DNA from: a virus
Lineage: Duplodnaviria > Caudoviricetes
DNA length: 58,998 bases
IMG/VR virus record: IMGVR_UViG_3300025009_000015
Span: 1-58,998 of that record
Strand: one strand, 5' to 3'
The position numbers were made by a program, and so were the translations under genes. Positions 1 to 58,998 of the stretch are shown here, one piece after another; position 1 is the first letter of the stretch; each line of letters opens with the position of its first letter. The notes beneath the pieces were generated by a model. That model had not been told where the DNA came from. It made no database searches and worked only from the letters and a program-made list of their open reading frames with translations.

Positions 1-127
1 CTCCATCGGGGCGAGGTAGCCGTCCGTGTCGTAGACCGGCTTGATCTCCCGCCCGGTTTTCCGGTCCTTGATCCAGCGGCGCGCGTATGCTGCTGTGCTC
101 CGGATCGGGACGTCGGGGAACCAGAAC
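1..127. repeat. Terminal overlap, identical to 58872-58998 (circular assembly)
   Basis: The first 127 nt are identical to the last 127 nt, and a CDS reads through the junction. Confidence 0.95.
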
Positions 128-2715
128 GCCCCCCTCGTCGATATAATGGTCTCGAGCCGTTTCGCCGCGAGCGTGGCGCGCCCCGGCCCCCAGGCGTCGT
201 ATGGGCACTCGTACAAAAACCCATCATGCTCGAACGCCCAGGGGCGCGCACCGTAGAGAGGGGACAGCCTCCCTGCCACGACCTCTACGGCCTCGTGAGC
301 TATGTCTCCGGGCCAGAGCTCGAGCACACTCTGAGCTATCCGACACTGCTCCTCTCGGACCCCAGGCATCATCCCCGTGTAACACTCCGTCGCGACGTGA
401 AAAAGCACGTCCCCCGCGAGGTCGGCGATACCACCCTGGAACGGTTGATTTCTCCCTGCCGTGTAGTTGCACCCCCCTCGTCTCCGGCCAGAGACCCGCT
501 GCGTGAAGGTGAACGTCGAGTCGCCGGAGCACCTGTCCCCGACCCAGCGCCCCGCTTTCCTCCCCTCCGGGAACGTGTCGTTGAGGACGTCAATCACCTC
601 CTGCGCCTGCTCGACAGTCGTCTCAACGCCGTACCCACGCGCGGCTTTCGCCAGTGTCGGCGCGCCCATCCCTCCCATCCAGCCGAACACGCCGGGGGAT
701 TTCGCGTACTGGCGCATGACCTTCACGACCAGGTACCCGACCACAAATCGGGCATCCTCGTCGGACAGGTGAGTCATGTGCTCAGACGATACACAACCTG
801 ACGTATCCCTACTACTCATGAAGGAATGAAGGTAAGGACACAGGTGGAGGTCCAGGATCGAGCACTGTCTGAGCGTAATCTCGTCCAGAGCCCAAGTCTG
901 TGCCTGATCTAACACGTGCCTGGGAATCCCACACCGATCGATTACTCCAGGTCCATCCTTTTTCCACGCAGAGGCCTGCTCATAGCTCACCCCCGCGAGC
1001 TGCGGGAAGTGTATCGCGGTCCAGAGGTGTGGGTCCCGCCCCTCCCGCAAAATTTCGGCCATACGGGAGAACCCGAACGTCTCGAGGCACCACTGCGCCC
1101 ACGCGACACACTCGGCCTGGTCGATGTCTGCTGCGAGGATCGCCCACCCGTCCCGGGCCACGAAGCACTCCCGGATTCCCCCGAACGCGGGGAGGTTCTG
1201 CACGTTCGGCCCGGAGCAACTGGTCCGGCCGGACTCTTTCGGGATCCAATACCTGGGCTGGATGGGATGTATCGTCCCGTGGATGAGCTGCGGGACGTAG
1301 GTGGTCCGGAGCTTCGTGACTCTCCCGAGCGCGGCCAGGATGAGCAGGACGGGGTCGCCGGACTCTTCCAGGACGGCGCGGCCCCACGAGACCTGCCCCT
1401 CCGGGAACGACTTCGAGGGGGGCGTCAGGGGGGTGACGATCGCACCCGTCCGCTTGTCACGGTACGACGTCCCCCCTCCGGCCGGGTCGATCTTCGAGAT
1501 GACCTGTCCCTCGCACTTCCCTGCGATGACGCCGGTCTCCTTCGAGAACGGGAGCGTGAACTCCTGCCCTGTTCTATCGAGGCAGATCATCCCCAGGTGC
1601 TGGCCCGCCAACTCCTTCTCTTCGTCCGTCTTTGCGTCCCGCCACGCGAACCGGACCAGGGGATACGGCTCGAGCTGGTTCGATATCGCGGCGACGAGGG
1701 GCAGGTCTACGTTCGAGGGGTCCTTGACGATGGCCTCGAGAATCCTCCCCTGCTCCGGTGTCAGGTCCCCGGAGTCCTCTTCATCCTCTCCCTCCGACTC
1801 TTCGTCCTCTCCGTCGCCCTCGGTCAGGAGCCGGAGCCTCGCTGAATCGATCCCGAGCCCCGCGTACACCCCGGCGACACGCTCCTGGACTTTTTTTCTC
1901 TTTTGGCCGACGTACGGTTTCCCCTGCTTCGTCTTTGCCTCCCCGAGCCCCGTGCTCAGCAGCAGAGACTCGACGGCCTGGCTGGCCAGCTCTATCCGCG
2001 CGGTCGTCGTCGCAACGCGCTCCGGGTCCGTCCGCATACCCCAGGCGGAACACAGATGTAGTGCCCACGCGGCGGCGATCTTCCGCCCCTCGTCCACGAT
2101 GAGCCAGGGTTGGTCCGGGTCCGTGTACCCGTCCCTCTCGGCCTCCGCCTGCTGATTCTCATAGATCAGCATACTGATTCTGGGGTCATCGACCGCGTAT
2201 CTGACTGCGTCCTCAGGCCACAGGTCGATCGGGATACCCAGCAGCTCGCTGTACCGGAGCCGCCAGGCGTCGGGGTTTTTCTTGTCCGCGCTGATGTCGA
2301 GGCCTAATCTCCTCTTCGCGCAAGCCCCTAGGTTCGTCAGGGGTTTCTTGTTCCCCTCCCGGGGGTCGGAGGACAGGACCCCCAGCGCCAACAGCAGGAG
2401 GCTCTCCCGCATCATCGTACAGGAGATCCGGCCCTCCGCGAGCGCTCGGAACACCAGGGCCATCAGCTCGAACTGGTAGCGCTCCGCCTCCGACGCGACC
2501 ATGACCGCCAGGTCGAACGTAACGTTGTGCCCTCCGATGGCGACGTCCCGATCTTCGAGCTGCGCTCGGAACCACTCGACACCGTCCCTCGGTGACAGGA
2601 TGTTCCGTGTCAGCTCGGATCCTTGCCGCTCGGTCCACGTCAGGCAGACGAGCGGGGGCGTCAGGTTCCCGGGGATGATTGTCGCGGTCTCAGTGTCGAA
2701 GTTCCGGAGAATCAA
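1..2715 (-). CDS. polA: DNA polymerase family A with 3'-5' exonuclease (~905 aa; stop codon at 58869-58871 across the junction)
   Basis: Translated by hand; absent from the ORF track. TTG start after GAGG. ExoI DTET, ExoII GHNVTFD, ExoIII YAVDD, SGRTSCSGPNVQNLP, motif A ADIDQAE, motif B RQYAK..FG, NQPFQG, motif C EHDG. No in-frame stops. Confidence 0.93.
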   Translation of the reverse strand, partial: MILRNFDTETATIIPGNLTPPLVCLTWTERQGSELTRNILSPRDGVEWFRAQLEDRDVAIGGHNVTFDLAVMVASEAERYQFELMALVFRALAEGRISCTMMRESLLLLALGVLSSDPREGNKKPLTNLGACAKRRLGLDISADKKNPDAWRLRYSELLGIPIDLWPEDAVRYAVDDPRISMLIYENQQAEAERDGYTDPDQPWLIVDEGRKIAAAWALHLCSAWGMRTDPERVATTTARIELASQAVESLLLSTGLGEAKTKQGKPYVGQKRKKVQERVAGVYAGLGIDSARLRLLTEGDGEDEESEGEDEEDSGDLTPEQGRILEAIVKDPSNVDLPLVAAISNQLEPYPLVRFAWRDAKTDEEKELAGQHLGMICLDRTGQEFTLPFSKETGVIAGKCEGQVISKIDPAGGGTSYRDKRTGAIVTPLTPPSKSFPEGQVSWGRAVLEESGDPVLLILAALGRVTKLRTTYVPQLIHGTIHPIQPRYWIPKESGRTSCSGPNVQNLPAFGGIRECFVARDGWAILAADIDQAECVAWAQWCLETFGFSRMAEILREGRDPHLWTAIHFPQLAGVSYEQASAWKKDGPGVIDRCGIPRHVLDQAQTWALDEITLRQCSILDLHLCPYLHSFMSSRDTSGCVSSEHMTHLSDEDARFVVGYLVVKVMRQYAKSPGVFGWMGGMGAPTLAKAARGYGVETTVEQAQEVIDVLNDTFPEGRKAGRWVGDRCSGDSTFTFTQRVSGRRRGGCNYTAGRNQPFQGGIADLAGDVLFHVATECYTGMMPGVREEQCRIAQSVLELWPGDIAHEAVEVVAGRLSPLYGARPWAFEHDGFLYECPYDAWGPGRATLAAKRLETIISTRGAFWFPDVPIRSTAAYARRWIKDRKTGREIKPVYDTDGYLAPME

Positions 2716-2741
2716 GGTAACCTCTCGAAGTTAAAAGGAAA

Positions 2742-2810
2742 TGTGCCTGCAAGCAGTCTATTCCGCCGCCTCGTCACGTGCCGAGTGCTCGACAATCGCA
2801 GGCAGGCACA
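2742..2810 (-). ncRNA. Degenerate cloverleaf (tRNA-like) RNA
   Basis: 9-bp terminal stem TGTGCCTGC/GCAGGCACA with three internal hairpins, including CTCG-GCACGTGA-CGAG; flanked by U-rich spacers. Confidence 0.4.
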
Positions 2811-2821
2811 AAAGAGAAATG

Positions 2822-2893
2822 TGTGTCCGTGAGGAGTCGAACCTCAGCCTGCCGATTAACAGTCGGTTGTGCGACCCAACACACCTCGGACAC
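2822..2893 (-). tRNA. tRNA-Asn(GTT), non-canonical at positions 8 and 14
   Basis: Acceptor GTGTCCG/CGGACAC-A, D arm GTGT/GCAC, anticodon arm CCGA-CTGTTAA-TCGG, T arm TGAGG-TTCGACT-CCTCA; no encoded CCA. Confidence 0.75.
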
Positions 2894-3001
2894 GGAAAAA
2901 ATGCCACCGGATCGTCGCTCTACCAGTGCTCCCCGGTGACCTGTACACCTCGCAGCATGCATACGCAGATCGAGTCCACTCTGCCGGTCTGGTGTAGGAG
3001 G

Positions 3002-3063
3002 TGGTGGGGCCGATGGAGTCCTCCTCCACAATCTGACGACATCGTGCGCCGAACAACAGCCCC
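3002..3063 (-). ncRNA. Miniature tRNA-like RNA ending in ACCA
   Basis: GGGGCTG...CGGCCCC-ACCA acceptor stem with two internal hairpins and no D arm. Confidence 0.35.
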
Positions 3064-3126
3064 AAAAATGATTATTGTACCACCGGTCAGACTTTCCAGC
3101 CGGCGGCGCCCTGGGTTGCGGACGGT

Positions 3127-3702
3127 TCAGAACGGAGCGCTCTCAGTCGAGACGGTCGCGGGGGACGACTGCTCGGACTCCTCTTCGTCGTACGGATACC
3201 AGTTCATGGGCGTGAAATCACCTCCCGCTTTCGTTTTGATCTTCTCGAGCACCTCTGCCCTGACGAGGATCCCTTCGTACTTCAGCGGATCGTTCTCCAC
3301 AGCTTCCAGAAATTCCTTGTCGATCTCACTCTGCGGCGTCCCAGAAACGGCCTCGAAATGCGCCTTCATCGCGCCGATTTTGGTCGAGACGTTCTCGTCT
3401 GCAGGGGACATTTTGGACACCCTCGACCTGCGAGAACCCTCTGGGTGTTTTTCCGTTCCACCCTCAACCACTTCGAACTCGATCACGAACTTTGAAACCT
3501 TTACGGTTGAGTCCTTGGACTTCTTCGATGTCCCTAGTACGTGTCGCACGATGCGTAACGTGTACCGCCCAGGGGTATCGAAATACGGCGCGTTCCCAAA
3601 ACCCTCGGCATCTCTGATCATCTTGTCCGAATACGAGTCGAATGTTCCCACTTCCTGTCCCTTTCTGTTCTCATTCTCGTTTTGCCCTGTCCCGCGGGCC
3701 AC
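3127..3702 (-). CDS. Putative ssDNA-binding protein (acidic tail ending ESAPF)
   Basis: Upstream of polA, beta-rich, acidic C-terminus with terminal PF. Confidence 0.55.
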   Translation of the reverse strand: MARGTGQNENENRKGQEVGTFDSYSDKMIRDAEGFGNAPYFDTPGRYTLRIVRHVLGTSKKSKDSTVKVSKFVIEFEVVEGGTEKHPEGSRRSRVSKMSPADENVSTKIGAMKAHFEAVSGTPQSEIDKEFLEAVENDPLKYEGILVRAEVLEKIKTKAGGDFTPMNWYPYDEEESEQSSPATVSTESAPF

Positions 3703-3733
3703 GGACTCCAGGAATCTGGAGTAGACTGTTCAC

Positions 3734-3776
3734 ACTGTATACATTTCATCGATGAAAAAGCAAGAGAAAAATTCAC
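3734..3776 (-). promoter_or_regulatory. Boxed sigma70-like promoter
   Basis: Minus strand GTGAATTTTT-CTC-TTGCTT...TATACAGT. Confidence 0.55.
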
Positions 3777-3970
3777 TCATCGTATTCTTGAAGTTCTTCT
3801 TTAAGTGCCTCGATCTTCCACTCGAAGTCTGAGATCTTCTCTTCGAGTTCTGCGATCTTCTCGTCCCTCTGCTGGGCTTCTTTCTCGAACCCTAGAATTC
3901 GCTCGTCTTTTTCCTCGAGCTCTTTTTCCAGCATGCGCAGATTCTCCCGTATGTCCTCAATCCATCTCAT
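3773..3970 (-). CDS. Small coiled-coil protein
   Basis: 65 aa E/K-rich heptads; RBS GAGG. Confidence 0.7.
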   Translation of the reverse strand: MRWIEDIRENLRMLEKELEEKDERILGFEKEAQQRDEKIAELEEKISDFEWKIEALKEELQEYDE

Positions 3971-3998
3971 GATTCACCTCACATAAAAAAAGAAAATT

Positions 3999-5801
3999 TC
4001 ACTCCCACGTCCCGACGATCAACCTCTGCAGGGTCCCACTGTAATGCAGGTACCTCGCGTCGACCAGGGCACGGTCAACCGACTCGTCCAGCCGGTCGAC
4101 GTGCGTCCAGAGGTCGACCTCCACCTCGTCCCGCTGCTGACCGGGACGGTGGATACGCCCGATGAGCTGCTCGACGTGCGACCCGGACGGGGTCGGGCAG
4201 GGTATCACCATCCGCCCGAACGACTCCAGGTCGTGCCCCTCCCCATGACTGTGCTCCGAGAGGCAGCAGCTCACCCCGTCATTCGGGGGCTCCTGCCCTC
4301 GGAGGAACACTCGGGCGCCGAGACCCTGGAGGGCTCGAGCAACGGCCCGGTGGTGGTACCAGACGATCGTCCCCGGAGTCTCCAGCTCGTCGACCATCCA
4401 CCCGACCACGTCAGCTGTGAGCCACACGGGCTCGACGGGAATCACCTCTTCCCCTCCCCCCGGGTGGTCGTCGAGGTACGCTATCCTGTACCTGTCCCGG
4501 ACCAGGCACCAGCCCTGGTACGCGGCGACCAGCCCGTGGGGCAGTCTCCCTGGGTCGGACTCCGCGATACGCGCGACGTGCCCGGGGGTGTCTACTCCGT
4601 CGCGCTCCCCCTGCCCCCCTATCACCAGGTAGTCACTCAGCTCGCTCGAGTAGAACGACCTGGCGCCCATCCAGTCCTTGTCCGGCTCCCCCTTCCGTGT
4701 GCGTTCCCACGCCCACCTGTAGAAAAACCCCATCGCCAGGGTCTCCGACGCGCGGGTGACCTCGACGTCCCCGAGGGCTGCGGCGCCGCTCGAGCCAGGT
4801 ATCAGCCCCGTGTCGGTCATCTCCCGGATCGCGCTCCGGATCTCCTGAGGACAGTCCCTGTGGACGCGCCGCAGGATGACCGACGCATCGCAGGACATGG
4901 TCTGGAGCGTCACCACCCCGGGGGTCGCTCGGACCCTCTTGTCCAGCGCCTCACGGCAGAGCTGGAGACGCGCGGAGGCGGATTCGTCCCACCGCTCCGG
5001 GCGCTCCCCCCAGGCGTCCACGATGGGGCGGAACATGCCCCAGTCAGTCGCCTCCGGGACGCCACGGCTCCCCAGGACGTTGTGCCAACTCTTGAGCTCA
5101 TTCTCGTCTATAGGGAGGTAGGAGCCGTCTCGGAGCGCGAGCTCGACCAGGTGCGCGGAGTCCTTCGGGGACCGCTTGTCGAACGTTCCGCTGAGCCATA
5201 CCCAGCGGATCTCCGGTCGTCTCTTTGCAACCCGGAGCACCCTCCTCGTGCGTCCTGCTTGGAGTCTAGCCAGTCTATGCGCCTCGTCTCCAATCACCAG
5301 ATCAGCCCCCAGCTCGTCGAGCAGCTCCGGGTTGACGCTTACCTCCTCGTAGCTGTGCAGGAGGATATCCGACCGCACCCGCCAGTGTCGCTTGATCTCC
5401 GGCATCGCCCGGAGCGTCTTCGACCTGAGCTTCGCAGGGACGAGCAGCACCGGTCGCTTGCACGGAAGGATGGAGGGCAGCAGGAGGGAGATCAAGGTCT
5501 TGCCCCCGCCGACTCCTATCCTACCCACGACCAGCCTGTCAGGATGGACGCGGGACTGGACGAGCGCCTCCGTCAGCGCTTCGGCCTGGACAGTCAGCAG
5601 GTGCTGACAGGACCCGTCCGAGCAGTCGCACCGCTCCCGCTTCCCCGCGTGCGCCGTCCCGGGCCAGCCTTTATCATGCGGCTGGACCACCTGCGGGCGG
5701 GCACTCAGGAGTGACTCGAGCCTGGCCCGAGCGTTCCCTGGGTGCGCCCCCCGCAGGGGGAGGGACAGGATGCGGCTGGTCTCGGAGGGGCGTGTCCTCA
5801 T
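3999..5801 (-). CDS. SF2 (DEAH/SNF2-like) helicase
   Basis: GVGGGKT, DEAH, LSGT, EQLIGRIHRPGQ. Confidence 0.9.
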   Translation of the reverse strand: MRTRPSETSRILSLPLRGAHPGNARARLESLLSARPQVVQPHDKGWPGTAHAGKRERCDCSDGSCQHLLTVQAEALTEALVQSRVHPDRLVVGRIGVGGGKTLISLLLPSILPCKRPVLLVPAKLRSKTLRAMPEIKRHWRVRSDILLHSYEEVSVNPELLDELGADLVIGDEAHRLARLQAGRTRRVLRVAKRRPEIRWVWLSGTFDKRSPKDSAHLVELALRDGSYLPIDENELKSWHNVLGSRGVPEATDWGMFRPIVDAWGERPERWDESASARLQLCREALDKRVRATPGVVTLQTMSCDASVILRRVHRDCPQEIRSAIREMTDTGLIPGSSGAAALGDVEVTRASETLAMGFFYRWAWERTRKGEPDKDWMGARSFYSSELSDYLVIGGQGERDGVDTPGHVARIAESDPGRLPHGLVAAYQGWCLVRDRYRIAYLDDHPGGGEEVIPVEPVWLTADVVGWMVDELETPGTIVWYHHRAVARALQGLGARVFLRGQEPPNDGVSCCLSEHSHGEGHDLESFGRMVIPCPTPSGSHVEQLIGRIHRPGQQRDEVEVDLWTHVDRLDESVDRALVDARYLHYSGTLQRLIVGTWE

Positions 5802-5998
5802 GACTGGTCACCGTCCGGAGGTGTGGTCTTCCCTTCGACGGTCTGCTCCACAGTCTTCGCAGGGAAAAAATGGACGTTATCGACCAATGGATCTTGTATC
5901 CCCTTCCGACACTCGACGATGCCTCTGCGAAGAGACTCCCGCTCGATCGACTTGCGAACCATCTTTGCCTTATGCTCGAGTGTTTTCTTGGTCTTCAT
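5798..5998 (-). CDS. Hypothetical protein
   Basis: ATG after GGAG; stop overlaps the helicase start. Confidence 0.6.
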   Translation of the reverse strand: MKTKKTLEHKAKMVRKSIERESLRRGIVECRKGIQDPLVDNVHFFPAKTVEQTVEGKTTPPDGDQS

Positions 5999-6020
5999 TT
6001 CGTGCTCCAAAAAGGTAAAA

Positions 6021-6119
6021 GTCGGTGCCAGGCCTCTCTCCTGGTGGGGACAAAATGCAGGACAGGACAATCGATTTACACGCTCCCTGCACGACTCCCC
6101 ATGTTTTCACCACACCGAC
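6021..6119 (-). ncRNA. tRNA-like RNA with extended central arm
   Basis: 7-bp GTCGGTG/CACCGAC stem stacked on a 5-bp/7-nt hairpin CCAGG-AGAGAGG-CCTGG; long arm TGGGGA..TGCAGG/CCTGCA..TCCCCA. Confidence 0.45.
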
Positions 6120-6135
6120 ACAAAAGAAAAAAGGA

Positions 6136-6208
6136 TCTCTCGTCCGGGAATCTAACCCAGGCCTCCTGTCACGTGTACAGGTATGCGATACAACTACACC
6201 GACGAGAG
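6136..6208 (-). tRNA. Degenerate tRNA (nominal anticodon ACG, Arg-like)
   Basis: Acceptor CTCTCGT/ACGAGAG-A, anticodon arm CCTGT-ACACGTG-ACAGG, T arm CTGGG-TTAGATT-CCCGG; lacks U8, U33 and purine 37. Confidence 0.55.
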
Positions 6209-6210
6209 AA

Positions 6211-6325
6211 AGGGGGGGCCTGCCACGCCGCGGGGGCGGAAAACTTGGAGCGCCGTCGCGGACGCTCCCCGGGCGGAGGCCCCCCTCTGGTTCGCTGCGA
6301 GATGACCACCGCGACGGCCAGAGGG
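6211..6325 (-). ncRNA. GC-rich stem-closed RNA structure(s)
   Basis: GGGGGGCCT/AGGCCCCCC stem with GGAGCG/CGCTCC hairpin; adjacent CCCTCTGG/CCAGAGGG hairpin. Confidence 0.3.
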
Positions 6326-6332
6326 TCGGAGT

Positions 6333-8303
6333 CTATTTCGTGCCGACGACCAGAGACGAGCGCCGATCGAGCCAGAAGTGCCGGGTATCCTTCCAGAGCT
6401 TGTCCGAGCTGTCGACGACGATCACACAGGACGCCGGGGGGGACGCGATCAATCGCTCGGTCAGGAGTCCTGGAAGCAGGTACCCAGGTTCAACGAGCAG
6501 GGCGTCGGGGACCTTTTTCGCTTCGGCGATGGACTTGAGGTACGGCCGGAGGACGTCAGAGAATTCCCGCACGTCTGCCCGCCCGACTGGTCGACAGTCG
6601 ACGAAGAGCTCGTACCTGCTGCCAGGTCTCGGCTCCGGCTTCTGCTCGGGCTTCTCTTCCGGCTTCTGCTCGGGCTTCTCTTCCGGCTTCTGCTCGGGCT
6701 TCTCTTCCGGCTTCTGCTCGGGCTTCTCTTCCGGCTTCTGCTCGGGCTTCACCTCAAGCTCGGACTTCTGCTCTTCCTTCCGGACGAGCTGCGCGAGGAT
6801 CTGCGCCGCGACCGTCTTCCCGATCCCTGGAACCCTGGTCAGGTCGATCAGCTTGACGGCCCCGCTCCGGAGTGACTCGAGCGTGTGCCCCGCTGTGACG
6901 ATGTTCCGCGCCCGGTTCTCGGTCAGCCCGACCGACGTCAGCTCCTTGACCTTCCCCTCGTCCACCGCGGGAGTCGTCCCCTCCGTCTGGGCTGCGACCT
7001 GCTGTGCTGCGTCTCCGAAGATCTCCTCTTCGGCCGACTTCGTCTCGGCCACCGGGAGGGAGGCAGCCTCTGCCACCGGAGCGACCTCCGCGTCCCAGGC
7101 CTCGAGCTGCGGGATATAGATTGTCCTGAGTCCGACGATGTCCATTTCCTCGCACCCGGGGGCCTTCCCCTCCGCCCTGTGCGTCCCGGACGGGGCACTG
7201 AGCTGGTGGAACCCGGGGGCGGACTCGGCCTCGTCGAGCTTGTCGCCGACGTAAAATTTCCACGCACCGGAGAAACACCGGAGCTCCCAGTGCTTCCCGT
7301 GGCGGTCACCCTGGATCGCCAGGTACTGTTTCCCGCCTGGCATGATCGTCTTTCTGCTGCGCAACACTGCGTCCATCGTCCTCTCCTCGTATTGTGCCGC
7401 GTCGGGCGGCGAGATAAGATTTTTCACACTTTCCTCCCGTGCGGCAGGGGCCGTCCCCTCCGCGATGCTGTCTATCGTCCTCCCGGCTCCCCCCGAACCT
7501 CTCCCGGCCCCCGCGTCGAGCAGCGCCCCGAGCGAGTCCGAGACGTGGACCGCCCTCGCCCCGTGACACCGAGCATAAAACGGGCACTCGGATCCATACC
7601 ACCTCTCACACGTCGCGCGCTCTGCCGCAGGCAGCTCGAGCGTGCTCTCCTCTGCCAGTGCTGCGCGCATGGTCGCGACCAAAGGGCGGTCGCGCTCCTC
7701 CAGCTCCGTCGCTTGATTGATCCCGACCCCCCGGACCAGGGCTTGCGCTCGGTACGGTGCCGTCCGCTCGACGCTGACCTGTGAGACCTCGAACAGGTTC
7801 GGGACGGGGCGGTTCGCCTCCCGGTGGATCCCGACCGCGTAGGCGATCGTCTGCCGGTCGCTGTCGAGCTGCTCGAGCGTCTTCGCCCACTTGAGATCCT
7901 TGACGACCTTCAGATCAGTTACCCGGATCTGCCCTTTTTTCTGCGCACGGTTCAGTGGACTCCAGACCGTGCTCGGCCCGGTCAGGAGGTCGATCTTCCC
8001 GATGAGCGGAGCCCCCGCCCAGTCGCACCGGACCCACCGCTGGACCTGGACGCAGGACTGTCCTGGGATCGGGTAGTGCTTCGCGACGACCGCAGCGGCC
8101 CCGGAGACCTGCGAGGGCTTCCCGAGCATGTACTCCTCTACCTGCCGGTCGATGTCCGTCCCGATGTCGATCACCCGCTGGCGGTCGGGGGGGATCTCCA
8201 CTTTAACGCCGATCACGTGCTGCCAGTGCCAGTGCCGGAGGCACGTGTCCGCGTCGTTCAGCTTCGAGACGGAAATCATGAAAGGCTTTTTGTCCATGCT
8301 CAC
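6333..8303 (-). CDS. Cas4/AddB-like PD-(D/E)XK exonuclease with HhH domain and KPE(Q/E) repeats
   Basis: SVSKL..TC, GKIDL, TDLK, QTIAY, CERWYGSECPFYARC; VPGIGKTVA helix-hairpin-helix. Confidence 0.8.
   Translation of the reverse strand: MSMDKKPFMISVSKLNDADTCLRHWHWQHVIGVKVEIPPDRQRVIDIGTDIDRQVEEYMLGKPSQVSGAAAVVAKHYPIPGQSCVQVQRWVRCDWAGAPLIGKIDLLTGPSTVWSPLNRAQKKGQIRVTDLKVVKDLKWAKTLEQLDSDRQTIAYAVGIHREANRPVPNLFEVSQVSVERTAPYRAQALVRGVGINQATELEERDRPLVATMRAALAEESTLELPAAERATCERWYGSECPFYARCHGARAVHVSDSLGALLDAGAGRGSGGAGRTIDSIAEGTAPAAREESVKNLISPPDAAQYEERTMDAVLRSRKTIMPGGKQYLAIQGDRHGKHWELRCFSGAWKFYVGDKLDEAESAPGFHQLSAPSGTHRAEGKAPGCEEMDIVGLRTIYIPQLEAWDAEVAPVAEAASLPVAETKSAEEEIFGDAAQQVAAQTEGTTPAVDEGKVKELTSVGLTENRARNIVTAGHTLESLRSGAVKLIDLTRVPGIGKTVAAQILAQLVRKEEQKSELEVKPEQKPEEKPEQKPEEKPEQKPEEKPEQKPEEKPEQKPEPRPGSRYELFVDCRPVGRADVREFSDVLRPYLKSIAEAKKVPDALLVEPGYLLPGLLTERLIASPPASCVIVVDSSDKLWKDTRHFWLDRRSSLVVGTK
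6634..6750. repeat. Perfect 24-bp tandem repeat (~4.9 copies) encoding KPEQKPEE
   Basis: Unit TCCGGCTTCTGCTCGGGCTTCTCT. Confidence 0.95.
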
Positions 8304-8325
8304 CCCAAATCAAAATTCTGTCTCT

Positions 8326-8368
8326 ACCATAATCAACCGCTCGAAAAAGATCAACATAAAAAATTCAC
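8326..8368 (-). promoter_or_regulatory. Boxed sigma70-like promoter
   Basis: GTGAATTTTT..TTGATC-N17-TATGGT. Confidence 0.7.
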
Positions 8369-8853
8369 ACTGCCGGAAAATAATTCTCAGGTATCCGACA
8401 GAAGCACCGGACAGCCTCGATCGGACGGGCCTGGACCCACACCCACTCCGAGTAGTCCTCCCCCGGTCGTTTCGTGTTCCCCTCGACCGTGAGTATGTAC
8501 CGCCCCGCGGGGTCGACCCCGACCACGACGCCGACGTGAGACCACGTGAAAAAGACGATGTCTCCGGGGCAGAGGTAGAGCACACTCCACCCCTGACAGC
8601 CGAACCAGTCGCGCAGATATCGCACCGCAGCGGCGCCGGGGTACCGTCCGTACTCTATGCCCTGTATCGTCGGGAGCCTCGCGCCAACCTGTCCGAGGAT
8701 CCAGCAGACGAATATCGCGCACCAGGCCTGACCCCGGTAGCTGTACGTCCCGTGCGAGTCGTACCAGTCGTGGTACTCCGTCACGTTCGGAGCTGACTCT
8801 CTGTGCCCGACCTGGGACAACGCGGAGGATACGATTCGCTCGGAGAGTGTCAT
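8365..8853 (-). CDS. CHAP-domain peptidoglycan hydrolase (endolysin candidate)
   Basis: ALSQVG..E, AWCAIFV, HVGVV, TVEGNT. Confidence 0.85.
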   Translation of the reverse strand: MTLSERIVSSALSQVGHRESAPNVTEYHDWYDSHGTYSYRGQAWCAIFVCWILGQVGARLPTIQGIEYGRYPGAAAVRYLRDWFGCQGWSVLYLCPGDIVFFTWSHVGVVVGVDPAGRYILTVEGNTKRPGEDYSEWVWVQARPIEAVRCFCRIPENYFPAV

Positions 8854-9071
8854 AGCCAGTCTTTCTGTTTTGCGAACCACTCGGAAATCTCGACGGCACC
8901 CTTGTCCCCGAAAGTCGACTGTGCGTCGAGTTCGGAATCCTCCAGAATCTGACTCTTCGGGATCCAGACCTCCCCCACCTCGTCAGAGTCCAGAAGGAAC
9001 GCTTTGTCGGTCACCTGGAGGACCTTACACTGCCCAAGGAAAAACCCACCATTGTCATCTGACCAGCTCAT
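8850..9071 (-). CDS. Small phage protein (VWIPKSQI type)
   Basis: 73 aa; overlapping start and stop codons. Confidence 0.7.
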   Translation of the reverse strand: MSWSDDNGGFFLGQCKVLQVTDKAFLLDSDEVGEVWIPKSQILEDSELDAQSTFGDKGAVEISEWFAKQKDWL

Positions 9072-9304
9072 GATTTCACCTCGTCAAAATGGAAACTCTT
9101 CCCCCTGCTCGCGTAGACCCTGAGCTGTGAGCTATCCCCGTCGAGCGCGAGAAGCACAGCCTCGAACGCCGACTTCGTCGCTTCGTCCCGGAGGATGCTC
9201 TCCTGGATTTGCGGGTGGTCGGAGTGCTCCCCGGCCAGGTTACAGGCGTCGGCCGCTTGCTCGAGCAGCTTTCGGAGAGTAGGCACTGAAATTTTTTTGT
9301 TCAT
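9068..9304 (-). CDS. Hypothetical protein (probably leaderless)
   Basis: ATG 6 nt downstream of -10 TATGTT. Confidence 0.65.
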   Translation of the reverse strand: MNKKISVPTLRKLLEQAADACNLAGEHSDHPQIQESILRDEATKSAFEAVLLALDGDSSQLRVYASRGKSFHFDEVKS

Positions 9305-9310
9305 AGTGCA

Positions 9311-9352
9311 AACATAAATCGAGCAAAGGGTAAAGTCAAGAAAATAATTCAC
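9311..9352 (-). promoter_or_regulatory. Boxed sigma70-like promoter
   Basis: GTGAATTATTTTC-TTGACT-N17-TATGTT. Confidence 0.75.
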
Positions 9353-9508
9353 GGAAGATGGGGATTGATTTTTCGGCGGATTGAAGTCAAAATAAAAGAG
9401 CCCGGTGCCGCTGGACACGGCGACCGGGCGAAGGTAGCGGGCGAGATCAGAGCAAATTATACCTGCCCCCGCCCCGAAAATCAAGCAACAAAAAATGAAG
9501 AGGTGAGC

Positions 9509-11950
9509 GTGGCAGATACCCCCATCCCTCTCCCCCGGCTGCTGGTACTCCCGCGCCGGGAGATAAAGGCACTGCGAACCAACCCCCCACCCGACGACCT
9601 GCAGGTATTCCTACTCCAGCCCGGACTCGAGGCCCTGACGCGCGCCTACGAGACGGACGCGCACCTGACCATGTACGACCTCGCGGGAGAGGACAGTATC
9701 CCACGGCTGACGAAGTGGCCGTCAGGGCTCAAATACCTCAAGGACCAGGGTCTCGCTCCCATGGTCCACTGGTGCGTGCTCGACGTCGACACGCCGGAGC
9801 ATAAGCTCTGGACGGAGACCCCCCCGCAGTGGTGGATAGGCCAGCTCAGCGCCATAAAAAATTCACCTGAGGCGGGCAAGGCGGGCTGGTACAAGACGCG
9901 GGGAGGCTACCACCTGGTCTGGCCGTTGTCTCCCCCGCTCCCCCCGGACGACTGGGAGCGGTACGTCGCCGCGCTCAGGGCTCGGCTCCGTCGCGACGGC
10001 ATCGCGATCAACGAGGAGTGCAAGGACTGGACGAGGCTCATGCGTCTCCCGCACGTGACCAGGGAGGGGGTAGCACAGGACCTCCCGCTCGACTTCAGCG
10101 TGATGGGCTGGCTGAACCTGCTCCAGGCCCCCGCGCCAACCTTGACACTCGTCCCCCCAGCACCGACAGCAGCACCAGAAAAACCAGCATCCCTCGCGAC
10201 GATGGACGATTGGTCCCTCGTGAAGGTCGGTGCCCCACTGAAAAAGCAGCTCGAGGGGGGTTTCCCCTTCTCGAACACTCCAGGGAAGCGGATCGAAAAG
10301 ATGGGCGAGCAGGGGAGGGACACCCTGATCCTGTCCGCCGCGGGGGCGCTCCTCTCGTCCATGGACCGGCCCGACCCGGAGGTGGTGGTCCGGCTCCTGC
10401 TCCCGTCCGTGCTCGCGAGTCGCCGAGACGACCCCCAACAGATCGGGGACGAGGAAACACTCAGGGATCGGGTCCGGACCCTCGCGGAGAAAGAGCGAGA
10501 GAAACGACCCCCTCCCCCGAAGCCTCCATCCGATCCATTCGACGGGCTCGAGCAGCAGGTCGTCGCGTCCACCCTCCCGCTCCTAATATCCTCCCGCGTC
10601 GGCCGTGGGTACTACGTCCTGGACGACAGGACGAACGGATACGTGGGACCACACTCACCAGACCACGTGTCCAAGGCAGTCCTGGATCTTTGCCCGTCCC
10701 GTGGGGCTCGGGCGGTCGGAGACAAGGGCGCACCTCGCGAAGGAAAGCGAATTTTCCACGAGGATGGCGCGTTCGCGGACCAGATCATCCTGCGGGCAGG
10801 GGAGGACATCAGCAGGTACGACCCGAAGTCCCGGACCCTGTTCGAAGCCTGCGCTTCGTGGGCCGAGTACGAACCACAGGAGAGTCCCGAGGTGGGTTGT
10901 TGGCTCGAGCTCCTGGGTGGGGATACTACGCCAGCACTGCTGGACTGGCTGGCGACGGTCAGGAAGATCTCCCGCCCCACCTGCGTGCTCTACCTCCAGG
11001 GTCCGAAGGGTATCGGGAAGAGCATGCTCCCGGAGGCGCTCGCGCTCCTCTGGAAGTCCCGGGCCATCGTGCCCTACGAGACGCTCAGCGCGAACTTCGA
11101 CGGCCAGCTCGCGGAGAGTCTGCTCGTCGTCGCGGACGAAGGGATGCAGGACAGGGCGAACGGTCGAGGTTCTCCGTCCGCGATCTTCCGCACGGTCGTC
11201 ACGGGGAGTCGACGGACCATAAAGCGGAAGCACCTCCCCGACGCGGTGCTCGAGGCGTGCTTCCGCCTGGTGGTCACCAGCAACGACGACGAAGCTCTGA
11301 ACCTCCGGGAACAACTCACGACAGAATCGATCGAGGCCATCGCCGAGAGGATACTCTACGTCCAGGCCGGACCGGAGGCCGGAGAGTACCTCCGGTCGCT
11401 CGGGGGACGTGAGCACACCGAAGACTGGGTCAGAGGGGGGGCACTGGTCCGGCACGTTCTCTGGCTCGAGCAGACCCGGAAGGTCGTCCCGGGGAACAGG
11501 CTGCTCGTTGAGGGGACGTCCGAGACGCTCATGGCGAGGGTCGCCGGCAAGGTCGGGATGAACCGGCACATCGTCGCGGCGCTCTGCAGATACCTGGACC
11601 AGTACGCCGACCGAAGAGTTCGAACAGCGACCGACCGCGTGATGGGGGACCTCGGGCCGGTCTACCACCCCAGAATCTACGTCCAGGACGGAGACCTCTG
11701 GGTCAACCTTGAGGCACTGCACGAACGGTGGCCACTCTTGCACGGGGGGCGTGACCAGGTGACGAGGGATGCCTTGGCGCAGGGGCTCCGGTCTCTGAGT
11801 CGAGGAAGAAAATTTCGACGCAAGGTCGAAGGGAAGCTCGAGTACGTCTACCAGGTAGACGGTGCCGAGATACTCGCCTCCGCGTCGTCTCTCGGTCTCG
11901 GAGACACCGACCAGATAGCCACTCTTCTTTCCTCTTCAGTCCCCTTCTGA
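9509..11950 (+). CDS. Primase-helicase (AEP/RepB-like primase plus SF3/DUF5906-like NTPase)
   Basis: LDVD, TRGGYHLVW, DWTRLMRLP; GPKGIGKS, ADEG, TSND; GTG start after GAGG; ends SSVPF. Confidence 0.85.
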   Translation: MADTPIPLPRLLVLPRREIKALRTNPPPDDLQVFLLQPGLEALTRAYETDAHLTMYDLAGEDSIPRLTKWPSGLKYLKDQGLAPMVHWCVLDVDTPEHKLWTETPPQWWIGQLSAIKNSPEAGKAGWYKTRGGYHLVWPLSPPLPPDDWERYVAALRARLRRDGIAINEECKDWTRLMRLPHVTREGVAQDLPLDFSVMGWLNLLQAPAPTLTLVPPAPTAAPEKPASLATMDDWSLVKVGAPLKKQLEGGFPFSNTPGKRIEKMGEQGRDTLILSAAGALLSSMDRPDPEVVVRLLLPSVLASRRDDPQQIGDEETLRDRVRTLAEKEREKRPPPPKPPSDPFDGLEQQVVASTLPLLISSRVGRGYYVLDDRTNGYVGPHSPDHVSKAVLDLCPSRGARAVGDKGAPREGKRIFHEDGAFADQIILRAGEDISRYDPKSRTLFEACASWAEYEPQESPEVGCWLELLGGDTTPALLDWLATVRKISRPTCVLYLQGPKGIGKSMLPEALALLWKSRAIVPYETLSANFDGQLAESLLVVADEGMQDRANGRGSPSAIFRTVVTGSRRTIKRKHLPDAVLEACFRLVVTSNDDEALNLREQLTTESIEAIAERILYVQAGPEAGEYLRSLGGREHTEDWVRGGALVRHVLWLEQTRKVVPGNRLLVEGTSETLMARVAGKVGMNRHIVAALCRYLDQYADRRVRTATDRVMGDLGPVYHPRIYVQDGDLWVNLEALHERWPLLHGGRDQVTRDALAQGLRSLSRGRKFRRKVEGKLEYVYQVDGAEILASASSLGLGDTDQIATLLSSSVPF

Positions 11951-12490
11951 ATCGATTTCATTACGTTTTCCTCTCTTTTTATCTAGTTGACTTTTGATTC
12001 TGAATCCGATACAGAATGGATTTTATTGGGTTTTTCGACTTGTTGACTATATCACACGTTGTTAATAGTCTATATTGCGCTGTTTTATAGGCCAGGAGCA
12101 TGTTTTTCTATCTCGTTGAATTCGTTAACTTTGCTCATACACTATACAGTGTTTTGTCGATCTATCGATCTATCAGTGATCTACCTGATGAATTATTCGA
12201 TAGATCGAAAAAATCCTTTATTTTTCGATAAGTTAGTGCCATTCGATCTATCATTCTATCTCTTTTTTTATATATTAAATATATAGTATAGAGGGGGTGG
12301 CACACATAGCACTGAGTAGTCAGGGGGAGAATAGAGGCCTGTAGGGTAAATAAACGCGAAATGCCTAGATCTGCTAGATCTGCTAGATCGACCTTTGATA
12401 TCATTGAAGAAATAGCTGTTTTTTCGATCTATGTGAGGATTTTAGGGATAGAATGAGGTAGATCTTGTTTTCACTCTGAACAGATTTTTT
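11951..12490. other. AT-rich non-coding region, candidate replication origin
   Basis: Strongest AT island, directly after the primase-helicase; GATC/ATCGAT-rich; (CTAGATCTG)x~3 at ~12365-12390. Confidence 0.55.
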
Positions 12491-12495
12491 CTCAC

Positions 12496-12525
12496 TTGAC
12501 ACTCGACCCCCCCGGCGGTCATACT
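12496..12525 (+). promoter_or_regulatory. Sigma70-like promoter (leaderless)
   Basis: TTGACA-N18-CATACT, with ATG 6 nt downstream. Confidence 0.6.
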
Positions 12526-12531
12526 GTGAGC

Positions 12532-13089
12532 ATGGCACTCTACTCCTACAGCACCGAAGCGCTCGACCTGGCCCTGGCCTGCCGCAAGGCACTGTCAGCG
12601 TGGGACTTGTCGTCGCTCGACGAGCCGATAGCGCGAGCCGAGACGGTGGTCCACTTCCATGCTGGTCTGCGGGAGATGGAGCGCGTGAAGCGCACCGGTG
12701 TCTCTGCCGTGCCGCTCGAAGAGGAGACGCAGGCGCTCCTGGTCTCGACCCTGAGGCAGGACCCTCTGGCGTGGATGCCTGACGGCAAGGTCGGCGTGGT
12801 CGTCGTCCACCATTCCCCGCTCGGCTACCACCGGACTGCGTTCCAGAGGGCGTCTGCGAAGCGCGCGGGGGCGGACTCGAGCTGGCCTGACCTGGACGTG
12901 CGCATGGTCACACCTCACGGCCCCGTGGCGCTCCTGCTCGAGCTCAAGGCAGGGAAGGGCAGGCTCTCGGACGGGCAGCGCGCCCTGGGGGATAGGGTGC
13001 TCCTGGCAGGGTTCGAGTACAGGTTCGCTCGAGGTCTCGGGGAGGCCCTCCGGGCAGTGCTGAATTATTTGATGGAGGTACCGTTCTGA
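12532..13089 (+). CDS. VRR-NUC family nuclease
   Basis: WPDL...LLELKAGKGRLSDGQ; ends MEVPF. Confidence 0.8.
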   Translation: MALYSYSTEALDLALACRKALSAWDLSSLDEPIARAETVVHFHAGLREMERVKRTGVSAVPLEEETQALLVSTLRQDPLAWMPDGKVGVVVVHHSPLGYHRTAFQRASAKRAGADSSWPDLDVRMVTPHGPVALLLELKAGKGRLSDGQRALGDRVLLAGFEYRFARGLGEALRAVLNYLMEVPF

Positions 13090-13721
13090 TGCCGGCTCGT
13101 CGTTCACCAGGTCCGGACCAGCCGGACGCTCAGGCAGTGCTTGAACTCGTAGCAGCAGGGGACAGTGTCCCCGACGCGGCTCGAGCGTGTGGCCTCCTGC
13201 CCGGAACGGTCTGGAAGTGGATCGATGCCGGGACGGAACCCGAGCCCCCGGTGTGGGCGAATGACAAGAAAAAGTCCAAAATGAGCCAATCTCTCTGGCA
13301 GGCATGCATCAAATATTCACAGGATTACGAAAAAGCCAGGCTCGACGGGAAGCGCGCGATTGCCCAGGAAGCATTGAAAACCATACGGTTAGCAGCAAGC
13401 AAAGGTTTTCAGACGACGAAGATTCGGCGGACGAAGGACGAGCACGGTGCCTCCAAGGGGGAGGTCACAGAGTTAGTTCAGGCTTCCCCGATCTGGACTG
13501 CTGCCGCATGGTTCCTCGAGAGGGCTATCCCTGAGGAGTACGCCCAGCACTCCCAGGTTACGCTCCACTCGGATCTCACCCTGGCCCCCGGGGAGGCTGA
13601 CGAGGTGGTCGAGGCCTGCACTGACGACGAAGCCAAGGCCATCGACCGCGGGGACGCCAAGATTCTCGGTCAGGTCCTGGCCCGCGTCCGCTCGAAACCT
13701 ACCTCCCAACCAGCCGAGTAG
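13089..13721 (+). CDS. Terminase small subunit (HTH)
   Basis: N-terminal HTH; WTAAAWFLERAIPEEY motif typical of this TerS class. Confidence 0.7.
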   Translation: MPARRSPGPDQPDAQAVLELVAAGDSVPDAARACGLLPGTVWKWIDAGTEPEPPVWANDKKKSKMSQSLWQACIKYSQDYEKARLDGKRAIAQEALKTIRLAASKGFQTTKIRRTKDEHGASKGEVTELVQASPIWTAAAWFLERAIPEEYAQHSQVTLHSDLTLAPGEADEVVEACTDDEAKAIDRGDAKILGQVLARVRSKPTSQPAE

Positions 13722-13784
13722 TGAATTATTGTACACTCTTTACTGTTGTATTTCTGCTTCTAATCTGAACACCTATAATTTCAC

Positions 13785-13962
13785 TGAATAATTCACTTGT
13801 CTTTCGAGTCAAAATTCCTGATTGGCCTAAGTCGATCAGGATCTAGACCCCCTCAAAATCGCTGTGGGCTCCAAGGCGACACGATCGAGGGTCGGTCAAT
13901 AGCAAAGCTTATCTTTTTTGAAAATCGATTCTAAGGCCCCTAATAGCTTACTGGTGACGTCG
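13785..13962. repeat. Dispersed non-coding repeat, copy A
   Basis: Shares TGAATAATTCACT, TAAGTCGATCA, GACCCCC, GGTCAATAGCAAAGCT, TTCTAAGG with copies B and C. Confidence 0.9.
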
Positions 13963-13998
13963 TCTAGTAGGGGCTTGACTGCACTTTTTAGGGGGATT

Positions 13999-14451
13999 TT
14001 AGGGTGGAAATCTGCGGAAGGGGTCGGGGGATACTGTGCCATTTTGTATTTTTTCGAGGCACTCTTTGTGCCCCCAGGCGTCGACGCACCCATGGGGTGT
14101 CCAGAAAGGATCCTCCACCGCAGGTGAGACTAATTTCTCTTCGTCCAGTCTCCAGTAGGGGTTCGCGCGCTCTCCACAGACTAGACAATGCCCCGCTCTG
14201 TGAATCTGTTTCAGTTCGTACCTGGAGGTTTTTGGTGCGCTGTCGAGGAACGCGCCGCGGTGGTCGAAGTCGCCGGACCACTTCCCCAGGAGGTCTACTT
14301 GGGGAGGTACCCGGTACACCTGGACAGGCTGCGGGTGCGACCTGCAGGGGATCAGGTCTGCTCCCCAGTATACTTTGCGCCAGACTTCCGTGGAGATGAC
14401 CTTGTGAAAAGAGCCGTCTCCGTACTCTCCAGGGTTGGGTATCTGTATCAT
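13999..14451 (-). CDS. Hypothetical protein (CxxC, Zn-binding?)
   Basis: HCLVCGE...HKEC; overlapping start and stop codons. Confidence 0.6.
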   Translation of the reverse strand: MIQIPNPGEYGDGSFHKVISTEVWRKVYWGADLIPCRSHPQPVQVYRVPPQVDLLGKWSGDFDHRGAFLDSAPKTSRYELKQIHRAGHCLVCGERANPYWRLDEEKLVSPAVEDPFWTPHGCVDAWGHKECLEKIQNGTVSPDPFRRFPP

Positions 14452-14612
14452 GTCGGCCTCCCTGGGTGGTGCTTCGGGATGACAGGGACTTGCCAGTCAC
14501 CAGTTCTAGGTGGTGGGAATGGGAACCCGCAGACGGGGCAACGGTCCTTGCCTCGCACGAAGCTTCCAGGCTTTCCGGAGCCCTTACACAGTGGTTGTTT
14601 TTGAGTTTTCAC
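14448..14612 (-). CDS. Small Cys-rich hypothetical protein
   Basis: GTG start after GGAG; CPVCG. Confidence 0.5.
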   Translation of the reverse strand: MKTQKQPLCKGSGKPGSFVRGKDRCPVCGFPFPPPRTGDWQVPVIPKHHPGRPT

Positions 14613-14854
14613 GTTTTCTCCCTGACGAGGTATTCCCCGTCGATCCTGTGATTTTTTCCGTGTGCGTACCAGTCCACCCTGCCGAGCCCATTCAAAAGGT
14701 CTGCGAGGACCCATTCCATGCTCGAGGCCTCACACCACTCTTCCCAGGTCACGCCTAGGAGGTCGAACACTGTCTTGATGGTGGGGCGCTCGCCAGGGTG
14801 CTTCTCGTGCTCCCACCGCAGGGTGATGGCTTCCGCAGTCGCTCGATCCATCAT
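14609..14854 (-). CDS. Hypothetical protein
   Basis: Coupled start and stop codons. Confidence 0.6.
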   Translation of the reverse strand: MMDRATAEAITLRWEHEKHPGERPTIKTVFDLLGVTWEEWCEASSMEWVLADLLNGLGRVDWYAHGKNHRIDGEYLVREKT

Positions 14855-15387
14855 GGTATTTCTCCATCTGAGTAGTCGAGACAAGCGTCTAGGGCGTCTC
14901 GCATCTCGTTCTCTCGTAAGTGTTCGCCCATCACAGCGACGACAAGATCGCAGTCCATCGCGTGCATTCCCTTTTCCTGCCCACCGCAGGAGCACCGTTT
15001 CTCTGACGGCGCAGCCTCGATCTTTGTGGCGAGCGGGTGCGGTTTCTTGTACTCTCGAATTACGGTGCTCGAGACGTTCCCCCAGGGGTCGTGCCGGAAC
15101 ACGACGATCCTGCACCCGGAGTCCAGGAACCCCTGCAGCAGCTCGGCCGTCTTGCTGTGGTACCCTATCCCCTCGTAGCTCGAGAGGGCGCCCCCGTCCA
15201 GCATGGTCGCGCCCCAGACGGACGAGCAGGAGATGGTGATTTCTCGGGCGCGGAGTCCGGTCAGGAGTCCCTTCTTGTGCTGCTCTTGAGCGTACCTGCT
15301 CGGGGGCAGGGAGTCGGTCGCAGTTCTGAATTTTTCAGGGTCCAGGTACGCCTCCGGGGGGAGGGCGGACAGCTCTTTGTAGTTCAT
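14851..15387 (-). CDS. Hypothetical protein
   Basis: 178 aa; coupled. Confidence 0.7.
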   Translation of the reverse strand: MNYKELSALPPEAYLDPEKFRTATDSLPPSRYAQEQHKKGLLTGLRAREITISCSSVWGATMLDGGALSSYEGIGYHSKTAELLQGFLDSGCRIVVFRHDPWGNVSSTVIREYKKPHPLATKIEAAPSEKRCSCGGQEKGMHAMDCDLVVAVMGEHLRENEMRDALDACLDYSDGEIP

Positions 15388-15788
15388 GGTACTTCTCCAG
15401 GTAGCTCGAGCCGAGCTGAGTGGTACTGTTCAGGAGTCATCCCGATCCGGACGATTTTGGAGAGTTTTTCCCAGGAACGCTTGAACCGGAACATATCCTT
15501 GACGACGGACATATACCGATCATGTGTTTTTTCGCGCTCTTCTTTTCGATCCTGTCGCTCGACACTTCGGGACAGTTCGACGGAGCGGATGCACCGCTTC
15601 GCGCGTTCGATGTCGTGCTCAAGAGCCGCGATTTTGGAGCGCAGCTCTGCGATGGTTTCGTCACGCTCTCGGATGATTGCGTCCTGGTTTTGTATGAGTT
15701 TCCAAGGATCTCTGCGGCTGGCTTCGTTCTGCTCATCGAAGTGTCGGCGACTCAGCGCAATGAATCGGCCTTCTGCTTTGACTCCCAT
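15384..15788 (-). CDS. Coiled-coil hypothetical protein
   Basis: 134 aa; RBS GAGG. Confidence 0.7.
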   Translation of the reverse strand: MGVKAEGRFIALSRRHFDEQNEASRRDPWKLIQNQDAIIRERDETIAELRSKIAALEHDIERAKRCIRSVELSRSVERQDRKEEREKTHDRYMSVVKDMFRFKRSWEKLSKIVRIGMTPEQYHSARLELPGEVP

Positions 15789-15789
15789 G

Positions 15790-16077
15790 TTACTTTACCT
15801 CTCCGAATGGCAGGAGGGGGAGGCTACGGCAGCGCTCCCAAATCCAGCGACGTAACTGGTGTTTCTCGAGGTGCTGAGGGATTTTCTCCAGAGAAATTTG
15901 TGCGGCACCCTGGCCCCCCGGGAGGTCGACGTATTCTATGAAGACGGAGACAGTGCCCCACTCAGTTTCCGTCGAGGGGGTGTACACCAGGTAGAGGTTC
16001 TGCCAGGCGTTCTCCGGGAGAAAGAGCTTTTTCCAGGCGTCTTCGGTCGCGTCGGTGACGATCTGTTCGAAGTTCAT
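15790..16077 (-). CDS. Hypothetical protein
   Basis: ATG after GGGAGG; coupled. Confidence 0.65.
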   Translation of the reverse strand: MNFEQIVTDATEDAWKKLFLPENAWQNLYLVYTPSTETEWGTVSVFIEYVDLPGGQGAAQISLEKIPQHLEKHQLRRWIWERCRSLPLLPFGEVK

Positions 16078-16349
16078 CCTACCCTCCCGATGACCTGGAG
16101 TGTGTCGACGGTCACGACCAGTCCGGCCTCTCGCTGAGTCAGTCGCCCCTCGACGTACACCTGGCGCCCATCTTCCAGGAGCAGGATCACATCCGCGATC
16201 TTCGTGGTCGCCTCGCACGTGACGGAGCAGGGCATGACCGTCCCCGCGCCGTGGTTCTCGACGACGACCGAGAACTTGACCGTCCCGGAGCCAACCTGCT
16301 CGGGTGCCGAGAGTTTCCCCATCAAGATCACCTTGTTGATTCCGCGCAT
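16074..16349 (-). CDS. ssb: SSB-family OB-fold protein lacking the acidic tail
   Basis: MRGINKVILMGKL...GRQVYVEGRL; only 91 aa. Confidence 0.75.
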   Translation of the reverse strand: MRGINKVILMGKLSAPEQVGSGTVKFSVVVENHGAGTVMPCSVTCEATTKIADVILLLEDGRQVYVEGRLTQREAGLVVTVDTLQVIGRVG

Positions 16350-16393
16350 TTTCAGTCCTCCAGTAGAGAAAGGTCAAACAAAATCCTGTATCT

Positions 16394-16466
16394 ACTATAG
16401 TCAACCCTACCAGAAAGATCAAGATAATAATTCACAGGTAGCAGTTTTTTTCTCGGTGCGTACACT
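16394..16466. promoter_or_regulatory. Divergent promoter unit
   Basis: Minus: GTGAATTATT..TTGATC-N17-TATAGT; plus: TACACT at 16461. Confidence 0.75.
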
Positions 16467-16483
16467 GGAGGCATACGGCAACG

Positions 16484-16738
16484 ATGGAGGCAGCGATGGA
16501 CAGGCGACGGATTGACGGGTTGATGAGCCGCGAGCACGAGCGAATCGACGCGGACCTGGTGCTCGACGCCCTGGTGTGGGCGGAGGGGAACGAAAGCGAG
16601 GCGTCGAGGATTCTCTGCGTGAACAGGAACACCGTGAGGCGGGTGCGCGCGTCGAAGCTCGCGGGCGTGGAGGTTCCTGCCCGGGAGGGGTACGTGTTCC
16701 GGACCCGACCGGAGGGGGGTGCGCCGTGGGTGAGCTGA
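16484..16738 (+). CDS. Fis-family HTH protein
   Basis: ALVWAEGNESEASRILCVNRNTVRR. Confidence 0.75.
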   Translation: MEAAMDRRRIDGLMSREHERIDADLVLDALVWAEGNESEASRILCVNRNTVRRVRASKLAGVEVPAREGYVFRTRPEGGAPWVS

Positions 16739-17025
16739 AATTTTCCTACACGTTTTCGGCCTGGACGAGGACAGGGACGGAGGTCGTCGTCACGGTGGGT
16801 GCCCTGCTCGAGCGTACCGGCAGCGGTGACGTGTGGGACAACGACGGGCTCTCTGCTCGGGCGGTGACACAGGTGCGCAACGTCGTCCGTGCCTTGCCTG
16901 ACGGCAGGACTCCGGAGGACACCATTCTCGCGGTGTGGGACGCCCTGAGTTCCGCAGAGTTCGAGCTCCCCTGTGTCCGTGTGTCCCTCCAAGATAGGCA
17001 GTTGAGGGTGGAGGTGTTCAGGTGA
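16726..17025 (+). CDS. Degenerate QueD/PTPS-like (T-fold) protein
   Basis: KFSYTFSA, VVVTVG, GDVWD, RTPEDTILAVWDAL, VRVSL align by eye to QueD, but the His ligands are absent. Confidence 0.4.
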   Translation: MGELKFSYTFSAWTRTGTEVVVTVGALLERTGSGDVWDNDGLSARAVTQVRNVVRALPDGRTPEDTILAVWDALSSAEFELPCVRVSLQDRQLRVEVFR

Positions 17026-17516
17026 CCAGGGACCGCATCGTGGACATCGTCACAGTCAGGGCTGGGGACCTCGTCCCGAACCCGCGCAACTGGCGGACGC
17101 ACCCGGAGGCGCAGCGCAGGGGGCTCGAGCAGATACTCGACCGGGTCGGGAGTGTCGATGTCCTGAAGGCAGTACGCCTCCCCAGCGGGGAGCTGCAGCT
17201 CGTGGACGGTCACCTCCGGGCGGACATCCGGAGGGACGAGCAGGTCAGGGTCGCTGTGCTCGACCTGACACCTGAGGAGTCCGACCTGGTGCTCGCGACG
17301 TTCGACCCTGTGAGCGCGATGGCGGAGGCGGACCTGGACGTGCTCCGGGGGCTGCTGGACGACGTCAAGATGGAAGTCCCTGCGGATATGATCGAGGCGC
17401 TCGAGGCGTTGATTCGAACGGGAGATCCTGTCGAGCCCAGGAAGTTCGACACAGATGTTGAGGACGAGGTTAAGTACGTCGTCTGCCCGAACTGTGAACA
17501 TAGGTTTCCGAAATGA
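17022..17516 (+). CDS. ParB/Srx N-terminal domain protein with C-terminal Zn ribbon
   Basis: LVPNPRNWRTHP, LVDGHLR, CPNCEHRF. Confidence 0.8.
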   Translation: MTRDRIVDIVTVRAGDLVPNPRNWRTHPEAQRRGLEQILDRVGSVDVLKAVRLPSGELQLVDGHLRADIRRDEQVRVAVLDLTPEESDLVLATFDPVSAMAEADLDVLRGLLDDVKMEVPADMIEALEALIRTGDPVEPRKFDTDVEDEVKYVVCPNCEHRFPK

Positions 17517-17641
17517 AGCCGAGTGTCCCACCAGGAAATTCTCAGATCGTGTCGATCGCACAGGCCGTGAGTGTTCCAGATGGGACTCTCGGGTATATCA
17601 CGGCGTCGAATGAGAGACACACAAGGAGCCTCTTCGATTGA
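17513..17641 (+). CDS. 42-aa ORF homologous to the start of the MTase variable region
   Basis: PSVPPGNSQIVSIAQAV resembles PGVPPGSSRGITFREAV of the downstream MTase. Confidence 0.45.
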   Translation: MKPSVPPGNSQIVSIAQAVSVPDGTLGYITASNERHTRSLFD

Positions 17642-18954
17642 TGTATCAACCTGCCCCTACCATGGTGAAAACCGGTAACAGTAGGATGATGACGGGGAAC
17701 AGGGTAGAGGCGATCTCCCCGATCGAGGCCACGAGGTTCTCCTCCTTTCCAGACCAGTACAAATTCCCAGGACGAGCGTCCGAAGTGATCGAGCGCGTCG
17801 GTAACTCCGTCCCTCCCCTCCTCATGTTTCGCGTCGCTCAGCATATCAAGGAGAACCTCTTCATGCACCAGATCCAGAAGATGACTTCCAGCAGGAGGCC
17901 TTACGTCGAAGTGCTCGACGACCTGTGGACACGACACCTGGCCCAGCGTGAGCCAGACGCGCCGACCGTGGTTTCCCTCTTCGCGGGGGCCGGGGGCTCC
18001 TCCCTGGGGTACTCCGCTGCGGGGTTCAGGGAGCTGCTCGCCGTCGAGTGGGACAAGCACGCGTGCCAGTGCCTGAGACAGAACTTCCCGGGGTTGACTG
18101 TCTACGAGGGGGACATCTCGAAACTCACCACGGAGCGGGCGCTCGAGCTGGCAGGTATCACTCCGGGTGAGCTGGACGTGCTCGACGGCAGTCCACCATG
18201 CCAAAGTTTCAGCACGGCCGGGAAGCGGGACATGAATGATCCGAGGGGGCAACTCTTCCGGGAGTACGTCAGGATGCTTGGCATATTCAGGCCAAAAGTT
18301 TTTGTTATGGAGAATGTCTCAGGGATGGTCAAGGGCAAGATGAAGCTCATCTTCGCCGAGATCCTGCGGACGCTGCGGGGGGCAGGGTACGAGGTCGGGG
18401 CTTGGCTCCTGAACGCGATGCACTACGGCATCCCTCAGAGCAGGGAGCGCATGATCTTCGTGGGGGTCCGGTCGGACCTGGTGGGGGCCGGCCCAGGAGT
18501 ACCCCCGGGATCTAGTAGGGGGATCACGTTTCGGGAAGCAGTAGAAGGGTGTCCTGACGTAGGGGGGAAAGTACTTGGGGAATTTCTCCAGAGGATGGCA
18601 CAGAGTCAGCCGAGGGGGCTCTGGAGTAGTCATCTAGGGATCTGGCGGAGATTAAAGGGGAACGACGCCAGCTGTATGAGCACGAAATGGTGCTCCTGGG
18701 ATGACACCCCGGGAACAGTCACCAAAGAATGGATTTCCCTGTCGGGGATGATTCATCCATGGCGTGAGAGATATCTGTCTGCGGGGGAAGTGAAGAGAAT
18801 AGGGTCCTGGCCGGATCAATATTTCTTTGTGGGGAAATTTGGTGATATAGTCCGGAGGGTAGGAAACTCCGTCCCTCCCCTCCTGATGGACAGGATCTCC
18901 CAGCACGTCCGCAGGGAGATCCTCTCGAAGCTTAAACATCAGGCCCCTTTTTAG
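17641..18954 (+). CDS. DNA cytosine-C5 methyltransferase with extra N-terminal motif IX-X module
   Basis: LFAGAGG, GSPPCQSFS, ENV, QSRER, GNSVPP (twice); ends HQAPF. Confidence 0.95.
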   Translation: MYQPAPTMVKTGNSRMMTGNRVEAISPIEATRFSSFPDQYKFPGRASEVIERVGNSVPPLLMFRVAQHIKENLFMHQIQKMTSSRRPYVEVLDDLWTRHLAQREPDAPTVVSLFAGAGGSSLGYSAAGFRELLAVEWDKHACQCLRQNFPGLTVYEGDISKLTTERALELAGITPGELDVLDGSPPCQSFSTAGKRDMNDPRGQLFREYVRMLGIFRPKVFVMENVSGMVKGKMKLIFAEILRTLRGAGYEVGAWLLNAMHYGIPQSRERMIFVGVRSDLVGAGPGVPPGSSRGITFREAVEGCPDVGGKVLGEFLQRMAQSQPRGLWSSHLGIWRRLKGNDASCMSTKWCSWDDTPGTVTKEWISLSGMIHPWRERYLSAGEVKRIGSWPDQYFFVGKFGDIVRRVGNSVPPLLMDRISQHVRREILSKLKHQAPF

Positions 18955-20471
18955 GCCTTCTCCTTCAGCAGGGGGATTCTCGCATACCGTCCCGCCCCAT
19001 AGACGAGCTGGCCGGCCTGAGTCTGGAGCACGTCCTGCTCCCAGGGGTCGAGCTTCCCGGACTCGTGAGCGTACCGGGTAAGCGCGTTCGCGAGCGCCGC
19101 GCGGTTCACCCCGTCCAAGCTCTTCCCCGCTCCGGAGTCATCCATTTTCCACGCGGCGACCACCCCCGCGATCACGTTCTCCCGGCGACCCGGGACCGTG
19201 ACGAGGTCCTGCTCCATCATCCCCCGGATAGCGGAGGCGATGAGGATCTCCCGCACGGTCGGGACCGGGGAGTCATCCAGCACCACCGCCGAGTCCACGA
19301 TCGAGTCTTCGCAGGCGACGTCCCAGGCCCGGACGAAGTGACTGATCTTCGCGAGCGCTCCCTGGAACCCGACCCTGAACCCCTGTGCGAGCTTCTCGAC
19401 ACTGCCCTGGTGCCGGAGCCTGACGGTATCCTGTTCTGACTTGTCGATGACGATGAGGTTTAGACAGAGGTTGGCAGTCACTGAGGCACGACAGACGATC
19501 GACCCGCCCCCGGTGTCGTCCGTGCTCCAGGAAACGCCAGCCCGGAAGATCTCGCCGGCGACGTAGTGCTCCGGCCTGACTGTGCTGTGAAACAAGACCT
19601 CCCCGTGTGCCCTGTAGCCGTCGTACGCGACCGTGCCCCGGGCGTCCTGCGGTGCCGCCATGGCGACCGCCTCCGCGATCTGGTCCGCGTCGTACGAAGC
19701 GTACTTCGGCCCGGTGATGGCGAAGATCTCCCGCTGACCGCGGGGGCCGCGGAGCCGGAGCTGAAGCTCCTTCGCGGTCGCTCCGGGGAGCTGCTCCTCC
19801 TGCAGGCGGGTGTCGACCCAGTGGTTCACGTTCACTGCCCGGAGTGTCGGGGGGCAGTGGCTCAGGTAGGCCCCCCCGGCCGGGATGTCGAGCCGCCCGA
19901 TGAGCTGCTGGAACGACCGGTGGGAGAGGTCGATCCCGATGGACTCTTTCCCGCGGGTCGTGAGTTTCCCGTCCGTCCGCAGGAAGAGGTTCGACGCCTG
20001 GACGGGGATGTCCTTCCGCCCTTCGGCCTGGACGGTCTGCGCCAGCTCCATGTGGACCACCTTCGCCGAGGGGAGGGCCTCGTACTCGAGCCGTGAGGTC
20101 CTGGCGTTCTCGACGCCGGTCTCGTTGACCCGGGTGCCTCGAGTGTAGAGGGGCTGCTTGAGGGCGAACCCGGAGTCTGCAGCCTGCGCTGCGTCGAGGG
20201 TCGACCGGATCTGCCCGGTGGTGTCCACGTGTCCTTCACCGCGGGGGACGGGTGCGATGGGTCCGTCCTTGATCGGTGCAGGAGTACGTTCCGGGTGGTA
20301 AAGGTCGAATTTTGGATCGCGAGGGATCGGGGGGAGGTCAGGAACAGGTACGGGATCCATTGTGGTGATGGACGGGCGGATGCCTGTGAGCTTGTGCAGG
20401 CGCTCAGCCTCCGCCATTGGATTCCCCTCAACCTCGACTACCTGCGTTCCTGCTGTGATTCGAAATTTCAT
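18951..20471 (-). CDS. DUF932-like protein
   Basis: FAITGPKY, STDDTGGGSI, LCLN, RLRHQG. Confidence 0.65.
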   Translation of the reverse strand: MKFRITAGTQVVEVEGNPMAEAERLHKLTGIRPSITTMDPVPVPDLPPIPRDPKFDLYHPERTPAPIKDGPIAPVPRGEGHVDTTGQIRSTLDAAQAADSGFALKQPLYTRGTRVNETGVENARTSRLEYEALPSAKVVHMELAQTVQAEGRKDIPVQASNLFLRTDGKLTTRGKESIGIDLSHRSFQQLIGRLDIPAGGAYLSHCPPTLRAVNVNHWVDTRLQEEQLPGATAKELQLRLRGPRGQREIFAITGPKYASYDADQIAEAVAMAAPQDARGTVAYDGYRAHGEVLFHSTVRPEHYVAGEIFRAGVSWSTDDTGGGSIVCRASVTANLCLNLIVIDKSEQDTVRLRHQGSVEKLAQGFRVGFQGALAKISHFVRAWDVACEDSIVDSAVVLDDSPVPTVREILIASAIRGMMEQDLVTVPGRRENVIAGVVAAWKMDDSGAGKSLDGVNRAALANALTRYAHESGKLDPWEQDVLQTQAGQLVYGAGRYARIPLLKEKA

Positions 20472-20482
20472 TTTCCGCTCCT

Positions 20483-20578
20483 TCAATTGATGCCCGTGAG
20501 GGCTCCGACCGCGTCCAGAAGAGAGATGAACCCGTAGGTTCCCAGGGAGATCAAGCTGAGCCAGAAGAGTCGTTTCAT
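20483..20578 (-). CDS. Small hydrophobic peptide (31 aa)
   Basis: MKRLFWLSLISLGTYGFISLLDAVGALTGIN after GAGGA. Confidence 0.5.
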   Translation of the reverse strand: MKRLFWLSLISLGTYGFISLLDAVGALTGIN

Positions 20579-20628
20579 TTCTGTATCCTCAGTAAGAAAA
20601 GTTCAAATCAATCTCAAATCTTGTATCC

Positions 20629-20703
20629 AGTATAATCAGTATAAAAAGGTCAGTCAAGAAAATAATTCACAAAATCGATCTTTTTTTCACGGGTGGCTAT
20701 ACT
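20629..20703. promoter_or_regulatory. Divergent promoter unit
   Basis: Minus: box-TTGACT-N17-TATACT; plus: TATACT at 20698, 6 nt before the terL ATG. Confidence 0.75.
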
Positions 20704-20709
20704 GCGCAC

Positions 20710-22401
20710 ATGCGAGACTCTCAGCAGGCACTCTCCCAGGTACAGATGGCTCGGGCCAGGCGCTCTCCCCTCGTCGACCGGCAGTACCTCTACCACCCCG
20801 ACCGCTACCTCCCCGAGGTGCTCGGGATCACCTCCCGCGTCGGGGGCGGGCAGTTCGTCCGGGACGTCGCCGCGTCGTGGCTCCACATGCACCAGCGGGA
20901 GGCGCACCGGGGGGGTCGACCGTGGCCCCGCAGGGACGACATCCCGGACTGGGACGGCTCGAGCATCATCCCGAACGTGTTCTGCTTACAGGGGTCACAC
21001 AAGTGGGGAAAATCTGTCGAGGTGTCTGGCTTGCTCCTGTGGTCCTACCACGTCTCCAGCAGGATAATGGGGTGCGTCTACGCCCCAAAGATCGACCAGG
21101 CGAGCGCGATAACCTGGAGGTACATCGACGGGTGCCTCGACGGTCGCTGGGGAGGGGATATGTGCAGGCTCAAGTCTGTTCGCCTGGCGCGAGGCGGTGG
21201 CAGCAAGTCTCCCAACTTGACCCTAGGGCTGGACCGGATAGTCAAGACTCAGGCCACGGAGCACGGTGTGAGCGTCCAGGGTGCTCACGAGTCCGTGGGT
21301 GTCCACGTCTTCGAAGAGGCGGAGGGCATCGACGGGAAGGACATCTACGACGCGGTGCTCGGCCTCGTCGCGGACGGCATCAGCCTCTGGTTCCTGTGTG
21401 CGAACCCTGCCTCGAGCAGTTCAGACTTCGCCAAGCTCTCAGGGGACAGGGTCCGCAGGTACGAGCTGAGCGCGTTCGACCACCCGAACGTGTCGACGGG
21501 GGAGGTGGTCGTGCCCGGGGCCGTGACGCGGGAGTGGATCGAGGCGCAGCTCTCCGGGAAGTCAGCCTGGGCCGTGCGGGTGGATGGGCCGGACCCCGAC
21601 CGTGCCGCGTTCGAGCTGCCGTGGCGTGCTGGCGAGTGGTGGGCGCCGCGCCCTCCTTGGTGGTGGCGCGTGTGGGGGACACCCCCACCGACGACCGCTG
21701 CGGACGCTGTTGTCTCCTCTGCCGTGCTCCGGCAGGCGTCGAAGCGAGACGCCGGGGCGATCTTCCAGGCGTCGTCCCCCTCCCGCGCGACGATCGGGGT
21801 GGACTGCGCCAGGGGAGGGGAGGACTCCGGCTGGGTCGCGCGTCGCTGGTGCGGGTGCCTCGAGATGCGCTATCCCATCCACGATAGAAACACGGGGGCT
21901 TACGTCGGCGCGGTCGTCTCCGAGCTGGAGGAGCTGCTCCGGGGCGGGTGCCGAGAGGTGGAGGTCAGGGTCGACGCGGGGGGAGGGTTCGGGGCCTGGG
22001 TGGACGAGCTGCGTTCTTTGGGCTCGGTTTTAGACCTGTTCCCGGACGGTGCTCGGGTGATAGAGTGCCACTTCGGGGGGAGGGCGTACGACCAGGAGAT
22101 CGGGGCGGACTGGGCATCGTGCGCGTACCTGGACGCGGGGGAGGATATCCGTGAGCTGGCCGTTGTGGGCTTCGACCCGGAGCTGGAAGAGGACCTCTGT
22201 TCGCGCAAGGTCCGGTGGGTCGTGCGCTCGGACGGGGATGAGAAGAGGGACGTCCGGCAGCTCGAGCGCAAAGAGGAGTTCAGGCGACGTATCGGCCGGA
22301 GTCCGGACCGGGGGGACGCCGCCGCGCTCGCGTGCGCTCGCTGGCCGCAGGGCAGTTCTAAGGGAGGGGTCGCGGACGCTTATGGTCGGGGGAGGCGTTG
22401 A
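20710..22401 (+). CDS. terL: Terminase large subunit
   Basis: GSHKWGKS, VHVFEEAEG, CANP, IGVDCARGGED, SPDRGDA. Confidence 0.9.
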   Translation: MRDSQQALSQVQMARARRSPLVDRQYLYHPDRYLPEVLGITSRVGGGQFVRDVAASWLHMHQREAHRGGRPWPRRDDIPDWDGSSIIPNVFCLQGSHKWGKSVEVSGLLLWSYHVSSRIMGCVYAPKIDQASAITWRYIDGCLDGRWGGDMCRLKSVRLARGGGSKSPNLTLGLDRIVKTQATEHGVSVQGAHESVGVHVFEEAEGIDGKDIYDAVLGLVADGISLWFLCANPASSSSDFAKLSGDRVRRYELSAFDHPNVSTGEVVVPGAVTREWIEAQLSGKSAWAVRVDGPDPDRAAFELPWRAGEWWAPRPPWWWRVWGTPPPTTAADAVVSSAVLRQASKRDAGAIFQASSPSRATIGVDCARGGEDSGWVARRWCGCLEMRYPIHDRNTGAYVGAVVSELEELLRGGCREVEVRVDAGGGFGAWVDELRSLGSVLDLFPDGARVIECHFGGRAYDQEIGADWASCAYLDAGEDIRELAVVGFDPELEEDLCSRKVRWVVRSDGDEKRDVRQLERKEEFRRRIGRSPDRGDAAALACARWPQGSSKGGVADAYGRGRR

Positions 22402-22595
22402 TTTTCTGCAGTAGCCTCCAGCTCTTGTCTGTTGATCTTTTGCCACTCGCGAAATTCATCAAAATGGGGATTCAGGTAGCGACCTTGTTCGATTTCTGGG
22501 CACGTAGAACAGAGCAATACCTTGAAGCGCAGATCGTTGTCTTTGCTCGAAATCAGAGTGAATCTACAACCGCAAGACTGCCAAAAGGTTCTCAT
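22380..22595 (-). CDS. Small Cys-containing hypothetical protein
   Basis: ATG after AAGGA; overlaps the terL end. Confidence 0.5.
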   Translation of the reverse strand: MRTFWQSCGCRFTLISSKDNDLRFKVLLCSTCPEIEQGRYLNPHFDEFREWQKINRQELEATAENQRLPRP

Positions 22596-22599
22596 CGTT

Positions 22600-22965
22600 T
22601 CATTTCCTTTCGTTGAGTCGAGACTCTACCTCCGCGATGGCCTTGACGCAGGATATCCCGAAGAGCCCTTTTGCGAACTCGAACCCTTCCCACCGCTTCC
22701 CCCCGGGGTCGCAGTCCTTGACGTGCTGCGCGAGGATCCCCTGGAGCTGGTAGAGCGCTGTCTCGTCCGCCGTCTTGCGCGCTTCCTGCCTCGAGGGGAG
22801 GTCTCCGAGCCCGTCGACGGGTCGCAGGCTGTAGCTCGAGTACCAGCACTCGTGACCGTCGTCGTGCCTGACGAGGGCGTCGCACATCTGCTCGGTCAGG
22901 GGTTCCCACTGGATGACTACCCCTTCGCGAGGCTCCATCCAGGGCTTGACTCTGCGTCCTACCAT
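22600..22965 (-). CDS. Hypothetical protein
   Basis: ATG after GGAGG; first gene after a boxed promoter. Confidence 0.65.
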   Translation of the reverse strand: MVGRRVKPWMEPREGVVIQWEPLTEQMCDALVRHDDGHECWYSSYSLRPVDGLGDLPSRQEARKTADETALYQLQGILAQHVKDCDPGGKRWEGFEFAKGLFGISCVKAIAEVESRLNERK

Positions 22966-22992
22966 AGACACCTCCAAAAATAGACTGCTCAT

Positions 22993-23065
22993 ACTATAAT
23001 CAACCCCACTAGAAAAATCAACAAATAATTCACAGCTCGGAAAAATAATCGAGATAGTCTACACT
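22993..23065. promoter_or_regulatory. Divergent promoter unit
   Basis: Minus: box-TTGATT-N17-TATAGT; plus: TACACT at 23060. Confidence 0.75.
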
Positions 23066-23088
23066 GCGACCAGAGGAGATCAACGATC

Positions 23089-24681
23089 ATGGGTTGGTAC
23101 AACAGCTATTTTGGGATCGGGACGACGTCCCACGCGATCGGGTACACGACGTTCACCCTGCGGACACGGTTCGACCGGGCACTGCTCGAGGCGTTGTTCA
23201 GGCAGAACGGCGTCGCCCGGAAGATCATCACGAGGATGCCGTTCGACGCGACGCGGGAGGGGTGGACGAGGTACGACGGGATAGACGAAGATCTGTCCAA
23301 GGTGCTCGCGAAAGAGGAGCGCAGACTCCGAGTCGGGCGCGTCATGACCGACGCCCTGGTCTACGAGAGAGAGTTCGGGGGGGCCGCGGTCGTGCTCGAC
23401 GTGGACGACGGGCTCAACCCCTGGGAACCCCTCGACGCGTCGCGCGTTCGGCAGGTGCGAAAACTCACAGCGCGTCATCGCTGGGAACTCTGGCCGAACA
23501 CGTTCAGGGGTGGGAACTACGCGGACCCGGAGACGTACCAGGTCACGCCTGACGACGGGAGTCCGACGCAGGTCGTGCACGTCTCCAGGATGCTCCTCTT
23601 CCCGGGGGAGTCCAGCTCGGACCAGGCCCGGATCGAGTGCTGGGGTTGGGGTGACCCCGTGCTCGAGACGGTCTGGGAGGAGATCCGGAACGTCGGGATC
23701 TCCGACTCCGGCGTGATAGAGTACCTCCTCCAGCTCAGCGTCCCGTTCCTGAAGGTGAAAAAATGGTGGGAGCTCATCGCGGGGAAGGACGGGAAGACTG
23801 CGGCCTCGACTATGCTCGAGGAATTCCGCCAGCGACTCAGCCTGTTCCGTCTCGCTGTGCTCGATTCTGAGGACGATGTCCAGCGCCTCAACGCTGCGGT
23901 GTCCGGGATCTCTGAGATCCTGGAGCACCAGAAGTCCCAGGTCTCGGCCGTGACAGACTACCCACAGACGCTCCTCTACGGGCGCAGCCCCGAGGGGATG
24001 AACGCGACCGGGCTCTCGGACCTGGAGCTTTACTACGGGATCGTCCGGGCGAAGTGCCAGGAAGACAGGCTCCGGGACCCGATCGAGCAGCTCTACTCCA
24101 TCATGGTCCACTGTCCTGTCTGGGGGGGCGGCGCAGTTACGAATCCTCTCCCACAGGAAGTCAGGGACCAGGATCCCGAAATCGAGTTCAGGCCTCTCTG
24201 GGTTCCTAGGGAGCTAGAACGGGCTCAAGTCGAGGGGACACGTGCCACGGCCCGGAGCACGTACGCGGCGCTCGGTTGGATCGACCCAGACGAGGGTCGG
24301 AAATTACTCGAGCAGGACGGCATCCTCGAGCCGCCGTCCGTGGACGAGTTCGACACGGGAGAGGAACCGGAGCCTGAAGAGGCGAACCCTCTCACGCCTC
24401 CTCAGGAGGTCTCCGACGCGGTGAGTCTGGGAATCCTCCGGGCGCGTCGCGCGGGGCAGTCCGTCCCCGGGTGGGAGGAGTCCGTCGCTCGGGCGATAGC
24501 GGGGGGTCGTGCGATCACCCGGTCGCAGGCGACGCAGCTCCGGATCATGCTGCAGGACGAGACGGAAGGGCTTAGGGAATACTTCGGCGGTGACGTCACG
24601 CTCGAGTGGCTCCGGTCGCTCTCTGTGGTCCAGGCTGTTGCTCCTGCACATGCCTTCGCGCCCACCCTGCCGGAGGTGTAA
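23089..24681 (+). CDS. Portal protein (DUF1073/HI1409-like)
   Basis: ARKIITRMPFDATREGW, VHVSRML, WGWGDPVL, LYGRSPEGMNATGLSDLELYY, IEFRPLW. Confidence 0.9.
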   Translation: MGWYNSYFGIGTTSHAIGYTTFTLRTRFDRALLEALFRQNGVARKIITRMPFDATREGWTRYDGIDEDLSKVLAKEERRLRVGRVMTDALVYEREFGGAAVVLDVDDGLNPWEPLDASRVRQVRKLTARHRWELWPNTFRGGNYADPETYQVTPDDGSPTQVVHVSRMLLFPGESSSDQARIECWGWGDPVLETVWEEIRNVGISDSGVIEYLLQLSVPFLKVKKWWELIAGKDGKTAASTMLEEFRQRLSLFRLAVLDSEDDVQRLNAAVSGISEILEHQKSQVSAVTDYPQTLLYGRSPEGMNATGLSDLELYYGIVRAKCQEDRLRDPIEQLYSIMVHCPVWGGGAVTNPLPQEVRDQDPEIEFRPLWVPRELERAQVEGTRATARSTYAALGWIDPDEGRKLLEQDGILEPPSVDEFDTGEEPEPEEANPLTPPQEVSDAVSLGILRARRAGQSVPGWEESVARAIAGGRAITRSQATQLRIMLQDETEGLREYFGGDVTLEWLRSLSVVQAVAPAHAFAPTLPEV

Positions 24682-24683
24682 CC

Positions 24684-25622
24684 GTGCCAGTGTCCCCTCT
24701 CCAGCAAGTTCTCCGGGCCTTCAAAATCCAGCGGAAGCGCGTCCCGAAATTCGGGCCGTACAAAGTCGCCGGGTCCGCGAAGCGCCTGGCCGAGCGCAGG
24801 CTCGTCGCCGTCGTGCGTGAGCTAGTCAGAGTGCTCGAGACTGACGCGATGGCGCTCCTGCCGCAGACCAGGGTGGACGCGGACCCCCTGCCCGACGTCC
24901 GAGGTGTCTTGAATTCCAGGACGACGCTCTACACGCGGCGCGCTCAGGCACAGATCGACCCCATCTTGCAGGAGGGGGAGCGCGAGCAGCGGGGGGCCGA
25001 GAAGCGCGTCGTGTCCCCCCTCGGGCTCGACGTGCTCGGGTCCGAGCCCTGGCTCAAGAAAGAGCTTGCGTCAAGGGGAAAGGATTTCAGCGAGCTGTGC
25101 GTCGACCTGACCCGGGAGACGGAGCGGCGTATCGCCTCCGCCGCGCTCGAGACGCTAGAGAAGGGCCGCCCCCGTGAGTGGCTGCGTCGTCAGATACGAG
25201 AGGCCGGGGGCATAGAGGAGCGCCGCGCGAAGTTCATCGCCCGCGACCAGGTGGGGAAACTCCAGGGGGCGCTGCACGAGAACAGGCAGCGCGACCTAGG
25301 GATAGACAGCTACATCTGGAGGAACAGTCGGGACGAGCGCGTCGCCGGGAATCCTAACGGAGCGTACCCGGACCCGGACTCTGAGTCTACGACGCACGGG
25401 AATCACTGGGAGCGGGAGGGGAGACGTTTTCTGTGGACGAAGTCGGGGGGGAGGTTGGTCGAGGTGCTTTCAGACGGGAAGACTCGAGCGACTGAGTTCG
25501 CGGACGGCCACCCAGGCGATCCGATTCAGTGCAGGTGCTTTGCCGAGCCGGTCATCGCTGGGTTGGAAGATCTGCAGCAGCTCGACAGGGAGGCACCTAT
25601 CGCGAGGGAGTACAAGGGGTGA
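24684..25622 (+). CDS. Minor head protein (SPP1 gp7/Mu gpF family)
   Basis: RAKFIARDQVGKL, YIWRNSRDERV, HPGDPIQCRC. Confidence 0.9.
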   Translation: MPVSPLQQVLRAFKIQRKRVPKFGPYKVAGSAKRLAERRLVAVVRELVRVLETDAMALLPQTRVDADPLPDVRGVLNSRTTLYTRRAQAQIDPILQEGEREQRGAEKRVVSPLGLDVLGSEPWLKKELASRGKDFSELCVDLTRETERRIASAALETLEKGRPREWLRRQIREAGGIEERRAKFIARDQVGKLQGALHENRQRDLGIDSYIWRNSRDERVAGNPNGAYPDPDSESTTHGNHWEREGRRFLWTKSGGRLVEVLSDGKTRATEFADGHPGDPIQCRCFAEPVIAGLEDLQQLDREAPIAREYKG

Positions 25623-25624
25623 TG

Positions 25625-25870
25625 CTAGAATGTCGTACGAATCTGGATGTCAAGCTCTTTCAGGGCTTTCTCTGGTGATCTTTCCCACGGACCTTTGATA
25701 GGGTAGTCCAGGGAGTAGTCTCCCCACTCTTCTGCATGGTATAGGAAGGTGATTCCCTCTGGAGATGGGATGCTGTGACCTATTCGAATGATCCTCCGTG
25801 TCTTTGAGACTCTTGCGATATAATCACCAGTACTACAGTTTTTCTCCCATACATAATGCATAGATTCCAC
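25625..25870 (-). CDS. Hypothetical protein
   Basis: 81 aa; lower GC by eye. Confidence 0.55.
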   Translation of the reverse strand: MESMHYVWEKNCSTGDYIARVSKTRRIIRIGHSIPSPEGITFLYHAEEWGDYSLDYPIKGPWERSPEKALKELDIQIRTTF

Positions 25871-25871
25871 C

Positions 25872-26423
25872 TCAGAACGGAGCGTAGGACTCCTGATTTT
25901 TCACTCTCTCCAGGTTCTTGACGTTCACCCGCCCGTGCCGTTTCCCTGTCCCCTTGCACATCCCGCACGTCGGGCGCTCCTCATCCGTGCAGTAGCAGTC
26001 GCTCAGGTACTGGTCCCCTCCCCGGAGTGTGTACCGGTCCCACAGGATCGTCGCCGTGCAGAATGTCTCGTCGCCGGACAACACCTCGACAGTCCCGACG
26101 TCGTCCTGCTCGAGCCCGTGGAAATACTGCCCCGTGTTCCGGAGGAACGTCCCGGAGAGTCGCACGCGGTCGCCTACAGCGATCGATGTCTTCCCCCGGT
26201 GTTTCCTTGTGCCCCCTTGCGCGAACGCGAGACGGGCCTTGGCCTCGACGACGGTAGCGATGTCCTCCGCGCGACGCTCCCCCCGCTCACCCCGTACCAG
26301 GGAGTCGACCATGGTCAGGCGGTCGATCAGGTCTTCGCGGGGGAGGTCTGCCGGGTGGGTGTCCCCCTCTTCCAGCTCTAAGACCCGGAGCGCGGTCAGG
26401 GCTTCAAATATAGAATCGATCAT
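25872..26423 (-). CDS. Hypothetical protein (SH3-like, CxxCxGxG), ends SYAPF
   Basis: AVGDRVRL, CGMCKGTG. Confidence 0.7.
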   Translation of the reverse strand: MIDSIFEALTALRVLELEEGDTHPADLPREDLIDRLTMVDSLVRGERGERRAEDIATVVEAKARLAFAQGGTRKHRGKTSIAVGDRVRLSGTFLRNTGQYFHGLEQDDVGTVEVLSGDETFCTATILWDRYTLRGGDQYLSDCYCTDEERPTCGMCKGTGKRHGRVNVKNLERVKNQESYAPF

Positions 26424-26971
26424 GTCTCACCCCAGTATGCTGAGGGGTTTCTCCAGTCCGGGAAATGCTCATCGAGCCAAGCCATACACTCGTTCTCACA
26501 CTCCCCTCTGAGAATATAGGGGCTGTCTGATACCTCTCCTTTGTCAACTGTGTAGAACACGGTTCCGTCGTAGTCTGTCACGTGAGCTATTATCCTGCTC
26601 CTTTCCGTGTAGTCGCTCTCTGCCTTGTACATGCTTACAGCGCGTACCCAGGCACGACGGTCGTAAAATGCAGCTTTGTAGAAGATTTCTGCTCGCTTTC
26701 TGCCTTTGCCGTCTACCAGATCAGAGTGCATCGGGTGGTTAGTAGGACATATCTTCCACCCCTTCGGGAGTGTCACGTGCGTAAACAGGGGGTCGTTTGC
26801 TAACTGCTCCCCGAACACGACGCCGTGAGCTTCGAGCGCAGTTTTGGATACAGTGTCGCACAGCGTCGGGAGCTGCTGCTGGCAGGCTATCAGGTTTGCT
26901 TGCCCGTGAGCTTCCTCGAGTTCGATGGATCCTTGACCTAAAAAGTGAACGCTTTTGTCCAGTCTGTTCAA
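26420..26971 (-). CDS. Conserved phage hypothetical protein
   Basis: LPKGW..., RAEIFYKAAFYDRRA, PDWRNPSAYW; TTG start after GGAGG. Confidence 0.7.
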   Translation of the reverse strand: MNRLDKSVHFLGQGSIELEEAHGQANLIACQQQLPTLCDTVSKTALEAHGVVFGEQLANDPLFTHVTLPKGWKICPTNHPMHSDLVDGKGRKRAEIFYKAAFYDRRAWVRAVSMYKAESDYTERSRIIAHVTDYDGTVFYTVDKGEVSDSPYILRGECENECMAWLDEHFPDWRNPSAYWGET

Positions 26972-27162
26972 GATTCTTCCCTCCTGTAGAGGATTTTCCA
27001 CCCCTCCACGATAATTTCCCAGGCCTCCAGCGCGAGGGCTTCTTTTCTCACTGGTGCGCTCAGGGCACACCACGGGCACTCGTAGTAGTACCAGTCCTCA
27101 TAGTGGTGATACTTCGGTCTGTGTCCGCAGTTCGGGCACGTCGATGGCGCAGATTTTTTCAC
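26968..27162 (-). CDS. Lar-like Zn-finger protein
   Basis: CPNCG...ECPWC...ALEAW. Confidence 0.45.
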   Translation of the reverse strand: MKKSAPSTCPNCGHRPKYHHYEDWYYYECPWCALSAPVRKEALALEAWEIIVEGWKILYRREES

Positions 27163-27464
27163 GTTCTCCCCCTGTACACCAGGAGCAGGACGTCGACCAC
27201 CCTGTCGAGGTCTGCCCCCGTGATACCTGCCCGCGTGAGTTTGACCCTGCTCACAGCCTCGAGCAGGACGATGCGCTCCTCGTCCCGAGCTGAGAGTACC
27301 TGGGCGATCCTGTCCGCAGTCGCTAGGTCTGGGCAGATCGTCCCGTCGAGCACACGTTGTCCCCACGCGGCGCTCATCCCGACCAGGGGGCCTAGCTGTG
27401 TCACGCCGACCCTCGCGCGGGTGCGCAGGGTGTCGACGATCTGGTGGACGGTCGGGGGGCTCAT
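27159..27464 (-). CDS. XRE-family HTH regulator
   Basis: LRTRARVGVTQLGPLVGMSAAWGQRVLDGTICPDLATADRIAQVL. Confidence 0.7.
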   Translation of the reverse strand: MSPPTVHQIVDTLRTRARVGVTQLGPLVGMSAAWGQRVLDGTICPDLATADRIAQVLSARDEERIVLLEAVSRVKLTRAGITGADLDRVVDVLLLVYRGRT

Positions 27465-29071
27465 TCGATCCTCATGGGCATGACAAGACACAGGAGCGAG
27501 TCGTCCCCGGGGCGCGTCAGGGTGATGGGGTTCAGCTCGTTTCCGAACCGGATCAAGACTCGGGCGCTTCCGAGTGTCTTGATCTCGTCCCGGAGGTACT
27601 GCCCGTTGCACCCGATGCGGAATTGGATGTGCTCACAGTTCGGCTCTTTTCCCTTCTCTTTGAGCGCTCGATTGAAGTCCTCCAGCTCTTGGTCGGACAT
27701 TACTGTCGTCTGTCCAGTCACGTCAGCCTGGACGTCGTCCTGCATCTCCCCTGAGTCAGGATTCGCGACGTAGACCTCGATTCTGTTCGGGTGTGTCGTG
27801 AGCCGGACGCAGTGGGTCTTCTCACTTGCGATCGTCATGCAATACCGGATGGACTCATCGATCGCCTTGGCGTCGACCAATGCCTCCCGCAGGAACCGGG
27901 CCGGGACGACCTGTCGCCAGTCGGGGAAGTCCCCCTCGAGGCAACGGACGGTCAGGCTCGAGCCATCCTGGGCGTCGATCCGGACCATGTCCGATCGACC
28001 CAGGTCTGCGTAGAGATCCGCCAGGTGTCCGCCGTTTCCGGTCACCTGTGCGTAGGAGCAGAAAGTCTCCAGCCCGATCTTGTTCCCGAGCCAGGCGTCG
28101 AGGTTCTCCTTGCTCGTCCGGATGACGCAGGTCGCGTCTTTCTCGTTCCAGCCGTAGGACTTTGACGTGATGCCTCCAGTCGATCCTCGAGTGAGCATCC
28201 GACTATCCTTCCCCTCGTTCTCCCCCACGAGGAACAGGATAGAGTACCTGGACTTTCCCACAGGACAGCAGTTGTTAGGGATCCCGTCCAGGATCCCGTT
28301 GACCGCGATCGGCCTCCACCATGTCAGGTGGACCACCCCTGGCGCAAGGTCCTTGAGCTTTTTCGAGACGCCGAGCGGGAGCAGCGGCCCGTCCAGCGTC
28401 GGTGCGCTGGTTCTAGCCCTGTGCGCGACAGCACGGTGACCGTCCGTGCTCACGGCCCCGATGTGCCCGTCAGGGTAGATCTCCAGGTACGCCCCGTTGA
28501 GTCCGTACCTGCTGTCGTCGGTGGCGACGGAGTGGAGGACGGGGGCCAGGAGCGCGGCCAGGTCTACGTCGAACTCCTGGGAGTCGCACCCCTTCGGGCA
28601 GGCGATCGGGTCCGGGATCTCGTTCCCCTCCTGGTGGTCCCACCGGACGGTCGAGAACGTTTTTTTCCCGAGCTTCCCCCGGACCTTGACACCGTCCCGG
28701 GGGAGGGGGTATTTTTCCTTGTGTGTCCCACCTTTCCCGTCGAAATTTGACTTGTCCATTTCCCCGTACTCAACCGGGGGGAGGGCCTCTGCCTCAATCT
28801 CCAAGACCCCGTCCGGGAGCGCGTCCACGGTCTTCAGGAGCTGCCGAAAATCAAGCAGCAACTTTTCACCCGTACATTCTCCGTCGAGTGGTACGGAGTG
28901 GGACACCTCCAGGTCAGAGACCCGAAGCACGGCCCCCCCGTCGAACAGGTTCGGGACGACCTCCACGTTGTTCAGGGGGAGGATACTGCTCCCTGAACCG
29001 AACGTTTTCTTGAGCTTGTCGAGCGCCAATTTGAGCGCGCGACGCTGGCACTTGAGCCGGAAATCAATCAC
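27461..29071 (-). CDS. dnaN: DNA polymerase III beta sliding clamp, enlarged (~536 aa)
   Basis: ILPLNNV, SDLEVS, DDSRYGLNGAYLE, STDGHRA, LEGDFPDWRQVVP, IGCNGQYL, LVMPMRI; GTG start after GGAGG. Confidence 0.9.
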   Translation of the reverse strand: MIDFRLKCQRRALKLALDKLKKTFGSGSSILPLNNVEVVPNLFDGGAVLRVSDLEVSHSVPLDGECTGEKLLLDFRQLLKTVDALPDGVLEIEAEALPPVEYGEMDKSNFDGKGGTHKEKYPLPRDGVKVRGKLGKKTFSTVRWDHQEGNEIPDPIACPKGCDSQEFDVDLAALLAPVLHSVATDDSRYGLNGAYLEIYPDGHIGAVSTDGHRAVAHRARTSAPTLDGPLLPLGVSKKLKDLAPGVVHLTWWRPIAVNGILDGIPNNCCPVGKSRYSILFLVGENEGKDSRMLTRGSTGGITSKSYGWNEKDATCVIRTSKENLDAWLGNKIGLETFCSYAQVTGNGGHLADLYADLGRSDMVRIDAQDGSSLTVRCLEGDFPDWRQVVPARFLREALVDAKAIDESIRYCMTIASEKTHCVRLTTHPNRIEVYVANPDSGEMQDDVQADVTGQTTVMSDQELEDFNRALKEKGKEPNCEHIQFRIGCNGQYLRDEIKTLGSARVLIRFGNELNPITLTRPGDDSLLCLVMPMRIE

Positions 29072-29121
29072 GGTTGCCTCCAGTCTGGTTAAAAATTCAG
29101 CGAAATCAAAATCCTGTCTCC

Positions 29122-29163
29122 AATATACACAGTGTATATCGTTCTCGTCAATAAAAAATTCAC
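29122..29163 (-). promoter_or_regulatory. Boxed sigma70-like promoter
   Basis: GTGAATTTTTTA-TTGACG-N18-TATATT. Confidence 0.7.
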
Positions 29164-29195
29164 GGAGCACTGTGAAAAATATCAGGGAGGCGCGC

Positions 29196-30488
29196 GTGCA
29201 GGTAGTTCGTTTCGATTCACCGGGAGAGGTTCTGAGTCGCGAAGTCGCAGCGGACGGGTCCGTTTCTGCGACGGCGGACGTCTCCAGATGCGGCATCTAC
29301 GAGTACGCGCGGGCGGACGGGACGAAGCGCCGCGAGCTGGTCCTCCCGGAGCACCTTTTCGACCCTGCGTCCCTGAGGACGCTCGGGAACGTCGCCGTGA
29401 CGGCGTGGCCCCCGGCGGGCCACCCTCCCGAACTCCTGACGCCAGAGAACACAGGAAAATACGCGGTCGGGCACGTCCACGAGACGGTCGACGCGGTCGA
29501 CGCGACGGAAGAGCAGGATTTTGGATACGTGAGAGTCCGACTGACCGGGCGGACGGCGGAAGCAGTGCGGAAGCTGTCGCAGGCGCGACTCTTCACCTCC
29601 CCCGGTTACGTCCTCCCGCAGTATGACCCGACCCCCGGAACGCATCCGCTCTGGGGTGCTTACGACGCGATTCAGGGTCCGAGAGTCTATAATCACCTGG
29701 CGCTCACAGATACCCCCCGGGGCGGTGACCAGATGGTGGTCCATCTCGATTCAGAAAATTCAGGCGACGCAGACGTCGCGACGCAGAGTTCTACCCAGGC
29801 TCGAGTAGACACTCGGCCACACCAGGAGGCTACCGTGACGGTAAAAATGAGGCTCGACGGCGTCGGGCGGGAAGTCAGCGTGGACGAGGTGACGGCGGAA
29901 ATCCTCAAGCAGGAGTTCGCCCGTAGGGACGCGGACGCTCAGTCTGCGACGGCCAGGTACGAGGTGCTGAAGGAGGAGCTCGACGCACACAAGACCTCCA
30001 TGGATCAGGCGATGACTGAGATGGAGAAGATCAAGGCTGAGAAGGAGAAGCTCGCCGGTGAGCAGGCAGCGACCCAGGCAGTCGTGACCGACGCCAGAGC
30101 CCGCGCCGATGCTGCCGAGAAGCGTTTGGCGGACCCGAAGGTGCTCCGCGAGCTGATGGCCCCCCGGGTGGACCTGGAGACGACGGCGCGGGCCGTGCTC
30201 GCGACCGACCAGCACAAGCGGATCGACGCCATGACCGACGACGAGCTTCGGACCAATGTCGTAAAGACACTGCTCCCGGCCGTCAAGACGGACGGTGTGA
30301 CGGGCGAGCGTCTCGACGGGATGTATCAGACCGCGGTCGCGACCCGGCAGGTGCGGACGGACTCGACACCCCCTGCACGGGATCCGAACGCCAAGGATCC
30401 TCAGTCGCAGGGTGGGAAGACGACGGCCGAGCTTCACAAGGCCCGGACGGATGCCGAGTACGTCCCCCCGGGGAAGGGTCGGAAGTAA
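29196..30488 (+). CDS. Head maturation protease/scaffold (DUF2213-like)
   Basis: SRCGIYEY, GHPP, SPGY, YDAIQ, NHLALTDTPRGG, coiled-coil C-terminus with R-D motifs. Confidence 0.85.
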   Translation: MQVVRFDSPGEVLSREVAADGSVSATADVSRCGIYEYARADGTKRRELVLPEHLFDPASLRTLGNVAVTAWPPAGHPPELLTPENTGKYAVGHVHETVDAVDATEEQDFGYVRVRLTGRTAEAVRKLSQARLFTSPGYVLPQYDPTPGTHPLWGAYDAIQGPRVYNHLALTDTPRGGDQMVVHLDSENSGDADVATQSSTQARVDTRPHQEATVTVKMRLDGVGREVSVDEVTAEILKQEFARRDADAQSATARYEVLKEELDAHKTSMDQAMTEMEKIKAEKEKLAGEQAATQAVVTDARARADAAEKRLADPKVLRELMAPRVDLETTARAVLATDQHKRIDAMTDDELRTNVVKTLLPAVKTDGVTGERLDGMYQTAVATRQVRTDSTPPARDPNAKDPQSQGGKTTAELHKARTDAEYVPPGKGRK

Positions 30489-30547
30489 AATTTTTTCGGT
30501 GAATTTTTCTCCCGCCTGAGTGGCGGAAACGATGGAGGGATAGGATT

Positions 30548-31699
30548 ATGACCGCTGCACAGGTGAATTACGGGTCCGGCCCCAGCTCGACACTGCTCGC
30601 GGGGATGATTCCCCGGTGGGACGGGCGCGGGCCGCAGATCATCAGCCTGCTCAACAACAGCAAGGCTGCGCAGATCGAGACACTCCAGTGTACGTCGACC
30701 AGCTACGCGGTGACGCTCAAGAAGGGGACATCGTCCCGGAGTTTCAGCGCGACGGGGCTGGCTGGTGCGAACGCTTGCGCGACGCACCTCCACGACGCGA
30801 TCGAGGCGGACGGCATCGCTTCCGGCTGGGTGAGCGCGAGTGTGCTCACGGATACTGTGACCTGCACGGCGCGGTTCGCTGGGACGGATGAGGACGTGAC
30901 TTATTCCGGGACCACGAACGTGACCGCGGTCGAAGCGACGGCAGCCAGCGACGGGGCCGCGATCGGGTTCGGCCTGGCAGTCATGCACGACAGCACGGAT
31001 GGTCAGTGTCTCCGGCCGACGAAGACGACCGCGGTCGCTCAGGTAGACTGGGCGACTCCGACCGCCGTCAACTCTCTCACGTACACGCTCGGTGTCCAGC
31101 TCAACGACGTGGACACCTATCTCGCGGATTACGTCGCGGACGGTACCGCGATTGTCCAGGAGATCGTCGAGGGCATCGTCGCGCATCTCAACGCGGTGCT
31201 CCCCGCGTCGACCGTGCTCGCGGCAGAAGACAACACGAAGGTGACGCTGACCGCAGAAGTCGCGGGAACCCCGTTCACGACAGTGGTGGGGACTTCGACC
31301 ACCGCGGTGTGGGCTATCGTTCATACGACCCCGAACACGACCCCCGGGTTCACCCGCCCCCTGGCGGGGTTCGCCGTCCGCTCCGACCACATCGGAGCGG
31401 CCGTGAATTACTCCGGCGGCGACGGGACGGGGGCGTCCGAGTACGACGCAGGGACAGACGTGGCCGTGATGGAAGCCGGCGCCCTGGCGGTCGAGACGGA
31501 CGACACAGTGTCGAGGTTCGACCCCGTCTACGTCCGTATCACGGCGACCGGGACCGAAAAGGTCGGCTCCGTCCGGAACGACTCCGACAGCGGAGACTGC
31601 ATCCTGCTCTCTGGGGCGCGGTTCCTCGACGCTGCGGTGGGCACCAGCGCGGCGCACGCGACCGTCCGTATCCAGTTCGACCTGTCCACCCTGACCTGA
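30548..31699 (+). CDS. Capsid cement/decoration protein with two inserted domains
   Basis: Between protease and MCP; IGFGLAV, VAVMEAGALAV, DPVYVR, GARF. Confidence 0.7.
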   Translation: MTAAQVNYGSGPSSTLLAGMIPRWDGRGPQIISLLNNSKAAQIETLQCTSTSYAVTLKKGTSSRSFSATGLAGANACATHLHDAIEADGIASGWVSASVLTDTVTCTARFAGTDEDVTYSGTTNVTAVEATAASDGAAIGFGLAVMHDSTDGQCLRPTKTTAVAQVDWATPTAVNSLTYTLGVQLNDVDTYLADYVADGTAIVQEIVEGIVAHLNAVLPASTVLAAEDNTKVTLTAEVAGTPFTTVVGTSTTAVWAIVHTTPNTTPGFTRPLAGFAVRSDHIGAAVNYSGGDGTGASEYDAGTDVAVMEAGALAVETDDTVSRFDPVYVRITATGTEKVGSVRNDSDSGDCILLSGARFLDAAVGTSAAHATVRIQFDLSTLT

Positions 31700-31767
31700 T
31701 TCCAGGCCTCCGGGTGACACTGATTTTTCATTGATTCCCCCTGCGGGGGGCCGAGTAGGAGGATAGG

Positions 31768-32676
31768 ATGAGCACAGAGCAGAGTCGGATGGATGCTGCA
31801 TTTGTGGAGCAAGAGGTCGACGTGCTGATGCCGGACGTCATCCTGGAGGCGTACCCCGACAGGACGTACGGGCAAGCGTTCAGCGTGGCCCCCGGGCTCT
31901 CTCCAGGTGCGAAGACTGTGACGTACCGGCACGCCAAGGGCGTCGGCGTCGCGAAGTTCGTGGACCCGGGGAGTCGTGAGGTTCCCCTCGTCGAGTACGA
32001 CGTCGTCCCGAACACGGTCCCGATTCGGTTGATCCGGCTCGGCGCAGAGTACGACACCGAAGACGTCCGTGAGGGGCAGCTCACGGGCCGACCGCTCGAC
32101 CGTGACAAGCTCGTGATCGTCGCGGAAGGGCACGAGGCGCTCATCGACGAGACGGCGTGGGTGGGTTCTCCCAACAGGGGCATCTACGGCGTGGCGAACC
32201 ATCCTAATATCCTGCGACTCGTCACGCCGACGACCTTCGACTCGAACAGCACCGCGTCCGCGATCCTGGCCGCGATGCTCTTGCCGGTCTCAAAGATGGT
32301 CAGTCTGACGAAGGGGATCGAGCGCCCGAACACGCTCGCGCTGCCTCACGAGCAGCACGAATACGTCTCGAGCACGATGTACAGCCAGGCCGGGTCCGGG
32401 GACACCAGGACGATCCTGGAGGTGTTCCTCGCGTCTCAGAAACAGATCGACCTCGTCCTCCCTGTCCACCACCTCGAGGGGGCTGGCGTGGGCGGCGAGA
32501 ACGTCGCCGTTTACTACAACAGGGCGCGGACGAAGATCGAGCACCTGCTCGCCATGCGCCCGACCAGGAACCCTGTCGCCTGGGACGGTACGAATTGGAG
32601 GGTGGTCTACGAGTCGAAGACTGGTGGTTGCAGCGTTAAGAAACCCTTCTCTGTGATTGATCTTGAGGGGATCTGA
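31768..32676 (+). CDS. Major capsid protein (DUF2184-like)
   Basis: GAKTVTY, GQLTGRPLD, AWVGS...GVANHPNI, PNTLALP, TGGCSVKKP. Confidence 0.85.
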   Translation: MSTEQSRMDAAFVEQEVDVLMPDVILEAYPDRTYGQAFSVAPGLSPGAKTVTYRHAKGVGVAKFVDPGSREVPLVEYDVVPNTVPIRLIRLGAEYDTEDVREGQLTGRPLDRDKLVIVAEGHEALIDETAWVGSPNRGIYGVANHPNILRLVTPTTFDSNSTASAILAAMLLPVSKMVSLTKGIERPNTLALPHEQHEYVSSTMYSQAGSGDTRTILEVFLASQKQIDLVLPVHHLEGAGVGGENVAVYYNRARTKIEHLLAMRPTRNPVAWDGTNWRVVYESKTGGCSVKKPFSVIDLEGI

Positions 32677-32710
32677 CACGGTGCTGTGATCGCACTTTTG
32701 AGGACTTGAT

Positions 32711-33106
32711 ATGCATGTAAAAAATTGCACCCCTGGCCCGATATTCGTGGACATCCCGAGACGGCAGGCAGAGGAGGAAATTGACCCTGTGGCGCGTGCC
32801 CTGGCGTCGATAGACGTCTCCAAGGACGTCTCCCCGGCCGACGCGCTCCGGACGCTCGTGGCGCTCGAGCTGGCGAAAAAGCAGAGCGCGGACCTGGAGC
32901 GGGAGCTCCTGCGCTCATCCCTGCGTCGAGCGAAGGACACCGTGGACCTGTGGCCGGCTCACCAAGGGGAGGGTCAGCCCCAGCTCGTCAATGAAGTCCC
33001 CGACGAGAAGTGGCGGGCGATCGAGCGTATGCCTGCCATCGCTGCTCGTCTGGCGTCGGGCGCTCTCCAGGTAGTAGGGTACCCGGCGACGTACGCACCG
33101 TTCTGA
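32711..33106 (+). CDS. Hypothetical virion-associated protein, ends TYAPF
   Basis: Follows MCP; RBS GAGG. Confidence 0.7.
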   Translation: MHVKNCTPGPIFVDIPRRQAEEEIDPVARALASIDVSKDVSPADALRTLVALELAKKQSADLERELLRSSLRRAKDTVDLWPAHQGEGQPQLVNEVPDEKWRAIERMPAIAARLASGALQVVGYPATYAPF

Positions 33107-33171
33107 GATTTGATAGTTTTCTGTTTTAACAATATGTGTTTTCGGCCCCCGGCCGATCCGGAGAAACAAGA

Positions 33172-33588
33172 ATGAAACTCAACGTCAAGCAGGGCAATTC
33201 CGTTATGGTCTCGACCCACATCGGCAGGGGCGAAGAGCGTCGAATGCTCTTCATCGCGCCTTGGGGGTGTTCCCTGAGTACCCCGAAACCTGCCCCCCGC
33301 AACGCCGACTTGTCCCCTCGGGCGTACAGTATCGAGGTGTCCGGAGAGGTGGAACGACTCATCCGTGCTGCCGTCAAGGACGGACACAAGGGACTGCTCG
33401 AGCGGATCGATTTCTCCGGGATGATTTCGTCTCCTACGTTCGGGCAACTCCCCGACACAGAGGAGAATCGCCTGGCCGTGCGTGCTCGTGATGTCCAGGG
33501 GTGGCCGTACGAGAAGATGACCGGGGCGTCACCTGACGAGCTGCGGAAGATGTCCGAGACGAAGTACGTCGCGCCGAAGGGGAAGTAA
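33172..33588 (+). CDS. Hypothetical protein
   Basis: ATG after GGAG. Confidence 0.65.
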   Translation: MKLNVKQGNSVMVSTHIGRGEERRMLFIAPWGCSLSTPKPAPRNADLSPRAYSIEVSGEVERLIRAAVKDGHKGLLERIDFSGMISSPTFGQLPDTEENRLAVRARDVQGWPYEKMTGASPDELRKMSETKYVAPKGK

Positions 33589-33951
33589 GTGTCGATCGTC
33601 TGGTCAGACGTAACTTCTGCCTTTCCGAACGACGCGACACTGGCAGCAGTGGGCGCTACGGAGGGGCAGACGTACGTCGACTGGACGGACGAGCAGGTGG
33701 ACGACGCGATCTTGGGAACGCGCGCGGACCAGGTCCGGATCCTGCTCGCGGCGCACCTGGCGACGGTCGTATCCTCTGGTGGGTCCGGAGCCTCTGGCCC
33801 TGTCTCCTCAGAGAGTGTCGACGGGGTGAGCCGTTCCTACGCGGTGACAGCAGCAGCGGACGGGGACGACCTGTCCGCGACGAGCTATGGGCGTCGGGCT
33901 GCGATGCTGATGAGGACCAGTCCGAACGCGCGACTCCCGAGGGCGTTCTGA
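33589..33951 (+). CDS. Head-tail adaptor (DUF4054-like)
   Basis: LLAAHL, VSSESVDGVSRSY, TSYGRR. Confidence 0.85.
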   Translation: MSIVWSDVTSAFPNDATLAAVGATEGQTYVDWTDEQVDDAILGTRADQVRILLAAHLATVVSSGGSGASGPVSSESVDGVSRSYAVTAAADGDDLSATSYGRRAAMLMRTSPNARLPRAF

Positions 33952-33952
33952 G

Positions 33953-34438
33953 GTGACTGTGGAGGACCGGGACCACGGATACAAAGACCTCCTGGAGCTG
34001 GTAGACGACCTGAAGCGGCGCAAAATGCACGTCGCGGTCGGGGTGCTTGACGGTTCCGGAGAGATCCCCGACGAGGGGATATCCGTCGCAGGTCTGGCGA
34101 CCGTCCACGAGTTCGGGGCCTGGGCAGGAAAAAATCGAAAAGTCTGGGTCCCGGAGCGCGCGCCCATCCGGAAGACTCTCGACGAAGCCGAGAATCGGAT
34201 CAACGTCGCGGCGACCAGGGTGCTCACGAAAGCAGCGCGGGGTGACATCTCGGTGGAGGCTGCGCTGGGGACGCTCGGAGAATTCGTCACGTCGCAGATC
34301 AGGCGGACGATACAGCGGGGGGTCGAACCCCCGAACGCAGAGTCCACGATCGCACGAAAGAAGAGCTCGAAACCTTTGATCGACACGGGGCTCCTGCTCC
34401 GGTCGTATACGTATCAGGTACGAGAGGGAGAGGATTGA
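33953..34438 (+). CDS. Neck/tail completion protein
   Basis: ATVHEFGA, VPERAPIR, PNAESTIARKKSSKPLIDTG. Confidence 0.85.
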   Translation: MTVEDRDHGYKDLLELVDDLKRRKMHVAVGVLDGSGEIPDEGISVAGLATVHEFGAWAGKNRKVWVPERAPIRKTLDEAENRINVAATRVLTKAARGDISVEAALGTLGEFVTSQIRRTIQRGVEPPNAESTIARKKSSKPLIDTGLLLRSYTYQVREGED

Positions 34439-34827
34439 TGACAATTTTATCGCAAGCGACCGACCCCCAGCATCCCGCAGTGACGGCGGAGGCGATCCCC
34501 TCCAGGGTTTTCGTCTGTGTCCGGGCGTCCGACCTGTCCGGGAAGGTCCGTGTCGCGACGAACGCAGAAGAGGACGTCGCCGGACTGCTCGGGTTCGCGC
34601 CGAAATCGGCCAGCGCAGAAAAGTCGATCCTCCTTTACCGCGATGGCGACGTTGTTCCCGGGTTCACCGGGTTGACGCCAGGGCAGGAGTACCATTTGAA
34701 CGTGTCGAGTCTCGCGCTCGCGTCAGCACTCACGGCGGGGACGTGGACAAAAAAGGTGGGACTCGCTCGGAGTTCGACGCATCTCGAGTTGAGTTTTGGT
34801 CGGATGGTGTCTCAAACGAAACCGTAA
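34438..34827 (+). CDS. Cement/decoration-like protein
   Basis: GLTPGQEY...VGLARS; paralog of the next gene. Confidence 0.6.
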   Translation: MTILSQATDPQHPAVTAEAIPSRVFVCVRASDLSGKVRVATNAEEDVAGLLGFAPKSASAEKSILLYRDGDVVPGFTGLTPGQEYHLNVSSLALASALTAGTWTKKVGLARSSTHLELSFGRMVSQTKP

Positions 34828-34842
34828 ATTGGAGGTAGACCG

Positions 34843-35265
34843 ATGACTGACCAGGTACGAATGAATGCGAATGCCCATCTTGTTTCTGTCGACGACGAAC
34901 AGCAGAAATTCTCCGGCACAGTAGCGGAAGCGGCTGGCGTCGTTCTCGGATCGATTGTATGGGGGGATGGCGCTGGCGCCTATTCGATCTACAACGCCAA
35001 CGTCGAGGCGGACTGCGATTCGATCCAGGGCATCGCAGATGGTACTTACGCGGATACTGTCATGGGCACATATCACGGCGATGGATCCCTCGTGACCGGG
35101 CTGGCTGGGCTGACCCCTGACGCAGAGTATTATGCGGATCCGACCACCGGTCTGCTCGGGCTCATCGGCGCGATCGGCTCCGGCGAGTATACTGTCCTGA
35201 TGGGGAAGGCGCGGTCTGCAACCACCTTCAAGATCAGCATGGGTTCCGTGTTCCAGAAACCGTAA
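34843..35265 (+). CDS. Cement/decoration-like protein
   Basis: GLTPDAEYY...MGKARS. Confidence 0.6.
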   Translation: MTDQVRMNANAHLVSVDDEQQKFSGTVAEAAGVVLGSIVWGDGAGAYSIYNANVEADCDSIQGIADGTYADTVMGTYHGDGSLVTGLAGLTPDAEYYADPTTGLLGLIGAIGSGEYTVLMGKARSATTFKISMGSVFQKP

Positions 35266-35283
35266 TCTCTCTGAGGTTCTGCC

Positions 35284-35628
35284 GTGTCGATCCCGTTTTC
35301 GTCCTCCTACACTGTCCGCACTTATACTGTTGGTTACGGGTCGGACGGTCGCGCAACGGAGACGGGACCGACCACGCAGACCATTCAGGCGACCGTGACT
35401 CCTCTCGATGAACGAGCCCTCCAGGTGCTGTCTGAAGGGCTCCGAGTCGGGGCACGGTACAAAGTCCGGACCCAGACGGACCTCGGGGACCTGGGAGGCG
35501 ACGGGGAGACGACGTCGAAGCGCGTCGTGGTAGACAGCCGGGAGTACCGGCTCGAGCAGTGGGGACGGTGGGACCAGACGAGCTTCGGGTCCCTGAATCA
35601 CCAGAAGTACCTCGCGAGGGAGCTATGA
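35284..35628 (+). CDS. Head closure protein
   Basis: IQATVTPL..LQVLSEGLR; position in the operon. Confidence 0.7.
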   Translation: MSIPFSSSYTVRTYTVGYGSDGRATETGPTTQTIQATVTPLDERALQVLSEGLRVGARYKVRTQTDLGDLGGDGETTSKRVVVDSREYRLEQWGRWDQTSFGSLNHQKYLAREL

Positions 35629-36347
35629 AATATTTAGGAATTTTGCTTTCATTTTGCCTGACCATTGTCTCCCTTTCGGGGTGCGTGACCCAGCGAGCGC
35701 TCCTCCAGCTCAATGCTTCGGGGCATATGTCGGAATCCTCCGGCGTCGTCGGCATCGTCGAGGGTGACTACACAGGTCAACCCGCCGATACTCAGGTCTG
35801 GATCATCGGCGGACAGGCATACGAGGCCGACAGTGGCGGCGGCATCACCGGTGGAAATATCGCTGTCACGATTGGAGGTGACGCCGATACCACCTATGCC
35901 TCGCTTGTTACTGCGATCGACGGTGGACCCGGAAATGTAGATGCGGACGTCCCGGTACTCGGCAGGCTTCGGATTCGCACTGCGGTATCTGCCGGAGGGG
36001 CTGTTCAGAACTCCGGAGGTTCTGTCGCCGTCTCAGAAACCGCGGCGAATTTCGACTGGCGCGGGGCAAATACGAACCAGAACGGGAGAGGGACGGCGTC
36101 CAGACGTCGAGAGACTTGTCGACGGACGATCGATACACTCTTCGTCGCGGCGGCCAGTGCTCGACTCTGTGAATTCTCGTGGACCCCCTCGAGGGTGGTG
36201 AACGTACAGGTTCGAGCCGCAGACGGGATGCTGATCAACATCGGGTCAGACCTGTGGACGATATCCGGGAACGCTGTGCTCTGGACGGCGTCAGGAGTCG
36301 CACACATCGCGGACACGCAGATCGTGGACGTGACGGTAGAGGAGTAG
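35625..36347 (+). CDS. Lipoprotein-signal protein within the neck operon
   Basis: MKYLGILLSFCLTIVSLSG-C lipobox-like; G/T/A-rich beta domain. Confidence 0.6.
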   Translation: MKYLGILLSFCLTIVSLSGCVTQRALLQLNASGHMSESSGVVGIVEGDYTGQPADTQVWIIGGQAYEADSGGGITGGNIAVTIGGDADTTYASLVTAIDGGPGNVDADVPVLGRLRIRTAVSAGGAVQNSGGSVAVSETAANFDWRGANTNQNGRGTASRRRETCRRTIDTLFVAAASARLCEFSWTPSRVVNVQVRAADGMLINIGSDLWTISGNAVLWTASGVAHIADTQIVDVTVEE

Positions 36348-36349
36348 CG

Positions 36350-36913
36350 GTGACCCGATCTGGTCTTGAGAACGCGATCCGGGGGCTGGTTCAGCCCCGC
36401 TTGAACTTGACGACGATCTGGGCTCACCAGACGACGGCGACGGGTTCGGCGGTGGCCAGACCGAGCACCCCTCACGCGCTCCTGAACCTGATCTCGGACG
36501 TGGCGGACGGACTCCCGGACTCTCTTGGAGACGCCCCCCAGCACGTCGTCGGGCTGGTCACGAGCCAGCTCGAGCACCTGACGGAGGACCGGTACGCGAG
36601 GTGCTCTGTGAAGTGTTTCGGGGCCGGCGCCTGGGACAAGCTCGACGACTTGCGACTCTACCTCCAGACGGCGACGGCGCGGGGGCTGGCGGACACGGCA
36701 GGGATAGGGATTTCGTCTCTCTCTGACATCACCGACCTGACCGCGCTCGATGGGGGAGGGTGGGAGCAGGTTTGCACGATGGATCTGGTAGTCCACAGGC
36801 GTGAGCGTCTCGAGAGTGACGAGGGGTACATCGACGACGTGACGATCGGACTCACGTACAAAGACGGGGCGACGACTGTCGCGACAGATAGTATCGCAGT
36901 ATCAGCTCCATAG
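36350..36913 (+). CDS. Tail terminator/neck protein
   Basis: IWAHQ..RPSTP, SDITDLTAL..WEQ; directly before the sheath. Confidence 0.7.
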   Translation: MTRSGLENAIRGLVQPRLNLTTIWAHQTTATGSAVARPSTPHALLNLISDVADGLPDSLGDAPQHVVGLVTSQLEHLTEDRYARCSVKCFGAGAWDKLDDLRLYLQTATARGLADTAGIGISSLSDITDLTALDGGGWEQVCTMDLVVHRRERLESDEGYIDDVTIGLTYKDGATTVATDSIAVSAP

Positions 36914-36922
36914 GAGGACGAT

Positions 36923-38362
36923 ATGTCCGACGTTCCTATCAGCGACATCGTAAACGTCTCCATCTCCATCGCCACCGGTGCGACGCAGCAAGCCGGATTC
37001 GGCACGATCATGGTCGTGGGCCAAACGAACCTGCTCGGTTCGACCGTGCTCACGTGCGAGTCTGCGGCAGACTGGGTGACGGCGGGAGGCCTCACGACTG
37101 ACCCTGAATACCTGGCCCTGGCAGCTATTTTTTCACAGCAGCCGACTGTCCAGGAGGTGAAGGTCAGCGAGCGTGACCCTGACGTGAGCGGTCAGCAACG
37201 GGTGACCTTCGCGGCGGACATCACGGCGGGTCAGACCTGCACGATCACCTACACCTACGTGGACCTGGCAGGCGCGACCCAGACGGAGACGGTCGCGATA
37301 CTGTACGCCGTCTCCCACGCGAACACCGTCTCTCTGATCGAGGCCGCGCTCCTGGCGCTCAATGCCGTGACTGCCTGCACGGGCGTCGACGACACTCCCG
37401 GGGCGCTGTTCACGGTCACGATCGATCCGGCACTGGTCCGGTCGGGGTCCGTGACGTTCACAGTCATGGCGACGGCAGGGGCCGGTGTCCCGCAGACGGG
37501 GACCGCGTCAGTAGTTCTAGCTCCGACGGTACTCACTGCCGACCTGAACGCGTTGGTTCTCGTGGATGACGCGTGGTACTGCCTGATCCTGACCCACGAG
37601 GGGACGGATAACCAGCGGAACATGGACACCTACCGTGCCGCGGTGTGGGTCGAGGCCAATACCATCGACTGTATCCACATCGCGCAGAACGACCAGGCTG
37701 TGCTCGCGGCTGGGACCGCGGGCAATATCGCCAAGGTGCTCGAGGCCGCGTCGTACAACCGGACGCACGTTTTTTACCACCCGGAGTCGGAGTACGCAGC
37801 CGCAGCCCTGGCTGGACGGAACCTCAGCCAGAACCTGGATGTCTCCAGCATCGACTGGTACCTCCAGACATTGTCTGGGATCACCTCTCAGGATTACACG
37901 TCGACCCAGCGGTCGACCATGGCCGCGGACCAGATCGGGTACTACACGACCGCCGCGGGGGGCGCACATTATTTCGGCGGCAAGATGGCGTCCCAGCGGT
38001 ACATCGACCAGCAGCTCACGGTCGACTGGTTCTCGTCCCGCGTGGCAGAGGACGTGCTCAGCTACCTGGTGCGTGGCGCCGCGTCCAACATCAAGCGGAC
38101 GTACACGGACCTGACGATCGCAGCGATCGCCGGGCTCGTCAAGAAACGCTGGATCAACGGGGTGCGCGCGAACCACTTCGCTGAAACCCGGGAGGACGCC
38201 TCAGGCGACACGGTCGAGGGCATCATCCTGACCGCAGGGTCCGCCGCGTCGCAGAGCTCTGCGGACAAGACGGCTAGACTCTACGCGGGGCTCTCTGCGT
38301 CCATCCCCCTGGCGGGTGGTATCCGGACGGTCAATCCTTTGACGATTATTCTGGAGGTGTGA
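36923..38362 (+). CDS. Contractile tail sheath (DUF3383-like)
   Basis: ISDIVNVSI, GFG, PEYLA..IFSQQP, WY, LSGIT, GKMASQRYID. Confidence 0.9.
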   Translation: MSDVPISDIVNVSISIATGATQQAGFGTIMVVGQTNLLGSTVLTCESAADWVTAGGLTTDPEYLALAAIFSQQPTVQEVKVSERDPDVSGQQRVTFAADITAGQTCTITYTYVDLAGATQTETVAILYAVSHANTVSLIEAALLALNAVTACTGVDDTPGALFTVTIDPALVRSGSVTFTVMATAGAGVPQTGTASVVLAPTVLTADLNALVLVDDAWYCLILTHEGTDNQRNMDTYRAAVWVEANTIDCIHIAQNDQAVLAAGTAGNIAKVLEAASYNRTHVFYHPESEYAAAALAGRNLSQNLDVSSIDWYLQTLSGITSQDYTSTQRSTMAADQIGYYTTAAGGAHYFGGKMASQRYIDQQLTVDWFSSRVAEDVLSYLVRGAASNIKRTYTDLTIAAIAGLVKKRWINGVRANHFAETREDASGDTVEGIILTAGSAASQSSADKTARLYAGLSASIPLAGGIRTVNPLTIILEV

Positions 38363-38366
38363 CGCC

Positions 38367-38798
38367 ATGATCGCATTCGACCCCCGTAAATTCGTGCTCT
38401 CGTTCAACGGCGTCCCCATCTCTGGGTTTGGCGCAGGTACGTTTTTCAAGGCGACCAGGCGCAAACCGTTCGCTGCGCTCGAGGAACTCGGAGCGGACGG
38501 GGAGGGCGCTTTCGTCCTCTCCGGTGACCACTCGTATGATGTGGAGCTGACCTTGAAAAGGGCGTCTCCGTCGAACACACTGCTCAGCCAGTTCGCGAAC
38601 GCGACCAGGATGGGCGCGCCAGTGGTCGGGAGCATGAGTGCGAAGGACATGAGCACGGGTGGGACGTTCGACAGCGAGGAAGTGATTCAGACGGATATGC
38701 CCCCGTTTGAGCGGGAGGGGGGCGGGAAGCTCGGAGAGAACGTGTGGAAGTTTTCGGCGAAGAAGGGCGTGGAGAACCAACCAGGAGCTTCGACCTAA
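38367..38798 (+). CDS. Tail tube protein (DUF3277-like)
   Basis: FDPRK..ISGFG, GADGEG, TLKRASPSNTLLS. Confidence 0.85.
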   Translation: MIAFDPRKFVLSFNGVPISGFGAGTFFKATRRKPFAALEELGADGEGAFVLSGDHSYDVELTLKRASPSNTLLSQFANATRMGAPVVGSMSAKDMSTGGTFDSEEVIQTDMPPFEREGGGKLGENVWKFSAKKGVENQPGAST

Positions 38799-38962
38799 CA
38801 GAGCCGTGCGAACCACATCAGCTCTTTTTTCGGTCCCAGCGTGACCCTGACCAGCTCGTCCTTCGTGTACTCCTTCTGGAGCCCCCTCCCCAGCAGGACC
38901 ACTTCGTTGTCCCCCCACCAGCGCCACATTTTCTCGAATGTTTCGAAGTGTATTTTTTCCAT
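38795..38962 (-). CDS. Small hypothetical protein (55 aa)
   Basis: Translated by hand (MEKIHFETFEKMWRWW...); stop overlaps the tube gene stop. Confidence 0.5.
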   Translation of the reverse strand: MEKIHFETFEKMWRWWGDNEVVLLGRGLQKEYTKDELVRVTLGPKKELMWFARLC

Positions 38963-38965
38963 CAG

Positions 38966-39541
38966 TCACTCGTCCTCTGACTCCGCAGTGGGAACCACCA
39001 GGTCTGGGTGTTTCCCCTCGATCGCCTGAGCCACGCGCTCGAGCTTCTCTCCGAACACCCGAGCCAGCTCCTTGTTGCGCTCCCAATACCCGACGCAGTC
39101 CAGGACGTGCTTCAAATTGTAGTCCGTGACGAGCCATTCTTTGACGGCGGTAGGAGCTGTATCCAGGAGCCTCAAAGCTGCCGTTTTAGTACCATCTTGA
39201 GGGAGGGCGTCGCTGTTTCTGCCATTACCAATACCGCAGCCTCCCTCGAGATCGACGAGGGAGCTCTCCAACGAATTCATCCCTGCTGGGCACCTTTTAC
39301 TGACGGCTCTGAGTGCTCGAAGCACGAACTTCCACAACGTCTTCGCGTCATTCGATGACCAAGTCTCCAGGTCATCTCCACAGAGTCTCGCGAACACAGG
39401 CTCGAACGAGTCGTCGCTCGACAGGATGCTCTTCGCGAGGATCTCCCTGTCTTCAAGAATCATCACTTCCAGGATCTTGTCTACCGGGATCCTGACGTCC
39501 ACATATTCAATTCCCGCAGACTCTACTCTCAAGTCATTCAT
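38966..39541 (-). CDS. Hypothetical protein
   Basis: ATG after GGAGG; first gene after a boxed promoter. Confidence 0.7.
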   Translation of the reverse strand: MNDLRVESAGIEYVDVRIPVDKILEVMILEDREILAKSILSSDDSFEPVFARLCGDDLETWSSNDAKTLWKFVLRALRAVSKRCPAGMNSLESSLVDLEGGCGIGNGRNSDALPQDGTKTAALRLLDTAPTAVKEWLVTDYNLKHVLDCVGYWERNKELARVFGEKLERVAQAIEGKHPDLVVPTAESEDE

Positions 39542-39576
39542 AAAATACTACCTCCAAGTTTTCCCTCCCTGTCTCT

Positions 39577-39617
39577 ACTATAATCAGGCAAGAGAAAAAA
39601 TCAACAAAATAATTCAC
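39577..39617 (-). promoter_or_regulatory. Boxed sigma70-like promoter
   Basis: GTGAATTATTTTG-TTGATT-N16-TATAGT. Confidence 0.7.
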
Positions 39618-39722
39618 AGCTCGACGTTGTTTCCACTGTGAGCTATTCTGTTTTCGAACGTTCCGGCCGGGTGGCTGCGATGTTTGCAGCCGACCCGGCA
39701 TCCCTTTTCCCCGGAGTCCCCT

Positions 39723-40214
39723 ATGCCCCCGAAAGCGCAGAAGTCCGCAGAATCGTTCACGATCGGCGACCAGGTATTCATCGTCCACAGTTTCAGCTCG
39801 AGCCAGTCGCTCGATGTGCTCCTCATGCTCGGGGAAGTCATCGCCCCCGCGCTCGGGAAGCTGCTCAACAGGAAAGTCTCGAGCGACCTGTCGGACATCG
39901 CGGAGGCGGTCGACGAGCTGAAGGGCATGGACGTGGACATGGCACTCCCCTCCCTGCTGGCGGTTTTCGGCACGGTGCGGAAGATCGGGGGCATCGACCT
40001 GGTGGTCTCAATTCTCCAGACCACGTACCACGAGGATCGGCCGATCAATACCCGTGCGCGGTTCGACGAGGTTTTCCAGGGACCTGGCGCACTCGTGGAC
40101 GCGGCTCGAGTCCTCTGGCACGTGCTCAGGTTCCAGCTCAGCCCTTTATGGGACGCGCTCCGGCCCCTGCTCTCAGGTCGGGGCGGCGACAAGGTCCCGA
40201 CCCCCAAGAGCTAG
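39723..40214 (+). CDS. Tail assembly chaperone
   Basis: Between tube and tape measure; helical; FDEVFQG. Confidence 0.7.
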   Translation: MPPKAQKSAESFTIGDQVFIVHSFSSSQSLDVLLMLGEVIAPALGKLLNRKVSSDLSDIAEAVDELKGMDVDMALPSLLAVFGTVRKIGGIDLVVSILQTTYHEDRPINTRARFDEVFQGPGALVDAARVLWHVLRFQLSPLWDALRPLLSGRGGDKVPTPKS

Positions 40215-40375
40215 GCCCGAACGTCGACTGGAGGATCTGGGGACCCGTCCTTGCGGGGCTCGGCACGCTCCGTGAGGTCAGGCACGAGTGGACCCTGACC
40301 GACCTGCTCGACGCTCACGAGGTCCTGGCCGTGCGCTCCGAGCTGGAGAGGTTGGCTTCGGAGCGCGTGAAATAA
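40200..40375 (+). CDS. Tail assembly chaperone extension (-1 frame)
   Basis: DWRIWGPVLAGLGTLREV..WTLTDLLDAHEVL; no good start of its own. Confidence 0.6.
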
Positions 40376-40582
40376 TCACATTTCCTCTATCTGACACACC
40401 TTATCCCACTCCCCGTCATCCTCTACCCACTTCAGCTCTCCACCACCTACAGGCTCGTAGGTTAGTTGGTCCCAGTACCCAGTACCATAAGTTATCAAGT
40501 AACTCTGGTCGCTACCTTTTCGCATCCATAGATCACCGAAACTTTCACGTGTTGGACACGCACGATGTTTTTTATCACACAT
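40376..40582 (-). CDS. Hypothetical protein
   Basis: 68 aa; lower GC by eye. Confidence 0.55.
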   Translation of the reverse strand: MCDKKHRACPTRESFGDLWMRKGSDQSYLITYGTGYWDQLTYEPVGGGELKWVEDDGEWDKVCQIEEM

Positions 40583-41108
40583 TGTTAATCCACCCTGGTC
40601 GCTCCCGCCTCGTCCACACTGCACGCTCGACTTTCGCCCGCCGGAAATACTCCCGGTAGTCCTCCACGACCCCCTCCCCCGTGTCGATGGTCAGCCCACC
40701 GAAGCACCGGGGCATCTCCGTCAGCCCCGCGTCCGGCAGGGTCGGCGCGTGCTCGAGTGCCCACTCCCACGCGGACCAGACCGCGGTTTCCCGCCCGAAC
40801 CTGTGTCGATCCTCGTCGAGCAGCACCTCCGCGTGCTCGAGCAGGAACCAGAGGTTTCTACTCGACTCCCCAGCCCAGACAGACCAGGGGTGTTTCTGGT
40901 GTGTCGGAAGGTACGCAGGGATGCCCTGGCGGACGCGCTCAACGGGTGTCAGCCCCCGCAGGGGCTCACGGGAGACGTCCAGCCCGTCCTTGCGCCACCA
41001 GACGTTACCGACGAGCTGTAGCGCCTCCTTGGCGCCCCAGTAGAGAAAATTGTCGGGGTGGTACGAGGCGCGCTCCTGGTGATTAACGGCGAGCATGAAG
41101 ACGTTCAT
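40575..41108 (-). CDS. Pyrimidine-dimer DNA glycosylase-like (DenV/Pyr_excise family) protein
   Basis: MNVF, PTHQKHPWSVW, RHRFG, VEDYREYF, WTRRERPGW. Confidence 0.7.
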   Translation of the reverse strand: MNVFMLAVNHQERASYHPDNFLYWGAKEALQLVGNVWWRKDGLDVSREPLRGLTPVERVRQGIPAYLPTHQKHPWSVWAGESSRNLWFLLEHAEVLLDEDRHRFGRETAVWSAWEWALEHAPTLPDAGLTEMPRCFGGLTIDTGEGVVEDYREYFRRAKVERAVWTRRERPGWINNV

Positions 41109-41139
41109 ATATTTCCTCCAGTGTTATGTCATTGTGTAT

Positions 41140-41212
41140 ACTATGAGCAATTTTCAGTGAAAATCAACATAATAATTCACCTATCGAAAAATCCTCAGCG
41201 ATCGCGTACACT
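41140..41212. promoter_or_regulatory. Divergent promoter unit
   Basis: Minus: box-TTGATT...CATAGT; plus: TACACT at 41207. Confidence 0.65.
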
Positions 41213-41232
41213 GCGGTCAGGAGGTCCACCCC

Positions 41233-42792
41233 ATGGCCGAGCGCGTCGTCATCCGTGAGCTCATCGTCAAGCTCCTGTTCGAGGGGAACGAGAGCGGCGT
41301 CACGAAGTTTAACCAGGCGTTGCAAGGGTTTTCGACTCTTGCACGGTACGCCGAGCAGGCATTGCGCAAGCTCTCTGACGCTGTGATAGGGACGACCCTC
41401 CAGATCGCGGACCAGGCCGACGCTCTCGGGGAGTCTGCGGCGCAGGTGGGTGTCACGGCTCAGGTGTACGACGCCCTGACCGCTGCCGTCTTAAAAAATG
41501 GGGGGTCGGTCGGTGAGCTGGACGGGGGGCTCCGGATCCTGTCCGGGCACCTCCGGGAGTTCCGGGCGTCCGGGACGGGGGCGCTCAAAGACCTGCTCGG
41601 GCCGGACGCGAAAAAGAGCTTGGAAGGCATCACGTCCGTGGACGGGGCGCTCGGGGTGGTCGCCGACGCGCTCGCCAGGATCAAGAACCCGGCCGAACAG
41701 GTGGCCGCCGCGAACGACCTGCTCGGCAGGAGCGGGAACAAGCTCTTGCCGACACTTCAGGGGGGCGCCAAGGGCATCCGAGATATGCTCGAGTCCATGG
41801 TGGCGATGGGCACGTTCTCCCCTGAGCTGCTCCAGGCAGGGTCCGACCTGAACGACCAGCTCGCGGAGGGGGCACTCCTCTGGCGCGGCGTCAAGATCGC
41901 GGTCGGAGAGGAGACCGTACCCGCGCTGCATGACCTAGTGACCGAGCTGAACCTCGCGTTCCGTTCGGCGAAGGAGACGTTCGGGCCGGAGATACGCGAC
42001 GCGGCACGGATGCTCGCGTCAGGTTTTCGCGCGGCGAAGGATGCCTTGAAGTCACTCCGGACGGAGCTACTCGAGTCGGCTCGAGGCATGGCCGCGCTGA
42101 AGACGGTAGCAATTTTTCTTGGCTTCGCGCTCTCGGGGTTGGCGCTGGCGCAGCTCCCCGGTGCCATCCGAGCGCTGTGGGCGATGCGTTTCGCGCTCGA
42201 GCGAGTCATCCAGTCGACGATCGTCTGGATCGTGGGGACTGCTCTAGCCGTCGCTCCGTACGTGATCGCGGCGGCGATGCTCACAGTGATCGCTCTGATA
42301 GTAGAGGACCTGGTGGGGTTCGTCACAGGGGCGAACTCAGCGTTCGGGCTCATGGTCGACAAGATGCACGAGATGGGTCCGATCTGGGACGCCATCGCAA
42401 ACTCCCTCGAGTACGTGTTTGGGGGAGGGATCGGCAACGACCTCTACGACATGATCGAGGCCGTCTCCGGGGCGGTCGACCGACTCCGGGAGAAGCTCGG
42501 CCCGGTCGTGGACATGGTCGGGAAAGCAGCGAACCTGGCACTGATGATGGTCCCCGGAGGGGCGGGCATCGCTGCGGGTGCGAGAGCTCTGGGGTCCATG
42601 GTCCCGTCCGCGTCGTCCGTCGGCGCGCGGACCAGCAACGTGTCTGTGGGGGGCAGCTCGGTGAACGTCGCGGTGAACGGGGCAGGGAACCCCCGGGCAG
42701 TCGGCGCGGAGGTCGCCAGGCAGGCGGACGAGGTGATGGCCAGACACGCGACACAGGTCGCGCGAAACCTGGGTTCTGCGATGTCGTATTAG
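41233..42792 (+). CDS. Tape measure protein
   Basis: IRELIVKL N-terminus; Ala/Gly-rich helical with hydrophobic segment; position. Confidence 0.85.
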   Translation: MAERVVIRELIVKLLFEGNESGVTKFNQALQGFSTLARYAEQALRKLSDAVIGTTLQIADQADALGESAAQVGVTAQVYDALTAAVLKNGGSVGELDGGLRILSGHLREFRASGTGALKDLLGPDAKKSLEGITSVDGALGVVADALARIKNPAEQVAAANDLLGRSGNKLLPTLQGGAKGIRDMLESMVAMGTFSPELLQAGSDLNDQLAEGALLWRGVKIAVGEETVPALHDLVTELNLAFRSAKETFGPEIRDAARMLASGFRAAKDALKSLRTELLESARGMAALKTVAIFLGFALSGLALAQLPGAIRALWAMRFALERVIQSTIVWIVGTALAVAPYVIAAAMLTVIALIVEDLVGFVTGANSAFGLMVDKMHEMGPIWDAIANSLEYVFGGGIGNDLYDMIEAVSGAVDRLREKLGPVVDMVGKAANLALMMVPGGAGIAAGARALGSMVPSASSVGARTSNVSVGGSSVNVAVNGAGNPRAVGAEVARQADEVMARHATQVARNLGSAMSY

Positions 42793-43010
42793 TTGCTCGT
42801 ACTGTAAGCAATTGACCGGATTGAATAATTCACTGGAAAAGATCGACAAACTTCCTGATTGACCTAAGTCGATCAAGATCTGGACCCCCTCAAAATCGCT
42901 GTGGGCTCCAAGGCGAGCAAAACGAAGGATGGTCAATAGCAAAGCTCATCTTTTCAAAAAATCGGTTCTAAGGCCTCTGGTAGCTCGCTGGCGACATCGA
43001 ATTTTGGAGG
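42793..43010. repeat. Dispersed non-coding repeat, copy B
   Basis: High similarity to 13785-13962 and 52890-53106. Confidence 0.9.
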
Positions 43011-43070
43011 ATCGGTCATGATTTCTCGAATCACTCGTAGCCTGTATTTCCTCCTCTGGAGGGTAAGAAT

Positions 43071-43598
43071 ATGCCTCAGAAATCTCTCCTGACCTGGGCC
43101 GGGTACACGTTCGACGTCGTGCAGTCGGAGACTGTCTCCGACGCGGCGCAGCTCGCGCAGCACCCGCTCGAAGACGGCTCTCTGGTGTCCGACCACCTGA
43201 TCCAGACACCGACGCCAGTCTCTGCGGAAGTGCTGGTCACGGACATCCCGGGGGACGGGACCGCATACCAGCTCGGGAGGTCGAACGACGTTTACCTCTC
43301 CCTCCTGCAGGAGCTGGGGAGAGGGACGGAGTCGGACCTGTCTGACGGGGTCCGGGTCTACCCGGACATGATCCTGACCGCGGTGTCCCGGACCAGGGGA
43401 GCGCCGGAGGGAGTCGCCAGGCTCAGCCTCCGGTGGGACCCCGTCCGCCGCGCGTCCGGGCTCGAGGTCGCCGTCCCCCTGCCGCACACCTCGACGGTCG
43501 GAGCGGCGAAGCAGAGCGTCGGGAAAAAAGCCCCAGAGGCTGTCCCTGCGGCGACGCAGGCGAAGGCGAGCACGATCCTTTTCGACCTGATCAATTGA
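43071..43598 (+). CDS. Baseplate/tail-tube initiator (Dit-like)
   Basis: FDVVQSE, HPLEDGSLVSDH, YPDMILT. Confidence 0.8.
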   Translation: MPQKSLLTWAGYTFDVVQSETVSDAAQLAQHPLEDGSLVSDHLIQTPTPVSAEVLVTDIPGDGTAYQLGRSNDVYLSLLQELGRGTESDLSDGVRVYPDMILTAVSRTRGAPEGVARLSLRWDPVRRASGLEVAVPLPHTSTVGAAKQSVGKKAPEAVPAATQAKASTILFDLIN

Positions 43599-43608
43599 GG
43601 AGTATTCT

Positions 43609-43986
43609 ATGCCCGTTTCCATCCCCCTGAGATCTGACCTGGCCCGGTGGGAGCAGCAGGTAGAGCTCGGCGACACGTACGACGCGGACGGGGTGACATT
43701 CACCGATGCGAGGCTCTATACCCTGATTTTCGACTGGAACGGGCGCGCGTCGTGCTGGACGCTGGGGATACAGGACGCGGACGGGGCGGACCTGCTTCGG
43801 GGGAAGGGGCTCCGGCTCGGGTCGCTCAGGCTCCGGCGACACGGTCGGGAGTCAGGACTCCCACCGGGAGACTTCCTGCTCGTCGACCTGTCCGGGATGC
43901 ACACCGAGGTGACACTGACCAGTCTGGGGGTCGGTCATAGCTTATTGTATTACTCGAGCGGGGAGCTGTCGGAGGCTGGGCTGTGA
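43609..43986 (+). CDS. Baseplate plug-like protein
   Basis: YTLIFDWNGRASCWTL, LGVGHSLLY. Confidence 0.7.
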   Translation: MPVSIPLRSDLARWEQQVELGDTYDADGVTFTDARLYTLIFDWNGRASCWTLGIQDADGADLLRGKGLRLGSLRLRRHGRESGLPPGDFLLVDLSGMHTEVTLTSLGVGHSLLYYSSGELSEAGL

Positions 43987-43987
43987 C

Positions 43988-44818
43988 ATGACTGAGCTAT
44001 TCGACCGACGATGCACCCTTCAGATATCGACGAAGACCAGCTCGAGGCAGTGGACCTCCGGGCAGAAAAACGAGCTCGACCTGACGTTCTCGGCCGAGAA
44101 GACGGCGGGAAGCGAGCCGAACCGGTGCGATATCTCCGTCTGGAACCTCTCGGAGGACTCCAGGCGCCTGGTGTCTGACGAGGGCGCGACGGTCAGGCTC
44201 TCGGCCGGGTACGTCGGGACGGAGGCGCTGGTATTCGTCGGCGACGTGGACGACGTCCAAACATCCCGCGACGGTGCGGACGTGCTCTCCCGGATCTCCT
44301 GCTCGGACGGGGGGCTGGCGATCCGGAGCACCGTCGTGAACATCTCGACGAAAAAGGACACTCCCGTCTCGGACCTGGTGGACCAGCTCGTGGGACAGCT
44401 CGGCCTGCCGAAGGGTCCGATCGCGGTCGTCTCCGGGGCGCTGAAACGAGGTTTGGCCGTGCTCGGCCCGGTCCAGAAGGCCCTCGACGAGCTGTGCAGC
44501 TCGAACGGTCTCCGGTGGTCGGTGCAGGACGGGGCCGTACAGGTACACCCTGTCACGGGCACGCCAGACGCGGTGGTCGTGCTTTCCCAGGACACCGGGC
44601 TCGTGGGGATACCAGAGCGCCTGGTCCAGCGTGACCAGAAGGGGGGGGTCGAACGCCGGGGCGTCAAGTGCAGGTCGCTCCTCCAGCCCGGGCTGAACCC
44701 CGGCCGGAGAATCCGGGTAAAATCAGAGTGGGTGTCTGGGGATTTCGTCGTCGAGCGGGTGGGGCACTCGGGGAGCACGGTCGGGGGGGAGTGGTACACG
44801 GACGTCGAGGCCTACTGA
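43988..44818 (+). CDS. Baseplate hub protein
   Basis: PNRCDISVWNLS, LSAGY, WSVQDG, LSQDTGLVGIP, LLQPGL. Confidence 0.85.
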   Translation: MTELFDRRCTLQISTKTSSRQWTSGQKNELDLTFSAEKTAGSEPNRCDISVWNLSEDSRRLVSDEGATVRLSAGYVGTEALVFVGDVDDVQTSRDGADVLSRISCSDGGLAIRSTVVNISTKKDTPVSDLVDQLVGQLGLPKGPIAVVSGALKRGLAVLGPVQKALDELCSSNGLRWSVQDGAVQVHPVTGTPDAVVVLSQDTGLVGIPERLVQRDQKGGVERRGVKCRSLLQPGLNPGRRIRVKSEWVSGDFVVERVGHSGSTVGGEWYTDVEAY

Positions 44819-45247
44819 TCAGTTGTCGAACCAGAACACCATGCGGACATCCTCTACCGTAGATGGATAATCCTCAGGATACCGCTTGACGTCGTACCCA
44901 TTCCCGAAAAGATATCCAAAAACACTGAACACATAACAGAGATCTGCTTCAGGATCCTTTATACGCGCTTCTCGTTCGTACCAATCCTGCACGTCCGAGA
45001 GTTCTTTTCCTGTGATCCAGGACAGATGATGCCAGTCTTCAACCCCCCTGTTATAGTCCATGTTGGTCAGTAATGACATATTGTCAGGTATCCCTCGTAA
45101 AGGGTATTGCTGATCACCTGGTTTGTCTGTTCTCACGCCAGCGAGTCGTGCGAACAGTGAGTAGTTGCGGGGAATGTTTAACGCCATCCAGTGATGCCAT
45201 TCCCCAGAAACTTTTACTTCGATATGCGCATGAATGTCACAACCCAT
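44819..45247 (-). CDS. Conserved phage hypothetical protein (MGCDIH...FWFDN)
   Basis: RNYSLFARLAGVR, RGIP, HHLSW. Confidence 0.8.
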   Translation of the reverse strand: MGCDIHAHIEVKVSGEWHHWMALNIPRNYSLFARLAGVRTDKPGDQQYPLRGIPDNMSLLTNMDYNRGVEDWHHLSWITGKELSDVQDWYEREARIKDPEADLCYVFSVFGYLFGNGYDVKRYPEDYPSTVEDVRMVFWFDN

Positions 45248-45277
45248 TTTCGTTCTCCTCAATTTCTGTGAGCGCTA

Positions 45278-45805
45278 CTAATTTCCGGGGATACACGCAT
45301 CACAATCGCAGTCCGGATGGGAAGCATTTTGTTGTCGACGCTCGAGCTCAGCCTCGAGCTGCTCCGTCGTGAACCCTGCCAGTGCAGCGATCATCGGATC
45401 GATTGCCGGAGTCAGAGACGCCAGCGCCAGAGTCTGAACCCACGGAACGCAATCGAGTCGGGCCTGGACCTGATCCAGGAAGCTCGGGGAGCAGTGGTCG
45501 AAGCTCATAGAGGTTCCAAGATTCCCGTCACCCTGGAGTGAACTCTCGACCTGAAAACAATCGTACGTCCTCATCTGACTCTTCGCGCTTCCTGCAGGGG
45601 CGCAACAGACCACCACAGAACCGGCCGGGACCTCCTGCTCACCCTCGTTCAGGAACTCGCCCTGAAGGGCGTACCCGTTTTTCTGCGACCGGTCGATCCC
45701 GGTCACGATCTTCAGCCAGCCGACCCGACGCCCCGACCCTGTCGGCTTCGTGAAAGTCCTTCGAATCATCGCCACACCGTTTCGCTCTACAATTTTCAGG
45801 TCCAT
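45278..45805 (-). CDS. Hypothetical protein
   Basis: 175 aa; NGYALQGEF; C-terminal HPDCDCDAC. Confidence 0.7.
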   Translation of the reverse strand: MDLKIVERNGVAMIRRTFTKPTGSGRRVGWLKIVTGIDRSQKNGYALQGEFLNEGEQEVPAGSVVVCCAPAGSAKSQMRTYDCFQVESSLQGDGNLGTSMSFDHCSPSFLDQVQARLDCVPWVQTLALASLTPAIDPMIAALAGFTTEQLEAELERRQQNASHPDCDCDACIPGN

Positions 45806-45834
45806 GATTTTCTCCGAATTCGTTGTGTTAGATT

Positions 45835-46203
45835 TCAGTCCTTATCCAAATCGATTGCGATTTCAAGTTCGTGTAACCACTCAGCTTTTGCGGAGGCCTT
45901 GAAAGACTCAATTACGTTGATCAACGCAGAGCTGGAGCGCGATTCCCATGGGCGATCGTCGATAAGGTCTCTTCTGAGACGGATCACGTTTTTGCGCGTT
46001 GCAGAGGCCAACCCTTCGTCGGCGATATCGCGACGAAGACACATGGCCAAAGAACCCCTCTGCTCGTCCTTGACGGCTTTCTCGGATTCCCACCCAAGAA
46101 TTATGGCAACGCCACCGTTTTGCACGGCTGTCACGAAGGCTTCGCGGGTTACCTTGGCTTGCGAAATCGTGTGAAGGATCAAAATCTCAACGTTGCTGGC
46201 CAT
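45835..46203 (-). CDS. Hypothetical protein
   Basis: ATG after GGAG; first gene after a boxed promoter. Confidence 0.7.
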   Translation of the reverse strand: MASNVEILILHTISQAKVTREAFVTAVQNGGVAIILGWESEKAVKDEQRGSLAMCLRRDIADEGLASATRKNVIRLRRDLIDDRPWESRSSSALINVIESFKASAKAEWLHELEIAIDLDKD

Positions 46204-46209
46204 TTCGTT

Positions 46210-46355
46210 TCTCCAAGTTCGTGTTTCAATGTCTCAATCTCAGTATGTATCTACTATAAGCTACCCCTAGATCAGAATCAAGAAAATAATTCACACATCA
46301 CAAAAATAATTCACAGCTCGGAAAATCTCGGCAGGTAGTCTACAGTACAGCCATG
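46210..46355. promoter_or_regulatory. Divergent promoter unit with doubled box (repeat of 52119-52264)
   Basis: Minus TTGATT-N17-TATAGT; two AATAATTCAC boxes 20 nt apart; plus TACAGT-N6-ATG. Confidence 0.8.
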
Positions 46356-47054
46356 GACGAGCAGGGGACACGGACTCTCACGAGCGCAGTAGCCACCGCG
46401 ATCGACGCGGCGCTGCTCGAGGTGCGCACGGCGACGCCGGCGAGGATCGAGTCCTACTCGGCATCCGACCAGCGGGCCGTCGTCCTCCCCCTCCTGAAGC
46501 GGCGGACGAAAGTCGGGGCCGTGCTCGTCCCGAACCCGATCGGGAACGTCCCGGTTCTGTTCCCCCGGGCCGGGGGATACGCGATCACCTTCCCGGTCGC
46601 CTCCGGGGACACGGGGCTCCTGATCTGCTCGGACCGGTCCCTCGACCTCTGGCTCGAGTCCGGGGGGCAGGTGGATCCGCAGAGCGGTCGCCATCACGAG
46701 ATGGGCGACGCCGTGTTCCTCCCCGGACTCCACGCCTGGGGGGACGCGATACCAGGGGCCAGTACGTCAGACATGGTCCTGATGCGGGAGGACGGCTCAG
46801 CCCTGGTCCAGATCGGGTCGGGGCTCGTGGAGATAGGCGCCCACCCTGCTGCGTCGTGGATCGCCCGTGCAGACTTCACGGACGCGCGGATTACCTCGCT
46901 ACAGGCAAAGCTCGACTCATTGATCGCGAAGTACGACCTACACACGCACCTAGGGGTGCTACCTGGTCCGGCAGTCACAGCTCCCCCGCTCCCCACAGAG
47001 ATTGTGCTCGGGCCTCTGGCGACCGTCGCAGCCACGATTGGGAAGGTGACATGA
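46353..47054 (+). CDS. Baseplate spike (Gp138/gp5 N-terminal type)
   Basis: VPVLFPRAGG, GDTGLLICSDRSLD, RHHEMGDAVF, HTH iron-binding tip motif. Confidence 0.85.
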   Translation: MDEQGTRTLTSAVATAIDAALLEVRTATPARIESYSASDQRAVVLPLLKRRTKVGAVLVPNPIGNVPVLFPRAGGYAITFPVASGDTGLLICSDRSLDLWLESGGQVDPQSGRHHEMGDAVFLPGLHAWGDAIPGASTSDMVLMREDGSALVQIGSGLVEIGAHPAASWIARADFTDARITSLQAKLDSLIAKYDLHTHLGVLPGPAVTAPPLPTEIVLGPLATVAATIGKVT

Positions 47055-48271
47055 GCGTAACCAGCGACGCGGCGGCGACCGCGATCACGAACGCGATCAA
47101 TGCGATGGCCCCGGCCGACGTCCAGAGCCTGCTGAAAGTTATGAAGGCGTGGATGGCTCAAGAGGAGCCGTACTGGGCGGCAGGCGGGGGGTCTCAGCCG
47201 ATCATCATCCGGCCGGACACGATTACACCGGGAACCCGTCACGAAATTGTGGACGGGTGGCTGGGGCTTCGCTATCGCACAGGTTTTTACGAGTCGCGAA
47301 ACATCCTGCTGGCGGACGGTGCCGAGTATGGTTGGAACGTCATCAACAGTGCCAACGTCGCAAGCGCCAACGAGAACACCAGTAATCCCGGGCAGGTGAC
47401 GATCAATCCTACGGGAGGCGCCGCGAAGGACTGGTATCCTGCGACATACACGGCACCGAAGCGCACAAAGCTGTTTCCCTGCAACCAGAAGACTCAGTTT
47501 ATCACAGCTCGACTCGCGACGAACTGCGCGGCGGTGGGTGATGTTTCCGGGATCATGATCCATGGTATTGCAGACACTGGTAAATTCATTCGTTCATTTT
47601 TTCAGCGTTCGGGTGCCAACGTCCTTTGTGGGACGCAAAACAACGCAGGCGTGACGGGGCCGATGCTGACTGTGACTCCTGCGACGGCGGCTAATGGCGT
47701 CTGGTTTCGAATCATGATCGACTCCCGGGGGTACGTGTGGGGGTGGCAGAACGCGACGTTCAGTGCAACCCCACCTATCGGTGGATGGACGCTCGGAGTT
47801 TCGAATCAGGGCACAGGCGGGCTACCAGATATCACAGGCATGTCCGCAGGCTACTACTGCGGCAACAGCGCCGGGGGCACAAACCAACTCCGGGTGCTAT
47901 ACTACGATGACCGAGGCATGGGCACGCCAATTGACGGAGAGACTTACCCGACGTGGGGCGCGGGCTATGATATCGCGTCCACGGCTATTCAGATTCTCGA
48001 CGTTGACGATGCAGGCGCATCGTCGAACACGGAAATCAAAGCACTGTTTACCGGGCTGGCGGCCAAGGCGGGAAGCACAGCAACTCTCCAAGTAAGCGGA
48101 AAGCGTTCCGGTGGCGCCGGTTCGGCGTTCGTCACTTGGTCGACTCCGGCAGCATGGGCGGGCGTAGACGGCGCAGGTGATTGGCTCCGTTTGGGGCTCC
48201 GGTGGGTGTCAGACGGGACGCAGCCGGGCAACGTGTTTCTCGGGTCGGGCGTGACTCTGCGGACATCATAG
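47051..48271 (+). CDS. Putative tail fibre/receptor-binding protein
   Basis: G/T/A/W-rich beta protein in the baseplate cluster; different codon usage. Confidence 0.5.
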   Translation: MSVTSDAAATAITNAINAMAPADVQSLLKVMKAWMAQEEPYWAAGGGSQPIIIRPDTITPGTRHEIVDGWLGLRYRTGFYESRNILLADGAEYGWNVINSANVASANENTSNPGQVTINPTGGAAKDWYPATYTAPKRTKLFPCNQKTQFITARLATNCAAVGDVSGIMIHGIADTGKFIRSFFQRSGANVLCGTQNNAGVTGPMLTVTPATAANGVWFRIMIDSRGYVWGWQNATFSATPPIGGWTLGVSNQGTGGLPDITGMSAGYYCGNSAGGTNQLRVLYYDDRGMGTPIDGETYPTWGAGYDIASTAIQILDVDDAGASSNTEIKALFTGLAAKAGSTATLQVSGKRSGGAGSAFVTWSTPAAWAGVDGAGDWLRLGLRWVSDGTQPGNVFLGSGVTLRTS

Positions 48272-48280
48272 GAGATCACA

Positions 48281-48646
48281 GTGGCGCTACAGCTCACATC
48301 GACAGGGGACCTCCAGCGGACGCTCGGGACGTTCGTCAGACTGGACGAGGTCTCGGACAGGGACGAGTGCATCGGGCAGCGGATATCTATTCGTCTCAGG
48401 AGGTGGCTCGGGGAGTGGGACTACGACACCAGGCTGGGTATGCCTTGGAGCACACTGCTCACGAAGGGCACAACGGAGGGGCAGCTCAGGGCCGCGATCG
48501 TGCGGGAGGTGACCAGGGTGCCTGGGGTGCGCGCGGTCGCGTCCCTGACGACGTCGGTCGTCAACCGGGCTGTGACTGTGACGGGGAGGGTGTCTGTGGT
48601 CGGGAGCTCGGAGCTGGTTACGTTCGGGGCGCAGGTGGAGATCTGA
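48281..48646 (+). CDS. Baseplate wedge (gp25/gp46-like)
   Basis: QRISIRLRRWLGEW..DTRLGMPW, VPGVRAV. Confidence 0.8.
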   Translation: MALQLTSTGDLQRTLGTFVRLDEVSDRDECIGQRISIRLRRWLGEWDYDTRLGMPWSTLLTKGTTEGQLRAAIVREVTRVPGVRAVASLTTSVVNRAVTVTGRVSVVGSSELVTFGAQVEI

Positions 48647-48649
48647 CAC

Positions 48650-50056
48650 CTATTTATGGAGCACCACGTAAACGGTGTTGATCCGCGTCCCGGACGACGC
48701 GAACGACTCCATGGGGAGATCCCGGAACGGAGACCCGTAGCAGTCGCTGTGCTTCTTCGCCCACGCACGGAAAGTGTCGTGCGCCTTGCTCTCCCCGAAC
48801 TCGACGGTGGCGGGGAGGATGGCGACCAGCTTCCCCCCGGGGCGCAGGAACTCGAACCCCAGCAGAACGTGTTGCATGTAGAGAGTCCCGTGGAACGGGG
48901 GGTTCATGACGACGTGGGAGTACGCGGGGACGGGAATCATTCGCAGGAAGTTAGCGTGTAGGACGGTCAGTCGCTTGTGCGCGCGAGACAGCTCTTGCAG
49001 CACCAGGACCCTCCCCGCGTCTACCTCCACGGCGTCGACTCCCGCCCCCGTCTTGAGCAGGTGGCGGACGATGTTCCCCGTACCTGCTGACGGTTCGAGT
49101 ACCCGACTCCCCTCGTTGATGTACAGGTCAGACAACAACTTTTCGACCACTGCTTCGGGCGTCGGGTAGAACCCCAGGTCTTTGCAGAGTACCGTAGAGC
49201 GCTCTCGGATGTCCTTGTCTGTCACGTCCGCCGGGACGCCGTCCGGAAGCACCTCCCCGTAATAGTCTGCGAGCACACCGTTCGCTTTCCCGACCAGGTC
49301 GTCTCGGGTGAACCAGAGATGCGCGTTCCCGTTCATGTACGTGCGGATCCGGAAATACTCCGACTCTGTGCAGGACTGCCGGGGGTTGAGGTTCCGTCCG
49401 CGCCCCTCGTCGATGGCGTTGATCAGCCCGCGGGGGTCGGGCTTGTTCCCGTCCAGGACGGCGAACACCCGCTCGACGTCGCAGATCGTGTCCCTCATGC
49501 TGTAGTGGCCCCAGTTCCCCCGCTCGTTGAAGACGTTGGTCAAGATGATTCTCGCCCCGATCTTGAAGGCGTCGTGGCTCCGGAACCTCCTGTCCAAGTC
49601 GATGAAAGCACGGGCCAGCCCTCGCTGAAAGATCAGGTAGGCGTCCTTCCGCAGGCCATCGAACGTCGCGTAGATCGTGTCCTCCGACACCTCCGGTACG
49701 TCGTTGCAGAGCTGATCGTACAGCTCATCTTTGGCGGTCCTGTCCATCATGTGCTCCATGCCGGTCAGGCACAGGAGGTTCATCCACACCCTGGCGTCGA
49801 CCTGCTGGCGGTACGCCTCGAAGCTCTTCTCTGGGTCGATCCCTTCGAAGAGCCTCTTGTACGCCTCCGACCTGCTGCGGTCGGACAGCGTGAACGTCGC
49901 CGCCCCGTGAGCCTGCTGCGCGTGCCGGTAGGACTGCTCGGCCAAGGCTTGGCCCTGTACCATGGCTGCCACGGCATCGCGCATCATGGTCATGGCTGCG
50001 TCCCGGTGAGCGCACACCTCGGTCACGGTCGTTCGGGGGATAAGGGCTGTCTCCAT
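48650..50056 (-). CDS. DUF4942 plus N6-adenine-type methyltransferase
   Basis: FYPTP, LEPSAGTG, MNPPF, FASSGTRINT; N-terminal FQRG..., NGNAHLWF. Confidence 0.85.
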   Translation of the reverse strand: METALIPRTTVTEVCAHRDAAMTMMRDAVAAMVQGQALAEQSYRHAQQAHGAATFTLSDRSRSEAYKRLFEGIDPEKSFEAYRQQVDARVWMNLLCLTGMEHMMDRTAKDELYDQLCNDVPEVSEDTIYATFDGLRKDAYLIFQRGLARAFIDLDRRFRSHDAFKIGARIILTNVFNERGNWGHYSMRDTICDVERVFAVLDGNKPDPRGLINAIDEGRGRNLNPRQSCTESEYFRIRTYMNGNAHLWFTRDDLVGKANGVLADYYGEVLPDGVPADVTDKDIRERSTVLCKDLGFYPTPEAVVEKLLSDLYINEGSRVLEPSAGTGNIVRHLLKTGAGVDAVEVDAGRVLVLQELSRAHKRLTVLHANFLRMIPVPAYSHVVMNPPFHGTLYMQHVLLGFEFLRPGGKLVAILPATVEFGESKAHDTFRAWAKKHSDCYGSPFRDLPMESFASSGTRINTVYVVLHK

Positions 50057-50091
50057 ATATTGCCTCCAAGGGTTAAGAAAAACCTGTATCT

Positions 50092-50165
50092 ACTATAATC
50101 AACCCGCACGGAAAGATCAACATAATAATTCACAGCTCGGAAAATCTCAGCAGGTAGACTACACT
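50092..50165. promoter_or_regulatory. Divergent promoter unit
   Basis: Minus: box-TTGATC-N17-TATAGT; plus: TACACT at 50160. Confidence 0.8.
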
Positions 50166-50218
50166 GCGACCAGGAGCGAAATCACTCTAGATTCCGAACA
50201 GATTTAGGGGGACTACTC

Positions 50219-50695
50219 ATGTCAGTGCTCCGTATCGTCGGTATCGGCCAATTAGGACACCTAATCCCGGGTACGATCGCGAATACATCCGAGGGGGGTC
50301 TCGTGATCCTGGTCCACAAACTACCAGGCAGCATCACACGACGGGGGCTGGTCTGCCGGGCGTCCACCAACATACCTCTGTCGTGGGAGATATCTCAGGC
50401 CTCAGAGAGATCGATGCTTGGTGTGATTTATGAGGACGACGAGAATCCAGACCTGACGTGGATAGTGATTTCCGGTATCGCTCAGGTACTCCTGCAGGAT
50501 GGGACGGCTGCAGCGCCAGGAAATTGGGTGAAAACATCCGACTCACAGCCTGGTCACGCAAACGCTACGACAGTCACCCCTCCAGACGGGACGATGCCAA
50601 AAATCTCTGAGCGTTTGCGGGAGCTCGGGTACTGCCTCGAGAGTAAAACCGCAGGGATAGATGTGTTGTGCTCCTGTCTCGTGAGCGCACATTAG
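50219..50695 (+). CDS. Cement-like (DUF2190-like) protein
   Basis: LGVIYE, WIVISGIAQVL, GNWV, LGYCLES. Confidence 0.5.
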   Translation: MSVLRIVGIGQLGHLIPGTIANTSEGGLVILVHKLPGSITRRGLVCRASTNIPLSWEISQASERSMLGVIYEDDENPDLTWIVISGIAQVLLQDGTAAAPGNWVKTSDSQPGHANATTVTPPDGTMPKISERLRELGYCLESKTAGIDVLCSCLVSAH

Positions 50696-50707
50696 AGAGG
50701 ATTTTCT

Positions 50708-51910
50708 GTGGGTACACTGACGACGACAGGGTATGCGAAAGCGTCCGCAGCGGACTGGTTGACGGCGCTCCGGGCAGACTGGATCTCCGAGTTCGGGGTG
50801 GGGACGGATGTCTCAGACGACTCCCCGGACGGGGTGCTCCTCCGGATTTTCGCTCAGTACCTGGCCGAGCAGGACGAGGCGATCGAGGCCGTCTACCAAG
50901 CCATCGACCCCGACTCCGCCGCGGGGGTCGCGCTCGAGAATGTCTGCTCGCTACTAGGGCTCTCCCGGAACGCGGCGACGTATTCCACTATCTCCTCCCC
51001 GGGCGTCACGCTCTCAGGCGTCGCCGGGACGAACGTCGCAGGGGGGACGCGGTTCTCGGTCAGCGCGACAGGGGTCCAGTTCAGCCTCGACGCCCTAGCA
51101 GTCATCGGTGGAGGCGGGACCGTGACCTGCGGGGTTACTGCTGTCTTGACCGGCCCAGGCGCCGCGGGGGTCGGAGCGCTCGACACGATCGACACTCCTG
51201 TCGCCGGCCTGACCGGGGTGACGAACACGGTCGCCGCGGTGCTCGGGACGGACCAGGAGTCTGACGAGGGGTTCCGCTCGAGGCGGGAGGCCTCCCTGTC
51301 CGCGACGGGGCGCGGGACGGTCGATTCCCTCTACGCTCGCCTGGCGGACCTTGACGGGGTGACGTCGGTAAAAGTGATCGAGAACTCGACAGACGGGGTG
51401 GTCGCGGGGCAGGACGCCCACTCCGTCCAATGCGTCGTCTACGGCGGGACGGCTCAAGATATCGTGGACGAGATCTGGTTGTCAAAGCCCGCGGGGATCG
51501 CGACGTACGGGACCAGCTCGGGCACAGCGGTCGACGCGGCGGGGGACAACCACACGGTTGAGTACACCGTCCCCGCGCTCGTCACCGTCCACATCCGGAC
51601 CACCATCACGACCGACTCGACGTACCCGATCGACGGAGACGCCCAGGTGAAGCAGCAGATCCTGCTGGCTCTGGCCCAAGGGCTGACCGAGCTCGAGGTG
51701 CTTCAGGGGACTGTGACGACGGGGCAGGGGTTGGTCGGGGAGGATGTGATCAGCGGGAAGATCGTCAAGGCGATCTACACTGTGCAGGGGGTCCTGACGC
51801 ACACCGGGCCGCTCGTCGACACGGTAGACCCCCCGGTCGCGACCGGGAACCTCTCGATGAGTGACGCCCAAGTCGCGAGTTACGCGATCGCGAACATGGA
51901 CGTACTCTAA
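50708..51910 (+). CDS. Baseplate J/gp47 protein
   Basis: SPDG, DPDSAAGVAL, GTDQESDEGFRSRR, HSVQCVVYGG, KPAGIATYG. Confidence 0.9.
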   Translation: MGTLTTTGYAKASAADWLTALRADWISEFGVGTDVSDDSPDGVLLRIFAQYLAEQDEAIEAVYQAIDPDSAAGVALENVCSLLGLSRNAATYSTISSPGVTLSGVAGTNVAGGTRFSVSATGVQFSLDALAVIGGGGTVTCGVTAVLTGPGAAGVGALDTIDTPVAGLTGVTNTVAAVLGTDQESDEGFRSRREASLSATGRGTVDSLYARLADLDGVTSVKVIENSTDGVVAGQDAHSVQCVVYGGTAQDIVDEIWLSKPAGIATYGTSSGTAVDAAGDNHTVEYTVPALVTVHIRTTITTDSTYPIDGDAQVKQQILLALAQGLTELEVLQGTVTTGQGLVGEDVISGKIVKAIYTVQGVLTHTGPLVDTVDPPVATGNLSMSDAQVASYAIANMDVL

Positions 51911-52110
51911 ATCCATTCGACCCTGAAGCCGCCAGTGGCCAAAGGAAATGCGTACCCGAGCACCTGAGCGCCAACAGGCAGCTCCGACTCGTGCTCGACG
52001 CTACCACTACCTGGTCGAGAAAAGTCCACATGCTGCGACCAGAGAATCGAACGACGAGTCGTGAAAGGTTCGTAACGCTCTTCGTCTTTAAGGTTCATTT
52101 TTTCAATCAT
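51907..52110 (-). CDS. Small hypothetical protein
   Basis: Single-gene cassette behind a boxed promoter; RBS GGAG. Confidence 0.6.
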   Translation of the reverse strand: MIEKMNLKDEERYEPFTTRRSILWSQHVDFSRPGSGSVEHESELPVGAQVLGYAFPLATGGFRVEWI

Positions 52111-52118
52111 GGTCGTTC

Positions 52119-52264
52119 TCTCCAAGTTCGTGTTTCTCAATCTCAATCTCAATCTGTATCTACTATAAGCTATCCACGATTCAGAGTCAAGAAAATAATT
52201 CACAAAACCTAAAAATAATTCACAGCTCGAAAAAATCTCCCGGGTAGTCTACAGTACAGCCATG
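52119..52264. promoter_or_regulatory. Divergent promoter unit with doubled box (repeat of 46210-46355)
   Basis: Minus TTGACT-N17-TATAGT; two boxes; plus TACAGT-N6-ATG. Confidence 0.8.
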
Positions 52265-52885
52265 AGCGAAATATCCCAAATCACGGACTACGAGTCCAGG
52301 TTAGTCGCGCTCCTGCTCGGGCAGTTCCGGGACGGGGCTAACTGGCTGAAGATGTTCAACGCCCTGGCGGAGAGTGGCCGCGCGCTCCAGGACCAGGAAG
52401 ACGTCCTGTACCTCCTCTGGCAGCAGCGGTCCCAGCTCGCGCTCGCGGTCGGCTGGCAGCTCGACCAGTGGGGCGCGGTCGTCGGCCTCCCCCGGAACGG
52501 TCTCGGGGACAACGACTACCGGACCAGGATCGGCGTATGGCTCCAGGTACTCAGGAGCAAAGGCACTCCGGACGAGCTCCTAAGCATCGTGAACGGTCTG
52601 GTGAACGGAGTTATCGGGAACCAGTCGCTCTGGGAGTCCCCCCCGGCGTGCTTCTCGATCCAGGTCGTCTCGAACGTCCACTGGCTCGCGAGTCCGGAGG
52701 CCGCGCTAAACGTCGCGACGTGCGTCGCACGCGCGAAGCCTGCCGGGGTCCAGATCGGGCAGATCATCGACCTGGTGTTGACCGCGTTCACGTTCGGGGC
52801 CGGGGGGGCGAACGGGTTTTCTGAGGAGGGCGGCGCGACGCGGGGGCTCCTCTGCGTCGACCTCGCGGCTGAGATCGGAGAATAA
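52262..52885 (+). CDS. Baseplate wedge protein (DUF2612-like)
   Basis: LLGQFR, AVGWQLDQWGAVVG, DNDYRTRI, KPAGV. Confidence 0.85.
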   Translation: MSEISQITDYESRLVALLLGQFRDGANWLKMFNALAESGRALQDQEDVLYLLWQQRSQLALAVGWQLDQWGAVVGLPRNGLGDNDYRTRIGVWLQVLRSKGTPDELLSIVNGLVNGVIGNQSLWESPPACFSIQVVSNVHWLASPEAALNVATCVARAKPAGVQIGQIIDLVLTAFTFGAGGANGFSEEGGATRGLLCVDLAAEIGE

Positions 52886-52889
52886 TTCA

Positions 52890-53106
52890 TTGCTCGCACT
52901 GTAAGCAATTAATTCACTTGAATAATTCACTTGAAAAGATCGACAAACTTCCTGAATGAGTTAAGTCGATCAAGAATCGGGACCCCCGAAAACGCGCCAC
53001 AGCTCGCCGGTGACACGATCGACGGGTGGTCAATAGCAAAGCTCATCTTTTCAGAAAATCGATTCTAAGGGCTCTAATAGCTCGCAGGCGACGTCGAATT
53101 TTGAGG
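52890..53106. repeat. Dispersed non-coding repeat, copy C
   Basis: High similarity to copies A and B. Confidence 0.9.
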
Positions 53107-53112
53107 TAAAAC

Positions 53113-53973
53113 GTGAGCGTAACAGCACTGACAAGAGCACTCTGGCACAGCGTCACGGACGCGATTTGGGCGGACTCCGCCGCGGCGGGGGACGTCGAGT
53201 CCGTCCCCGCGGACGGTGAGATCATCGCCGGTCACCTGAACAACACCGGGCTGACCAGCGGGAGGGCGAACTACCTCCACGCGTTCCTGGCTGAGCTGGG
53301 CCAGAAGTTTCGGGACGTCGTCTACCCGCAGCACACGGACGCGGGAGCTCATTTCGAGGTCCAGTGCACGGGGGACCAGAACGACGTCAAGCTGGACGTC
53401 CAGTACCACAACCTCGACACCGACCCCGTGGTTGGTTTCCAGATCACCCACAATCTGAGCCTGTGGCTGACGCATCAGTTCGACGGTCACCTCCGCAACT
53501 ACGAGGGGTGCTACCTCCGGGAGGGGACAATCCATCTCGGTGCGAACGACTTCCGGCCGGTTCGAGAGTCTACCGACTATCCGAACCTCACGAGCGACGC
53601 CCTGGGTTCGTACATCATCGACTCCCCGAACGACTCGGTGGACTACTACGCGATTAGTCGGAGCCTGAACGAGCTACAGTACGGGACCAGGATCACCCTC
53701 CTGACGATGACAGGAAACCGCCCGACCGCAGGGGGGCAGGTGATGACGCTCGAGCTCCTCAGTCGAACGCCAGACCAGGTCGGAGCGACGACCGAAGCGT
53801 CATTTGTACTCGGGGCAGGCACGGGGGAGATCAGCACCGGGAGTGGCGCCTTGACGGAAACACTCGTTTCCTCGAGGCTTTACTATCTCCGCGTAACGAT
53901 GAATAACAATACCCCAGGTGGAGGGAACACACTGCAATTCCGAGGAGTCATGGTCACGTTCGATTGCCCGTAG
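53113..53973 (+). CDS. Putative tail fibre protein
   Basis: After the baseplate genes; N-terminal WA..A..P...G..NYL fibre-anchor-like motif. Confidence 0.55.
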   Translation: MSVTALTRALWHSVTDAIWADSAAAGDVESVPADGEIIAGHLNNTGLTSGRANYLHAFLAELGQKFRDVVYPQHTDAGAHFEVQCTGDQNDVKLDVQYHNLDTDPVVGFQITHNLSLWLTHQFDGHLRNYEGCYLREGTIHLGANDFRPVRESTDYPNLTSDALGSYIIDSPNDSVDYYAISRSLNELQYGTRITLLTMTGNRPTAGGQVMTLELLSRTPDQVGATTEASFVLGAGTGEISTGSGALTETLVSSRLYYLRVTMNNNTPGGGNTLQFRGVMVTFDCP

Positions 53974-53985
53974 GAGATTTTATCG

Positions 53986-54393
53986 ATGAGGTACATCTAC
54001 CTGTTGTGTCTGGTGTTGCTTTCGTGTGGTCCCGTTCTCCCTGAATGTCCAGAGGATACACCAGAGGCCACTCCTGATGTCACCCCGACACCTACACCAG
54101 AGCCTTACATTCAGCGCTCTGTGTCCGTGTCCGTGTCCCCCTCCGGAAACTTGACCGTCGAAGGGGATGCCTCCCTGGTCCGAGACGTAGACGCGGATCT
54201 GTGCCTCTGGGTCGGTGACTTTGAGATCCTGTACTGTGGGTACTCCTGCGACCTGGGGATGCCTGCCGATCCTGTCGTCGGGGAGTGGTATTCGTTTTCG
54301 GTGATGTACGGATGGGCGACACTGTGCGACTGGTCCAGCGTCGTCCTGACTTTTTGCGCAATCGGTCCGGAGTGGGACACCTGCACACTATAG
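53986..54393 (+). CDS. Cys-rich lipoprotein
   Basis: MRYIYLLCLVLLS-C lipobox; TPTP linker. Confidence 0.65.
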   Translation: MRYIYLLCLVLLSCGPVLPECPEDTPEATPDVTPTPTPEPYIQRSVSVSVSPSGNLTVEGDASLVRDVDADLCLWVGDFEILYCGYSCDLGMPADPVVGEWYSFSVMYGWATLCDWSSVVLTFCAIGPEWDTCTL

Positions 54394-54401
54394 GAGAGGT
54401 C

Positions 54402-54860
54402 GTGGATGAACTGGAAAAAATCGCTGCAATCGTCGGGAAGTACGGATTCGCTCCCCTGCTCGGGTGCGCCCTGCTCGTGCTCGTGGTCAGAATCACGAAA
54501 CCCGAGATATTTTGCCCCGCCGTTGCACGCGTGTACGCAGACCTCTGCCGAGCGGTCGGGGTCTGGTGGGAGTCCCACCGTGAGTACGTCGCAGCGAAAA
54601 GGGACCGGGACAGGGCGCTCGAGGCTTCAGCTCGTTCGCTCGAGGTTGCCTGGTCGATTGCCGACCCACGGGGCTCTCGGTCGATCGATCGTCTCGTCTA
54701 TGGGGCTCCCCCCGACGGAGGCGATCCTCGCACTACGGGCCAGCGTCAAGCTCTGGAGGCGTCGCCGGGAATCGTGGGGCAGGGCGGGGGCGGTGTTCCT
54801 GGCGCTCCTCCTGGCGGCGACCCTGGTGCTGGTAGTCACACTGAGACCACAACAAAATAG
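54402..54860 (+). CDS. Membrane protein (holin candidate)
   Basis: One N-terminal TM segment; GTG start after GGAGAGG. Confidence 0.5.
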   Translation: MDELEKIAAIVGKYGFAPLLGCALLVLVVRITKPEIFCPAVARVYADLCRAVGVWWESHREYVAAKRDRDRALEASARSLEVAWSIADPRGSRSIDRLVYGAPPDGGDPRTTGQRQALEASPGIVGQGGGGVPGAPPGGDPGAGSHTETTTK

Positions 54861-54899
54861 AGTCGGAGAGAACACCACAATAGCTCGAACGGAGATGCA

Positions 54900-55091
54900 A
54901 TGCGGAAGCAGGTGATTTCGTGGATTTTGCTGGTTATTCTGGGAGTGTCGATCGGTTGGGGGGCTGCTCGCTGGACATCCTGGCCGAACTGCCCCCCGAA
55001 TTGTCCCGGCATGTGGCCATGGTGCTGCCAGTTCCCGGGGGAGGGCGTCCCCGTCCGTGAGATCCCTACCCCGACGCCGGGGCTGATATAG
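54900..55091 (+). CDS. Small membrane/secreted Cys-Pro-Trp-rich peptide
   Basis: N-terminal TM, then WPNCPPNCPGMWPWCC. Confidence 0.55.
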   Translation: MRKQVISWILLVILGVSIGWGAARWTSWPNCPPNCPGMWPWCCQFPGEGVPVREIPTPTPGLI

Positions 55092-55094
55092 CGT

Positions 55095-55673
55095 TTATTT
55101 CGGGACCGTGTCGAGCCCCAGCCCCTTGATCGCGGCCTCCCTGCGTGCCGCGTGCTCTTCTCTCCACCCGTCCGCCACCTGCGCTTCCCACGGCTCGAGC
55201 ATGCCCTTCCCCAGGTCCCGGACCAGCTCTTGCGACCGCTCGATCGACGCTCGGATCTCACCCACCATCGACTCCAGGCCACTGCACGCTGCGTCAAGGT
55301 CCGCGATCGCGGACGCGTTCCTCTCACGTATAGTCTCCGCCGGGACGTTCCCAGCCAACTCTCGGAGTGTCTCCATCGCGTCGATCAAATCACGCGCTTC
55401 GGAGATCTCAACCCCCCACCGCTCAGCAAACGAGTAGTCGTTCTCTCCGATAGACACGATCTTCTCGACGACCCTGAGCACGGTCGCGATCGACTCGTCC
55501 CGCTGACGAATCCGCTGGTCGAACACTGCGAACGTTGGATTTTTCGCGCCACAGATCGCGGTCTCGAAGTCCACACGAGGATACTCCTGACTCGCCTGAG
55601 GGTACTCCGAATCGACATCCAGCTGCTCGTTCACACGGATCCCACTGCCTACCTGTTCCAGTTTTTCAGTCAT
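55095..55673 (-). CDS. Hypothetical protein
   Basis: 192 aa; RBS GGAGG. Confidence 0.7.
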   Translation of the reverse strand: MTEKLEQVGSGIRVNEQLDVDSEYPQASQEYPRVDFETAICGAKNPTFAVFDQRIRQRDESIATVLRVVEKIVSIGENDYSFAERWGVEISEARDLIDAMETLRELAGNVPAETIRERNASAIADLDAACSGLESMVGEIRASIERSQELVRDLGKGMLEPWEAQVADGWREEHAARREAAIKGLGLDTVPK

Positions 55674-55711
55674 GATCTCAACCCTCCCCTCCCCCTAGGT
55701 TTTACCAACTG

Positions 55712-55870
55712 CTACCTGCTCCCCGCGACCATCGCCATGCCTCCGAGCAGGGACAGCACCAGGAACCCCCCGGCGACTACGAGCACGCAGGACAGGGCAC
55801 ACAGGAGCCACTGCGACCACCCCCACGGCGGGAGGCTGCGCTCGAGCACGTGGTCAGGGACATCCTCCAT
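55712..55870 (-). CDS. Small membrane protein
   Basis: One TM helix. Confidence 0.45.
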   Translation of the reverse strand: MEDVPDHVLERSLPPWGWSQWLLCALSCVLVVAGGFLVLSLLGGMAMVAGSR

Positions 55871-56075
55871 CCTGCTGGTCAGATCGATTAACTCCCCTGC
55901 AACTTCGTACCCACCCTCTCCAGTCTCGTCTCTCAGGTTCTGCACGACACACCTCCGTTTCGGTTTTCTGATCTGTGGGGATACTCTCCCCGCAGGACTC
56001 ACACGTCAGGTACACCTCCCCCTCGATCACCTCTCGGACCATGTCGTCGTCGCCACATTTCTGGCATTCGATCAT
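55854..56075 (-). CDS. Zn-ribbon protein
   Basis: CQKCG...CESCG. Confidence 0.55.
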   Translation of the reverse strand: MIECQKCGDDDMVREVIEGEVYLTCESCGESIPTDQKTETEVCRAEPERRDWRGWVRSCRGVNRSDQQDGGCP

Positions 56076-56407
56076 AGTCTCAACCCTTCGCGGACGACTG
56101 TCACCCCGTCCGAGTCCATCGCGTCGTACGTCCCATCAACACCTGGCCGGAAGATCGCTTTCTTCGGTTCGATCGCCAGCCCGGTCTTCTTACTCACCCT
56201 CAGACTCGAGCACGTCCCGTACGCGTACCAGCACGCTCGTGGGTCGACTATCTCCGCCAGCCTCCGAGCTGTCGCGACAAGATCCAAAGCCTCCTGGTGC
56301 GTCTCGAACGGCCCGAGCAGGACGACGAACTCCCGTTGTGTTTCATCGTACGTCGCGGAAACGTAAAATTGCCTGGATGGATCGACGATCGGGATCTGGT
56401 CTGTCAT
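56072..56407 (-). CDS. Hypothetical protein
   Basis: LLGPFETHQEAL; RBS GGAGG. Confidence 0.7.
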   Translation of the reverse strand: MTDQIPIVDPSRQFYVSATYDETQREFVVLLGPFETHQEALDLVATARRLAEIVDPRACWYAYGTCSSLRVSKKTGLAIEPKKAIFRPGVDGTYDAMDSDGVTVVREGLRL

Positions 56408-56411
56408 GGTT

Positions 56412-57071
56412 TCAACCCTCCGGCCTCATGTATTTTTCGCAGTCCACGTATATGGTATCACAAGAGCCGGACCACTCCGGCTCGAAGGTAAAGATCCCGT
56501 GGTCGTCTCCGGGGCTCCCTAGATGCCACCCGGTCGGGACGGATGCGTCCCGGAACGCTGACGGGGACTTCCCCTGCCGAGCCCTCCGCGCGTTCACCTC
56601 GAGCGCGTAGGCCTCCTCAACCTCGAACGCCACCCGATGCTTCGGCAAAACCGCGCGCTTCGGGGAGACTGGCCAGCTCACCTGTTGCATCACTCCACAC
56701 CTGAGCAGGAGTGAGACGTCTCCCCCCGGGCCGCACAGCTCGAGGCACCGCAGGAGCCACCGCTGGACGTCGCCGAACGGGGGGTTCGAGACGATGGAGA
56801 GGGGGTCGCCGATAGGGGAGGGGACTATCAGCGGTCGGAACAGGTCCTCCCTGGCTACACTCTGAGATTTCGGATCGACGTCGAACATCCAGATCGCGCC
56901 GAACTCTTCTCCGAGTCGACCGTCCCCGGCCCCCACGTCGACTATCCTGCTCGGACACCGGGGGGTATGGTATTCCACCCAGAGGCGGACCAGCCAGCCT
57001 GGTGTGTAGTAGACGCCATTCGGCGACTGTTCCGCTTTTGGGAGGGGGTTTTTTCTGCTGGGTCCTACCAC
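56412..57071 (-). CDS. Small N6-adenine/N4-cytosine DNA methyltransferase
   Basis: YYTPGWLV, DVGAGDG, SNPPF. Confidence 0.8.
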   Translation of the reverse strand: MVGPSRKNPLPKAEQSPNGVYYTPGWLVRLWVEYHTPRCPSRIVDVGAGDGRLGEEFGAIWMFDVDPKSQSVAREDLFRPLIVPSPIGDPLSIVSNPPFGDVQRWLLRCLELCGPGGDVSLLLRCGVMQQVSWPVSPKRAVLPKHRVAFEVEEAYALEVNARRARQGKSPSAFRDASVPTGWHLGSPGDDHGIFTFEPEWSGSCDTIYVDCEKYMRPEG

Positions 57072-57430
57072 GCCATCTCCTTTTTTCGCGCGTTCACAGT
57101 GCGCATTCGTTCGACCTTCCGGGGGTCCTTCCCCATCGTCTCCCGGAGCTGCCGACGCTCACGGTAGCTCCACTCGTCCGACGCGTCGGCGTGGACGGGG
57201 CCTGAACCATCGCGCGACCCCTCCGGATGCCTGACGGTCTCGTATCGTGGGTCCACCTGGAACTCGAGCCAGAGCTCGATCAGGGCGTCGAGAGACACAA
57301 CCTTGCCGTACGCCCCGGGGACCCAGCTCACGACCTGACGACCGCGGGGGCCTGTAGCCTCCCCCGCGAGGTAGCGCTCCTCTCCCAGGTAGATTGCCTC
57401 CCGGTCGTCTATCTCGATGGTGACGTGCAC
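57065..57430 (-). CDS. Hypothetical protein
   Basis: 121 aa; in operon. Confidence 0.6.
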   Translation of the reverse strand: MHVTIEIDDREAIYLGEERYLAGEATGPRGRQVVSWVPGAYGKVVSLDALIELWLEFQVDPRYETVRHPEGSRDGSGPVHADASDEWSYRERRQLRETMGKDPRKVERMRTVNARKKEMAW

Positions 57431-57630
57431 AGGTACGTCCTCTTGTCTGCGACATCTAGTTCGATCCTCTCCCCGTGGAGGATTATACGTGTGGCGTCGA
57501 CATTTTGTCTTCTGGTGATGGCGACGGACCCTCCCCTGTGTCGGGCCATTACCGCAGTGATCTCCGGTATGAGTACCTCATTTGTGTCCGCCGTGATCAC
57601 CACAGAGTTTCCTGTGATTTTGATTTTCAC
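57409..57630 (-). CDS. Hypothetical protein
   Basis: 73 aa; coupled. Confidence 0.55.
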   Translation of the reverse strand: MKIKITGNSVVITADTNEVLIPEITAVMARHRGGSVAITRRQNVDATRIILHGERIELDVADKRTYLCTSPSR

Positions 57631-57785
57631 GGCTCCCTCCGGACCCAGGGTGGCAACAGATTGTACAGCCCGTCGAGCCAGGCCTCAACCTCCGCCAGCT
57701 TTTCAGGCGTCGGGCAGACCTCCCTGGCGATCTGCCGGATCTGCTCTATCTGGTCAGGCCAGAGGAACGCGAATAGGTGGCACAC
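57627..57785 (-). CDS. Small hypothetical protein (52 aa)
   Basis: Translated by hand; GTG start after GGAGG. Confidence 0.5.
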   Translation of the reverse strand: MCHLFAFLWPDQIEQIRQIAREVCPTPEKLAEVEAWLDGLYNLLPPWVRREP

Positions 57786-57795
57786 GAGAACCTCC

Positions 57796-58017
57796 TCAGA
57801 ACGGGGCCGACTCCGGGAGCCCGAATATCCACCGGGGGCGCCGCGCCGTCTCTTCCTGACGGACTCTGACCACCCGCCCGTCCGCGAGCAGTTCGTTCAG
57901 GGCGCGGTAAGCGACGCGCCCCCGACCTGTTTTTTTCATGACTTCCGCAGCCCCAAGCTGCTCCCCCCCCTCGAACACCTGCAGGACTTCGGCCGTAACT
58001 TCCGGTGACATAGGCAT
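57796..58017 (-). CDS. Winged-helix DNA-binding protein, ends ESAPF
   Basis: AAEVMKKTGRGRVAYRALNELLADGRVVR. Confidence 0.65.
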   Translation of the reverse strand: MPMSPEVTAEVLQVFEGGEQLGAAEVMKKTGRGRVAYRALNELLADGRVVRVRQEETARRPRWIFGLPESAPF

Positions 58018-58032
58018 CGGTTTTCCCTCTCC

Positions 58033-58791
58033 TCAGAATTCGGGGGCGTCCCCGAAAAATTTCTCGAGACGCTCGAGCATCTCGAGAGCTCCCATCTCCC
58101 CCCGGTACTCCCCAGCCACTCGAAAAAGCAATTTCTGGATTTTCCCTTGAATCACCTCTTCTCGCTCCACCATCACCTGGAGGTCGTGGAGCACGTCCTG
58201 ATAGGAGCGCTTTTTCAGCGCCTCTGTGACGACCCCCATGGTCTCCTGTTCGGGATTCGCGTCTGCGCCGAGAACGGACTCCGCGAGCCCGCGCACCTTC
58301 GGCCAGCATACCTCGACGAACCCCTCCAGGTCCTTGACCCCGTCCGCGACGTTCTCGCACCCGTCGTCGATCAGGGCCTGGAGCACGCCCCCGATCTTGA
58401 TCCGTATCGCTTCGTCGAGGTTCTCCGAAAGGAGCTCGAGGTCGGTCCGCGCACCCTGATATTTTTCCAGCTTCCCCCTCCACACGTCGACCTGATCTTC
58501 GAGCCCGAGTGTCCGGAGGATATCCTTGCACACCTCCTTGTTGGACTCTCGGTCCCCCTCAACAATTTCGACACCGCCCCGGGTGGCGACCTGGTCCCCC
58601 GGCTGCGCTGTGCAGGAGGGGAGGGACAGATCGAGTCCAAGCACATCCACCAACCCCTCGTTCAGAGAGTCCTGGACGCGCTGGCCCTCCCTGATCCCCC
58701 TCAGGATCCTGTCCGTCAATCGACTGAGGAACGCGCCCGAGCTGTCGAACGCAGAAATTTTGTACACCAGATCCCCTACTCCTATCGACAT
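58033..58791 (-). CDS. Hypothetical protein
   Basis: 252 aa; RBS GGAGG; first gene after a boxed promoter; ends DAPEF. Confidence 0.75.
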   Translation of the reverse strand: MSIGVGDLVYKISAFDSSGAFLSRLTDRILRGIREGQRVQDSLNEGLVDVLGLDLSLPSCTAQPGDQVATRGGVEIVEGDRESNKEVCKDILRTLGLEDQVDVWRGKLEKYQGARTDLELLSENLDEAIRIKIGGVLQALIDDGCENVADGVKDLEGFVEVCWPKVRGLAESVLGADANPEQETMGVVTEALKKRSYQDVLHDLQVMVEREEVIQGKIQKLLFRVAGEYRGEMGALEMLERLEKFFGDAPEF

Positions 58792-58830
58792 GACATACCC
58801 TCCTGCTGTGAAAATTTAAACCTGTATCTA

Positions 58831-58872
58831 ATCTATACAAGTATCGAAAAAATAGTCAATAGAAAAATTCAC
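58831..58872 (-). promoter_or_regulatory. Boxed sigma70-like promoter overlapping the polA stop codon
   Basis: GTGAATTTTTCTA-TTGACT...TATAGAT. Confidence 0.65.
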
Positions 58873-58998
58873 TCCATCGGGGCGAGGTAGCCGTCCGTGT
58901 CGTAGACCGGCTTGATCTCCCGCCCGGTTTTCCGGTCCTTGATCCAGCGGCGCGCGTATGCTGCTGTGCTCCGGATCGGGACGTCGGGGAACCAGAAC
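58872..58998. repeat. Terminal overlap, identical to 1-127
   Basis: Exact repeat. Confidence 0.95.

Follow-up and report, generated by a model that had tools for sequence, protein, structure and literature searches.

What lies between the ssb-like gene and the DNA polymerase gene of this phage: an array of tRNAs, an array of tRNA mimics, or something else? The window analysed here is a complete virus record of 58,998 bp with direct terminal repeats, derived from an uncultured groundwater phage. Its replication genes lie on the minus strand in the order nuclease, gap 2, 66-aa ORF, helicase-like gene, 65-aa ORF, 191-aa "ssb-like" ORF, gap 1 and PolA. Gap 1 (positions 2716-3126, 411 nt) runs from the stop codon of the ORF at 3127-3702(-) to the TTG start codon of PolA at 2715. 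Gap 2 is a second non-coding gap in the same operon, 3 kb from the first, and the two gaps together make up 1.3% of the sequence. An initial annotation of gap 1, made from the sequence alone, proposed that it encodes a processed array of tRNA mimics or decoys rather than normal decoding tRNAs.

A non-coding gap upstream of PolA

The initial annotation had found no credible coding sequence in gap 1, and codon statistics agree. All seven ORFs of at least 40 aa within the gap gave negative per-codon log-odds (-0.02 to -0.30), compared to +0.22 to +0.38 for six flanking genes. On this basis, we rejected the possibility that gap 1 encodes small proteins. The 191-aa ssb-like neighbour yielded a predicted fold with a mean pLDDT of 33.8, which is too low for use. 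Its sole match in a PDB profile search was a designed protein (E = 0.021), and a search of the ESM Atlas returned DUF669 on 12% of one cluster, a lead at most.

Features of gap 1, all on the minus strand, are listed with the evidence used to define them.
3071-3098 (-), weak sigma-70-like site, TGGAAA-16-AATAAT; promoter scan
2980-3091 (-), E1, outer stem (3079-3091 with 2980-2993) around unit 1; minimum free energy (MFE) fold of 2978-3092
3002-3063 (-), unit 1, GGGG...CCCCACCA minihelix of 62 nt; sequence, MFE fold, pair list and pattern statistics
2903-3001 (-), unit 2, two hairpins (2944-2996 and 2903-2940); fold, z +0.15
2821/2822-2893 (-), tRNA-Asn(GUU); ARAGORN, Rfam (51 bits) and pair list
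2742-2810 (-), unit 4, stem-closed four-way unit of 69 nt; sequence, fold (z -2.05) and pair list
2732-2741 (-), U-rich spacer from unit 4 to the PolA ribosome-binding site (GAGAGG 2721-2726, TTG 2715)
2811-2820, 2896-2901 and 3064-3068 (-), further U-rich tracts

A tRNA-Asn with an unusual core

ARAGORN with default settings identified one tRNA gene in the window, Asn(gtt). The Rfam tRNA family RF00005 matched the same element over its full length (model positions 1-71), and was the single family to reach its gathering score in a scan of the whole window. Sub-threshold Rfam matches in the two gaps were at chance level, and known tRNA-like sRNA families (e.g. Y RNA-like) were not found there. 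The tRNA-Asn cloverleaf forms 20 of 21 pairs, with A27.C43 mismatched. Its core carries A8, G14 and C21, and the Rfam alignment places A8 and G14 opposite the consensus U8 and A14, as had been noticed on first inspection of the sequence. The anticodon loop is normal and the deviation lies in the core (A8, G14); the discriminator base is A, and CCA is not encoded. The initial annotation had named ordinary tRNA scores as evidence against its own reading, and this unit scores as an ordinary tRNA, reaching 51 bits where the gathering score is 29. For tRNA-Asn, that outcome counts against the mimic or decoy reading.

A hidden cloverleaf in the second gap

The strongest new evidence lies outside the original array, in gap 2, where the following minus-strand features were found.
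6216-6325 (-), two GC-rich hairpins at the 5' end of gap 2, the second from GGGGCC to GGCCCC; z -1.84
6136-6208 (-), non-canonical tRNA; ARAGORN at 90% threshold, pair list and covariation against tRNA-Asn
6021-6119 (-), E2, 8-bp outer stem around a second GGGG...CCCCACCA element (6042-6100) and a small hairpin

The element at 6136-6208 forms a complete cloverleaf with all 21 pairs and a 7/4/5/5 stem layout. ARAGORN missed it with default settings, and Rfam reported nothing for it at E <= 10. In its anticodon loop, ACACGUG, the anticodon ACG is flanked by C33 and U37. The T loop reads UUAGAUU and so has A56, the D loop, AGUUGUAUC, lacks GG, and position 8 is occupied by C. U33 and purine 37, as well as C56 and G19, are nearly universal in tRNAs; according to the pair list, the element lacks U33, purine 37, G18-G19 and T-loop C56. 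It retains G15-C48, G53-C61 and A58, together with an A at about position 20.

We compared this element with tRNA-Asn and found 39 of 72 positions identical, a similarity that is significant against 2000 shuffles (P = 0.0005). Both sides have changed in nine of the 21 pairs, and 41 of 42 cells are still paired. As good a result was obtained in only 1-2 of 500 shuffles, and slid controls gave 0-2. These data show that 6136-6208 is a full cloverleaf maintained through compensatory changes, though such changes could merely reflect the descent of the two elements from two tRNA species.

ARAGORN recovered 6136-6208 at the 90% threshold and called it Arg(acg). The element could accordingly be a working, nuclease-resistant tRNA-Arg(ACG), in which case the cluster would be a small counter-defence set (Asn and Arg) with the other units as accessories. 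The intact cloverleaf with its retained core and elbow residues fits this idea, as does the fact that codons of the A34 type (CGT, CGC and CGA) make up 38% of the Arg codons in 44 confident genes. Colicin D-type nucleases are also among the proposed drivers of phage tRNA evolution in sections of PMC10264068. However, C33 and U37 replace the residues expected on either side of the anticodon, C56 and G19 are lost and Rfam does not recognize the element. Moreover, two of the four genome matches that ARAGORN reports at this threshold are false and lie in coding regions. We consider a working tRNA-Arg quite improbable.

A duplicated ACCA module

Unit 1 had been described as a 62-nt element ending in ACCA, and this description proved correct. 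A 7-bp closing stem, followed directly by the ACCA 3' end, is stacked on a 6-bp hairpin with a 5-nt loop, and a 27-nt insert forms a 4-bp hairpin whose loop contains CACGAUG. Unit 1 is therefore partly tRNA-like, resembling an acceptor/T-like coaxial helix that ends in ACCA. The D and anticodon arms are absent, and the unit matches neither RF00005 nor any other Rfam family. We also considered unit 1 as a tmRNA and rejected this assignment: ARAGORN -m found no genes in either gap, the third pair is G3-C56 rather than G.U, and there is again no Rfam match.

The E2 module of gap 2 has the same architecture as E1. U-rich tracts border it on both sides, and the ribosome-binding site of the 66-aa ORF (start 5998) follows immediately downstream. 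Across the genome, the pattern GGGG-N40-65-CCCCACCA occurs three times against 0.55 expected, and two of the three occurrences fall inside the two gaps. The two GGGG...CCCCACCA copies align with P = 0.0035, and each is enclosed by an outer stem. The 5' strand of the E1 outer stem can alternatively pair as a local hairpin at 3079-3107.

U(-1) and G(+1) are cleavage-site determinants for RNase P. We searched for features of RNase P model substrates, namely a single-stranded leader, U(-1), G(+1) paired with C, and RCCA on the 3' side of the stem. Together they ask whether an RNA works like a substrate and do not define a family. Both inner elements have these features, at U3064/G3063 with ACCA at 3002-3005 and at U6101/G6100 with ACCA at 6042-6045.

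Units 2 and 4 and the CACGUG loops

The remaining units of gap 1 are less tRNA-like. Unit 2 had been reported as a paired unit of ~100 nt, a description that did not survive folding: the segment forms two separate, ordinary hairpins with no excess stability and no Rfam match, and it is the weakest of the units. Unit 2 (2939-2948) is also perfectly complementary over 10 nt to the anticodon arm of 6136-6208. We dismissed this pairing; by our estimate, chance alone would yield about 0.2 matches of this kind.

Unit 4 had been interpreted as a degenerate cloverleaf. Its closing stem of 8-9 Watson-Crick pairs is real, and three short arms (3, 4 and 5 bp) lie inside, but the cloverleaf can be drawn only by hand. 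A covariance model, R1, built from the two tRNAs, scored unit 4 at 7.8 bits (E 3.9, rank 18 of 39), which is noise. ARAGORN gave no call in register under default or relaxed settings, even at a 60% threshold, and there was no Rfam match at E <= 10. MAFFT mis-registered unit 4 in an alignment of the three candidate cloverleaves, which we discarded, and so no three-sequence model was built. In total, units 1, 2 and 4 yielded no ARAGORN tRNA call in the right register with default or relaxed settings and no Rfam match at E <= 10. The term "tRNA-like" thus applies to part of the array. It holds for the true tRNA and for the acceptor/T-like helix of unit 1, and extends to the full cloverleaf at 6136-6208, but not to unit 4, which scores as noise, or to unit 2, which has no structure of note.

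The central loop of unit 4 is the 8-nt sequence GCACGUGA, which includes CACGUG. The same hexamer had been pointed out in the element at 6136-6208, and the two central loops indeed have CACGUGA in common. CACGTG is not an enriched motif of this genome (17 sites against 18 expected), and seven of the 17 sites have at least four flanking pairs by chance.

These loops bear on the possibility that the non-canonical tRNA-like RNAs are produced in large amounts and, instead of decoding, bind or soak up the tRNA-directed defence nucleases of the host or other tRNA-binding factors. The 6136-6208 element keeps every stem and has lost decoding and elbow residues (C33, U37, A56 and no GG), as expected if selection acts on its shape and not on decoding, and the CACGUGA shared by the two loops fits as well. 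Portions of PMC12409363 document tRNA-Asn(GUU) as a target of the PARIS nuclease AriB and suggest that viral tRNAs might act as competitors; in sections of PMC10264068, resistance to anticodon nucleases has been proposed for phage tRNAs whose anticodon loops are altered. Against decoys, CACGTG is no more frequent than chance predicts and many copies have flanking stems, and the kinship of unit 4 with tRNAs cannot be demonstrated from its noise-level score. In addition, a scan of 69 + 30 ORF products turned up no gene for tRNA repair or modification. We regard decoys as unlikely, yet as the least unlikely of the alternatives. A more elaborate version holds that the operon carries a two-part RNA counter-defence kit in duplicate, in which non-decoding tRNA look-alikes with anticodon loops changed to CACGUG would occupy tRNA-cleaving defence nucleases and ACCA minihelices would serve as bait for enzymes that recognize or cleave tRNA 3' ends; RNase P of the host would release both parts from the mRNA. 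This version is improbable.

Closing stems, U-rich spacers and transcription signals

The units of the array had been said to be separated by U-rich spacers, and this observation stands: five of the 60 T-rich tracts on the minus strand of the genome fall within the 1.3% of the sequence occupied by the gaps. T-rich tracts are also found at ordinary gene junctions of the operon (e.g. 3761-3772 and 3980-3998), and therefore they need not be nuclease sites. The chance of a closing stem at fixed ends is 2.5e-3 for at least 7 bp, 7e-4 for at least 8 bp and 2e-4 for at least 9 bp. When we scanned the genome for stems of at least 7 bp that close off 55-115 nt, preceded by a T-rich leader and followed by a T-rich trailer, five loci were found, three of which lie in the gaps. 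Folding energies add little to this picture. The z-scores were +0.71 for the whole of gap 1, -1.6 for tRNA-Asn, -1.0 for unit 1, and -1.79 and -2.11 for the whole of E2 and its inner element, respectively; none of the values is significant, and those for the units of gap 1 are unremarkable.

The closing stems speak to the idea that an ancestral tRNA array has decayed, leaving tRNA-Asn as its sole surviving tRNA and the other units as functionless relics. Units 1, 2 and 4 fail every tRNA detector, their residual similarity to tRNA-Asn is weak (unit 4, P = 0.013; unit 1, P = 0.03) and unit 2 has no excess structure, all of which decay would explain. However, relics are expected to lose their stems, and the closing stems still have 7-9 perfect pairs and abut the spacers exactly. 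The cloverleaf at 6136-6208 has likewise held all of its pairs through nine double changes, and the ACCA module occurs twice. Phage genomes are also under pressure to lose useless DNA. Decay thus appears doubtful, somewhat more so than decoys.

We also looked for transcription signals. Promoter-like sites number 30 in this phage against about nine expected, and their recurrent form, TTGAyT-N17-TATAGT, is absent from both gaps and present at 9311-9339 and 9456-9484, upstream of the replication operon. The weak site at 3071-3098 is far from this motif and is therefore probably not a main promoter. Searching for intrinsic terminators, defined as a T run immediately preceded by a simple GC-rich hairpin whose loop has 3-8 nt, revealed no minus-strand terminator-like site in 2400-6600.

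These signals are relevant to a further alternative, in which stem and U-tract units would partially terminate or attenuate transcription and inverted repeats with CCGGTGG half-sites would serve as operators, together setting the level of PolA with the tRNA as a passenger. Every unit is indeed a stem followed by a U-rich run, and CCGGTGG-like arms occur in two inverted repeats, at 3079-3107 and 2903-2940. The weak promoter-like site overlaps the first of these repeats, of which the 3' arm, along with the -10 region, is kept in a diverged contig from run X17. Neither gap has a terminator-like site on the minus strand, however, and the stems enclose multi-branched structures of 60-100 nt rather than simple hairpins. 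A DNA-level explanation also leaves the 6136-6208 cloverleaf and the ACCA ends unaccounted for. We judge transcriptional control to be as improbable as a working tRNA-Arg.

Related sequences

A blastn search with 2600-3300 found nothing similar among 50,697 phage records, and tblastn of PolA against phage records gave six, all below 60% identity with coverage of at most 44%. Searches for related loci with the ssb-like protein, PolA and alignments A1 and A2 returned nothing from viral, metagenome or genome contigs. A 24-base pattern kept in the diverged contig had no match in viral or metagenome contigs, and a 20-base stretch of the tRNA-Asn anticodon arm had none in genome contigs. Protein searches revealed that closer relatives exist, with PolA relatives of 62, 57 and 57% identity on contigs of 3.6-5.6 kb and an ssb-like relative with 49% identity on a 941-bp contig. 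One PolA relative (P0014), used as a query, led to three IMG/VR loci with 27-43% identity over parts and a GC content of 31-35%. These loci contain no tRNAs and no Rfam matches and were dropped as unrelated low-GC phages.

Four of the 18 listed sequence runs (X15-X18) were compared, all in the form of contigs that carry no strand or end information; no RNA run among those listed contains the sequence. Run X15 is identical to the window over 2500-3185. Run X17 provided one diverged contig of 189 nt, the sole such contig among X15-X18, which covers 3057-3250 and so touches the edge of gap 1.

A model for processing of the replication transcript

The explanation we favour, at somewhat less than an even chance, is a co-transcribed cluster of one decoding tRNA and several tRNA-derived or tRNA-like modules, which would be excised by host tRNA-processing nucleases that thereby also cut the replication mRNA. 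This model builds on the tRNA, the compensated cloverleaf, the recurrence of the ACCA module in gap 2 and the non-coding character of gap 1. Processing of the array is suggested by its anatomy: the gaps have no internal promoter of the phage type, the junctions are U-rich and unit 1 combines U(-1), G(+1) and ACCA.

According to this model, a long minus-strand replication operon that includes both gaps would be transcribed from the phage promoters near 9.3-9.5 kb. Gap 1 would supply tRNA-Asn(GUU) with its unusual core, the ACCA minihelix within its outer stem and the stem-closed four-way unit. Gap 2 would supply a paralogous set, with a non-standard tRNA of intact cloverleaf and a second ACCA module. 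RNase P would probably cut at the U/G junction before each closing stem, aided by ACCA in the two minihelices, and cuts of the RNase E or RNase Z type may follow in the U-rich trailers. Cleavage would release tRNA-Asn and several small stable RNAs, perhaps with functions of their own. It would also split the operon mRNA into separately stable pieces. The last module of each gap lies just 5' of the next ribosome-binding site; unit 4 ends 15 nt before that of PolA. The weak promoter-like site at 3071-3098 might start a separate transcript, which would count against co-transcription.

If the modules are excised as predicted, then tRNA-shaped RNA would both supply a tRNA of a single isoacceptor (Asn) and punctuate the replication operon. 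Such punctuation is well documented in organelles and has been merely anecdotal in phages. The 6136-6208 element shows that intact, off-consensus phage tRNAs escape standard tRNA finders. This bears on surveys of phage tRNAs and on the debate over whether these RNAs replace host tRNAs, resist host tRNA-directed defences or compete for them. Should the decoy reading prove true, it would represent a new RNA-based anti-defence principle.

Comparison with known systems

Phage T4 produces two extra stable RNAs. The tRNA clusters of T-even phages resemble the arrangement proposed here in that tRNAs share a transcript with small RNAs of other kinds and host enzymes, RNase P among them, carry out the maturation, and the dimeric precursors of T4 are treated in part of PMC11143913. 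There is no sequence relation, however, and the present cluster lies inside a replication operon and includes only one standard tRNA.

Sections of PMC11143913 also list phage M3 RNA, the P1/P7 C4 antisense RNA and intercistronic sites of polycistronic operon mRNAs as RNase P substrates. For these non-tRNA substrates a stem, a 3' RCCA and a single-stranded leader suffice, and the RCCA-RNase P RNA interaction is named there. Unit 1 and the inner element of E2 share U(-1), G(+1) and ACCA with such substrates without sequence similarity, and their cleavage is predicted.

Phage tRNAs that escape nucleases, in the parts of van den Berg 2023 (PMC10264068) and of the AriB/PARIS study (PMC12409363) that treat them, differ from the host consensus at the anticodon loop or close to it. 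Those tRNAs look standard and are thought to decode, whereas 6136-6208 is changed at U33, at position 37 and in the elbow residues. The genes of allo-tRNAs and of other bacterial and phage tRNAs with non-canonical cloverleaves, as presented in sections of PMC5389517, are similarly missed or mis-scored by standard tools, and some are proposed to be regulatory RNAs. The acceptor/T branches of allo-tRNAs are 8/4 or 9/3; 6136-6208 has the standard 7/5, and unit 4, with 8 + 5 and an unpaired base, fits neither.

Unit 1 further recalls the tRNA-like domain of tmRNA, with a GGGG-initiated acceptor stem, a stacked hairpin, an encoded ACCA and no normal anticodon arm. It differs from tmRNA in its third pair, which is G-C and not G.U, and its 62 nt are too few to accommodate a tag reading frame or pseudoknots. 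Finally, plant mitochondrial t-elements and tRNA punctuation, as covered in part of PMC1920247, offer a parallel in which intergenic tRNA-like structures serve as cis signals for RNase P and RNase Z and generate mRNA ends. The t-elements are organellar and their ends are mapped, whereas the cuts proposed for this phage operon are predicted ones and the host enzymes would be bacterial.

Phage genome and replication block

The phage record is complete (58,998 bp with direct terminal repeats), has a G+C content of ~62%, and is contained in sequencing runs from groundwater and soil metagenomes. PHROG and Pfam scans of 69 + 30 ORF products identified terminase, portal, major head, sheath and baseplate proteins of a contractile-tailed phage; the same scans revealed neither an integrase nor enzymes for tRNA repair or modification. 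Several DNA methyltransferases are indicated by family matches in three separate ORFs (17638-18954(+), 48650-50056(-) and 56412-57071(-)), one fused to DUF4942. A minus-strand replication block occupies the left end and contains two gaps:

3127-3702, minus strand: "ssb-like" ORF, 191 aa, with an acidic C-terminal tail whose last residue is Phe
2716-3126, minus strand: gap 1
2715 (TTG start), minus strand: PolA ORF, matching Pfam DNA_pol_A and phrog_17
6000-6332, minus strand: gap 2, after a PD-(D/E)XK/HhH gene (6333-8303) and before a 66-aa ORF (start 5998) and a helicase-like gene

The "ssb-like" label stays a guess. The product has no Pfam or PHROG family, and a search of 5.8 billion proteins gave only two clusters, with DUF669 on 12% of one cluster as the only lead (ESM Atlas); its AF2 model is unusable (pLDDT 33.8). 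A terminator scan also found a 24-nt unit repeated four times head-to-tail at 6634-6722(+), inside ORF 6333-8303(-). This is probably a coding repeat, because it lies in the region of a weak Pfam Trypan_PARP (acidic repeat) match.

Modular layout of the gaps

The coordinates in the initial annotation were accurate when checked against the sequence, and the 411-nt gap 1 indeed holds no credible coding sequence: the seven ORFs of 40 aa or longer within it have per-codon scores of -0.02 to -0.30, compared with +0.22 to +0.38 for six neighboring genes. T-rich tracts bound the units, as the proposed U-rich spacers imply, but such tracts also occur at ordinary gene junctions of the same replication operon. 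On the minus strand, 5 of the genome's 60 tracts fall in the two gaps (0.76 expected). In simulations, a closing stem at fixed ends arises with a probability of 2.5e-3 for at least 7 pairs, 7e-4 for at least 8 and 2e-4 for at least 9. We scanned the genome for segments of 55-115 nt closed by a stem of 7 bp or more and placed between a T-rich leader and a T-rich trailer. Of the five loci returned, three belong to the gaps (tRNA-Asn, unit 4 at 2742-2810(-), and 6021-6119); the others lie antisense within an ORF and in an AT-rich spacer near 12.1 kb. Together, the tract enrichment, stem probabilities and scan loci show that the modular layout is not due to chance.

That spacer (12000-12300) carries several promoter-like sites, on both strands, and a stem-closed 76-nt unit at 12077-12152(+); the matched stretch 12161-12203 is 35% GC. 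It might be a regulatory region or origin.

Folding energies discriminate nothing here, with z-scores of -1.6 for the true tRNA, -1.0 for unit 1 (3002-3063(-)), -2.05 for unit 4 and +0.71 for the whole of gap 1. The "~100-nt paired unit" (unit 2, 2903-3001(-)) did not survive analysis and instead forms two independent hairpins (z = +0.15). Rfam matched none of units 1, 2 and 4 at E <= 10, even with each unit as a separate query, and ARAGORN made no in-register call for them down to a 60% threshold.

tRNA-Asn and a hidden cloverleaf

The sole tRNA called in the genome, once each by ARAGORN and Rfam, is tRNA-Asn(GTT) at 2821/2822-2893(-), which scores 51 bits in Rfam against a gathering score of 29. 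Its A8 and G14 do lie opposite consensus U8 and A14 in the Rfam alignment. The cloverleaf has 20 of 21 pairs (mismatch A27.C43) and discriminator A, and CCA is not encoded.

When the ARAGORN threshold was lowered to 90%, four hits were returned: tRNA-Asn, two false hits in coding regions, and a "tRNA-Arg(acg)" at 6133-6209(-) in gap 2. The cloverleaf at 6136-6208 is paired at 21/21 positions (18 Watson-Crick and three G.U). Its alignment to tRNA-Asn needs a single gap and has 39/72 identities (P = 0.0005, 2000 shuffles), with 41 of the 42 cells paired. Both sides have changed with pairing kept in 9 of 21 pairs (acceptor 4, anticodon 2, T 3). Shuffled sequences matched these figures in only 1-2 of 500 cases, and 0-2 such pairs remained when the partners were displaced by 1-3 columns. 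Complete pairing and double changes beyond those of shuffles argue that 6136-6208 is a genuine tRNA fold, selected for pairing. It nevertheless deviates in having C at position 8 and in lacking GG in the D loop; its anticodon loop reads ACACGUG (C33, anticodon ACG, U37) and its T loop UUAGAUU (A56). The positions concerned are nearly universal in decoding tRNAs. No Rfam match was obtained at E <= 10, which the tool's filters may partly explain.

Two further features touch this element. A 40-aa ATG ORF antisense to gap 2 (6183-6305(+)) overlaps its 5' end and, unlike all other gap ORFs, scores positive (+0.21 per codon). Positions 2939-2948 in unit 2 form a 10-nt perfect complement to 6173-6182(-), the 5' half of its anticodon arm (~0.2 expected by chance, by our estimate).

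Unit 4 is a real stem-closed structure with 8-9 Watson-Crick pairs, and three inner arms of 3 + 4 + 5 pairs can be drawn by hand; its description as a degenerate cloverleaf fares less well. We built a covariance model from tRNA-Asn and 6136-6208 and ran it unfiltered over the genome. The training sequences returned at 93 and 91 bits, followed by 37 matches at 11.3-6.6 bits. Unit 4 was recovered with its proposed ends exact (2742-2809), but at noise level (7.8 bits, E 3.9, rank 18 of 39). Given this rank and its modest pairwise similarity to tRNA-Asn (P = 0.013) and 6136-6208 (P = 0.0125), tRNA ancestry is plausible at most. The central loop, GCACGUGA, does carry the same motif as 6136-6208. 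CACGTG occurs 17 times in the genome (18 expected), and seven copies have at least four flanking pairs, so the motif common to the two loops is real but carries no statistical weight.

A duplicated ACCA module

The 62-nt ACCA-ending element described at 3002-3063 was confirmed: ACCA comes right after a 7-bp closing stem, GGGGCUG/CGGCCCC. Stacked directly on this stem is a 6-bp hairpin, with a 27-nt insert between hairpin and stem. CCCCACCA occurs seven times in the genome (2.85 expected), and GGGG-N40-65-CCCCACCA three times (0.55 expected): in unit 1, at 6042-6100 in gap 2, and antisense within a structural gene. The two gap elements align better than shuffles (P = 0.0035), and both have U(-1) and G(+1). 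An outer stem encloses each of them:

2980-3091, minus strand: outer stem around unit 1, in which the 13-nt strand 3079-3091 pairs with 2980-2993 (MFE of 2978-3092)
6021-6119, minus strand: 8-bp outer stem around 6042-6100

Because their inner folds differ, we treat them as putative analogous or paralogous modules of no defined family. With an ACCA module and a tRNA or tRNA-like cloverleaf in each, both gaps contain the same two kinds of part. Directly after the ACCA of unit 1 is CCUCC (2997-3001(-)), which resembles the anti-Shine-Dalgarno core and can pair with GGAGGAGG of the unit's own hairpin (3019-3027); the gap 2 element is followed by GGAGAGAGG in its place.

Relatives and strain variation

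DNA and protein searches of phage, viral-contig, metagenome-contig and genome-contig collections yielded nothing usable, and three distant low-GC loci contained no tRNAs. Protein-database relatives reach 62, 57 and 57% identity for PolA and 49% for the ssb-like protein. No RNA run turned up among those containing the sequence. Contigs from 4 of 18 metagenome runs were compared. Run X15 is identical over 2500-3185. A 189-nt contig from run X17, with ~10% divergence, spans 3096-3250 and extends a further 39 nt. In this contig the hairpin at 3079-3107 keeps its 3' arm, the next AT-rich stretch is conserved too, and one G.U pair has become G-C. One X15 contig (depth 2.4) lacks the 67 nt at 5942-6008, so that 5941 adjoins 6009; the missing stretch is where the 66-aa ORF has its start and ribosome-binding site. 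A second X15 contig has 25/210 differences over 5373-5582. These two contigs indicate that a diverged strain co-occurs in the X15 sample.

Transcription and proposed processing

The phage has 30 sigma-70-like sites (~9 expected). Many share a recurrent form, TTGAyT-N16/17-TATAGT (or TATAAT, TATACT, TATGTT), and lie mostly just upstream of minus-strand genes:

9311-9339 and 9456-9484, minus strand: recurrent promoter-like motif upstream of the replication block
16394-16422, 20629-20657, 22993-23021, 39577-39604, 46253-46281, 50092-50120 and 52162-52190, minus strand: recurrent promoter-like motif

Several minus-strand ORFs behind this motif are interleaved in the plus-strand structural module. 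Neither gap contains the TTGAyT-N17-TATAGT form; the only promoter-like site in gap 1 is a weak match, TGGAAA-16-AATAAT (3071-3098), and no terminator-like sites were found on the minus strand over 2400-6600. Most simply, transcription of the operon would run through both gaps, in which case tRNA-Asn must be cut from an mRNA precursor.

RNase P requires a stem with a single-stranded leader, and U(-1) and G(+1) help as cleavage-site determinants. By sequence, unit 1 and 6042-6100 match its substrate requirements exactly, and the two tRNAs and unit 4 have acceptor-type stems behind U-rich leaders. Given the stems, leaders and U(-1)/G(+1)/ACCA, cuts would be expected at 3064/3063, 2894/2893, ~2810, 6209/6208 and 6101/6100, with secondary cuts in the U-rich trailers. 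Such cleavage would release tRNA-Asn and several RNAs of 60-110 nt and leave three mRNA segments, of which the downstream ones would start with stable structure near the next ribosome-binding site.

The initial annotation saw a processed array of tRNA mimics or decoys. Its observations largely hold (tRNA-Asn, units 1 and 4, the lack of a coding sequence), except for unit 2, and its interpretation is partly right. The decoy reading, in which the RNAs would occupy tRNA-directed nucleases, has indirect support: passages in PMC12409363 describe cleavage of tRNA-Asn(GUU), among others, by AriB of PARIS and consider competition by viral tRNAs, and altered-loop phage tRNAs are proposed to resist anticodon nucleases (PMC10264068). 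A decoy would be expected to look like this, with the shape intact and the loop rewritten. Asn accounts for 2.3% of phage codons (AAC 81%), so codon supply is no obvious reason for tRNA-Asn. Excision of an operon-embedded tRNA and tRNA-like modules is the reading we tentatively adopt, with slightly less than even confidence.

The best-supported novelty is the hidden, structurally intact, non-standard tRNA at 6136-6208, together with the duplicated ACCA module. Related processing is known elsewhere. Passages in PMC11143913 describe help to RNase P from pairing of 3' RCCA with its RNA, and cleavage of phage M3 RNA and of phage C4 antisense RNA, as well as cuts between the cistrons of operon mRNAs; in plant mitochondria, tRNA-like "t-elements" make mRNA ends (PMC1920247). 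The finding resembles known phage tRNA clusters that include tRNA-like RNAs, and here the cluster would punctuate a replication operon.

Follow-up and report, generated by a model that had tools for sequence, protein, structure and literature searches.

Seven unrelated proteins of a groundwater phage share a C-terminal Pro-Phe tail that may be a docking tag

Results

Seven unrelated proteins encoded in the complete 59-kb genome of an uncultured groundwater phage (58,998 nucleotides, all of which form the window analysed here) end in [A/V]-P-F immediately before the stop codon (Table 1), and we lean towards the view that this Pro-Phe tail docks its carriers onto one common partner, the binding being argued by analogy with known terminal peptides. 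Our own self-trained gene calling returned 73 calls, of which two antisense to the family A DNA polymerase (PolA) gene were discarded to leave 71 genes, and PolA itself, whose gene wraps the record end with its stop codon at the join of a 127-base terminal repeat, was left out of this count. Re-deriving the tail positions from these calls returned all seven as originally predicted: [A/V]-P-F-stop is found in 7 of the 71 genes (0.015 expected; P ~3e-17), and PF ends likewise number seven (0.084 expected; binomial P 4e-12), in agreement with the earlier estimate of well under one by chance. The count against randomised residues that had been proposed as a check gave at most 3 PF ends, a maximum reached once, in 20000 random residue-pair draws from the same proteins. 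The tripeptide [AV]PF occurs 8 times in 15982 residues, once internally (in the portal protein), and a six-frame scan of stop-to-stop ORFs of at least 60 codons found PF ends in 7 of 573, exactly the seven tagged genes, and in none of the other 566. Phe ends outside the tagged set number 2 among the other 64 genes, compared to ~1.5 expected from Phe frequency; both previously listed near-misses (DAPEF and PRAF) are present, and DAPEF, taken alone as a Phe end, is not significant.

Table 1. Tagged genes, near-misses and candidate receptors in the window
Feature	Positions	Strand	Length (aa)	C-terminus	Remarks
Family A DNA polymerase (PolA)	1..2715	-	905	...GYLAPME	alternative candidate receptor; without PF tail
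Acidic-tailed protein	3127..3702	-	191	ESAPF	tail ...YDEEESEQSSPATVSTESAPF; between PolA and helicase
Primase-helicase-like protein	9509..11950	+	813	...LLSSSVPF	DUF5906 core
VRR-NUC-like nuclease	12532..13089	+	185	...NYLMEVPF	
C5 cytosine DNA methyltransferase	17662..18954	+	430	...KLKHQAPF	codons CCT TTT TAG
Zinc-finger protein	25872..26423	-	183	...KNQESYAPF	CxxC pair near end
Enlarged beta sliding clamp (DnaN-like)	27461..29071	-	536		candidate receptor; without PF tail
Small protein	32711/32789-33106	+		...PATYAPF	directly 3' of major capsid gene; coding score
DUF4054 virion protein	33589..33951	+	120	...ARLPRAF	near-miss
Possible winged helix-turn-helix protein	57796..58017	-	73	...GLPESAPF	
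Protein ending in DAPEF	58033..58791	-	252	...FFGDAPEF	near-miss

The codons of the tails vary and both strands are used, as had been claimed: Ala is encoded by GCT (twice), GCC (twice) or GCA (once), Val by GTC or GTA, Pro by CCG (five), CCC (one) or CCT (one) and Phe by TTC (six) or TTT (one), the stops are TGA in six cases and TAG in one, and four genes lie on the plus and three on the minus strand. The two ESAPF tails are written with Ser AGC and Ala GCT in the 191-aa protein but Ser TCG and Ala GCC in the 73-aa protein, the Ser codons thus differing at all three positions, and no DNA similarity between tails was found past the final 9-12 bases. That the pattern has no protein function and reflects chance or a DNA motif draws on the exact 9-mer CCGTTCTGA, which is present in five of the seven tails (codon usage predicts ~0.2 per tail; P ~0.005) and has five genome copies, all at tagged gene ends. 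Since this sharing exceeds the codon-usage prediction, a DNA-level effect or a recent shared origin of tails is possible. As a full explanation, however, it is scarcely credible and largely refuted, because all five copies are in frame with the gene end, other codons appear in two tails and another stop in one, the Ser codons of the ESAPF pair share no position, none of the 566 other long ORFs ends in PF, and the peptide is kept in orthologs of 43-70% identity. The Pro-Phe signal is selected at the peptide level, as originally proposed, and both the differing codons and the retention of the tail by primase-helicase and VRR-NUC orthologs bear this out.

The methyltransferase (Pfam DNA_methylase, E 6e-71) is firmly predicted to act on DNA, and moderate support exists for the corresponding assignments of the primase-helicase (Pfam DUF5906, E 5e-9; tblastn matches to Vibrio phage genes labelled 'DNA primase') and of the VRR-NUC protein (PHROG 824, E 4e-17; a PHROG named Holliday junction resolvase, E 6e-7; and Pfam VRR_NUC at E 7e-4, under the curated cut-off). 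Family support for acting on DNA is thus usable for three of the seven proteins, and the earlier description of the set as mostly DNA-acting holds for these three and goes too far for others: the possible winged helix-turn-helix protein matches Pfam HTH_IclR at E 0.13 only and a search for phage relatives found none, the 183-aa zinc-finger protein gave no match in Pfam, PHROGs or further family searches, and neither family nor relative was found for the protein encoded next to the major capsid gene (131 aa from an ATG at 32711, or 105 aa from a GTG at 32789). The 191-aa protein had been labelled SSB-like, a label that we drop: no match was obtained in Pfam, PHROGs or PDB sequences, hhalign comparison with DUF669 proteins gave a probability of 0.2%, the AF2 model is unusable (pLDDT 37), and a single lead comes from an ESM Atlas cluster, 12% of whose members carry DUF669.

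Judged from alignments, the tail is kept in related phages, yet is not universal. Primase-helicase orthologs end in VPAPF (70% identity), VQVPF (62%) and QTVLF (70%), such that x-[AV]-P-F is kept in two of three related lineages and the third has VLF, and Phe813 is invariant across orthologs while the eight residues preceding the tail vary. In the comparison set of 64 VRR-NUC representatives, four (P0008, P0009, P0010 and P0012, all within the best 5) end in VPF (EVPF in three, PVPF in one) after linkers of 0-13 residues, and in more distant relatives the C-terminus directly follows the last helix. The linker drifts in the relatives that keep either tail, and on one 7680-base contig a primase-helicase and a nuclease each end in VPF. 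When the methyltransferase is aligned by tblastn with 23 phage records, similarity breaks off at residues 416-428 and the last 2-14 residues stay unmatched. Among cultured homologs, the closest (48.7% identity) lacks the final six residues, with alignment and protein both ending, untailed, at the position of residue 424. These comparisons show the tail to be an add-on outside the predicted folded domains. It is also labile rather than obligatory, since a 73%-identical ortholog of the zinc-finger protein (L003:1422-2015) stops at ...LERVK, immediately ahead of where it would begin. The DNA 3' of that stop, which begins the next gene, seems by eye to be related, with small indels. The sole ortholog of the 191-aa acidic protein (P0007, 49% identity) ends in EEEDIAF, and because relatives also show VLF, IAF and VRF, only the final Phe is firm. 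Absence of the tail from orthologs had been named as grounds for rejecting a shared function; such absence applies to one protein (183 aa), whereas the primase-helicase and VRR-NUC tails are kept.

Similar tails occur in other clamp-encoding phages: a sample of 80 IMG/VR loci (~20 kb each) from such phages contains 1794 ORFs, 39 of them with a PF end. The long PF-ended proteins (476-638 aa) carry DDDIPF-like tips, and the two that were scanned are ResIII/SNF2-type helicases. Those of 122-162 aa, three of which were scanned and carry DUF6511, have varying tips (DIPF, SAPF, EAPF, DAPF, AAPF and PPF), showing Ala and Ile to be interchangeable at position -2. Loci of other clamp-encoding phages also contain 3-9 ORFs each whose Ala-Ala ending resembles that of the ssrA tag, so phage-wide C-terminal tags of another kind do exist.

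Two untailed phage proteins are candidate receptors. The clamp matches Pfam DNA_pol3_beta_3 and beta_2, its AF2 model (pLDDT 84) retrieves bacterial beta clamps with Foldseek (TM ~0.8 by target length), and it is enlarged by three insertions. The residue after TDGHR in its peptide pocket is A, A, M, C, C and A in the six clamps of the enlarged clade, versus Leu in all six canonical rows and in 55 of 56 other phage clamps; E. coli Leu177 is described as the normally conserved subsite I residue (PMC11139829). A strict scan for the clamp-binding motif found no terminal canonical copy on any phage protein and a single internal one (QARLF) in a structural-module protein. PolA is identified by Pfam DNA_pol_A, PHROG 17 and matches to PDB Pol I chains, and a canonical clamp-binding motif was looked for in it and not found.

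Discussion

As a docking peptide appended to seven unrelated phage proteins, x-[Ala/Val]-P-F-COOH would plug its Phe side chain and free carboxylate into one pocket of a common partner, which would gather the primase-helicase, the VRR-NUC nuclease, the methyltransferase, the acidic replication-module protein and the three small proteins, most likely on replicating phage DNA. Such a code for one hub, as originally proposed, fits the precedents of the SSB tip, T7 and clamp-binding tails, while the DNA-acting share of its carriers is only partly backed, and a hub at replication leaves unexplained why one tagged gene (32711-33106) lies in the head module. The receptor could be the enlarged beta sliding clamp that the phage encodes, serving as a tool belt as T4 gp45 does for gp43, gp33 and gp55 and as the host clamp does for Mu MuC.

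We name the clamp as first candidate tentatively, as its identification with the shared partner is possible but doubtful. The clamp retains the pocket motifs RYGLNG, TDGHR and MPMR, the subsite I residue is changed in the enlarged clade, no phage protein ends in the canonical motif, the primase-helicase ortholog tail QTVLF is close to the published motif Q-phi-x-[LM]-[FL], and the tagged set, with its methyltransferase, junction nuclease and possible small regulator, is similar to the proteins known to bind clamps, all of which speak for the clamp. According to PMC12867686, Mu MuC contacts the beta clamp by means of terminal motifs and T4 follows the same strategy. Speaking against it, all seven tails miss the published motif because Pro replaces the required Leu/Met and position 1 lacks Gln, and PolA, the expected first clamp client, has neither tail nor motif. 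Moreover, Leu-to-Ala in the pocket and Leu-to-Pro in the ligand are no obvious compensating pair, since both reduce bulk.

Several other readings deserve weight. The tails may imitate the bacterial SSB tip (..DDD-I/L-P-F-COOH) and use the pockets that read SSB, on host or phage proteins, thereby recruiting host genome-maintenance enzymes to phage proteins or competing with host SSB, a reading that we consider rather unlikely. The [AV]PF end shares with that tip the hydrophobic residue and Pro-Phe-COOH that two sources give as its defining end (PMC5872125, PMC13687109), the 191-aa protein has an acidic stretch ahead of its tip, the Ala/Ile swap at -2 in DUF6511-type tips is seen beside DDDIPF helicases, and one of these sources reports prophage DUF669 SSBs that copy DDDIPF (PMC13687109). 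Weighing against mimicry, the acidic run is absent from six of the seven tails and three are net basic, the SSBs of all five genomes taken from the lineages with the closest clamps (a weak guess at the host) end in DD[DE]IPF, not [AV]PF, and the ortholog variants VLF and IAF lack Pro. This residue is essential in E. coli SSB (ssb-113 mutation), which also counts against mimicry. We find it improbable that, in a T7-like arrangement, PolA is the receptor to which the Phe-ended primase-helicase and acidic protein, and likewise the other five, couple. The phage does encode an untailed family A polymerase together with a primase-helicase and an acidic-tailed replication protein that both end in Phe. 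In T7, gp2.5 (the SSB) and gp4 (the helicase-primase) have Phe-ended, acidic tails that bind gp5 polymerase. Ghosh and colleagues (in 2009; cited in PMC9917605) reportedly found the C-terminal Phe of T7 gp2.5 to be indispensable for its cooperation with the polymerase. However, the T7 tails are long, acidic and without a terminal Pro-Phe, whereas five of the seven tails here are non-acidic, and to our knowledge methyltransferases, nucleases and head-module proteins are not polymerase clients.

Equally hard to favour is a C-terminal degradation signal by which a host protease that recognises non-polar C-termini, in the manner of ClpXP/ssrA or FtsH, would remove the proteins on schedule. C-terminal degrons typically are short non-polar signals on unrelated proteins, and the Ala-Ala ends of other clamp-encoding phages fit such a scheme, but built-in turnover would be a strange fate for a replicative primase-helicase or a methyltransferase, and we know of no degron matching Pro-Phe-COOH, while a known docking tip does match it. 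A capsid-targeting signal that would place the tagged proteins inside virions, so that they are injected together with the DNA, is very improbable: one tagged gene lies directly 3' of the major capsid gene, short C-terminal peptides direct cargo into encapsulins, whose shell is phage-like, and methyltransferases are carried in the virions of some phages, but an 813-aa primase-helicase and a junction nuclease make improbable cargo, and no phage known to us uses such a signal.

Compared to known systems, the Pro-Phe tails resemble the bacterial SSB C-terminus in ending with a hydrophobic residue, Pro-Phe and a free carboxylate, in offering one short tip for many interactions and, for one protein, in an acidic and probably flexible tail before the tip. 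They differ from it in that Ala/Val replaces Ile/Leu and the tip sits on seven non-SSB proteins, mostly without an acidic run and often straight after a helix instead of a long linker; SSB is one carrier with many readers, whereas here the carriers are many. Other clamp-encoding phages likewise place x-[A/I/V/P]-P-F-COOH, in some cases exactly SAPF or EAPF, on non-SSB replication-module proteins, but with at most two such proteins per ~20 kb locus versus seven in this phage, with the full acidic DDDIPF on the long ones, and in families unrelated to the seven proteins. As in the T7 replisome, primase-helicase and acidic replication protein share a Phe-ended tail and an untailed family A polymerase is encoded, but T7 has two tailed proteins and a DnaB-type helicase where this phage has seven and a DUF5906 core. 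The terminal PIP boxes on archaeal and eukaryotic PCNA clients (Fen1, RNase HII, Hjc resolvase, DNMT1) belong to another clamp family and have the motif QxxLxxFF, and homology is not implied, yet there too a short terminal motif tethers a similar set of clients, namely a nuclease or resolvase together with a cytosine methyltransferase. Relative to the clamp-binding tails of T4/RB69 (gp43, gp33 and gp55 on gp45) and Mu (MuC and Mor on the host beta clamp), the phage tail is off-motif (Pro at Leu/Met, no Gln), the polymerase is untailed, and the clamp has three insertions and a changed subsite I residue; shared with them are the Phe-ended hydrophobic terminal peptide, the unrelated carriers, small transcription factors included, and, in this phage, a clamp of its own with the pocket motifs.

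Results

To our codon-score gene call, 7 of 71 genes of this phage end in [A/V]-P-F-stop, at the coordinates that the original prediction had claimed (see the table). The call was built because the high G+C content of the window (~62%) leaves raw ORF lists useless (486 ORFs of at least 40 aa); it was self-trained and gave 73 genes, from which the two antisense to PolA, the family A polymerase, were subtracted, while PolA itself was handled separately. Proteome composition predicts 0.084 PF ends and 0.015 [AV]PF ends versus the seven observed (binomial P of 4e-12 and 3e-17, respectively), and when residue pairs were drawn at random from these proteins 20000 times, the PF count stayed at 3 or below. 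Among 15982 residues the tripeptide [AV]PF occurs eight times, only once internally. When stop-to-stop ORFs of at least 60 codons were collected from all six frames, 7 of 573 ended in PF and these were the seven tagged genes, thus base composition is not the cause. The PF pattern is genuine, its statistics are overwhelming, and selection on it acts on the peptide; x-[AV]-P-F-COOH is the sole determinant common to the tagged proteins, which make up about one tenth of the proteome.

The codons and strands of the tails bear on the question of a DNA-level origin. As noted from the sequence at the outset, codons vary between tails and both strands are used (four genes on one, three on the other). 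The two proteins ending in ESAPF encode Ser by AGC versus TCG and Ala by GCT versus GCC, the two ending in YAPF encode Ala by GCT versus GCA, and the tails share no DNA past the last 9-12 bases. The exact 9-mer CCGTTCTGA is present in five of the seven tails. Codon usage predicts this 9-mer at about 0.2 per tail (P about 0.005, rising by our own estimate to ~0.03 when the codon pair CCGTTC is given its internal share of 8/16), and we take its excess, which counts against a purely peptide-level reading, as a minor leftover. A DNA motif or chance as the maker of the pattern is essentially excluded. In contrast to the PF tails, another set of gene ends in the same genome seems alike for a DNA-level reason: three consecutive genes have the ends GEIP, GEVP and GEVK, each of which seems to include the next gene's ribosome-binding site, an overlap that would account for their similarity; in two of them an ATG start also overlaps the stop codon, TGA. 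Such an overlap was also considered for the PF tails and rejected, as there the ribosome-binding sites come after the stop codon.

Coordinates of the tagged genes and of other features discussed in the text (positions refer to the window unless a contig is named; L-handles are IMG/VR contigs of other clamp-encoding phages)
Feature	Position	Strand	Length (aa)	Assignment or C-terminal end
Tagged	3127-3702	-	191	Acidic protein
Tagged	9509-11950	+		Primase-helicase, moderate confidence by sequence (DUF5906; 'DNA primase' in Vibrio phages)
Tagged	12532-13089	+		VRR-NUC-like nuclease, moderate confidence by sequence
Tagged	17662-18954	+	430	C5 methyltransferase, firm
Tagged	25872-26423	-	183	No family assigned; CxxC pair present
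Tagged	32711/32789-33106	+		Small protein directly after capsid gene; no family, no usable ESM Atlas match
Tagged	57796-58017	-	73	Possible winged helix, weak (Pfam E 0.13)
PolA	1..2715, wraps record end	-		Family A polymerase
Phage clamp	27461-29071	-	536	Enlarged DnaN-like beta clamp
Helicase	3999-5801	-	600	...RLIVGTWE
PD-(D/E)XK-HhH protein	6333-8297	-	654	...SSLVVGTK
Weak OB-fold match	16074-16349	-	91	
Three consecutive genes	14851-16077	-		GEIP, GEVP, GEVK
Intergenic	13810-13962			
Intergenic	9334-9352			
DDDIPF-ended proteins (examples)	L014:9759-11516; L074:12201-13970; L033:12572-14365		~585-597	DDDIPF
DIPF/SAPF-ended proteins (examples)	L014:15011-15400; L021:19747-20115; L033:18625-19020		~122-131	DIPF or SAPF
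Ala-Ala-stop loci (examples)	L021:5024-19750; L074:3279-18526; L014:3386-17659; L049:31-9845			Ala-Ala

Spanning 58998 bases, the window forms a complete virus record whose direct terminal repeats were measured at 127 bases. Pfam and PHROGs searches revealed a tailed-phage structural module (portal, Mu F-like, DUF2213, cement, major capsid, neck, sheath-era and baseplate proteins of the E217/Pam3 type) and a replication module comprising the family A polymerase, a helicase, a PD-(D/E)XK-HhH protein, the DUF5906 primase-helicase, the VRR-NUC-like nuclease, the C5 methyltransferase and the 536-aa DnaN-like clamp. The description of the 191-aa tagged protein as SSB-like found no support: the protein matches no family in Pfam or PHROGs (both also at relaxed thresholds) or in PDB sequences; its AF2 fold has a pLDDT of 37, and the sole lead comes from the ESM Atlas, where one cluster has DUF669 on 12% of its members. 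Recent work shows DUF669 proteins to be SSBs with acidic flexible tails, of which prophage versions copy DDDIPF (PMC13687109). A profile comparison of the 191-aa protein with four DUF669 proteins lent no support, at a probability of 0.2%. Outside the tagged set, a 91-aa protein matches the SSB family (OB-fold) weakly, at an E-value of 5e-5 that falls short of the cut-off, and lacks linker and tail; judged by this match it would be a bare DNA-binding core, while seven other proteins bear the SSB-like tip. The 600-aa helicase and the 654-aa PD-(D/E)XK-HhH protein have ends that resemble each other and could represent a shared C-terminal element or paralogous ends.

Searches for relatives found no cultured phage close to the window (megablast and tblastn against cultured phages), and no close relatives with whole genomes emerged from scans of IMG/VR (primase-helicase protein and alignment, VRR-NUC alignment, capsid protein) or GTDB genomes (primase-helicase alignment). 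A JGI metagenome scan returned one 4062-base contig (L002) on which there is no second tagged gene. The window is present in 15 groundwater/soil metagenome runs, with no RNA run among those listed, and contigs of four runs compared with bases 1-20000 carry no variant at the four tail sites among the matches listed, a result that tells nothing about the tails, the populations being near-identical. Contigs of several runs end or diverge as loose ends in the two intergenic stretches of the table, which suggests variable regions or strain differences.

Individual protein families gave a divided answer on whether orthologs lack the tail: it is kept in relatives of the primase-helicase and the nuclease, and absent from an ortholog of the 183-aa protein. 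Among 5.8 billion proteins the primase-helicase has three distinct relatives, ending in VPAPF (70% identity), VQVPF (62%) and QTVLF (70%; P0072); the final Phe is invariant, and the eight residues preceding the tail differ in every sequence. An exhaustive profile-free search for the nuclease gave 64 representatives, four of which end in VPF (PVPF once, EVPF three times), all within the five best matches (43-55% identity), and a sixth match ends in PVRF. In the alignment one and the same helix closes the fold, and the tip comes after it, separated by a linker of 0 to 13 residues; relatives with E-values above 1e-24 stop after the helix. The VQVPF primase-helicase is encoded on the same 7680-base contig as the PVPF nuclease. 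For the methyltransferase, alignments with 23 phage records stop at residues 416-428 of 430, and its closest cultured homolog has no tail, ending where residue 424 aligns. The sole relative found of the 191-aa acidic protein ends in EEEDIAF. On IMG/VR contig L003, a 73%-identical ortholog of the 183-aa zinc-finger protein ends in ...LERVK, at the very point where the tail would begin; the DNA behind its stop, which by eye seems related apart from small indels, starts the next gene. Kept tails on drifting linkers together with tail-less relatives thus indicate that the tail is an appended, evolutionarily labile module, whose firmest element is the terminal Phe.

We then compared the tails with known clamp ligands. 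MuC binds the beta clamp by a clamp-binding tail, a strategy that PMC12867686 also ascribes to T4, and the clamp-binding motif is given as Q-phi-x-[L/M]-[F/L] or Q-phi-x-[L/M]-x-[F/L] (PMC11139829). None of the seven tails fits this motif, because Pro occupies the L/M position, and none has Gln at motif position 1; in the methyltransferase tail Gln comes one residue later (Q-A-P-F). The QTVLF tail of P0072, the primase-helicase ortholog, fits except at position 2. A strict scan of all phage proteins (Q-any-any-[L/M]-F) found no terminal canonical motif and only one internal QARLF, in a structural-module protein. The phage clamp itself yields a confident model (pLDDT 84) whose fold matches bacterial beta clamps, and it keeps the pocket motifs RYGLNG, TDGHR and MPMR. 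The residue after TDGHR, which we equated by motif pattern with E. coli Leu177, is Ala, Ala, Met, Cys, Cys and Ala in the six enlarged-clade clamps versus Leu in 6/6 canonical rows and 55/56 other phage clamps; a review describes Leu177 as conserved and as part of clamp subsite I (PMC11139829). The phage clamp is ~170 residues longer than ordinary beta clamps, with insertions at about residues 100-145, 255-345 and 455-485 that are kept in five relatives of 381-565 aa; model confidence is lower in the middle insertion.

A clamp alignment drew 80 IMG/VR loci of other clamp-encoding phages. Crude ORF calling there finds PF at the end of 39 of the 1794 ORFs, and these 39 sort by length into three groups. 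The first, of 476-638 aa, carries DDDIPF-like tips, and both members that were Pfam-scanned are ResIII/SNF2-type helicases. A second group of 122-162 aa ends in DIPF, SAPF, EAPF, DAPF, AAPF or PPF, with DUF6511 in all three scanned and A, I, V and P alternating at position -2 of the DUF6511-type tips, and the third consists of a few proteins of ~145-212 aa, the size of SSBs, with a DDDIPF-like end. This survey therefore places APF and IPF tips as variants of one class and shows that SSB-kind tips are common on phage proteins other than SSBs. In 33 of the 80 loci the same crude calls give Ala-Ala-stop as the most frequent ORF end, found on 3-9 ORFs of each locus (for example 8/31, 9/31, 8/23 and 7/17), and the real genes among them include a Prim-Pol/AAA_25 protein, an N6/N4 methylase and a helicase. 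Ala codons (GCA, GCC, GCG, GCT), stop codons and residue -3 all vary in the two loci that were checked, so the Ala-Ala end has the look of a second C-terminal tag used phage-wide, and it resembles the way in which the ssrA degradation tag ends.

Discussion

The best-supported reading of the PF tails is that of a docking peptide, which would tether all seven proteins to one partner; the SSB tip, the T7 gp2.5/gp4 tails and clamp-binding tails work this way. As the receptor we favour the phage clamp: it is encoded in the genome, has a confident model and keeps the pocket motifs; the tagged set resembles clamp clients; no phage protein has a terminal canonical motif and QTVLF is a near-fit; and the residue after TDGHR is altered in the enlarged clade. 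Against this candidate stand the failure of the published motif in all seven tails, PolA without a tail, and changes in pocket and ligand that are not obviously complementary. We consider it unlikely, if worth stating, that the clamp code has been rewired in this phage lineage, such that an enlarged clamp with a remodelled subsite I reads a private terminal x-[A/V]-P-F-COOH absent from host clamp clients, an orthogonal tool belt coupling priming, junction cutting, cytosine methylation, a small regulator and even a head-module protein to replicating DNA, insulated from host clamp traffic.

The main rival to the clamp as receptor is that the tails mimic the SSB tip and address host or phage proteins that read it. 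In bacteria one SSB tip serves many reader proteins, and all seven tails, being [AV]PF, have the hydrophobic residue followed by Pro-Phe-COOH that defines it. The acidic run (DDD) directly before the tip is missing: the tail of the 191-aa protein alone is acidic (DEEESEQ...TE), a single Glu lies at position -4 to -6 in four tails, three tails are net basic over the last 15-20 residues, and no tagged protein matches the SSB family as an OB-fold carrier of the tail. The SSBs of all five MAGs with clamps nearest the phage clamp (Myxococcota, Deltaproteobacteria, Gammaproteobacteria) end in DD[DE]IPF, which bears weakly on mimicry because the host guess is weak. PolA as receptor would follow T7, where the gp2.5 and gp4 tails act on T7 polymerase; PolA is present and a terminal Phe is found on both the primase-helicase and the 191-aa protein (a putative SSB in this comparison), of which only the latter is clearly acidic. 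The original prediction also raised a packaging tag, a rival to docking as such, and a degradation tag; compared with ssrA/ClpX-type signals, the PF tail is non-polar and not LAA-like.

Finding the receptor of the proposed docking peptide would place three orphan proteins in a pathway and reveal how a phage links DNA modification and repair with replication; it could also define a host-independent peptide-pocket pair useful as a tethering tool. The tail also offers a cheap annotation rule, by which a PF-ended protein is a suspected replisome client. No paper describing a phage-wide PF tail was found in the literature searched, and since other clamp-encoding phages show PF ends too, the phenomenon may be widespread, with little written about it. 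Short docking peptides at protein ends organise replisomes, and by analogy the PF tail would be a variant of the replisome docking tail that is notable for its breadth: the cases known to us each comprise no more than a few tailed proteins (the SSB tip, gp2.5 and gp4 of T7, the T4 clamp clients), whereas here one tripeptide extends over about a tenth of a phage proteome, including a methyltransferase, a junction nuclease and proteins without known family.

Follow-up and report, generated by a model that had tools for sequence, protein, structure and literature searches.

The window, i.e. the whole 58,998-nucleotide stretch of DNA analysed here, is a complete metagenomic myophage (a 59-kb uncultivated phage of groundwater origin), and our analysis indicated that it probably possesses a portable cassette of two back-to-back promoters with a common upstream site, which flanks variable antisense accessory genes. 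The sequences of this unit, its geometry, its positions relative to genes, its conservation in relatives and its homogenisation within the genome were observed directly. All promoter calls rest on consensus and position, and the genes were called in-house by codon bias instead of by a standard caller.

The coding share of the genome is 89%, and its terminal repeat is 127 bp long. Profile scans showed the virion module to be of a distant E217/Pbunavirus type. Rightward units carry virion and packaging genes; leftward units are non-structural and carry replication, methylase and orphan genes. The preliminary description had equated rightward with late and leftward with early. This split held for seven of the eight units downstream of the rightward promoter (P_R), which encode virion or packaging functions (large terminase, portal, tail chaperone, tape measure, a PF18352 domain protein, baseplate J and a baseplate protein), and for the non-structural nature of the leftward genes, but not for the CHAP endolysin gene (8365–8784), which sits in a leftward unit. 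Endolysin is usually a late function, and leftward is therefore not simply equal to early. GC content was 0.53–0.60 in the cassettes (segments down to 0.46) and 0.63–0.69 in the late units.

The predicted leftward promoter (P_L) is of the sigma-70/sigmaA type, with TTGAYY, a spacer of 16–18 nt and TATAGT, followed by a conserved AGATACAGG start region. Judged by its consensus over 13 copies, each preceded by a 10-mer, the predicted P_L is real. Each of its hexamers has 4–5 of 6 consensus matches; per promoter the figure is 9–10 of 12, against 7–8 of 12 for P_R. P_L was found at all ten divergent junctions and at three sites within the leftward arm, and every copy lies 0–45 nt ahead of a minus-strand gene. 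Promoter-like sites outnumbered expectation (8 where 2.2 would be expected, and 11 where 3.4 would be). One strong leftward promoter at 9484–9456 (TTGATT, 17 nt, TATAAT) has no box, which shows that a good core can exist without one.

The box itself is greatly over-represented. AATTCAC occurs 25 times (20 on the plus strand and 5 on the minus strand) against 3.34 expected, and none of 100 shuffles reached 25. The 10-mer AAWAATTCAY occurs 23 times against 0.10 expected, with a strong bias in orientation (one strand has 20 of the 23) and just one copy inside a called gene. Together with the eight copies away from the P_L/P_R grammar, this excess supports the view that the box acts like a stand-alone element. 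AAWAATTCAC is invariant in 13 of 13 P_L copies and is kept more strictly than the −35 hexamer. It is asymmetric and has no dyad partner. Given 17-nt spacers, it takes up roughly −48 to −39 in each of the two promoters. On the P_L side it is upstream of an intact −35 and overlaps neither the −35, the −10 nor the start. Repression of P_L by the box, as first proposed, thus does not follow from its position.

P_R consists of a TCGRAA-like hexamer, 17 nt, and TACACT or TACAGT, often followed by GCGACCAGGAG, and has no TG extended −10. Its inferred start is 86–88 bp from that of P_L. We confirmed that one box is common to the leftward sigma-70-type and the rightward weak-core predicted promoters, and all distances given previously from the box end to the P_R hexamer were exact: 26 nt (16435/16461), 28 nt (20670/20698), and 27 nt in five cases (23033/23060, 41180/41207, 46314/46341, 50133/50160, and 52223/52250). 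An eighth case (39617/39644) has TATTCT at 27 nt, which fits TANNNT but not TA(C/T)A(C/G)T. The plus strand has 31 occurrences of TA[CT]A[CG]T, and about 0.03 chance hits were expected in 60 positions (20 boxes × 3 offsets) against seven seen; the box copies are paralogous repeats (families D3–D8), so these are not independent trials. The spacing is kept in modules 16429, 20664, 39611, and 41174 although the spacer sequences differ completely. CAGCTCG(G/A)AAAA was found, as described, in the gap of four of the eight copies (23027, 46308, 50127, and 52217). These four are 67–81% identical over 64 nt (family D7), so that some of the "conservation" reflects recent duplication or gene conversion.

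The statement that P_R has no recognisable −35 needs qualification: a TCGNNN hexamer, though weak (3–4 of 6 matches to TTGACA), lies exactly 17 nt upstream in seven of the eight copies. With a weak −35-like hexamer at 17 nt, and with no Mor/C, Ogr-type or MotA homologue in Pfam scans of the window, the parallel drawn with Mu C and P2 Ogr promoters, where an activator site replaces the −35, is weakened. P_R is present 26–28 nt from the box at eight of the ten divergent junctions and absent at 9346 and 29157, so the unit does not stand complete at every cassette boundary, as had been claimed, and only P_L is found at all ten. Junction 29157 precedes the largest late unit (29196–38798), the main head-tail operon, ahead of which no rightward promoter was found.

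Eight modules carry both promoters, with P_L on the minus strand. In module 16429 (16394–16466), P_L has its −10 TATAGT at 16394–16399 and its −35 TTGATC at 16417–16422; the box is at 16426–16435 and the P_R −10 TACACT at 16461–16466, 26 nt past the box. Module 20664 (20629–20703) has P_L TTGACT, 17 nt, TATACT, the box at 20661–20670, and P_R TCGATC, 17 nt, TATACT (20698–20703), upstream of the large terminase gene (20746). Module 23027 (22993–23065) lies upstream of the portal gene (23089), with P_L TTGATT, 17 nt, TATAGT, the box at 23024–23033, and P_R TCGGAA, 17 nt, TACACT (23060–23065). Module 39611 (39577–39649), which precedes the tail assembly chaperone gene (39723), has P_L TTGATT, 16 nt, TATAGT, the box at 39608–39617, and P_R TCGACG, 17 nt, TATTCT (39644–39649). 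Module 41174 (41140–41212) precedes the tape measure gene (41233), with P_L TTGATT, 16 nt, CATAGT, the box at 41171–41180, and P_R TCGAAA, 17 nt, TACACT (41207–41212). In module 50127 (50092–50165), P_L is TTGATC, 17 nt, TATAGT, the box is at 50124–50133, and P_R TCGGAA, 17 nt, TACACT (50160–50165), then GCGACCAGGAG, is upstream of the gene at 50219 and the baseplate J gene (50708).

The remaining two modules have a separate box for each promoter, each at the standard distance. In 46253–46346, P_L (TTGATT, 17 nt, TATAGT) has its box at 46285–46294, and a second box 20 nt on (46305–46314) serves P_R (TCGGAA, 17 nt, TACAGT at 46341–46346), which is followed by 6 nt and ATG 46353, a leaderless geometry. 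Its paralogue, 52162–52255 (82% over 151 nt, family D8), has the P_L box at 52194–52203, the second box at 52214–52223, and P_R TACAGT at 52250–52255, then 6 nt and ATG 52262. In four of the five genes without Shine-Dalgarno, exactly 6 nt separate the end of a −10-like hexamer from ATG: these two P_R copies, a canonical TTGACA/18 nt/CATACT promoter at 12532, and P_L 9346.

Five minus-strand P_L copies with a box are found elsewhere. Two of them lie at the junctions without P_R: 29122–29163 (TTGACG, 18 nt, TATATT; box 29154–29163), the predicted driver of a cassette with clamp-like and XRE-HTH genes, and 9311–9352 (TTGACT, 17 nt, TATGTT; box 9343–9352), whose −10 is followed by 6 nt and ATG 9304 in leaderless geometry. 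A 17-bp perfect palindrome (29123–29139) overlaps the −10 of the former. Within the leftward replication arm are 3734–3776 (TTGCTT, 18 nt, TACAGT; box 3767–3776) and 8326–8368 (TTGATC, 17 nt, TATGGT; box 8359–8368), and the fifth, 58832–58872 (TTGACT, 16 nt, TATAGA; box 58863–58872), is at the edge of the terminal repeat (D9). The box at 3767–3776 contains the TGA stop of the upstream gene.

The antisense cassettes, all on the minus strand, differ in content. The terminase-portal gap (22380–22965) holds 121-aa and 71-aa ORFs; 25625–29071 holds clamp-like (536 aa), XRE HTH (101 aa), Lar-like (64 aa) and orphan genes; 38795–39541 holds two orphan genes, and its stop overlaps the tail tube gene stop. 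In 40376–41108 there are a 177-aa match to phrog_624 ("DNA binding protein") and an AT-richer orphan gene. Three orphan genes (GC 0.53) occupy 44819–46203, and metagenome contigs of relatives diverge exactly at its edge, 44818. A DUF4942 methyltransferase (468 aa) lies in 48650–50056, and a 67-aa orphan gene, missing from the relative L126, in 51907–52110.

Two partial relatives keep the module while their cassette genes differ. Module B of L126 retains P_L, the box (AATTCAT), TCGACA, the 27-nt spacing (box end 1761 to TACACT 1788) and TACACTGCGACCAGGAG, with different spacers and a different cassette gene; in place of the methyltransferase there is an unrelated gene of 71 aa. The baseplate J stop of L126 overlaps the ATG of the next gene, exactly where the window has a 351-nt insert (51911–52261) that ends in P_R plus 6 nt, then ATG. 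In module A of L126 the stretch from the second box to ATG is 22 nt shorter, with CACGCT in place of TACAGT, and both P_L-linked L126 boxes carry the same C-to-T variant. In the relative L123, a different terminase-portal insert with a plus-strand 224-aa ORF replaces cassette 22380–22965. L123 has the exact 19-nt P_R core TCTACACTGCGACCAGGAG without box or P_L, directly after the terminase stop within a co-oriented gene array, which indicates that the box is not obligatory for that core there. The two L126 modules are mutual best matches (0.65 identity, against 0.62 and 0.56 to the orthologous sites), and modules 50127 and 16429 of the window share 0.83 identity. The modules are thus more alike within a genome than across orthologous sites, which is homogenisation.

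It is possible, though doubtful, that the 10-mer with its flanks is a UP-type element for the alpha C-terminal domain, common to the two promoters and without a dedicated factor. Timing would then come from promoter competition or from a protein remodelling sigma region 4 (as P23-45 gp39 or T4 AsiA), disabling the −35-dependent P_L and sparing or favouring P_R. At about −48 to −37 the site coincides with the proximal UP subsite, how good the −35 hexamer is makes the main difference between P_L and P_R, and the strong promoter at 9484–9456 is boxless. We also counted GTGAATTATTTT in its favour, which we take to resemble the distal-subsite consensus of UP elements (Estrem et al. 1998). In P23-45, gp39 inhibits −10/−35 promoters and spares phage middle and late promoters without −35, a possible way of shutting off −35-dependent promoters genome-wide but not −35-poor ones; however, it needs no DNA box and relies on the extended −10 (TG) of resistant promoters, which P_R lacks (PMC3950348). 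Moreover, all 13 copies have the same G/C-containing TTCAC, unlike degenerate UP elements, and eight 10-mers are found away from promoter contexts when the total expected was 0.1. Family scans of the window recognised no AsiA- or gp39-like protein, silent scans being weak evidence.

The one-factor early-off/late-on switch of the preliminary description, in which a single phage DNA-binding protein on the box represses P_L and activates P_R at all modules together, is possible but unsupported, and we consider it unlikely. The box is invariant and common to both promoters at an equal upstream position, the P_R core is the weaker one, gene functions are divided by direction, and the C-to-T variant common to the L126 boxes could mean co-evolution with a factor. 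Candidate HTH proteins are encoded: an XRE HTH_31 protein (27162–27464; E 6.8e-7, above the Pfam cut-off), a protein of 84 aa at 16484 whose Fis-type HTH match falls below cut-off (E 8e-5), the phrog_624 protein and an HTH_23 protein. But two of the ten junctions have no P_R, eight boxes are away from any promoter pair, and L123 has the P_R core without a box. Since the box is clear of the P_L core elements, repression would need an unusual mechanism, e.g. holding polymerase. Most phage switch proteins bind dyads, and this box is asymmetric.

In phi29, too, early and late promoters diverge from one short region, the late −35 is poor, and one bound protein could act both ways; p4 with p6 acts there at promoters A2c, A2b, and A3. 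This phage is a precedent for activating and repressing at once from a single intergenic region (PMC3100819). However, phi29 has one such region against ten in the window, and no p4 or p6 homologue was detected in the window. The p4 sites are inverted repeats further upstream that overlap an early promoter, whereas here one asymmetric 10-mer lies near −44 with respect to either promoter.

That TACACTGCGACCAGGAG is instead a conserved leader with a ribosome-binding or RNA-processing signal on a recombination-spread repeat, the virion genes being read through from few promoters, is very improbable. In its favour, conservation runs 11 nt past the hexamer into AGGAG, the L123 19-mer sits where no new promoter is needed, the largest virion unit lacks the motif, and abutting convergent ends (gaps of −22 to +3 nt at seven boundaries) with terminator-like hairpins not enriched (12 against 11.0 expected, and 9 against 10.9) make read-through conceivable. 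Against it, the AGGAG of module 50127 does not serve in ribosome binding (the start of the gene is 43 nt further on, with a site of its own), the two TACAGT copies are leaderless with the geometry of two independent canonical promoters, the spacing to the box and the TCG hexamer are kept despite differing spacers, and read-through would have to pass antisense cassettes of 0.2–3.4 kb in the face of strong promoters directed the other way.

Multi-copy asymmetric operators are known from temperate phages with an immunity repressor, namely the stoperators of L5/Bxb1 and the conserved inverted repeats of phiC31. Those are also short intergenic sites in about 20–30 copies with strong orientation bias; in contrast, the present site is upstream of promoters, not in transcribed leaders, and no integrase or immunity system was seen in the window. 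The sites of Mor, C, and Ogr are dyads, and with MotA the −35 gives way to a box at −30. The present site, however, is asymmetric, has a weak −35-like hexamer still in place downstream of it, and at the same time forms the upstream element of a strong promoter facing the other way. The activator-dependent late or middle promoters of Mu (C/Mor), P2 (Ogr), and T4 (MotA/AsiA) likewise have a specific site centred at −30 to −55. A weak or absent −35 is a further feature that they share with P_R (PMC4461284).

The PeSL (promoter-early stem-loop) cassettes of T4-type phages are unidirectional units of a promoter and a terminator stem-loop (Arbiol et al. 2010, PMC2839356; Comeau et al. 2014, PMC4122927). 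They are likewise many near-identical strong sigma-70-like promoter units beside small non-essential or variable genes, and indels or replacements between related phages fall at them as apparent recombination points. The present unit differs in having no terminator hairpin, in being bidirectional with an extra invariant 10-mer, and in lying inside the virion gene array with cassettes antisense to it. Pseudomonas phages 14-1 (Pbunavirus) and YuA also have no RNA polymerase of their own and two promoter classes, i.e. sigma-70-like promoters and a phage-specific conserved motif near the start, the latter inactive without further factors; the portion of that report used here describes no paired back-to-back arrangement or common box, and the 14-1 motif (CTGGG core) is unrelated to TACACTGCG of the window (bioRxiv 10.1101/2023.10.13.562163).

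In the portable promoter cassette that we favour, P_L would drive variable accessory or replication genes antisense within the virion gene array, and P_R would restart virion-gene transcription past each inserted cassette. We infer promoter activity, start sites, early or late timing and factor binding. The 10-mer would most likely be a protein recognition site, for a phage or host factor or for the RNA polymerase alpha C-terminal domain, and the protein on it would act on both promoters from the usual upstream-activator position, the weak P_R depending on it more than P_L. If −10-only promoters are the norm of the host, no activator would be required at P_R. For temporal switching, the difference in promoter class, i.e. 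a strong or a weak −35, is a more probable basis than occupancy of the box by itself.

The box-to-hexamer spacings listed in the preliminary description, which had placed a recurrent AATTCAC box 26–28 nt before a plus-strand −10 hexamer, were all found to be exact on recheck, and an eighth case was identified at 39617/39644, with TATTCT at 27 nt. AATTCAC occurs 25 times in the window against 3.3 expected. This pattern is far beyond chance, yet the copies form one repeat family, and it is therefore a conserved module and not eight independent coincidences. Better evidence than the count that the spacing is constrained comes from the modules at 16429, 20664, 39611 and 41174, whose spacer sequences are unrelated while the 26–28-nt distance is kept, and from a relative in which it is kept too.

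Our analysis showed a leftward promoter on the minus strand (P_L) at all 13 aligned plus-strand boxes. It reads GTGAATT, 5–7 nt of A/T, TTGAYY, 16–18 nt, and TATAGT or a one- or two-base variant, followed by a conserved AGATACAGG. All 13 copies have at least four of six consensus matches in both the −35 and the −10 hexamer and a spacer of 16–18 nt, the level taken here for a sigma-70/sigmaA promoter. Eight of them were flagged independently by a promoter scan, and promoter-like sites are enriched three- to four-fold. The rightward promoter on the plus strand (P_R) has TACACT, TACAGT, TATACT or TATTCT as its −10 hexamer in eight modules. It had been described as having no recognisable −35, which holds in part: TCGGAA, TCGAAA, TCGACG or TCGATC stands exactly 17 nt before the hexamer in seven of the eight copies and agrees with TTGACA at 3–4 of 6 positions. 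The ten invariant bases of the module, AAWAATTCAC (the 10-mer), are separated by three bases from this weak −35 of P_R and by three bases from the −35 of P_L. With the TCG hexamer taken as a weak −35, the 10-mer thus spans about −48 to −39 of both promoters. The predicted starts are 86–88 bp apart in six single-box modules, which is the architecture of a divergent pair. The double-box modules at 46.3 kb and 52.2 kb contain a further box 20 nt on; each promoter keeps its own box at the standard distance, and the predicted starts are 107 bp apart.

Gene coordinates were obtained with our own codon-bias caller, not with a standard program. By these calls, a minus-strand gene lies behind P_L in all cases, its predicted start being 0–45 nt from the start codon in the tabulated copies, and P_R precedes the first plus-strand gene of its unit in 8/8 cases. 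On sequence grounds, both P_L and P_R are predicted to be promoters. In four of the five genes without a Shine-Dalgarno sequence, a −10-like hexamer ends exactly 6 nt before the ATG: TATGTT in the gene behind the P_L at 9346, CATACT of a textbook promoter (TTGACA, 18 nt, CATACT) in the gene at 12532, and TACAGT of P_R in the genes at 46353 and 52262. This is the geometry predicted for leaderless mRNAs, and it is common to putative promoters of all three kinds.

Two further regions contain promoter-like sequences. Just upstream of the P_L at 9346, a strong box-less promoter (TTGATT, 17 nt, TATAAT; −35 at 9479–9484) was identified on the minus strand within 9375–9484, with a GC-rich hairpin and U-run about 40 nt past it (fold −24.8 kcal/mol, z −2.7); this stretch may encode an attenuator or else a small RNA, the latter about 65 nt long. 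A 581-nt AT-rich gap at 11951–12531 separates the primase-helicase gene from the VRR-NUC gene. It is crowded with short direct repeats (GATCTATC, CTAGATCTG), contains several promoter-like sites and has the textbook promoter of the gene at 12532 at its right end. It looks like a replication origin or iteron region.

The first genes behind P_R encode the large terminase, the portal, the tail assembly chaperone, the tape measure, a PF18352 baseplate-spike-type protein and a baseplate protein; one further unit has a gene without assigned function and then baseplate J. The eighth unit (16484–18954) is non-structural and contains a small protein with a Fis-type HTH match below the cut-off, a ParB-like protein and a C5 methylase. 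Units that lie behind P_L on the minus strand comprise the replication arm, three methyltransferase-like genes, the clamp-like gene, an XRE HTH gene, a Lar-like protein, a match to phrog_624 ("DNA binding protein") and many orphan genes. Since the CHAP lysin is also found in P_L units, the leftward direction is not strictly "early". Among the small AT-rich cassette ORFs, no paralogy was found.

Seven of these antisense cassettes lie inside the virion array, with a GC content of 0.53–0.63 against 0.63–0.69 and with some terminal segments at 0.46–0.48. Seven cassette boundaries have convergent genes whose stop codons are separated by −22 to +3 nt. At 18951–18954, 38795–38798, 44818–44819, 48646–48650 and 51907–51910, a virion gene and an accessory gene stop within −4 to +3 nt of one another, and no terminator lies between them. 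Terminator-like hairpins are not enriched in the window (12 against 11.0 expected and 9 against 10.9 expected), and only one such site, 41213–41196, lies within a module. Given the abutting ends and the lack of hairpin enrichment, opposing transcripts should run into the neighbouring genes. In three leftward-arm P_L modules, the TGA stop of the upstream gene lies inside the box (GTGAATT, minus strand), at 3773–3775, 8365–8367 and 58869–58871, so that the polymerase gene terminates within the box that borders the terminal repeat.

The window, 58,998 bp long, is an entire IMG/VR virus record. Its ends are direct terminal repeats, positions 1–127 being identical to 58872–58998, and its GC content is about 62%. 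It encodes a contractile-tailed virion, with head genes for the portal, a Mu-F-like protein, a head-maturation protease homologue (DUF2213, phrog_530), a cement protein and a PF09950 capsid protein, and tail genes for neck proteins, sheath, tube, tape measure, a Dit-like protein, hub and baseplate J. The replication genes encode a family A polymerase, a helicase, a PD-(D/E)XK nuclease, a DUF5906 primase-helicase, a clamp-like protein and an SSB-like protein; several DNA methyltransferases and a CHAP lysin were also identified. The Rfam scan of the window found nothing beyond the tRNA. A 12-nt tandem repeat (11 copies, 6610–6784) lies inside the gene of the 648-aa PD-(D/E)XK/HhH nuclease and encodes a low-complexity acidic and proline stretch with a weak match to the Pfam PARP repeat. 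The clamp-like protein (27461–29071) is unusually long, 536 aa against about 370–420 in the nearest clusters, and its extra segment has a weak match to a RusA-like PHROG.

No close relative among GenBank phages was found by megablast of 24 kb, and tblastn with the major capsid protein against GenBank phages gave only distant matches of at most 27% identity. The portal had no match as a single-protein scan of IMG/VR. When a portal alignment was used, the contig L123 was the sole match in IMG/VR, only L124 (the same contig as L123) and L125 (a 38% relative) were found in JGI metagenomes, and there was no match among 185,579 species genomes. Sheath homologues were found in Logan/ENA sources only. 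The clamp and CHAP lysin were uninformative on the host in the Atlas, and an "Acidobacteriota" cluster there is a pointer to the host that we take as a lead only.

The relatives compared were two fragments, L123 (7 kb) and L126 (3.2 kb). L123, whose portal is 83% identical, is syntenic with the window for terminase, portal, Mu-F and the clamp cassette. Its gap between terminase and portal holds a different insert, a plus-strand 224-aa ORF with a lipoprotein-like N-terminus, preceded by an exact copy of the P_R core, the 19-mer TCTACACTGCGACCAGGAG, at 8 nt past the stop codon of the terminase gene. TGGACG stands 17 nt upstream, and the box and P_L are both absent. The ORF itself (1489–2163 of L123) has a signal-peptide- or lipobox-like N-terminus and no Pfam family; it may be a late-expressed moron.

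L126 spans the baseplate region at about 74% nucleotide identity. In its module ahead of baseplate J, P_L, the box (as AATTCAT), TCGACA with five of six matches to TTGACA, the 27-nt distance and the 19-mer TCTACACTGCGACCAGGAG are all retained, while the spacers are rewritten and the cassette gene is an unrelated 71-aa ORF against the 468-aa methyltransferase of the window. Gene 50219 is absent from it. Ahead of the spike gene, the L126 module retains P_L and a pair of boxes spaced by 22 nt; past box 2 it is shorter by 22 nt and has CACGCT in place of TACAGT. This CACGCT still stands 6 nt before the ATG, and its distance to box 1 is 27 nt, a geometry that was noticed after the fact and is suggestive only. 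The cassette and module at 52.2 kb are missing in L126, where the baseplate J stop overlaps the next ATG, and the 351-nt insert of the window ends precisely in TACAGT, 6 nt, ATG.

Cassette content differs at all three comparable sites (terminase/portal, wedge/baseplate J, and baseplate J/next gene), and contigs of relatives from other metagenomes diverge exactly at the cassette border 44818. Modules are more similar within the genome than between orthologous sites, which suggests gene conversion, or that a single cassette has been redeployed repeatedly. In metagenome DNA contigs from four runs, the variants listed (40 of 180) lie at 40273 and 47234–48049, none of them within a module. The 406-aa plus-strand gene at 47051–48268, which has no assigned function, is missing from L126 and is the one place with dense substitutions (47234–48049) and replaced segments in these contigs; it may be a host-recognition or otherwise fast-evolving virion gene.

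Pattern scans of IMG/VR found no match to a 23-mer over the box and CAGCTCG. The 17-mer TCAANAWAATAATTCAC occurs at no fewer than 114 loci there; all 80 listed are single matches in separate contigs, and these loci were taken as chance. TACACTGCGNNCAGGAG occurs at 16 loci, and the only related ones are the two carried by the contigs L123 and L126; a further six GC-rich loci, L129 among them, were rejected as relatives as they gave no tblastx match to the window.

We consider that the module is probably a portable back-to-back promoter cassette. The strong P_L would serve whichever accessory gene sits antisense in the virion array, the weaker outward-facing P_R would restart virion-gene transcription past the insert, and one upstream site would be common to both. 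Such a cassette would account for the placement at junctions, the precise 351-nt insert, the varied cassette content at conserved modules and the homogenisation within the genome.

The 10-mer also behaves as an element of its own. AAWAATTCAY occurs 23 times in the window against 0.10 expected; 20 of the 23 are on the plus strand (binomial 0.0005; 13 of them are tied to leftward promoters), and only one lies inside a called gene, though 89% of the genome is coding. Eight copies fall outside both promoter grammars: four in three copies of a second conserved element (E2), one in reverse orientation between the head-protease and cement genes, one in the AT-rich region 11951–12531, one at the end of the HTH_23/terminase-small-like gene, and one inside the primase gene. 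The region is A/T-rich and placed at the UP-element position (−40 to −60), and its position and A/T flanks presumably fit an UP subsite. On the other hand, the off-promoter copies and the G/C-containing TTCAC, invariant in 13/13 copies, favour specific recognition of this site over a generic A/T-rich UP element, a kind of element that tolerates sequence variation. A box that serves as an UP element, with timing set independently of it by sigma remodelling or promoter competition, is a possibility that we hold only tentatively. A protein disabling −35 recognition, as gp39 of phage P23-45 does (PMC3950348), would silence P_L and spare a −10-reliant promoter.

E2 has three non-coding copies (13751–13962, 42788–42999 and 52885–53096) of roughly 210–260 nt, which are 75–84% identical. 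Each copy follows a plus-strand gene and opens with a 7-bp-stem hairpin (AATTGCT...AGCAATT), then one or two 10-mer boxes; it fits neither the P_L nor the P_R grammar. E2 had no match in Rfam, and its 24-mer had none in a pattern scan of IMG/VR. It was rejected as a structured RNA, since the alignment fold is weak (−25.9 kcal/mol, with 4 of 52 pairs compensated) and the plus-strand single folds are inconsistent (z −0.2, −0.9 and −3.6).

The preliminary description had further proposed that one phage factor on the box shuts P_L and activates P_R at every cassette boundary. This interpretation is partly supported, in that the putative leftward and rightward promoters share one box. The single-factor switch, however, appears unlikely, since the box does not touch the P_L core, the P_R core occurs without a box in L123, and two junctions, at 9346 and 29157, have no P_R, so that "every" boundary does not hold. 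The latter precedes the head-tail operon (29196–38798), before which no promoter of any kind driving it was found. The −10 of the P_L at 29157 is overlapped by a 17-bp palindrome, ATATACACAGTGTATAT (29123–29139), which is perfect and occurs nowhere else in the genome; the cassette behind this P_L encodes an XRE-family HTH protein (27162–27464), and the palindrome may be an autoregulatory operator.

An activator of the Mu or P2 kind would call for a dyad-symmetric site around −43 to −55. The 10-mer, centred near −43.5, agrees with this in position, but it is asymmetric with no inverted partner nearby. On the features compared, the module differs from the Mu C/Mor and P2 Ogr late promoters: it has a weak −35-like hexamer, its box lacks a dyad, and Pfam found no Mor/C or Ogr/Delta activator in 63 proteins at E ≤ 1e-3, nor in 37 small or unclassified proteins at E ≤ 0.5. 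Candidate box-binding proteins are encoded at 27162–27464, 16484–16735, 40578–41108, 13137–13718 and 57799–58017. Searches of PDB sequences with three candidate regulators gave E ≥ 0.099 for two and nothing for the third, and single-sequence AlphaFold models of candidates were unusable (pLDDT 42.5 and 33.3). Other candidates were dropped: a CRP-like half-site (TGTGA) in the box, as the second half-site is absent; an IHF or Fis site, as the consensus does not fit; and a sigma-54, ECF sigma or T7-like polymerase promoter, as neither gene nor spacing matches.

It is rather doubtful that the 10-mer is bound by a phage-encoded system that redirects the polymerase from about −44 of both promoters, with occupancy of the site flipping the direction of transcription at eight junctions together. 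With no terminators between convergent units, such a flip would also swap early antisense transcription over virion genes for late antisense transcription over accessory genes. That P_R is no promoter seems very unlikely. The portable cassette, the single-factor switch, the UP element with box-independent timing and a non-promoter P_R are not mutually exclusive in all parts.

In role, the closest system is the PeSL cassettes of T4-type phages, which are repeated strong early promoters that flank variable genes and mediate modular exchange (PMC2839356, PMC4122927). Like the PeSL cassettes, the module has a strong sigma-70-like promoter in many near-identical copies and sits where genes are gained, lost or replaced between related phages; unlike them, it has no adjacent stem-loop terminator and is bidirectional. 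The A2c/A2b-A3 region of phi29 has a similar layout, and the window differs in its ten copies and asymmetric single site. For 14-1 and YuA, two phages that do not encode a polymerase themselves, a preprint reports sigma-70-like and phage-specific factor-dependent promoter classes by 5′-end mapping (bioRxiv 10.1101/2023.10.13.562163). In the open-access literature, no prior description of the module motif or arrangement was found; among the matches listed, the strings AATAATTCAC, GTGAATTATT and TACACTGCGACC gave only primers or unrelated sequences, and nothing was comparable on bidirectional promoters in phage structural regions. The module is a variation on repeated regulatory cassettes and divergent early/late promoter pairs, both already known.

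If the modules work as read, the phage can take many foreign accessory genes into its virion operon without losing late expression. Every insert would bring an outward-facing restart promoter, and in two cases the next gene would be expressed from a leaderless mRNA. The PeSL concept of mobile regulatory cassettes would then also cover a bidirectional unit, and a lineage distant from T4. Were the box a shared switch, it would be by analogy a multi-copy version of the phi29 early/late switch, and a redirecting system, if true, would be a genome-wide, direction-based early/late switch on portable cassettes. The invariant 10-mer lends itself readily to binding assays, for which there are four or five candidate proteins, and in this way a new transcription factor or a new system of polymerase appropriation could come to light in an uncultivated group of phages.
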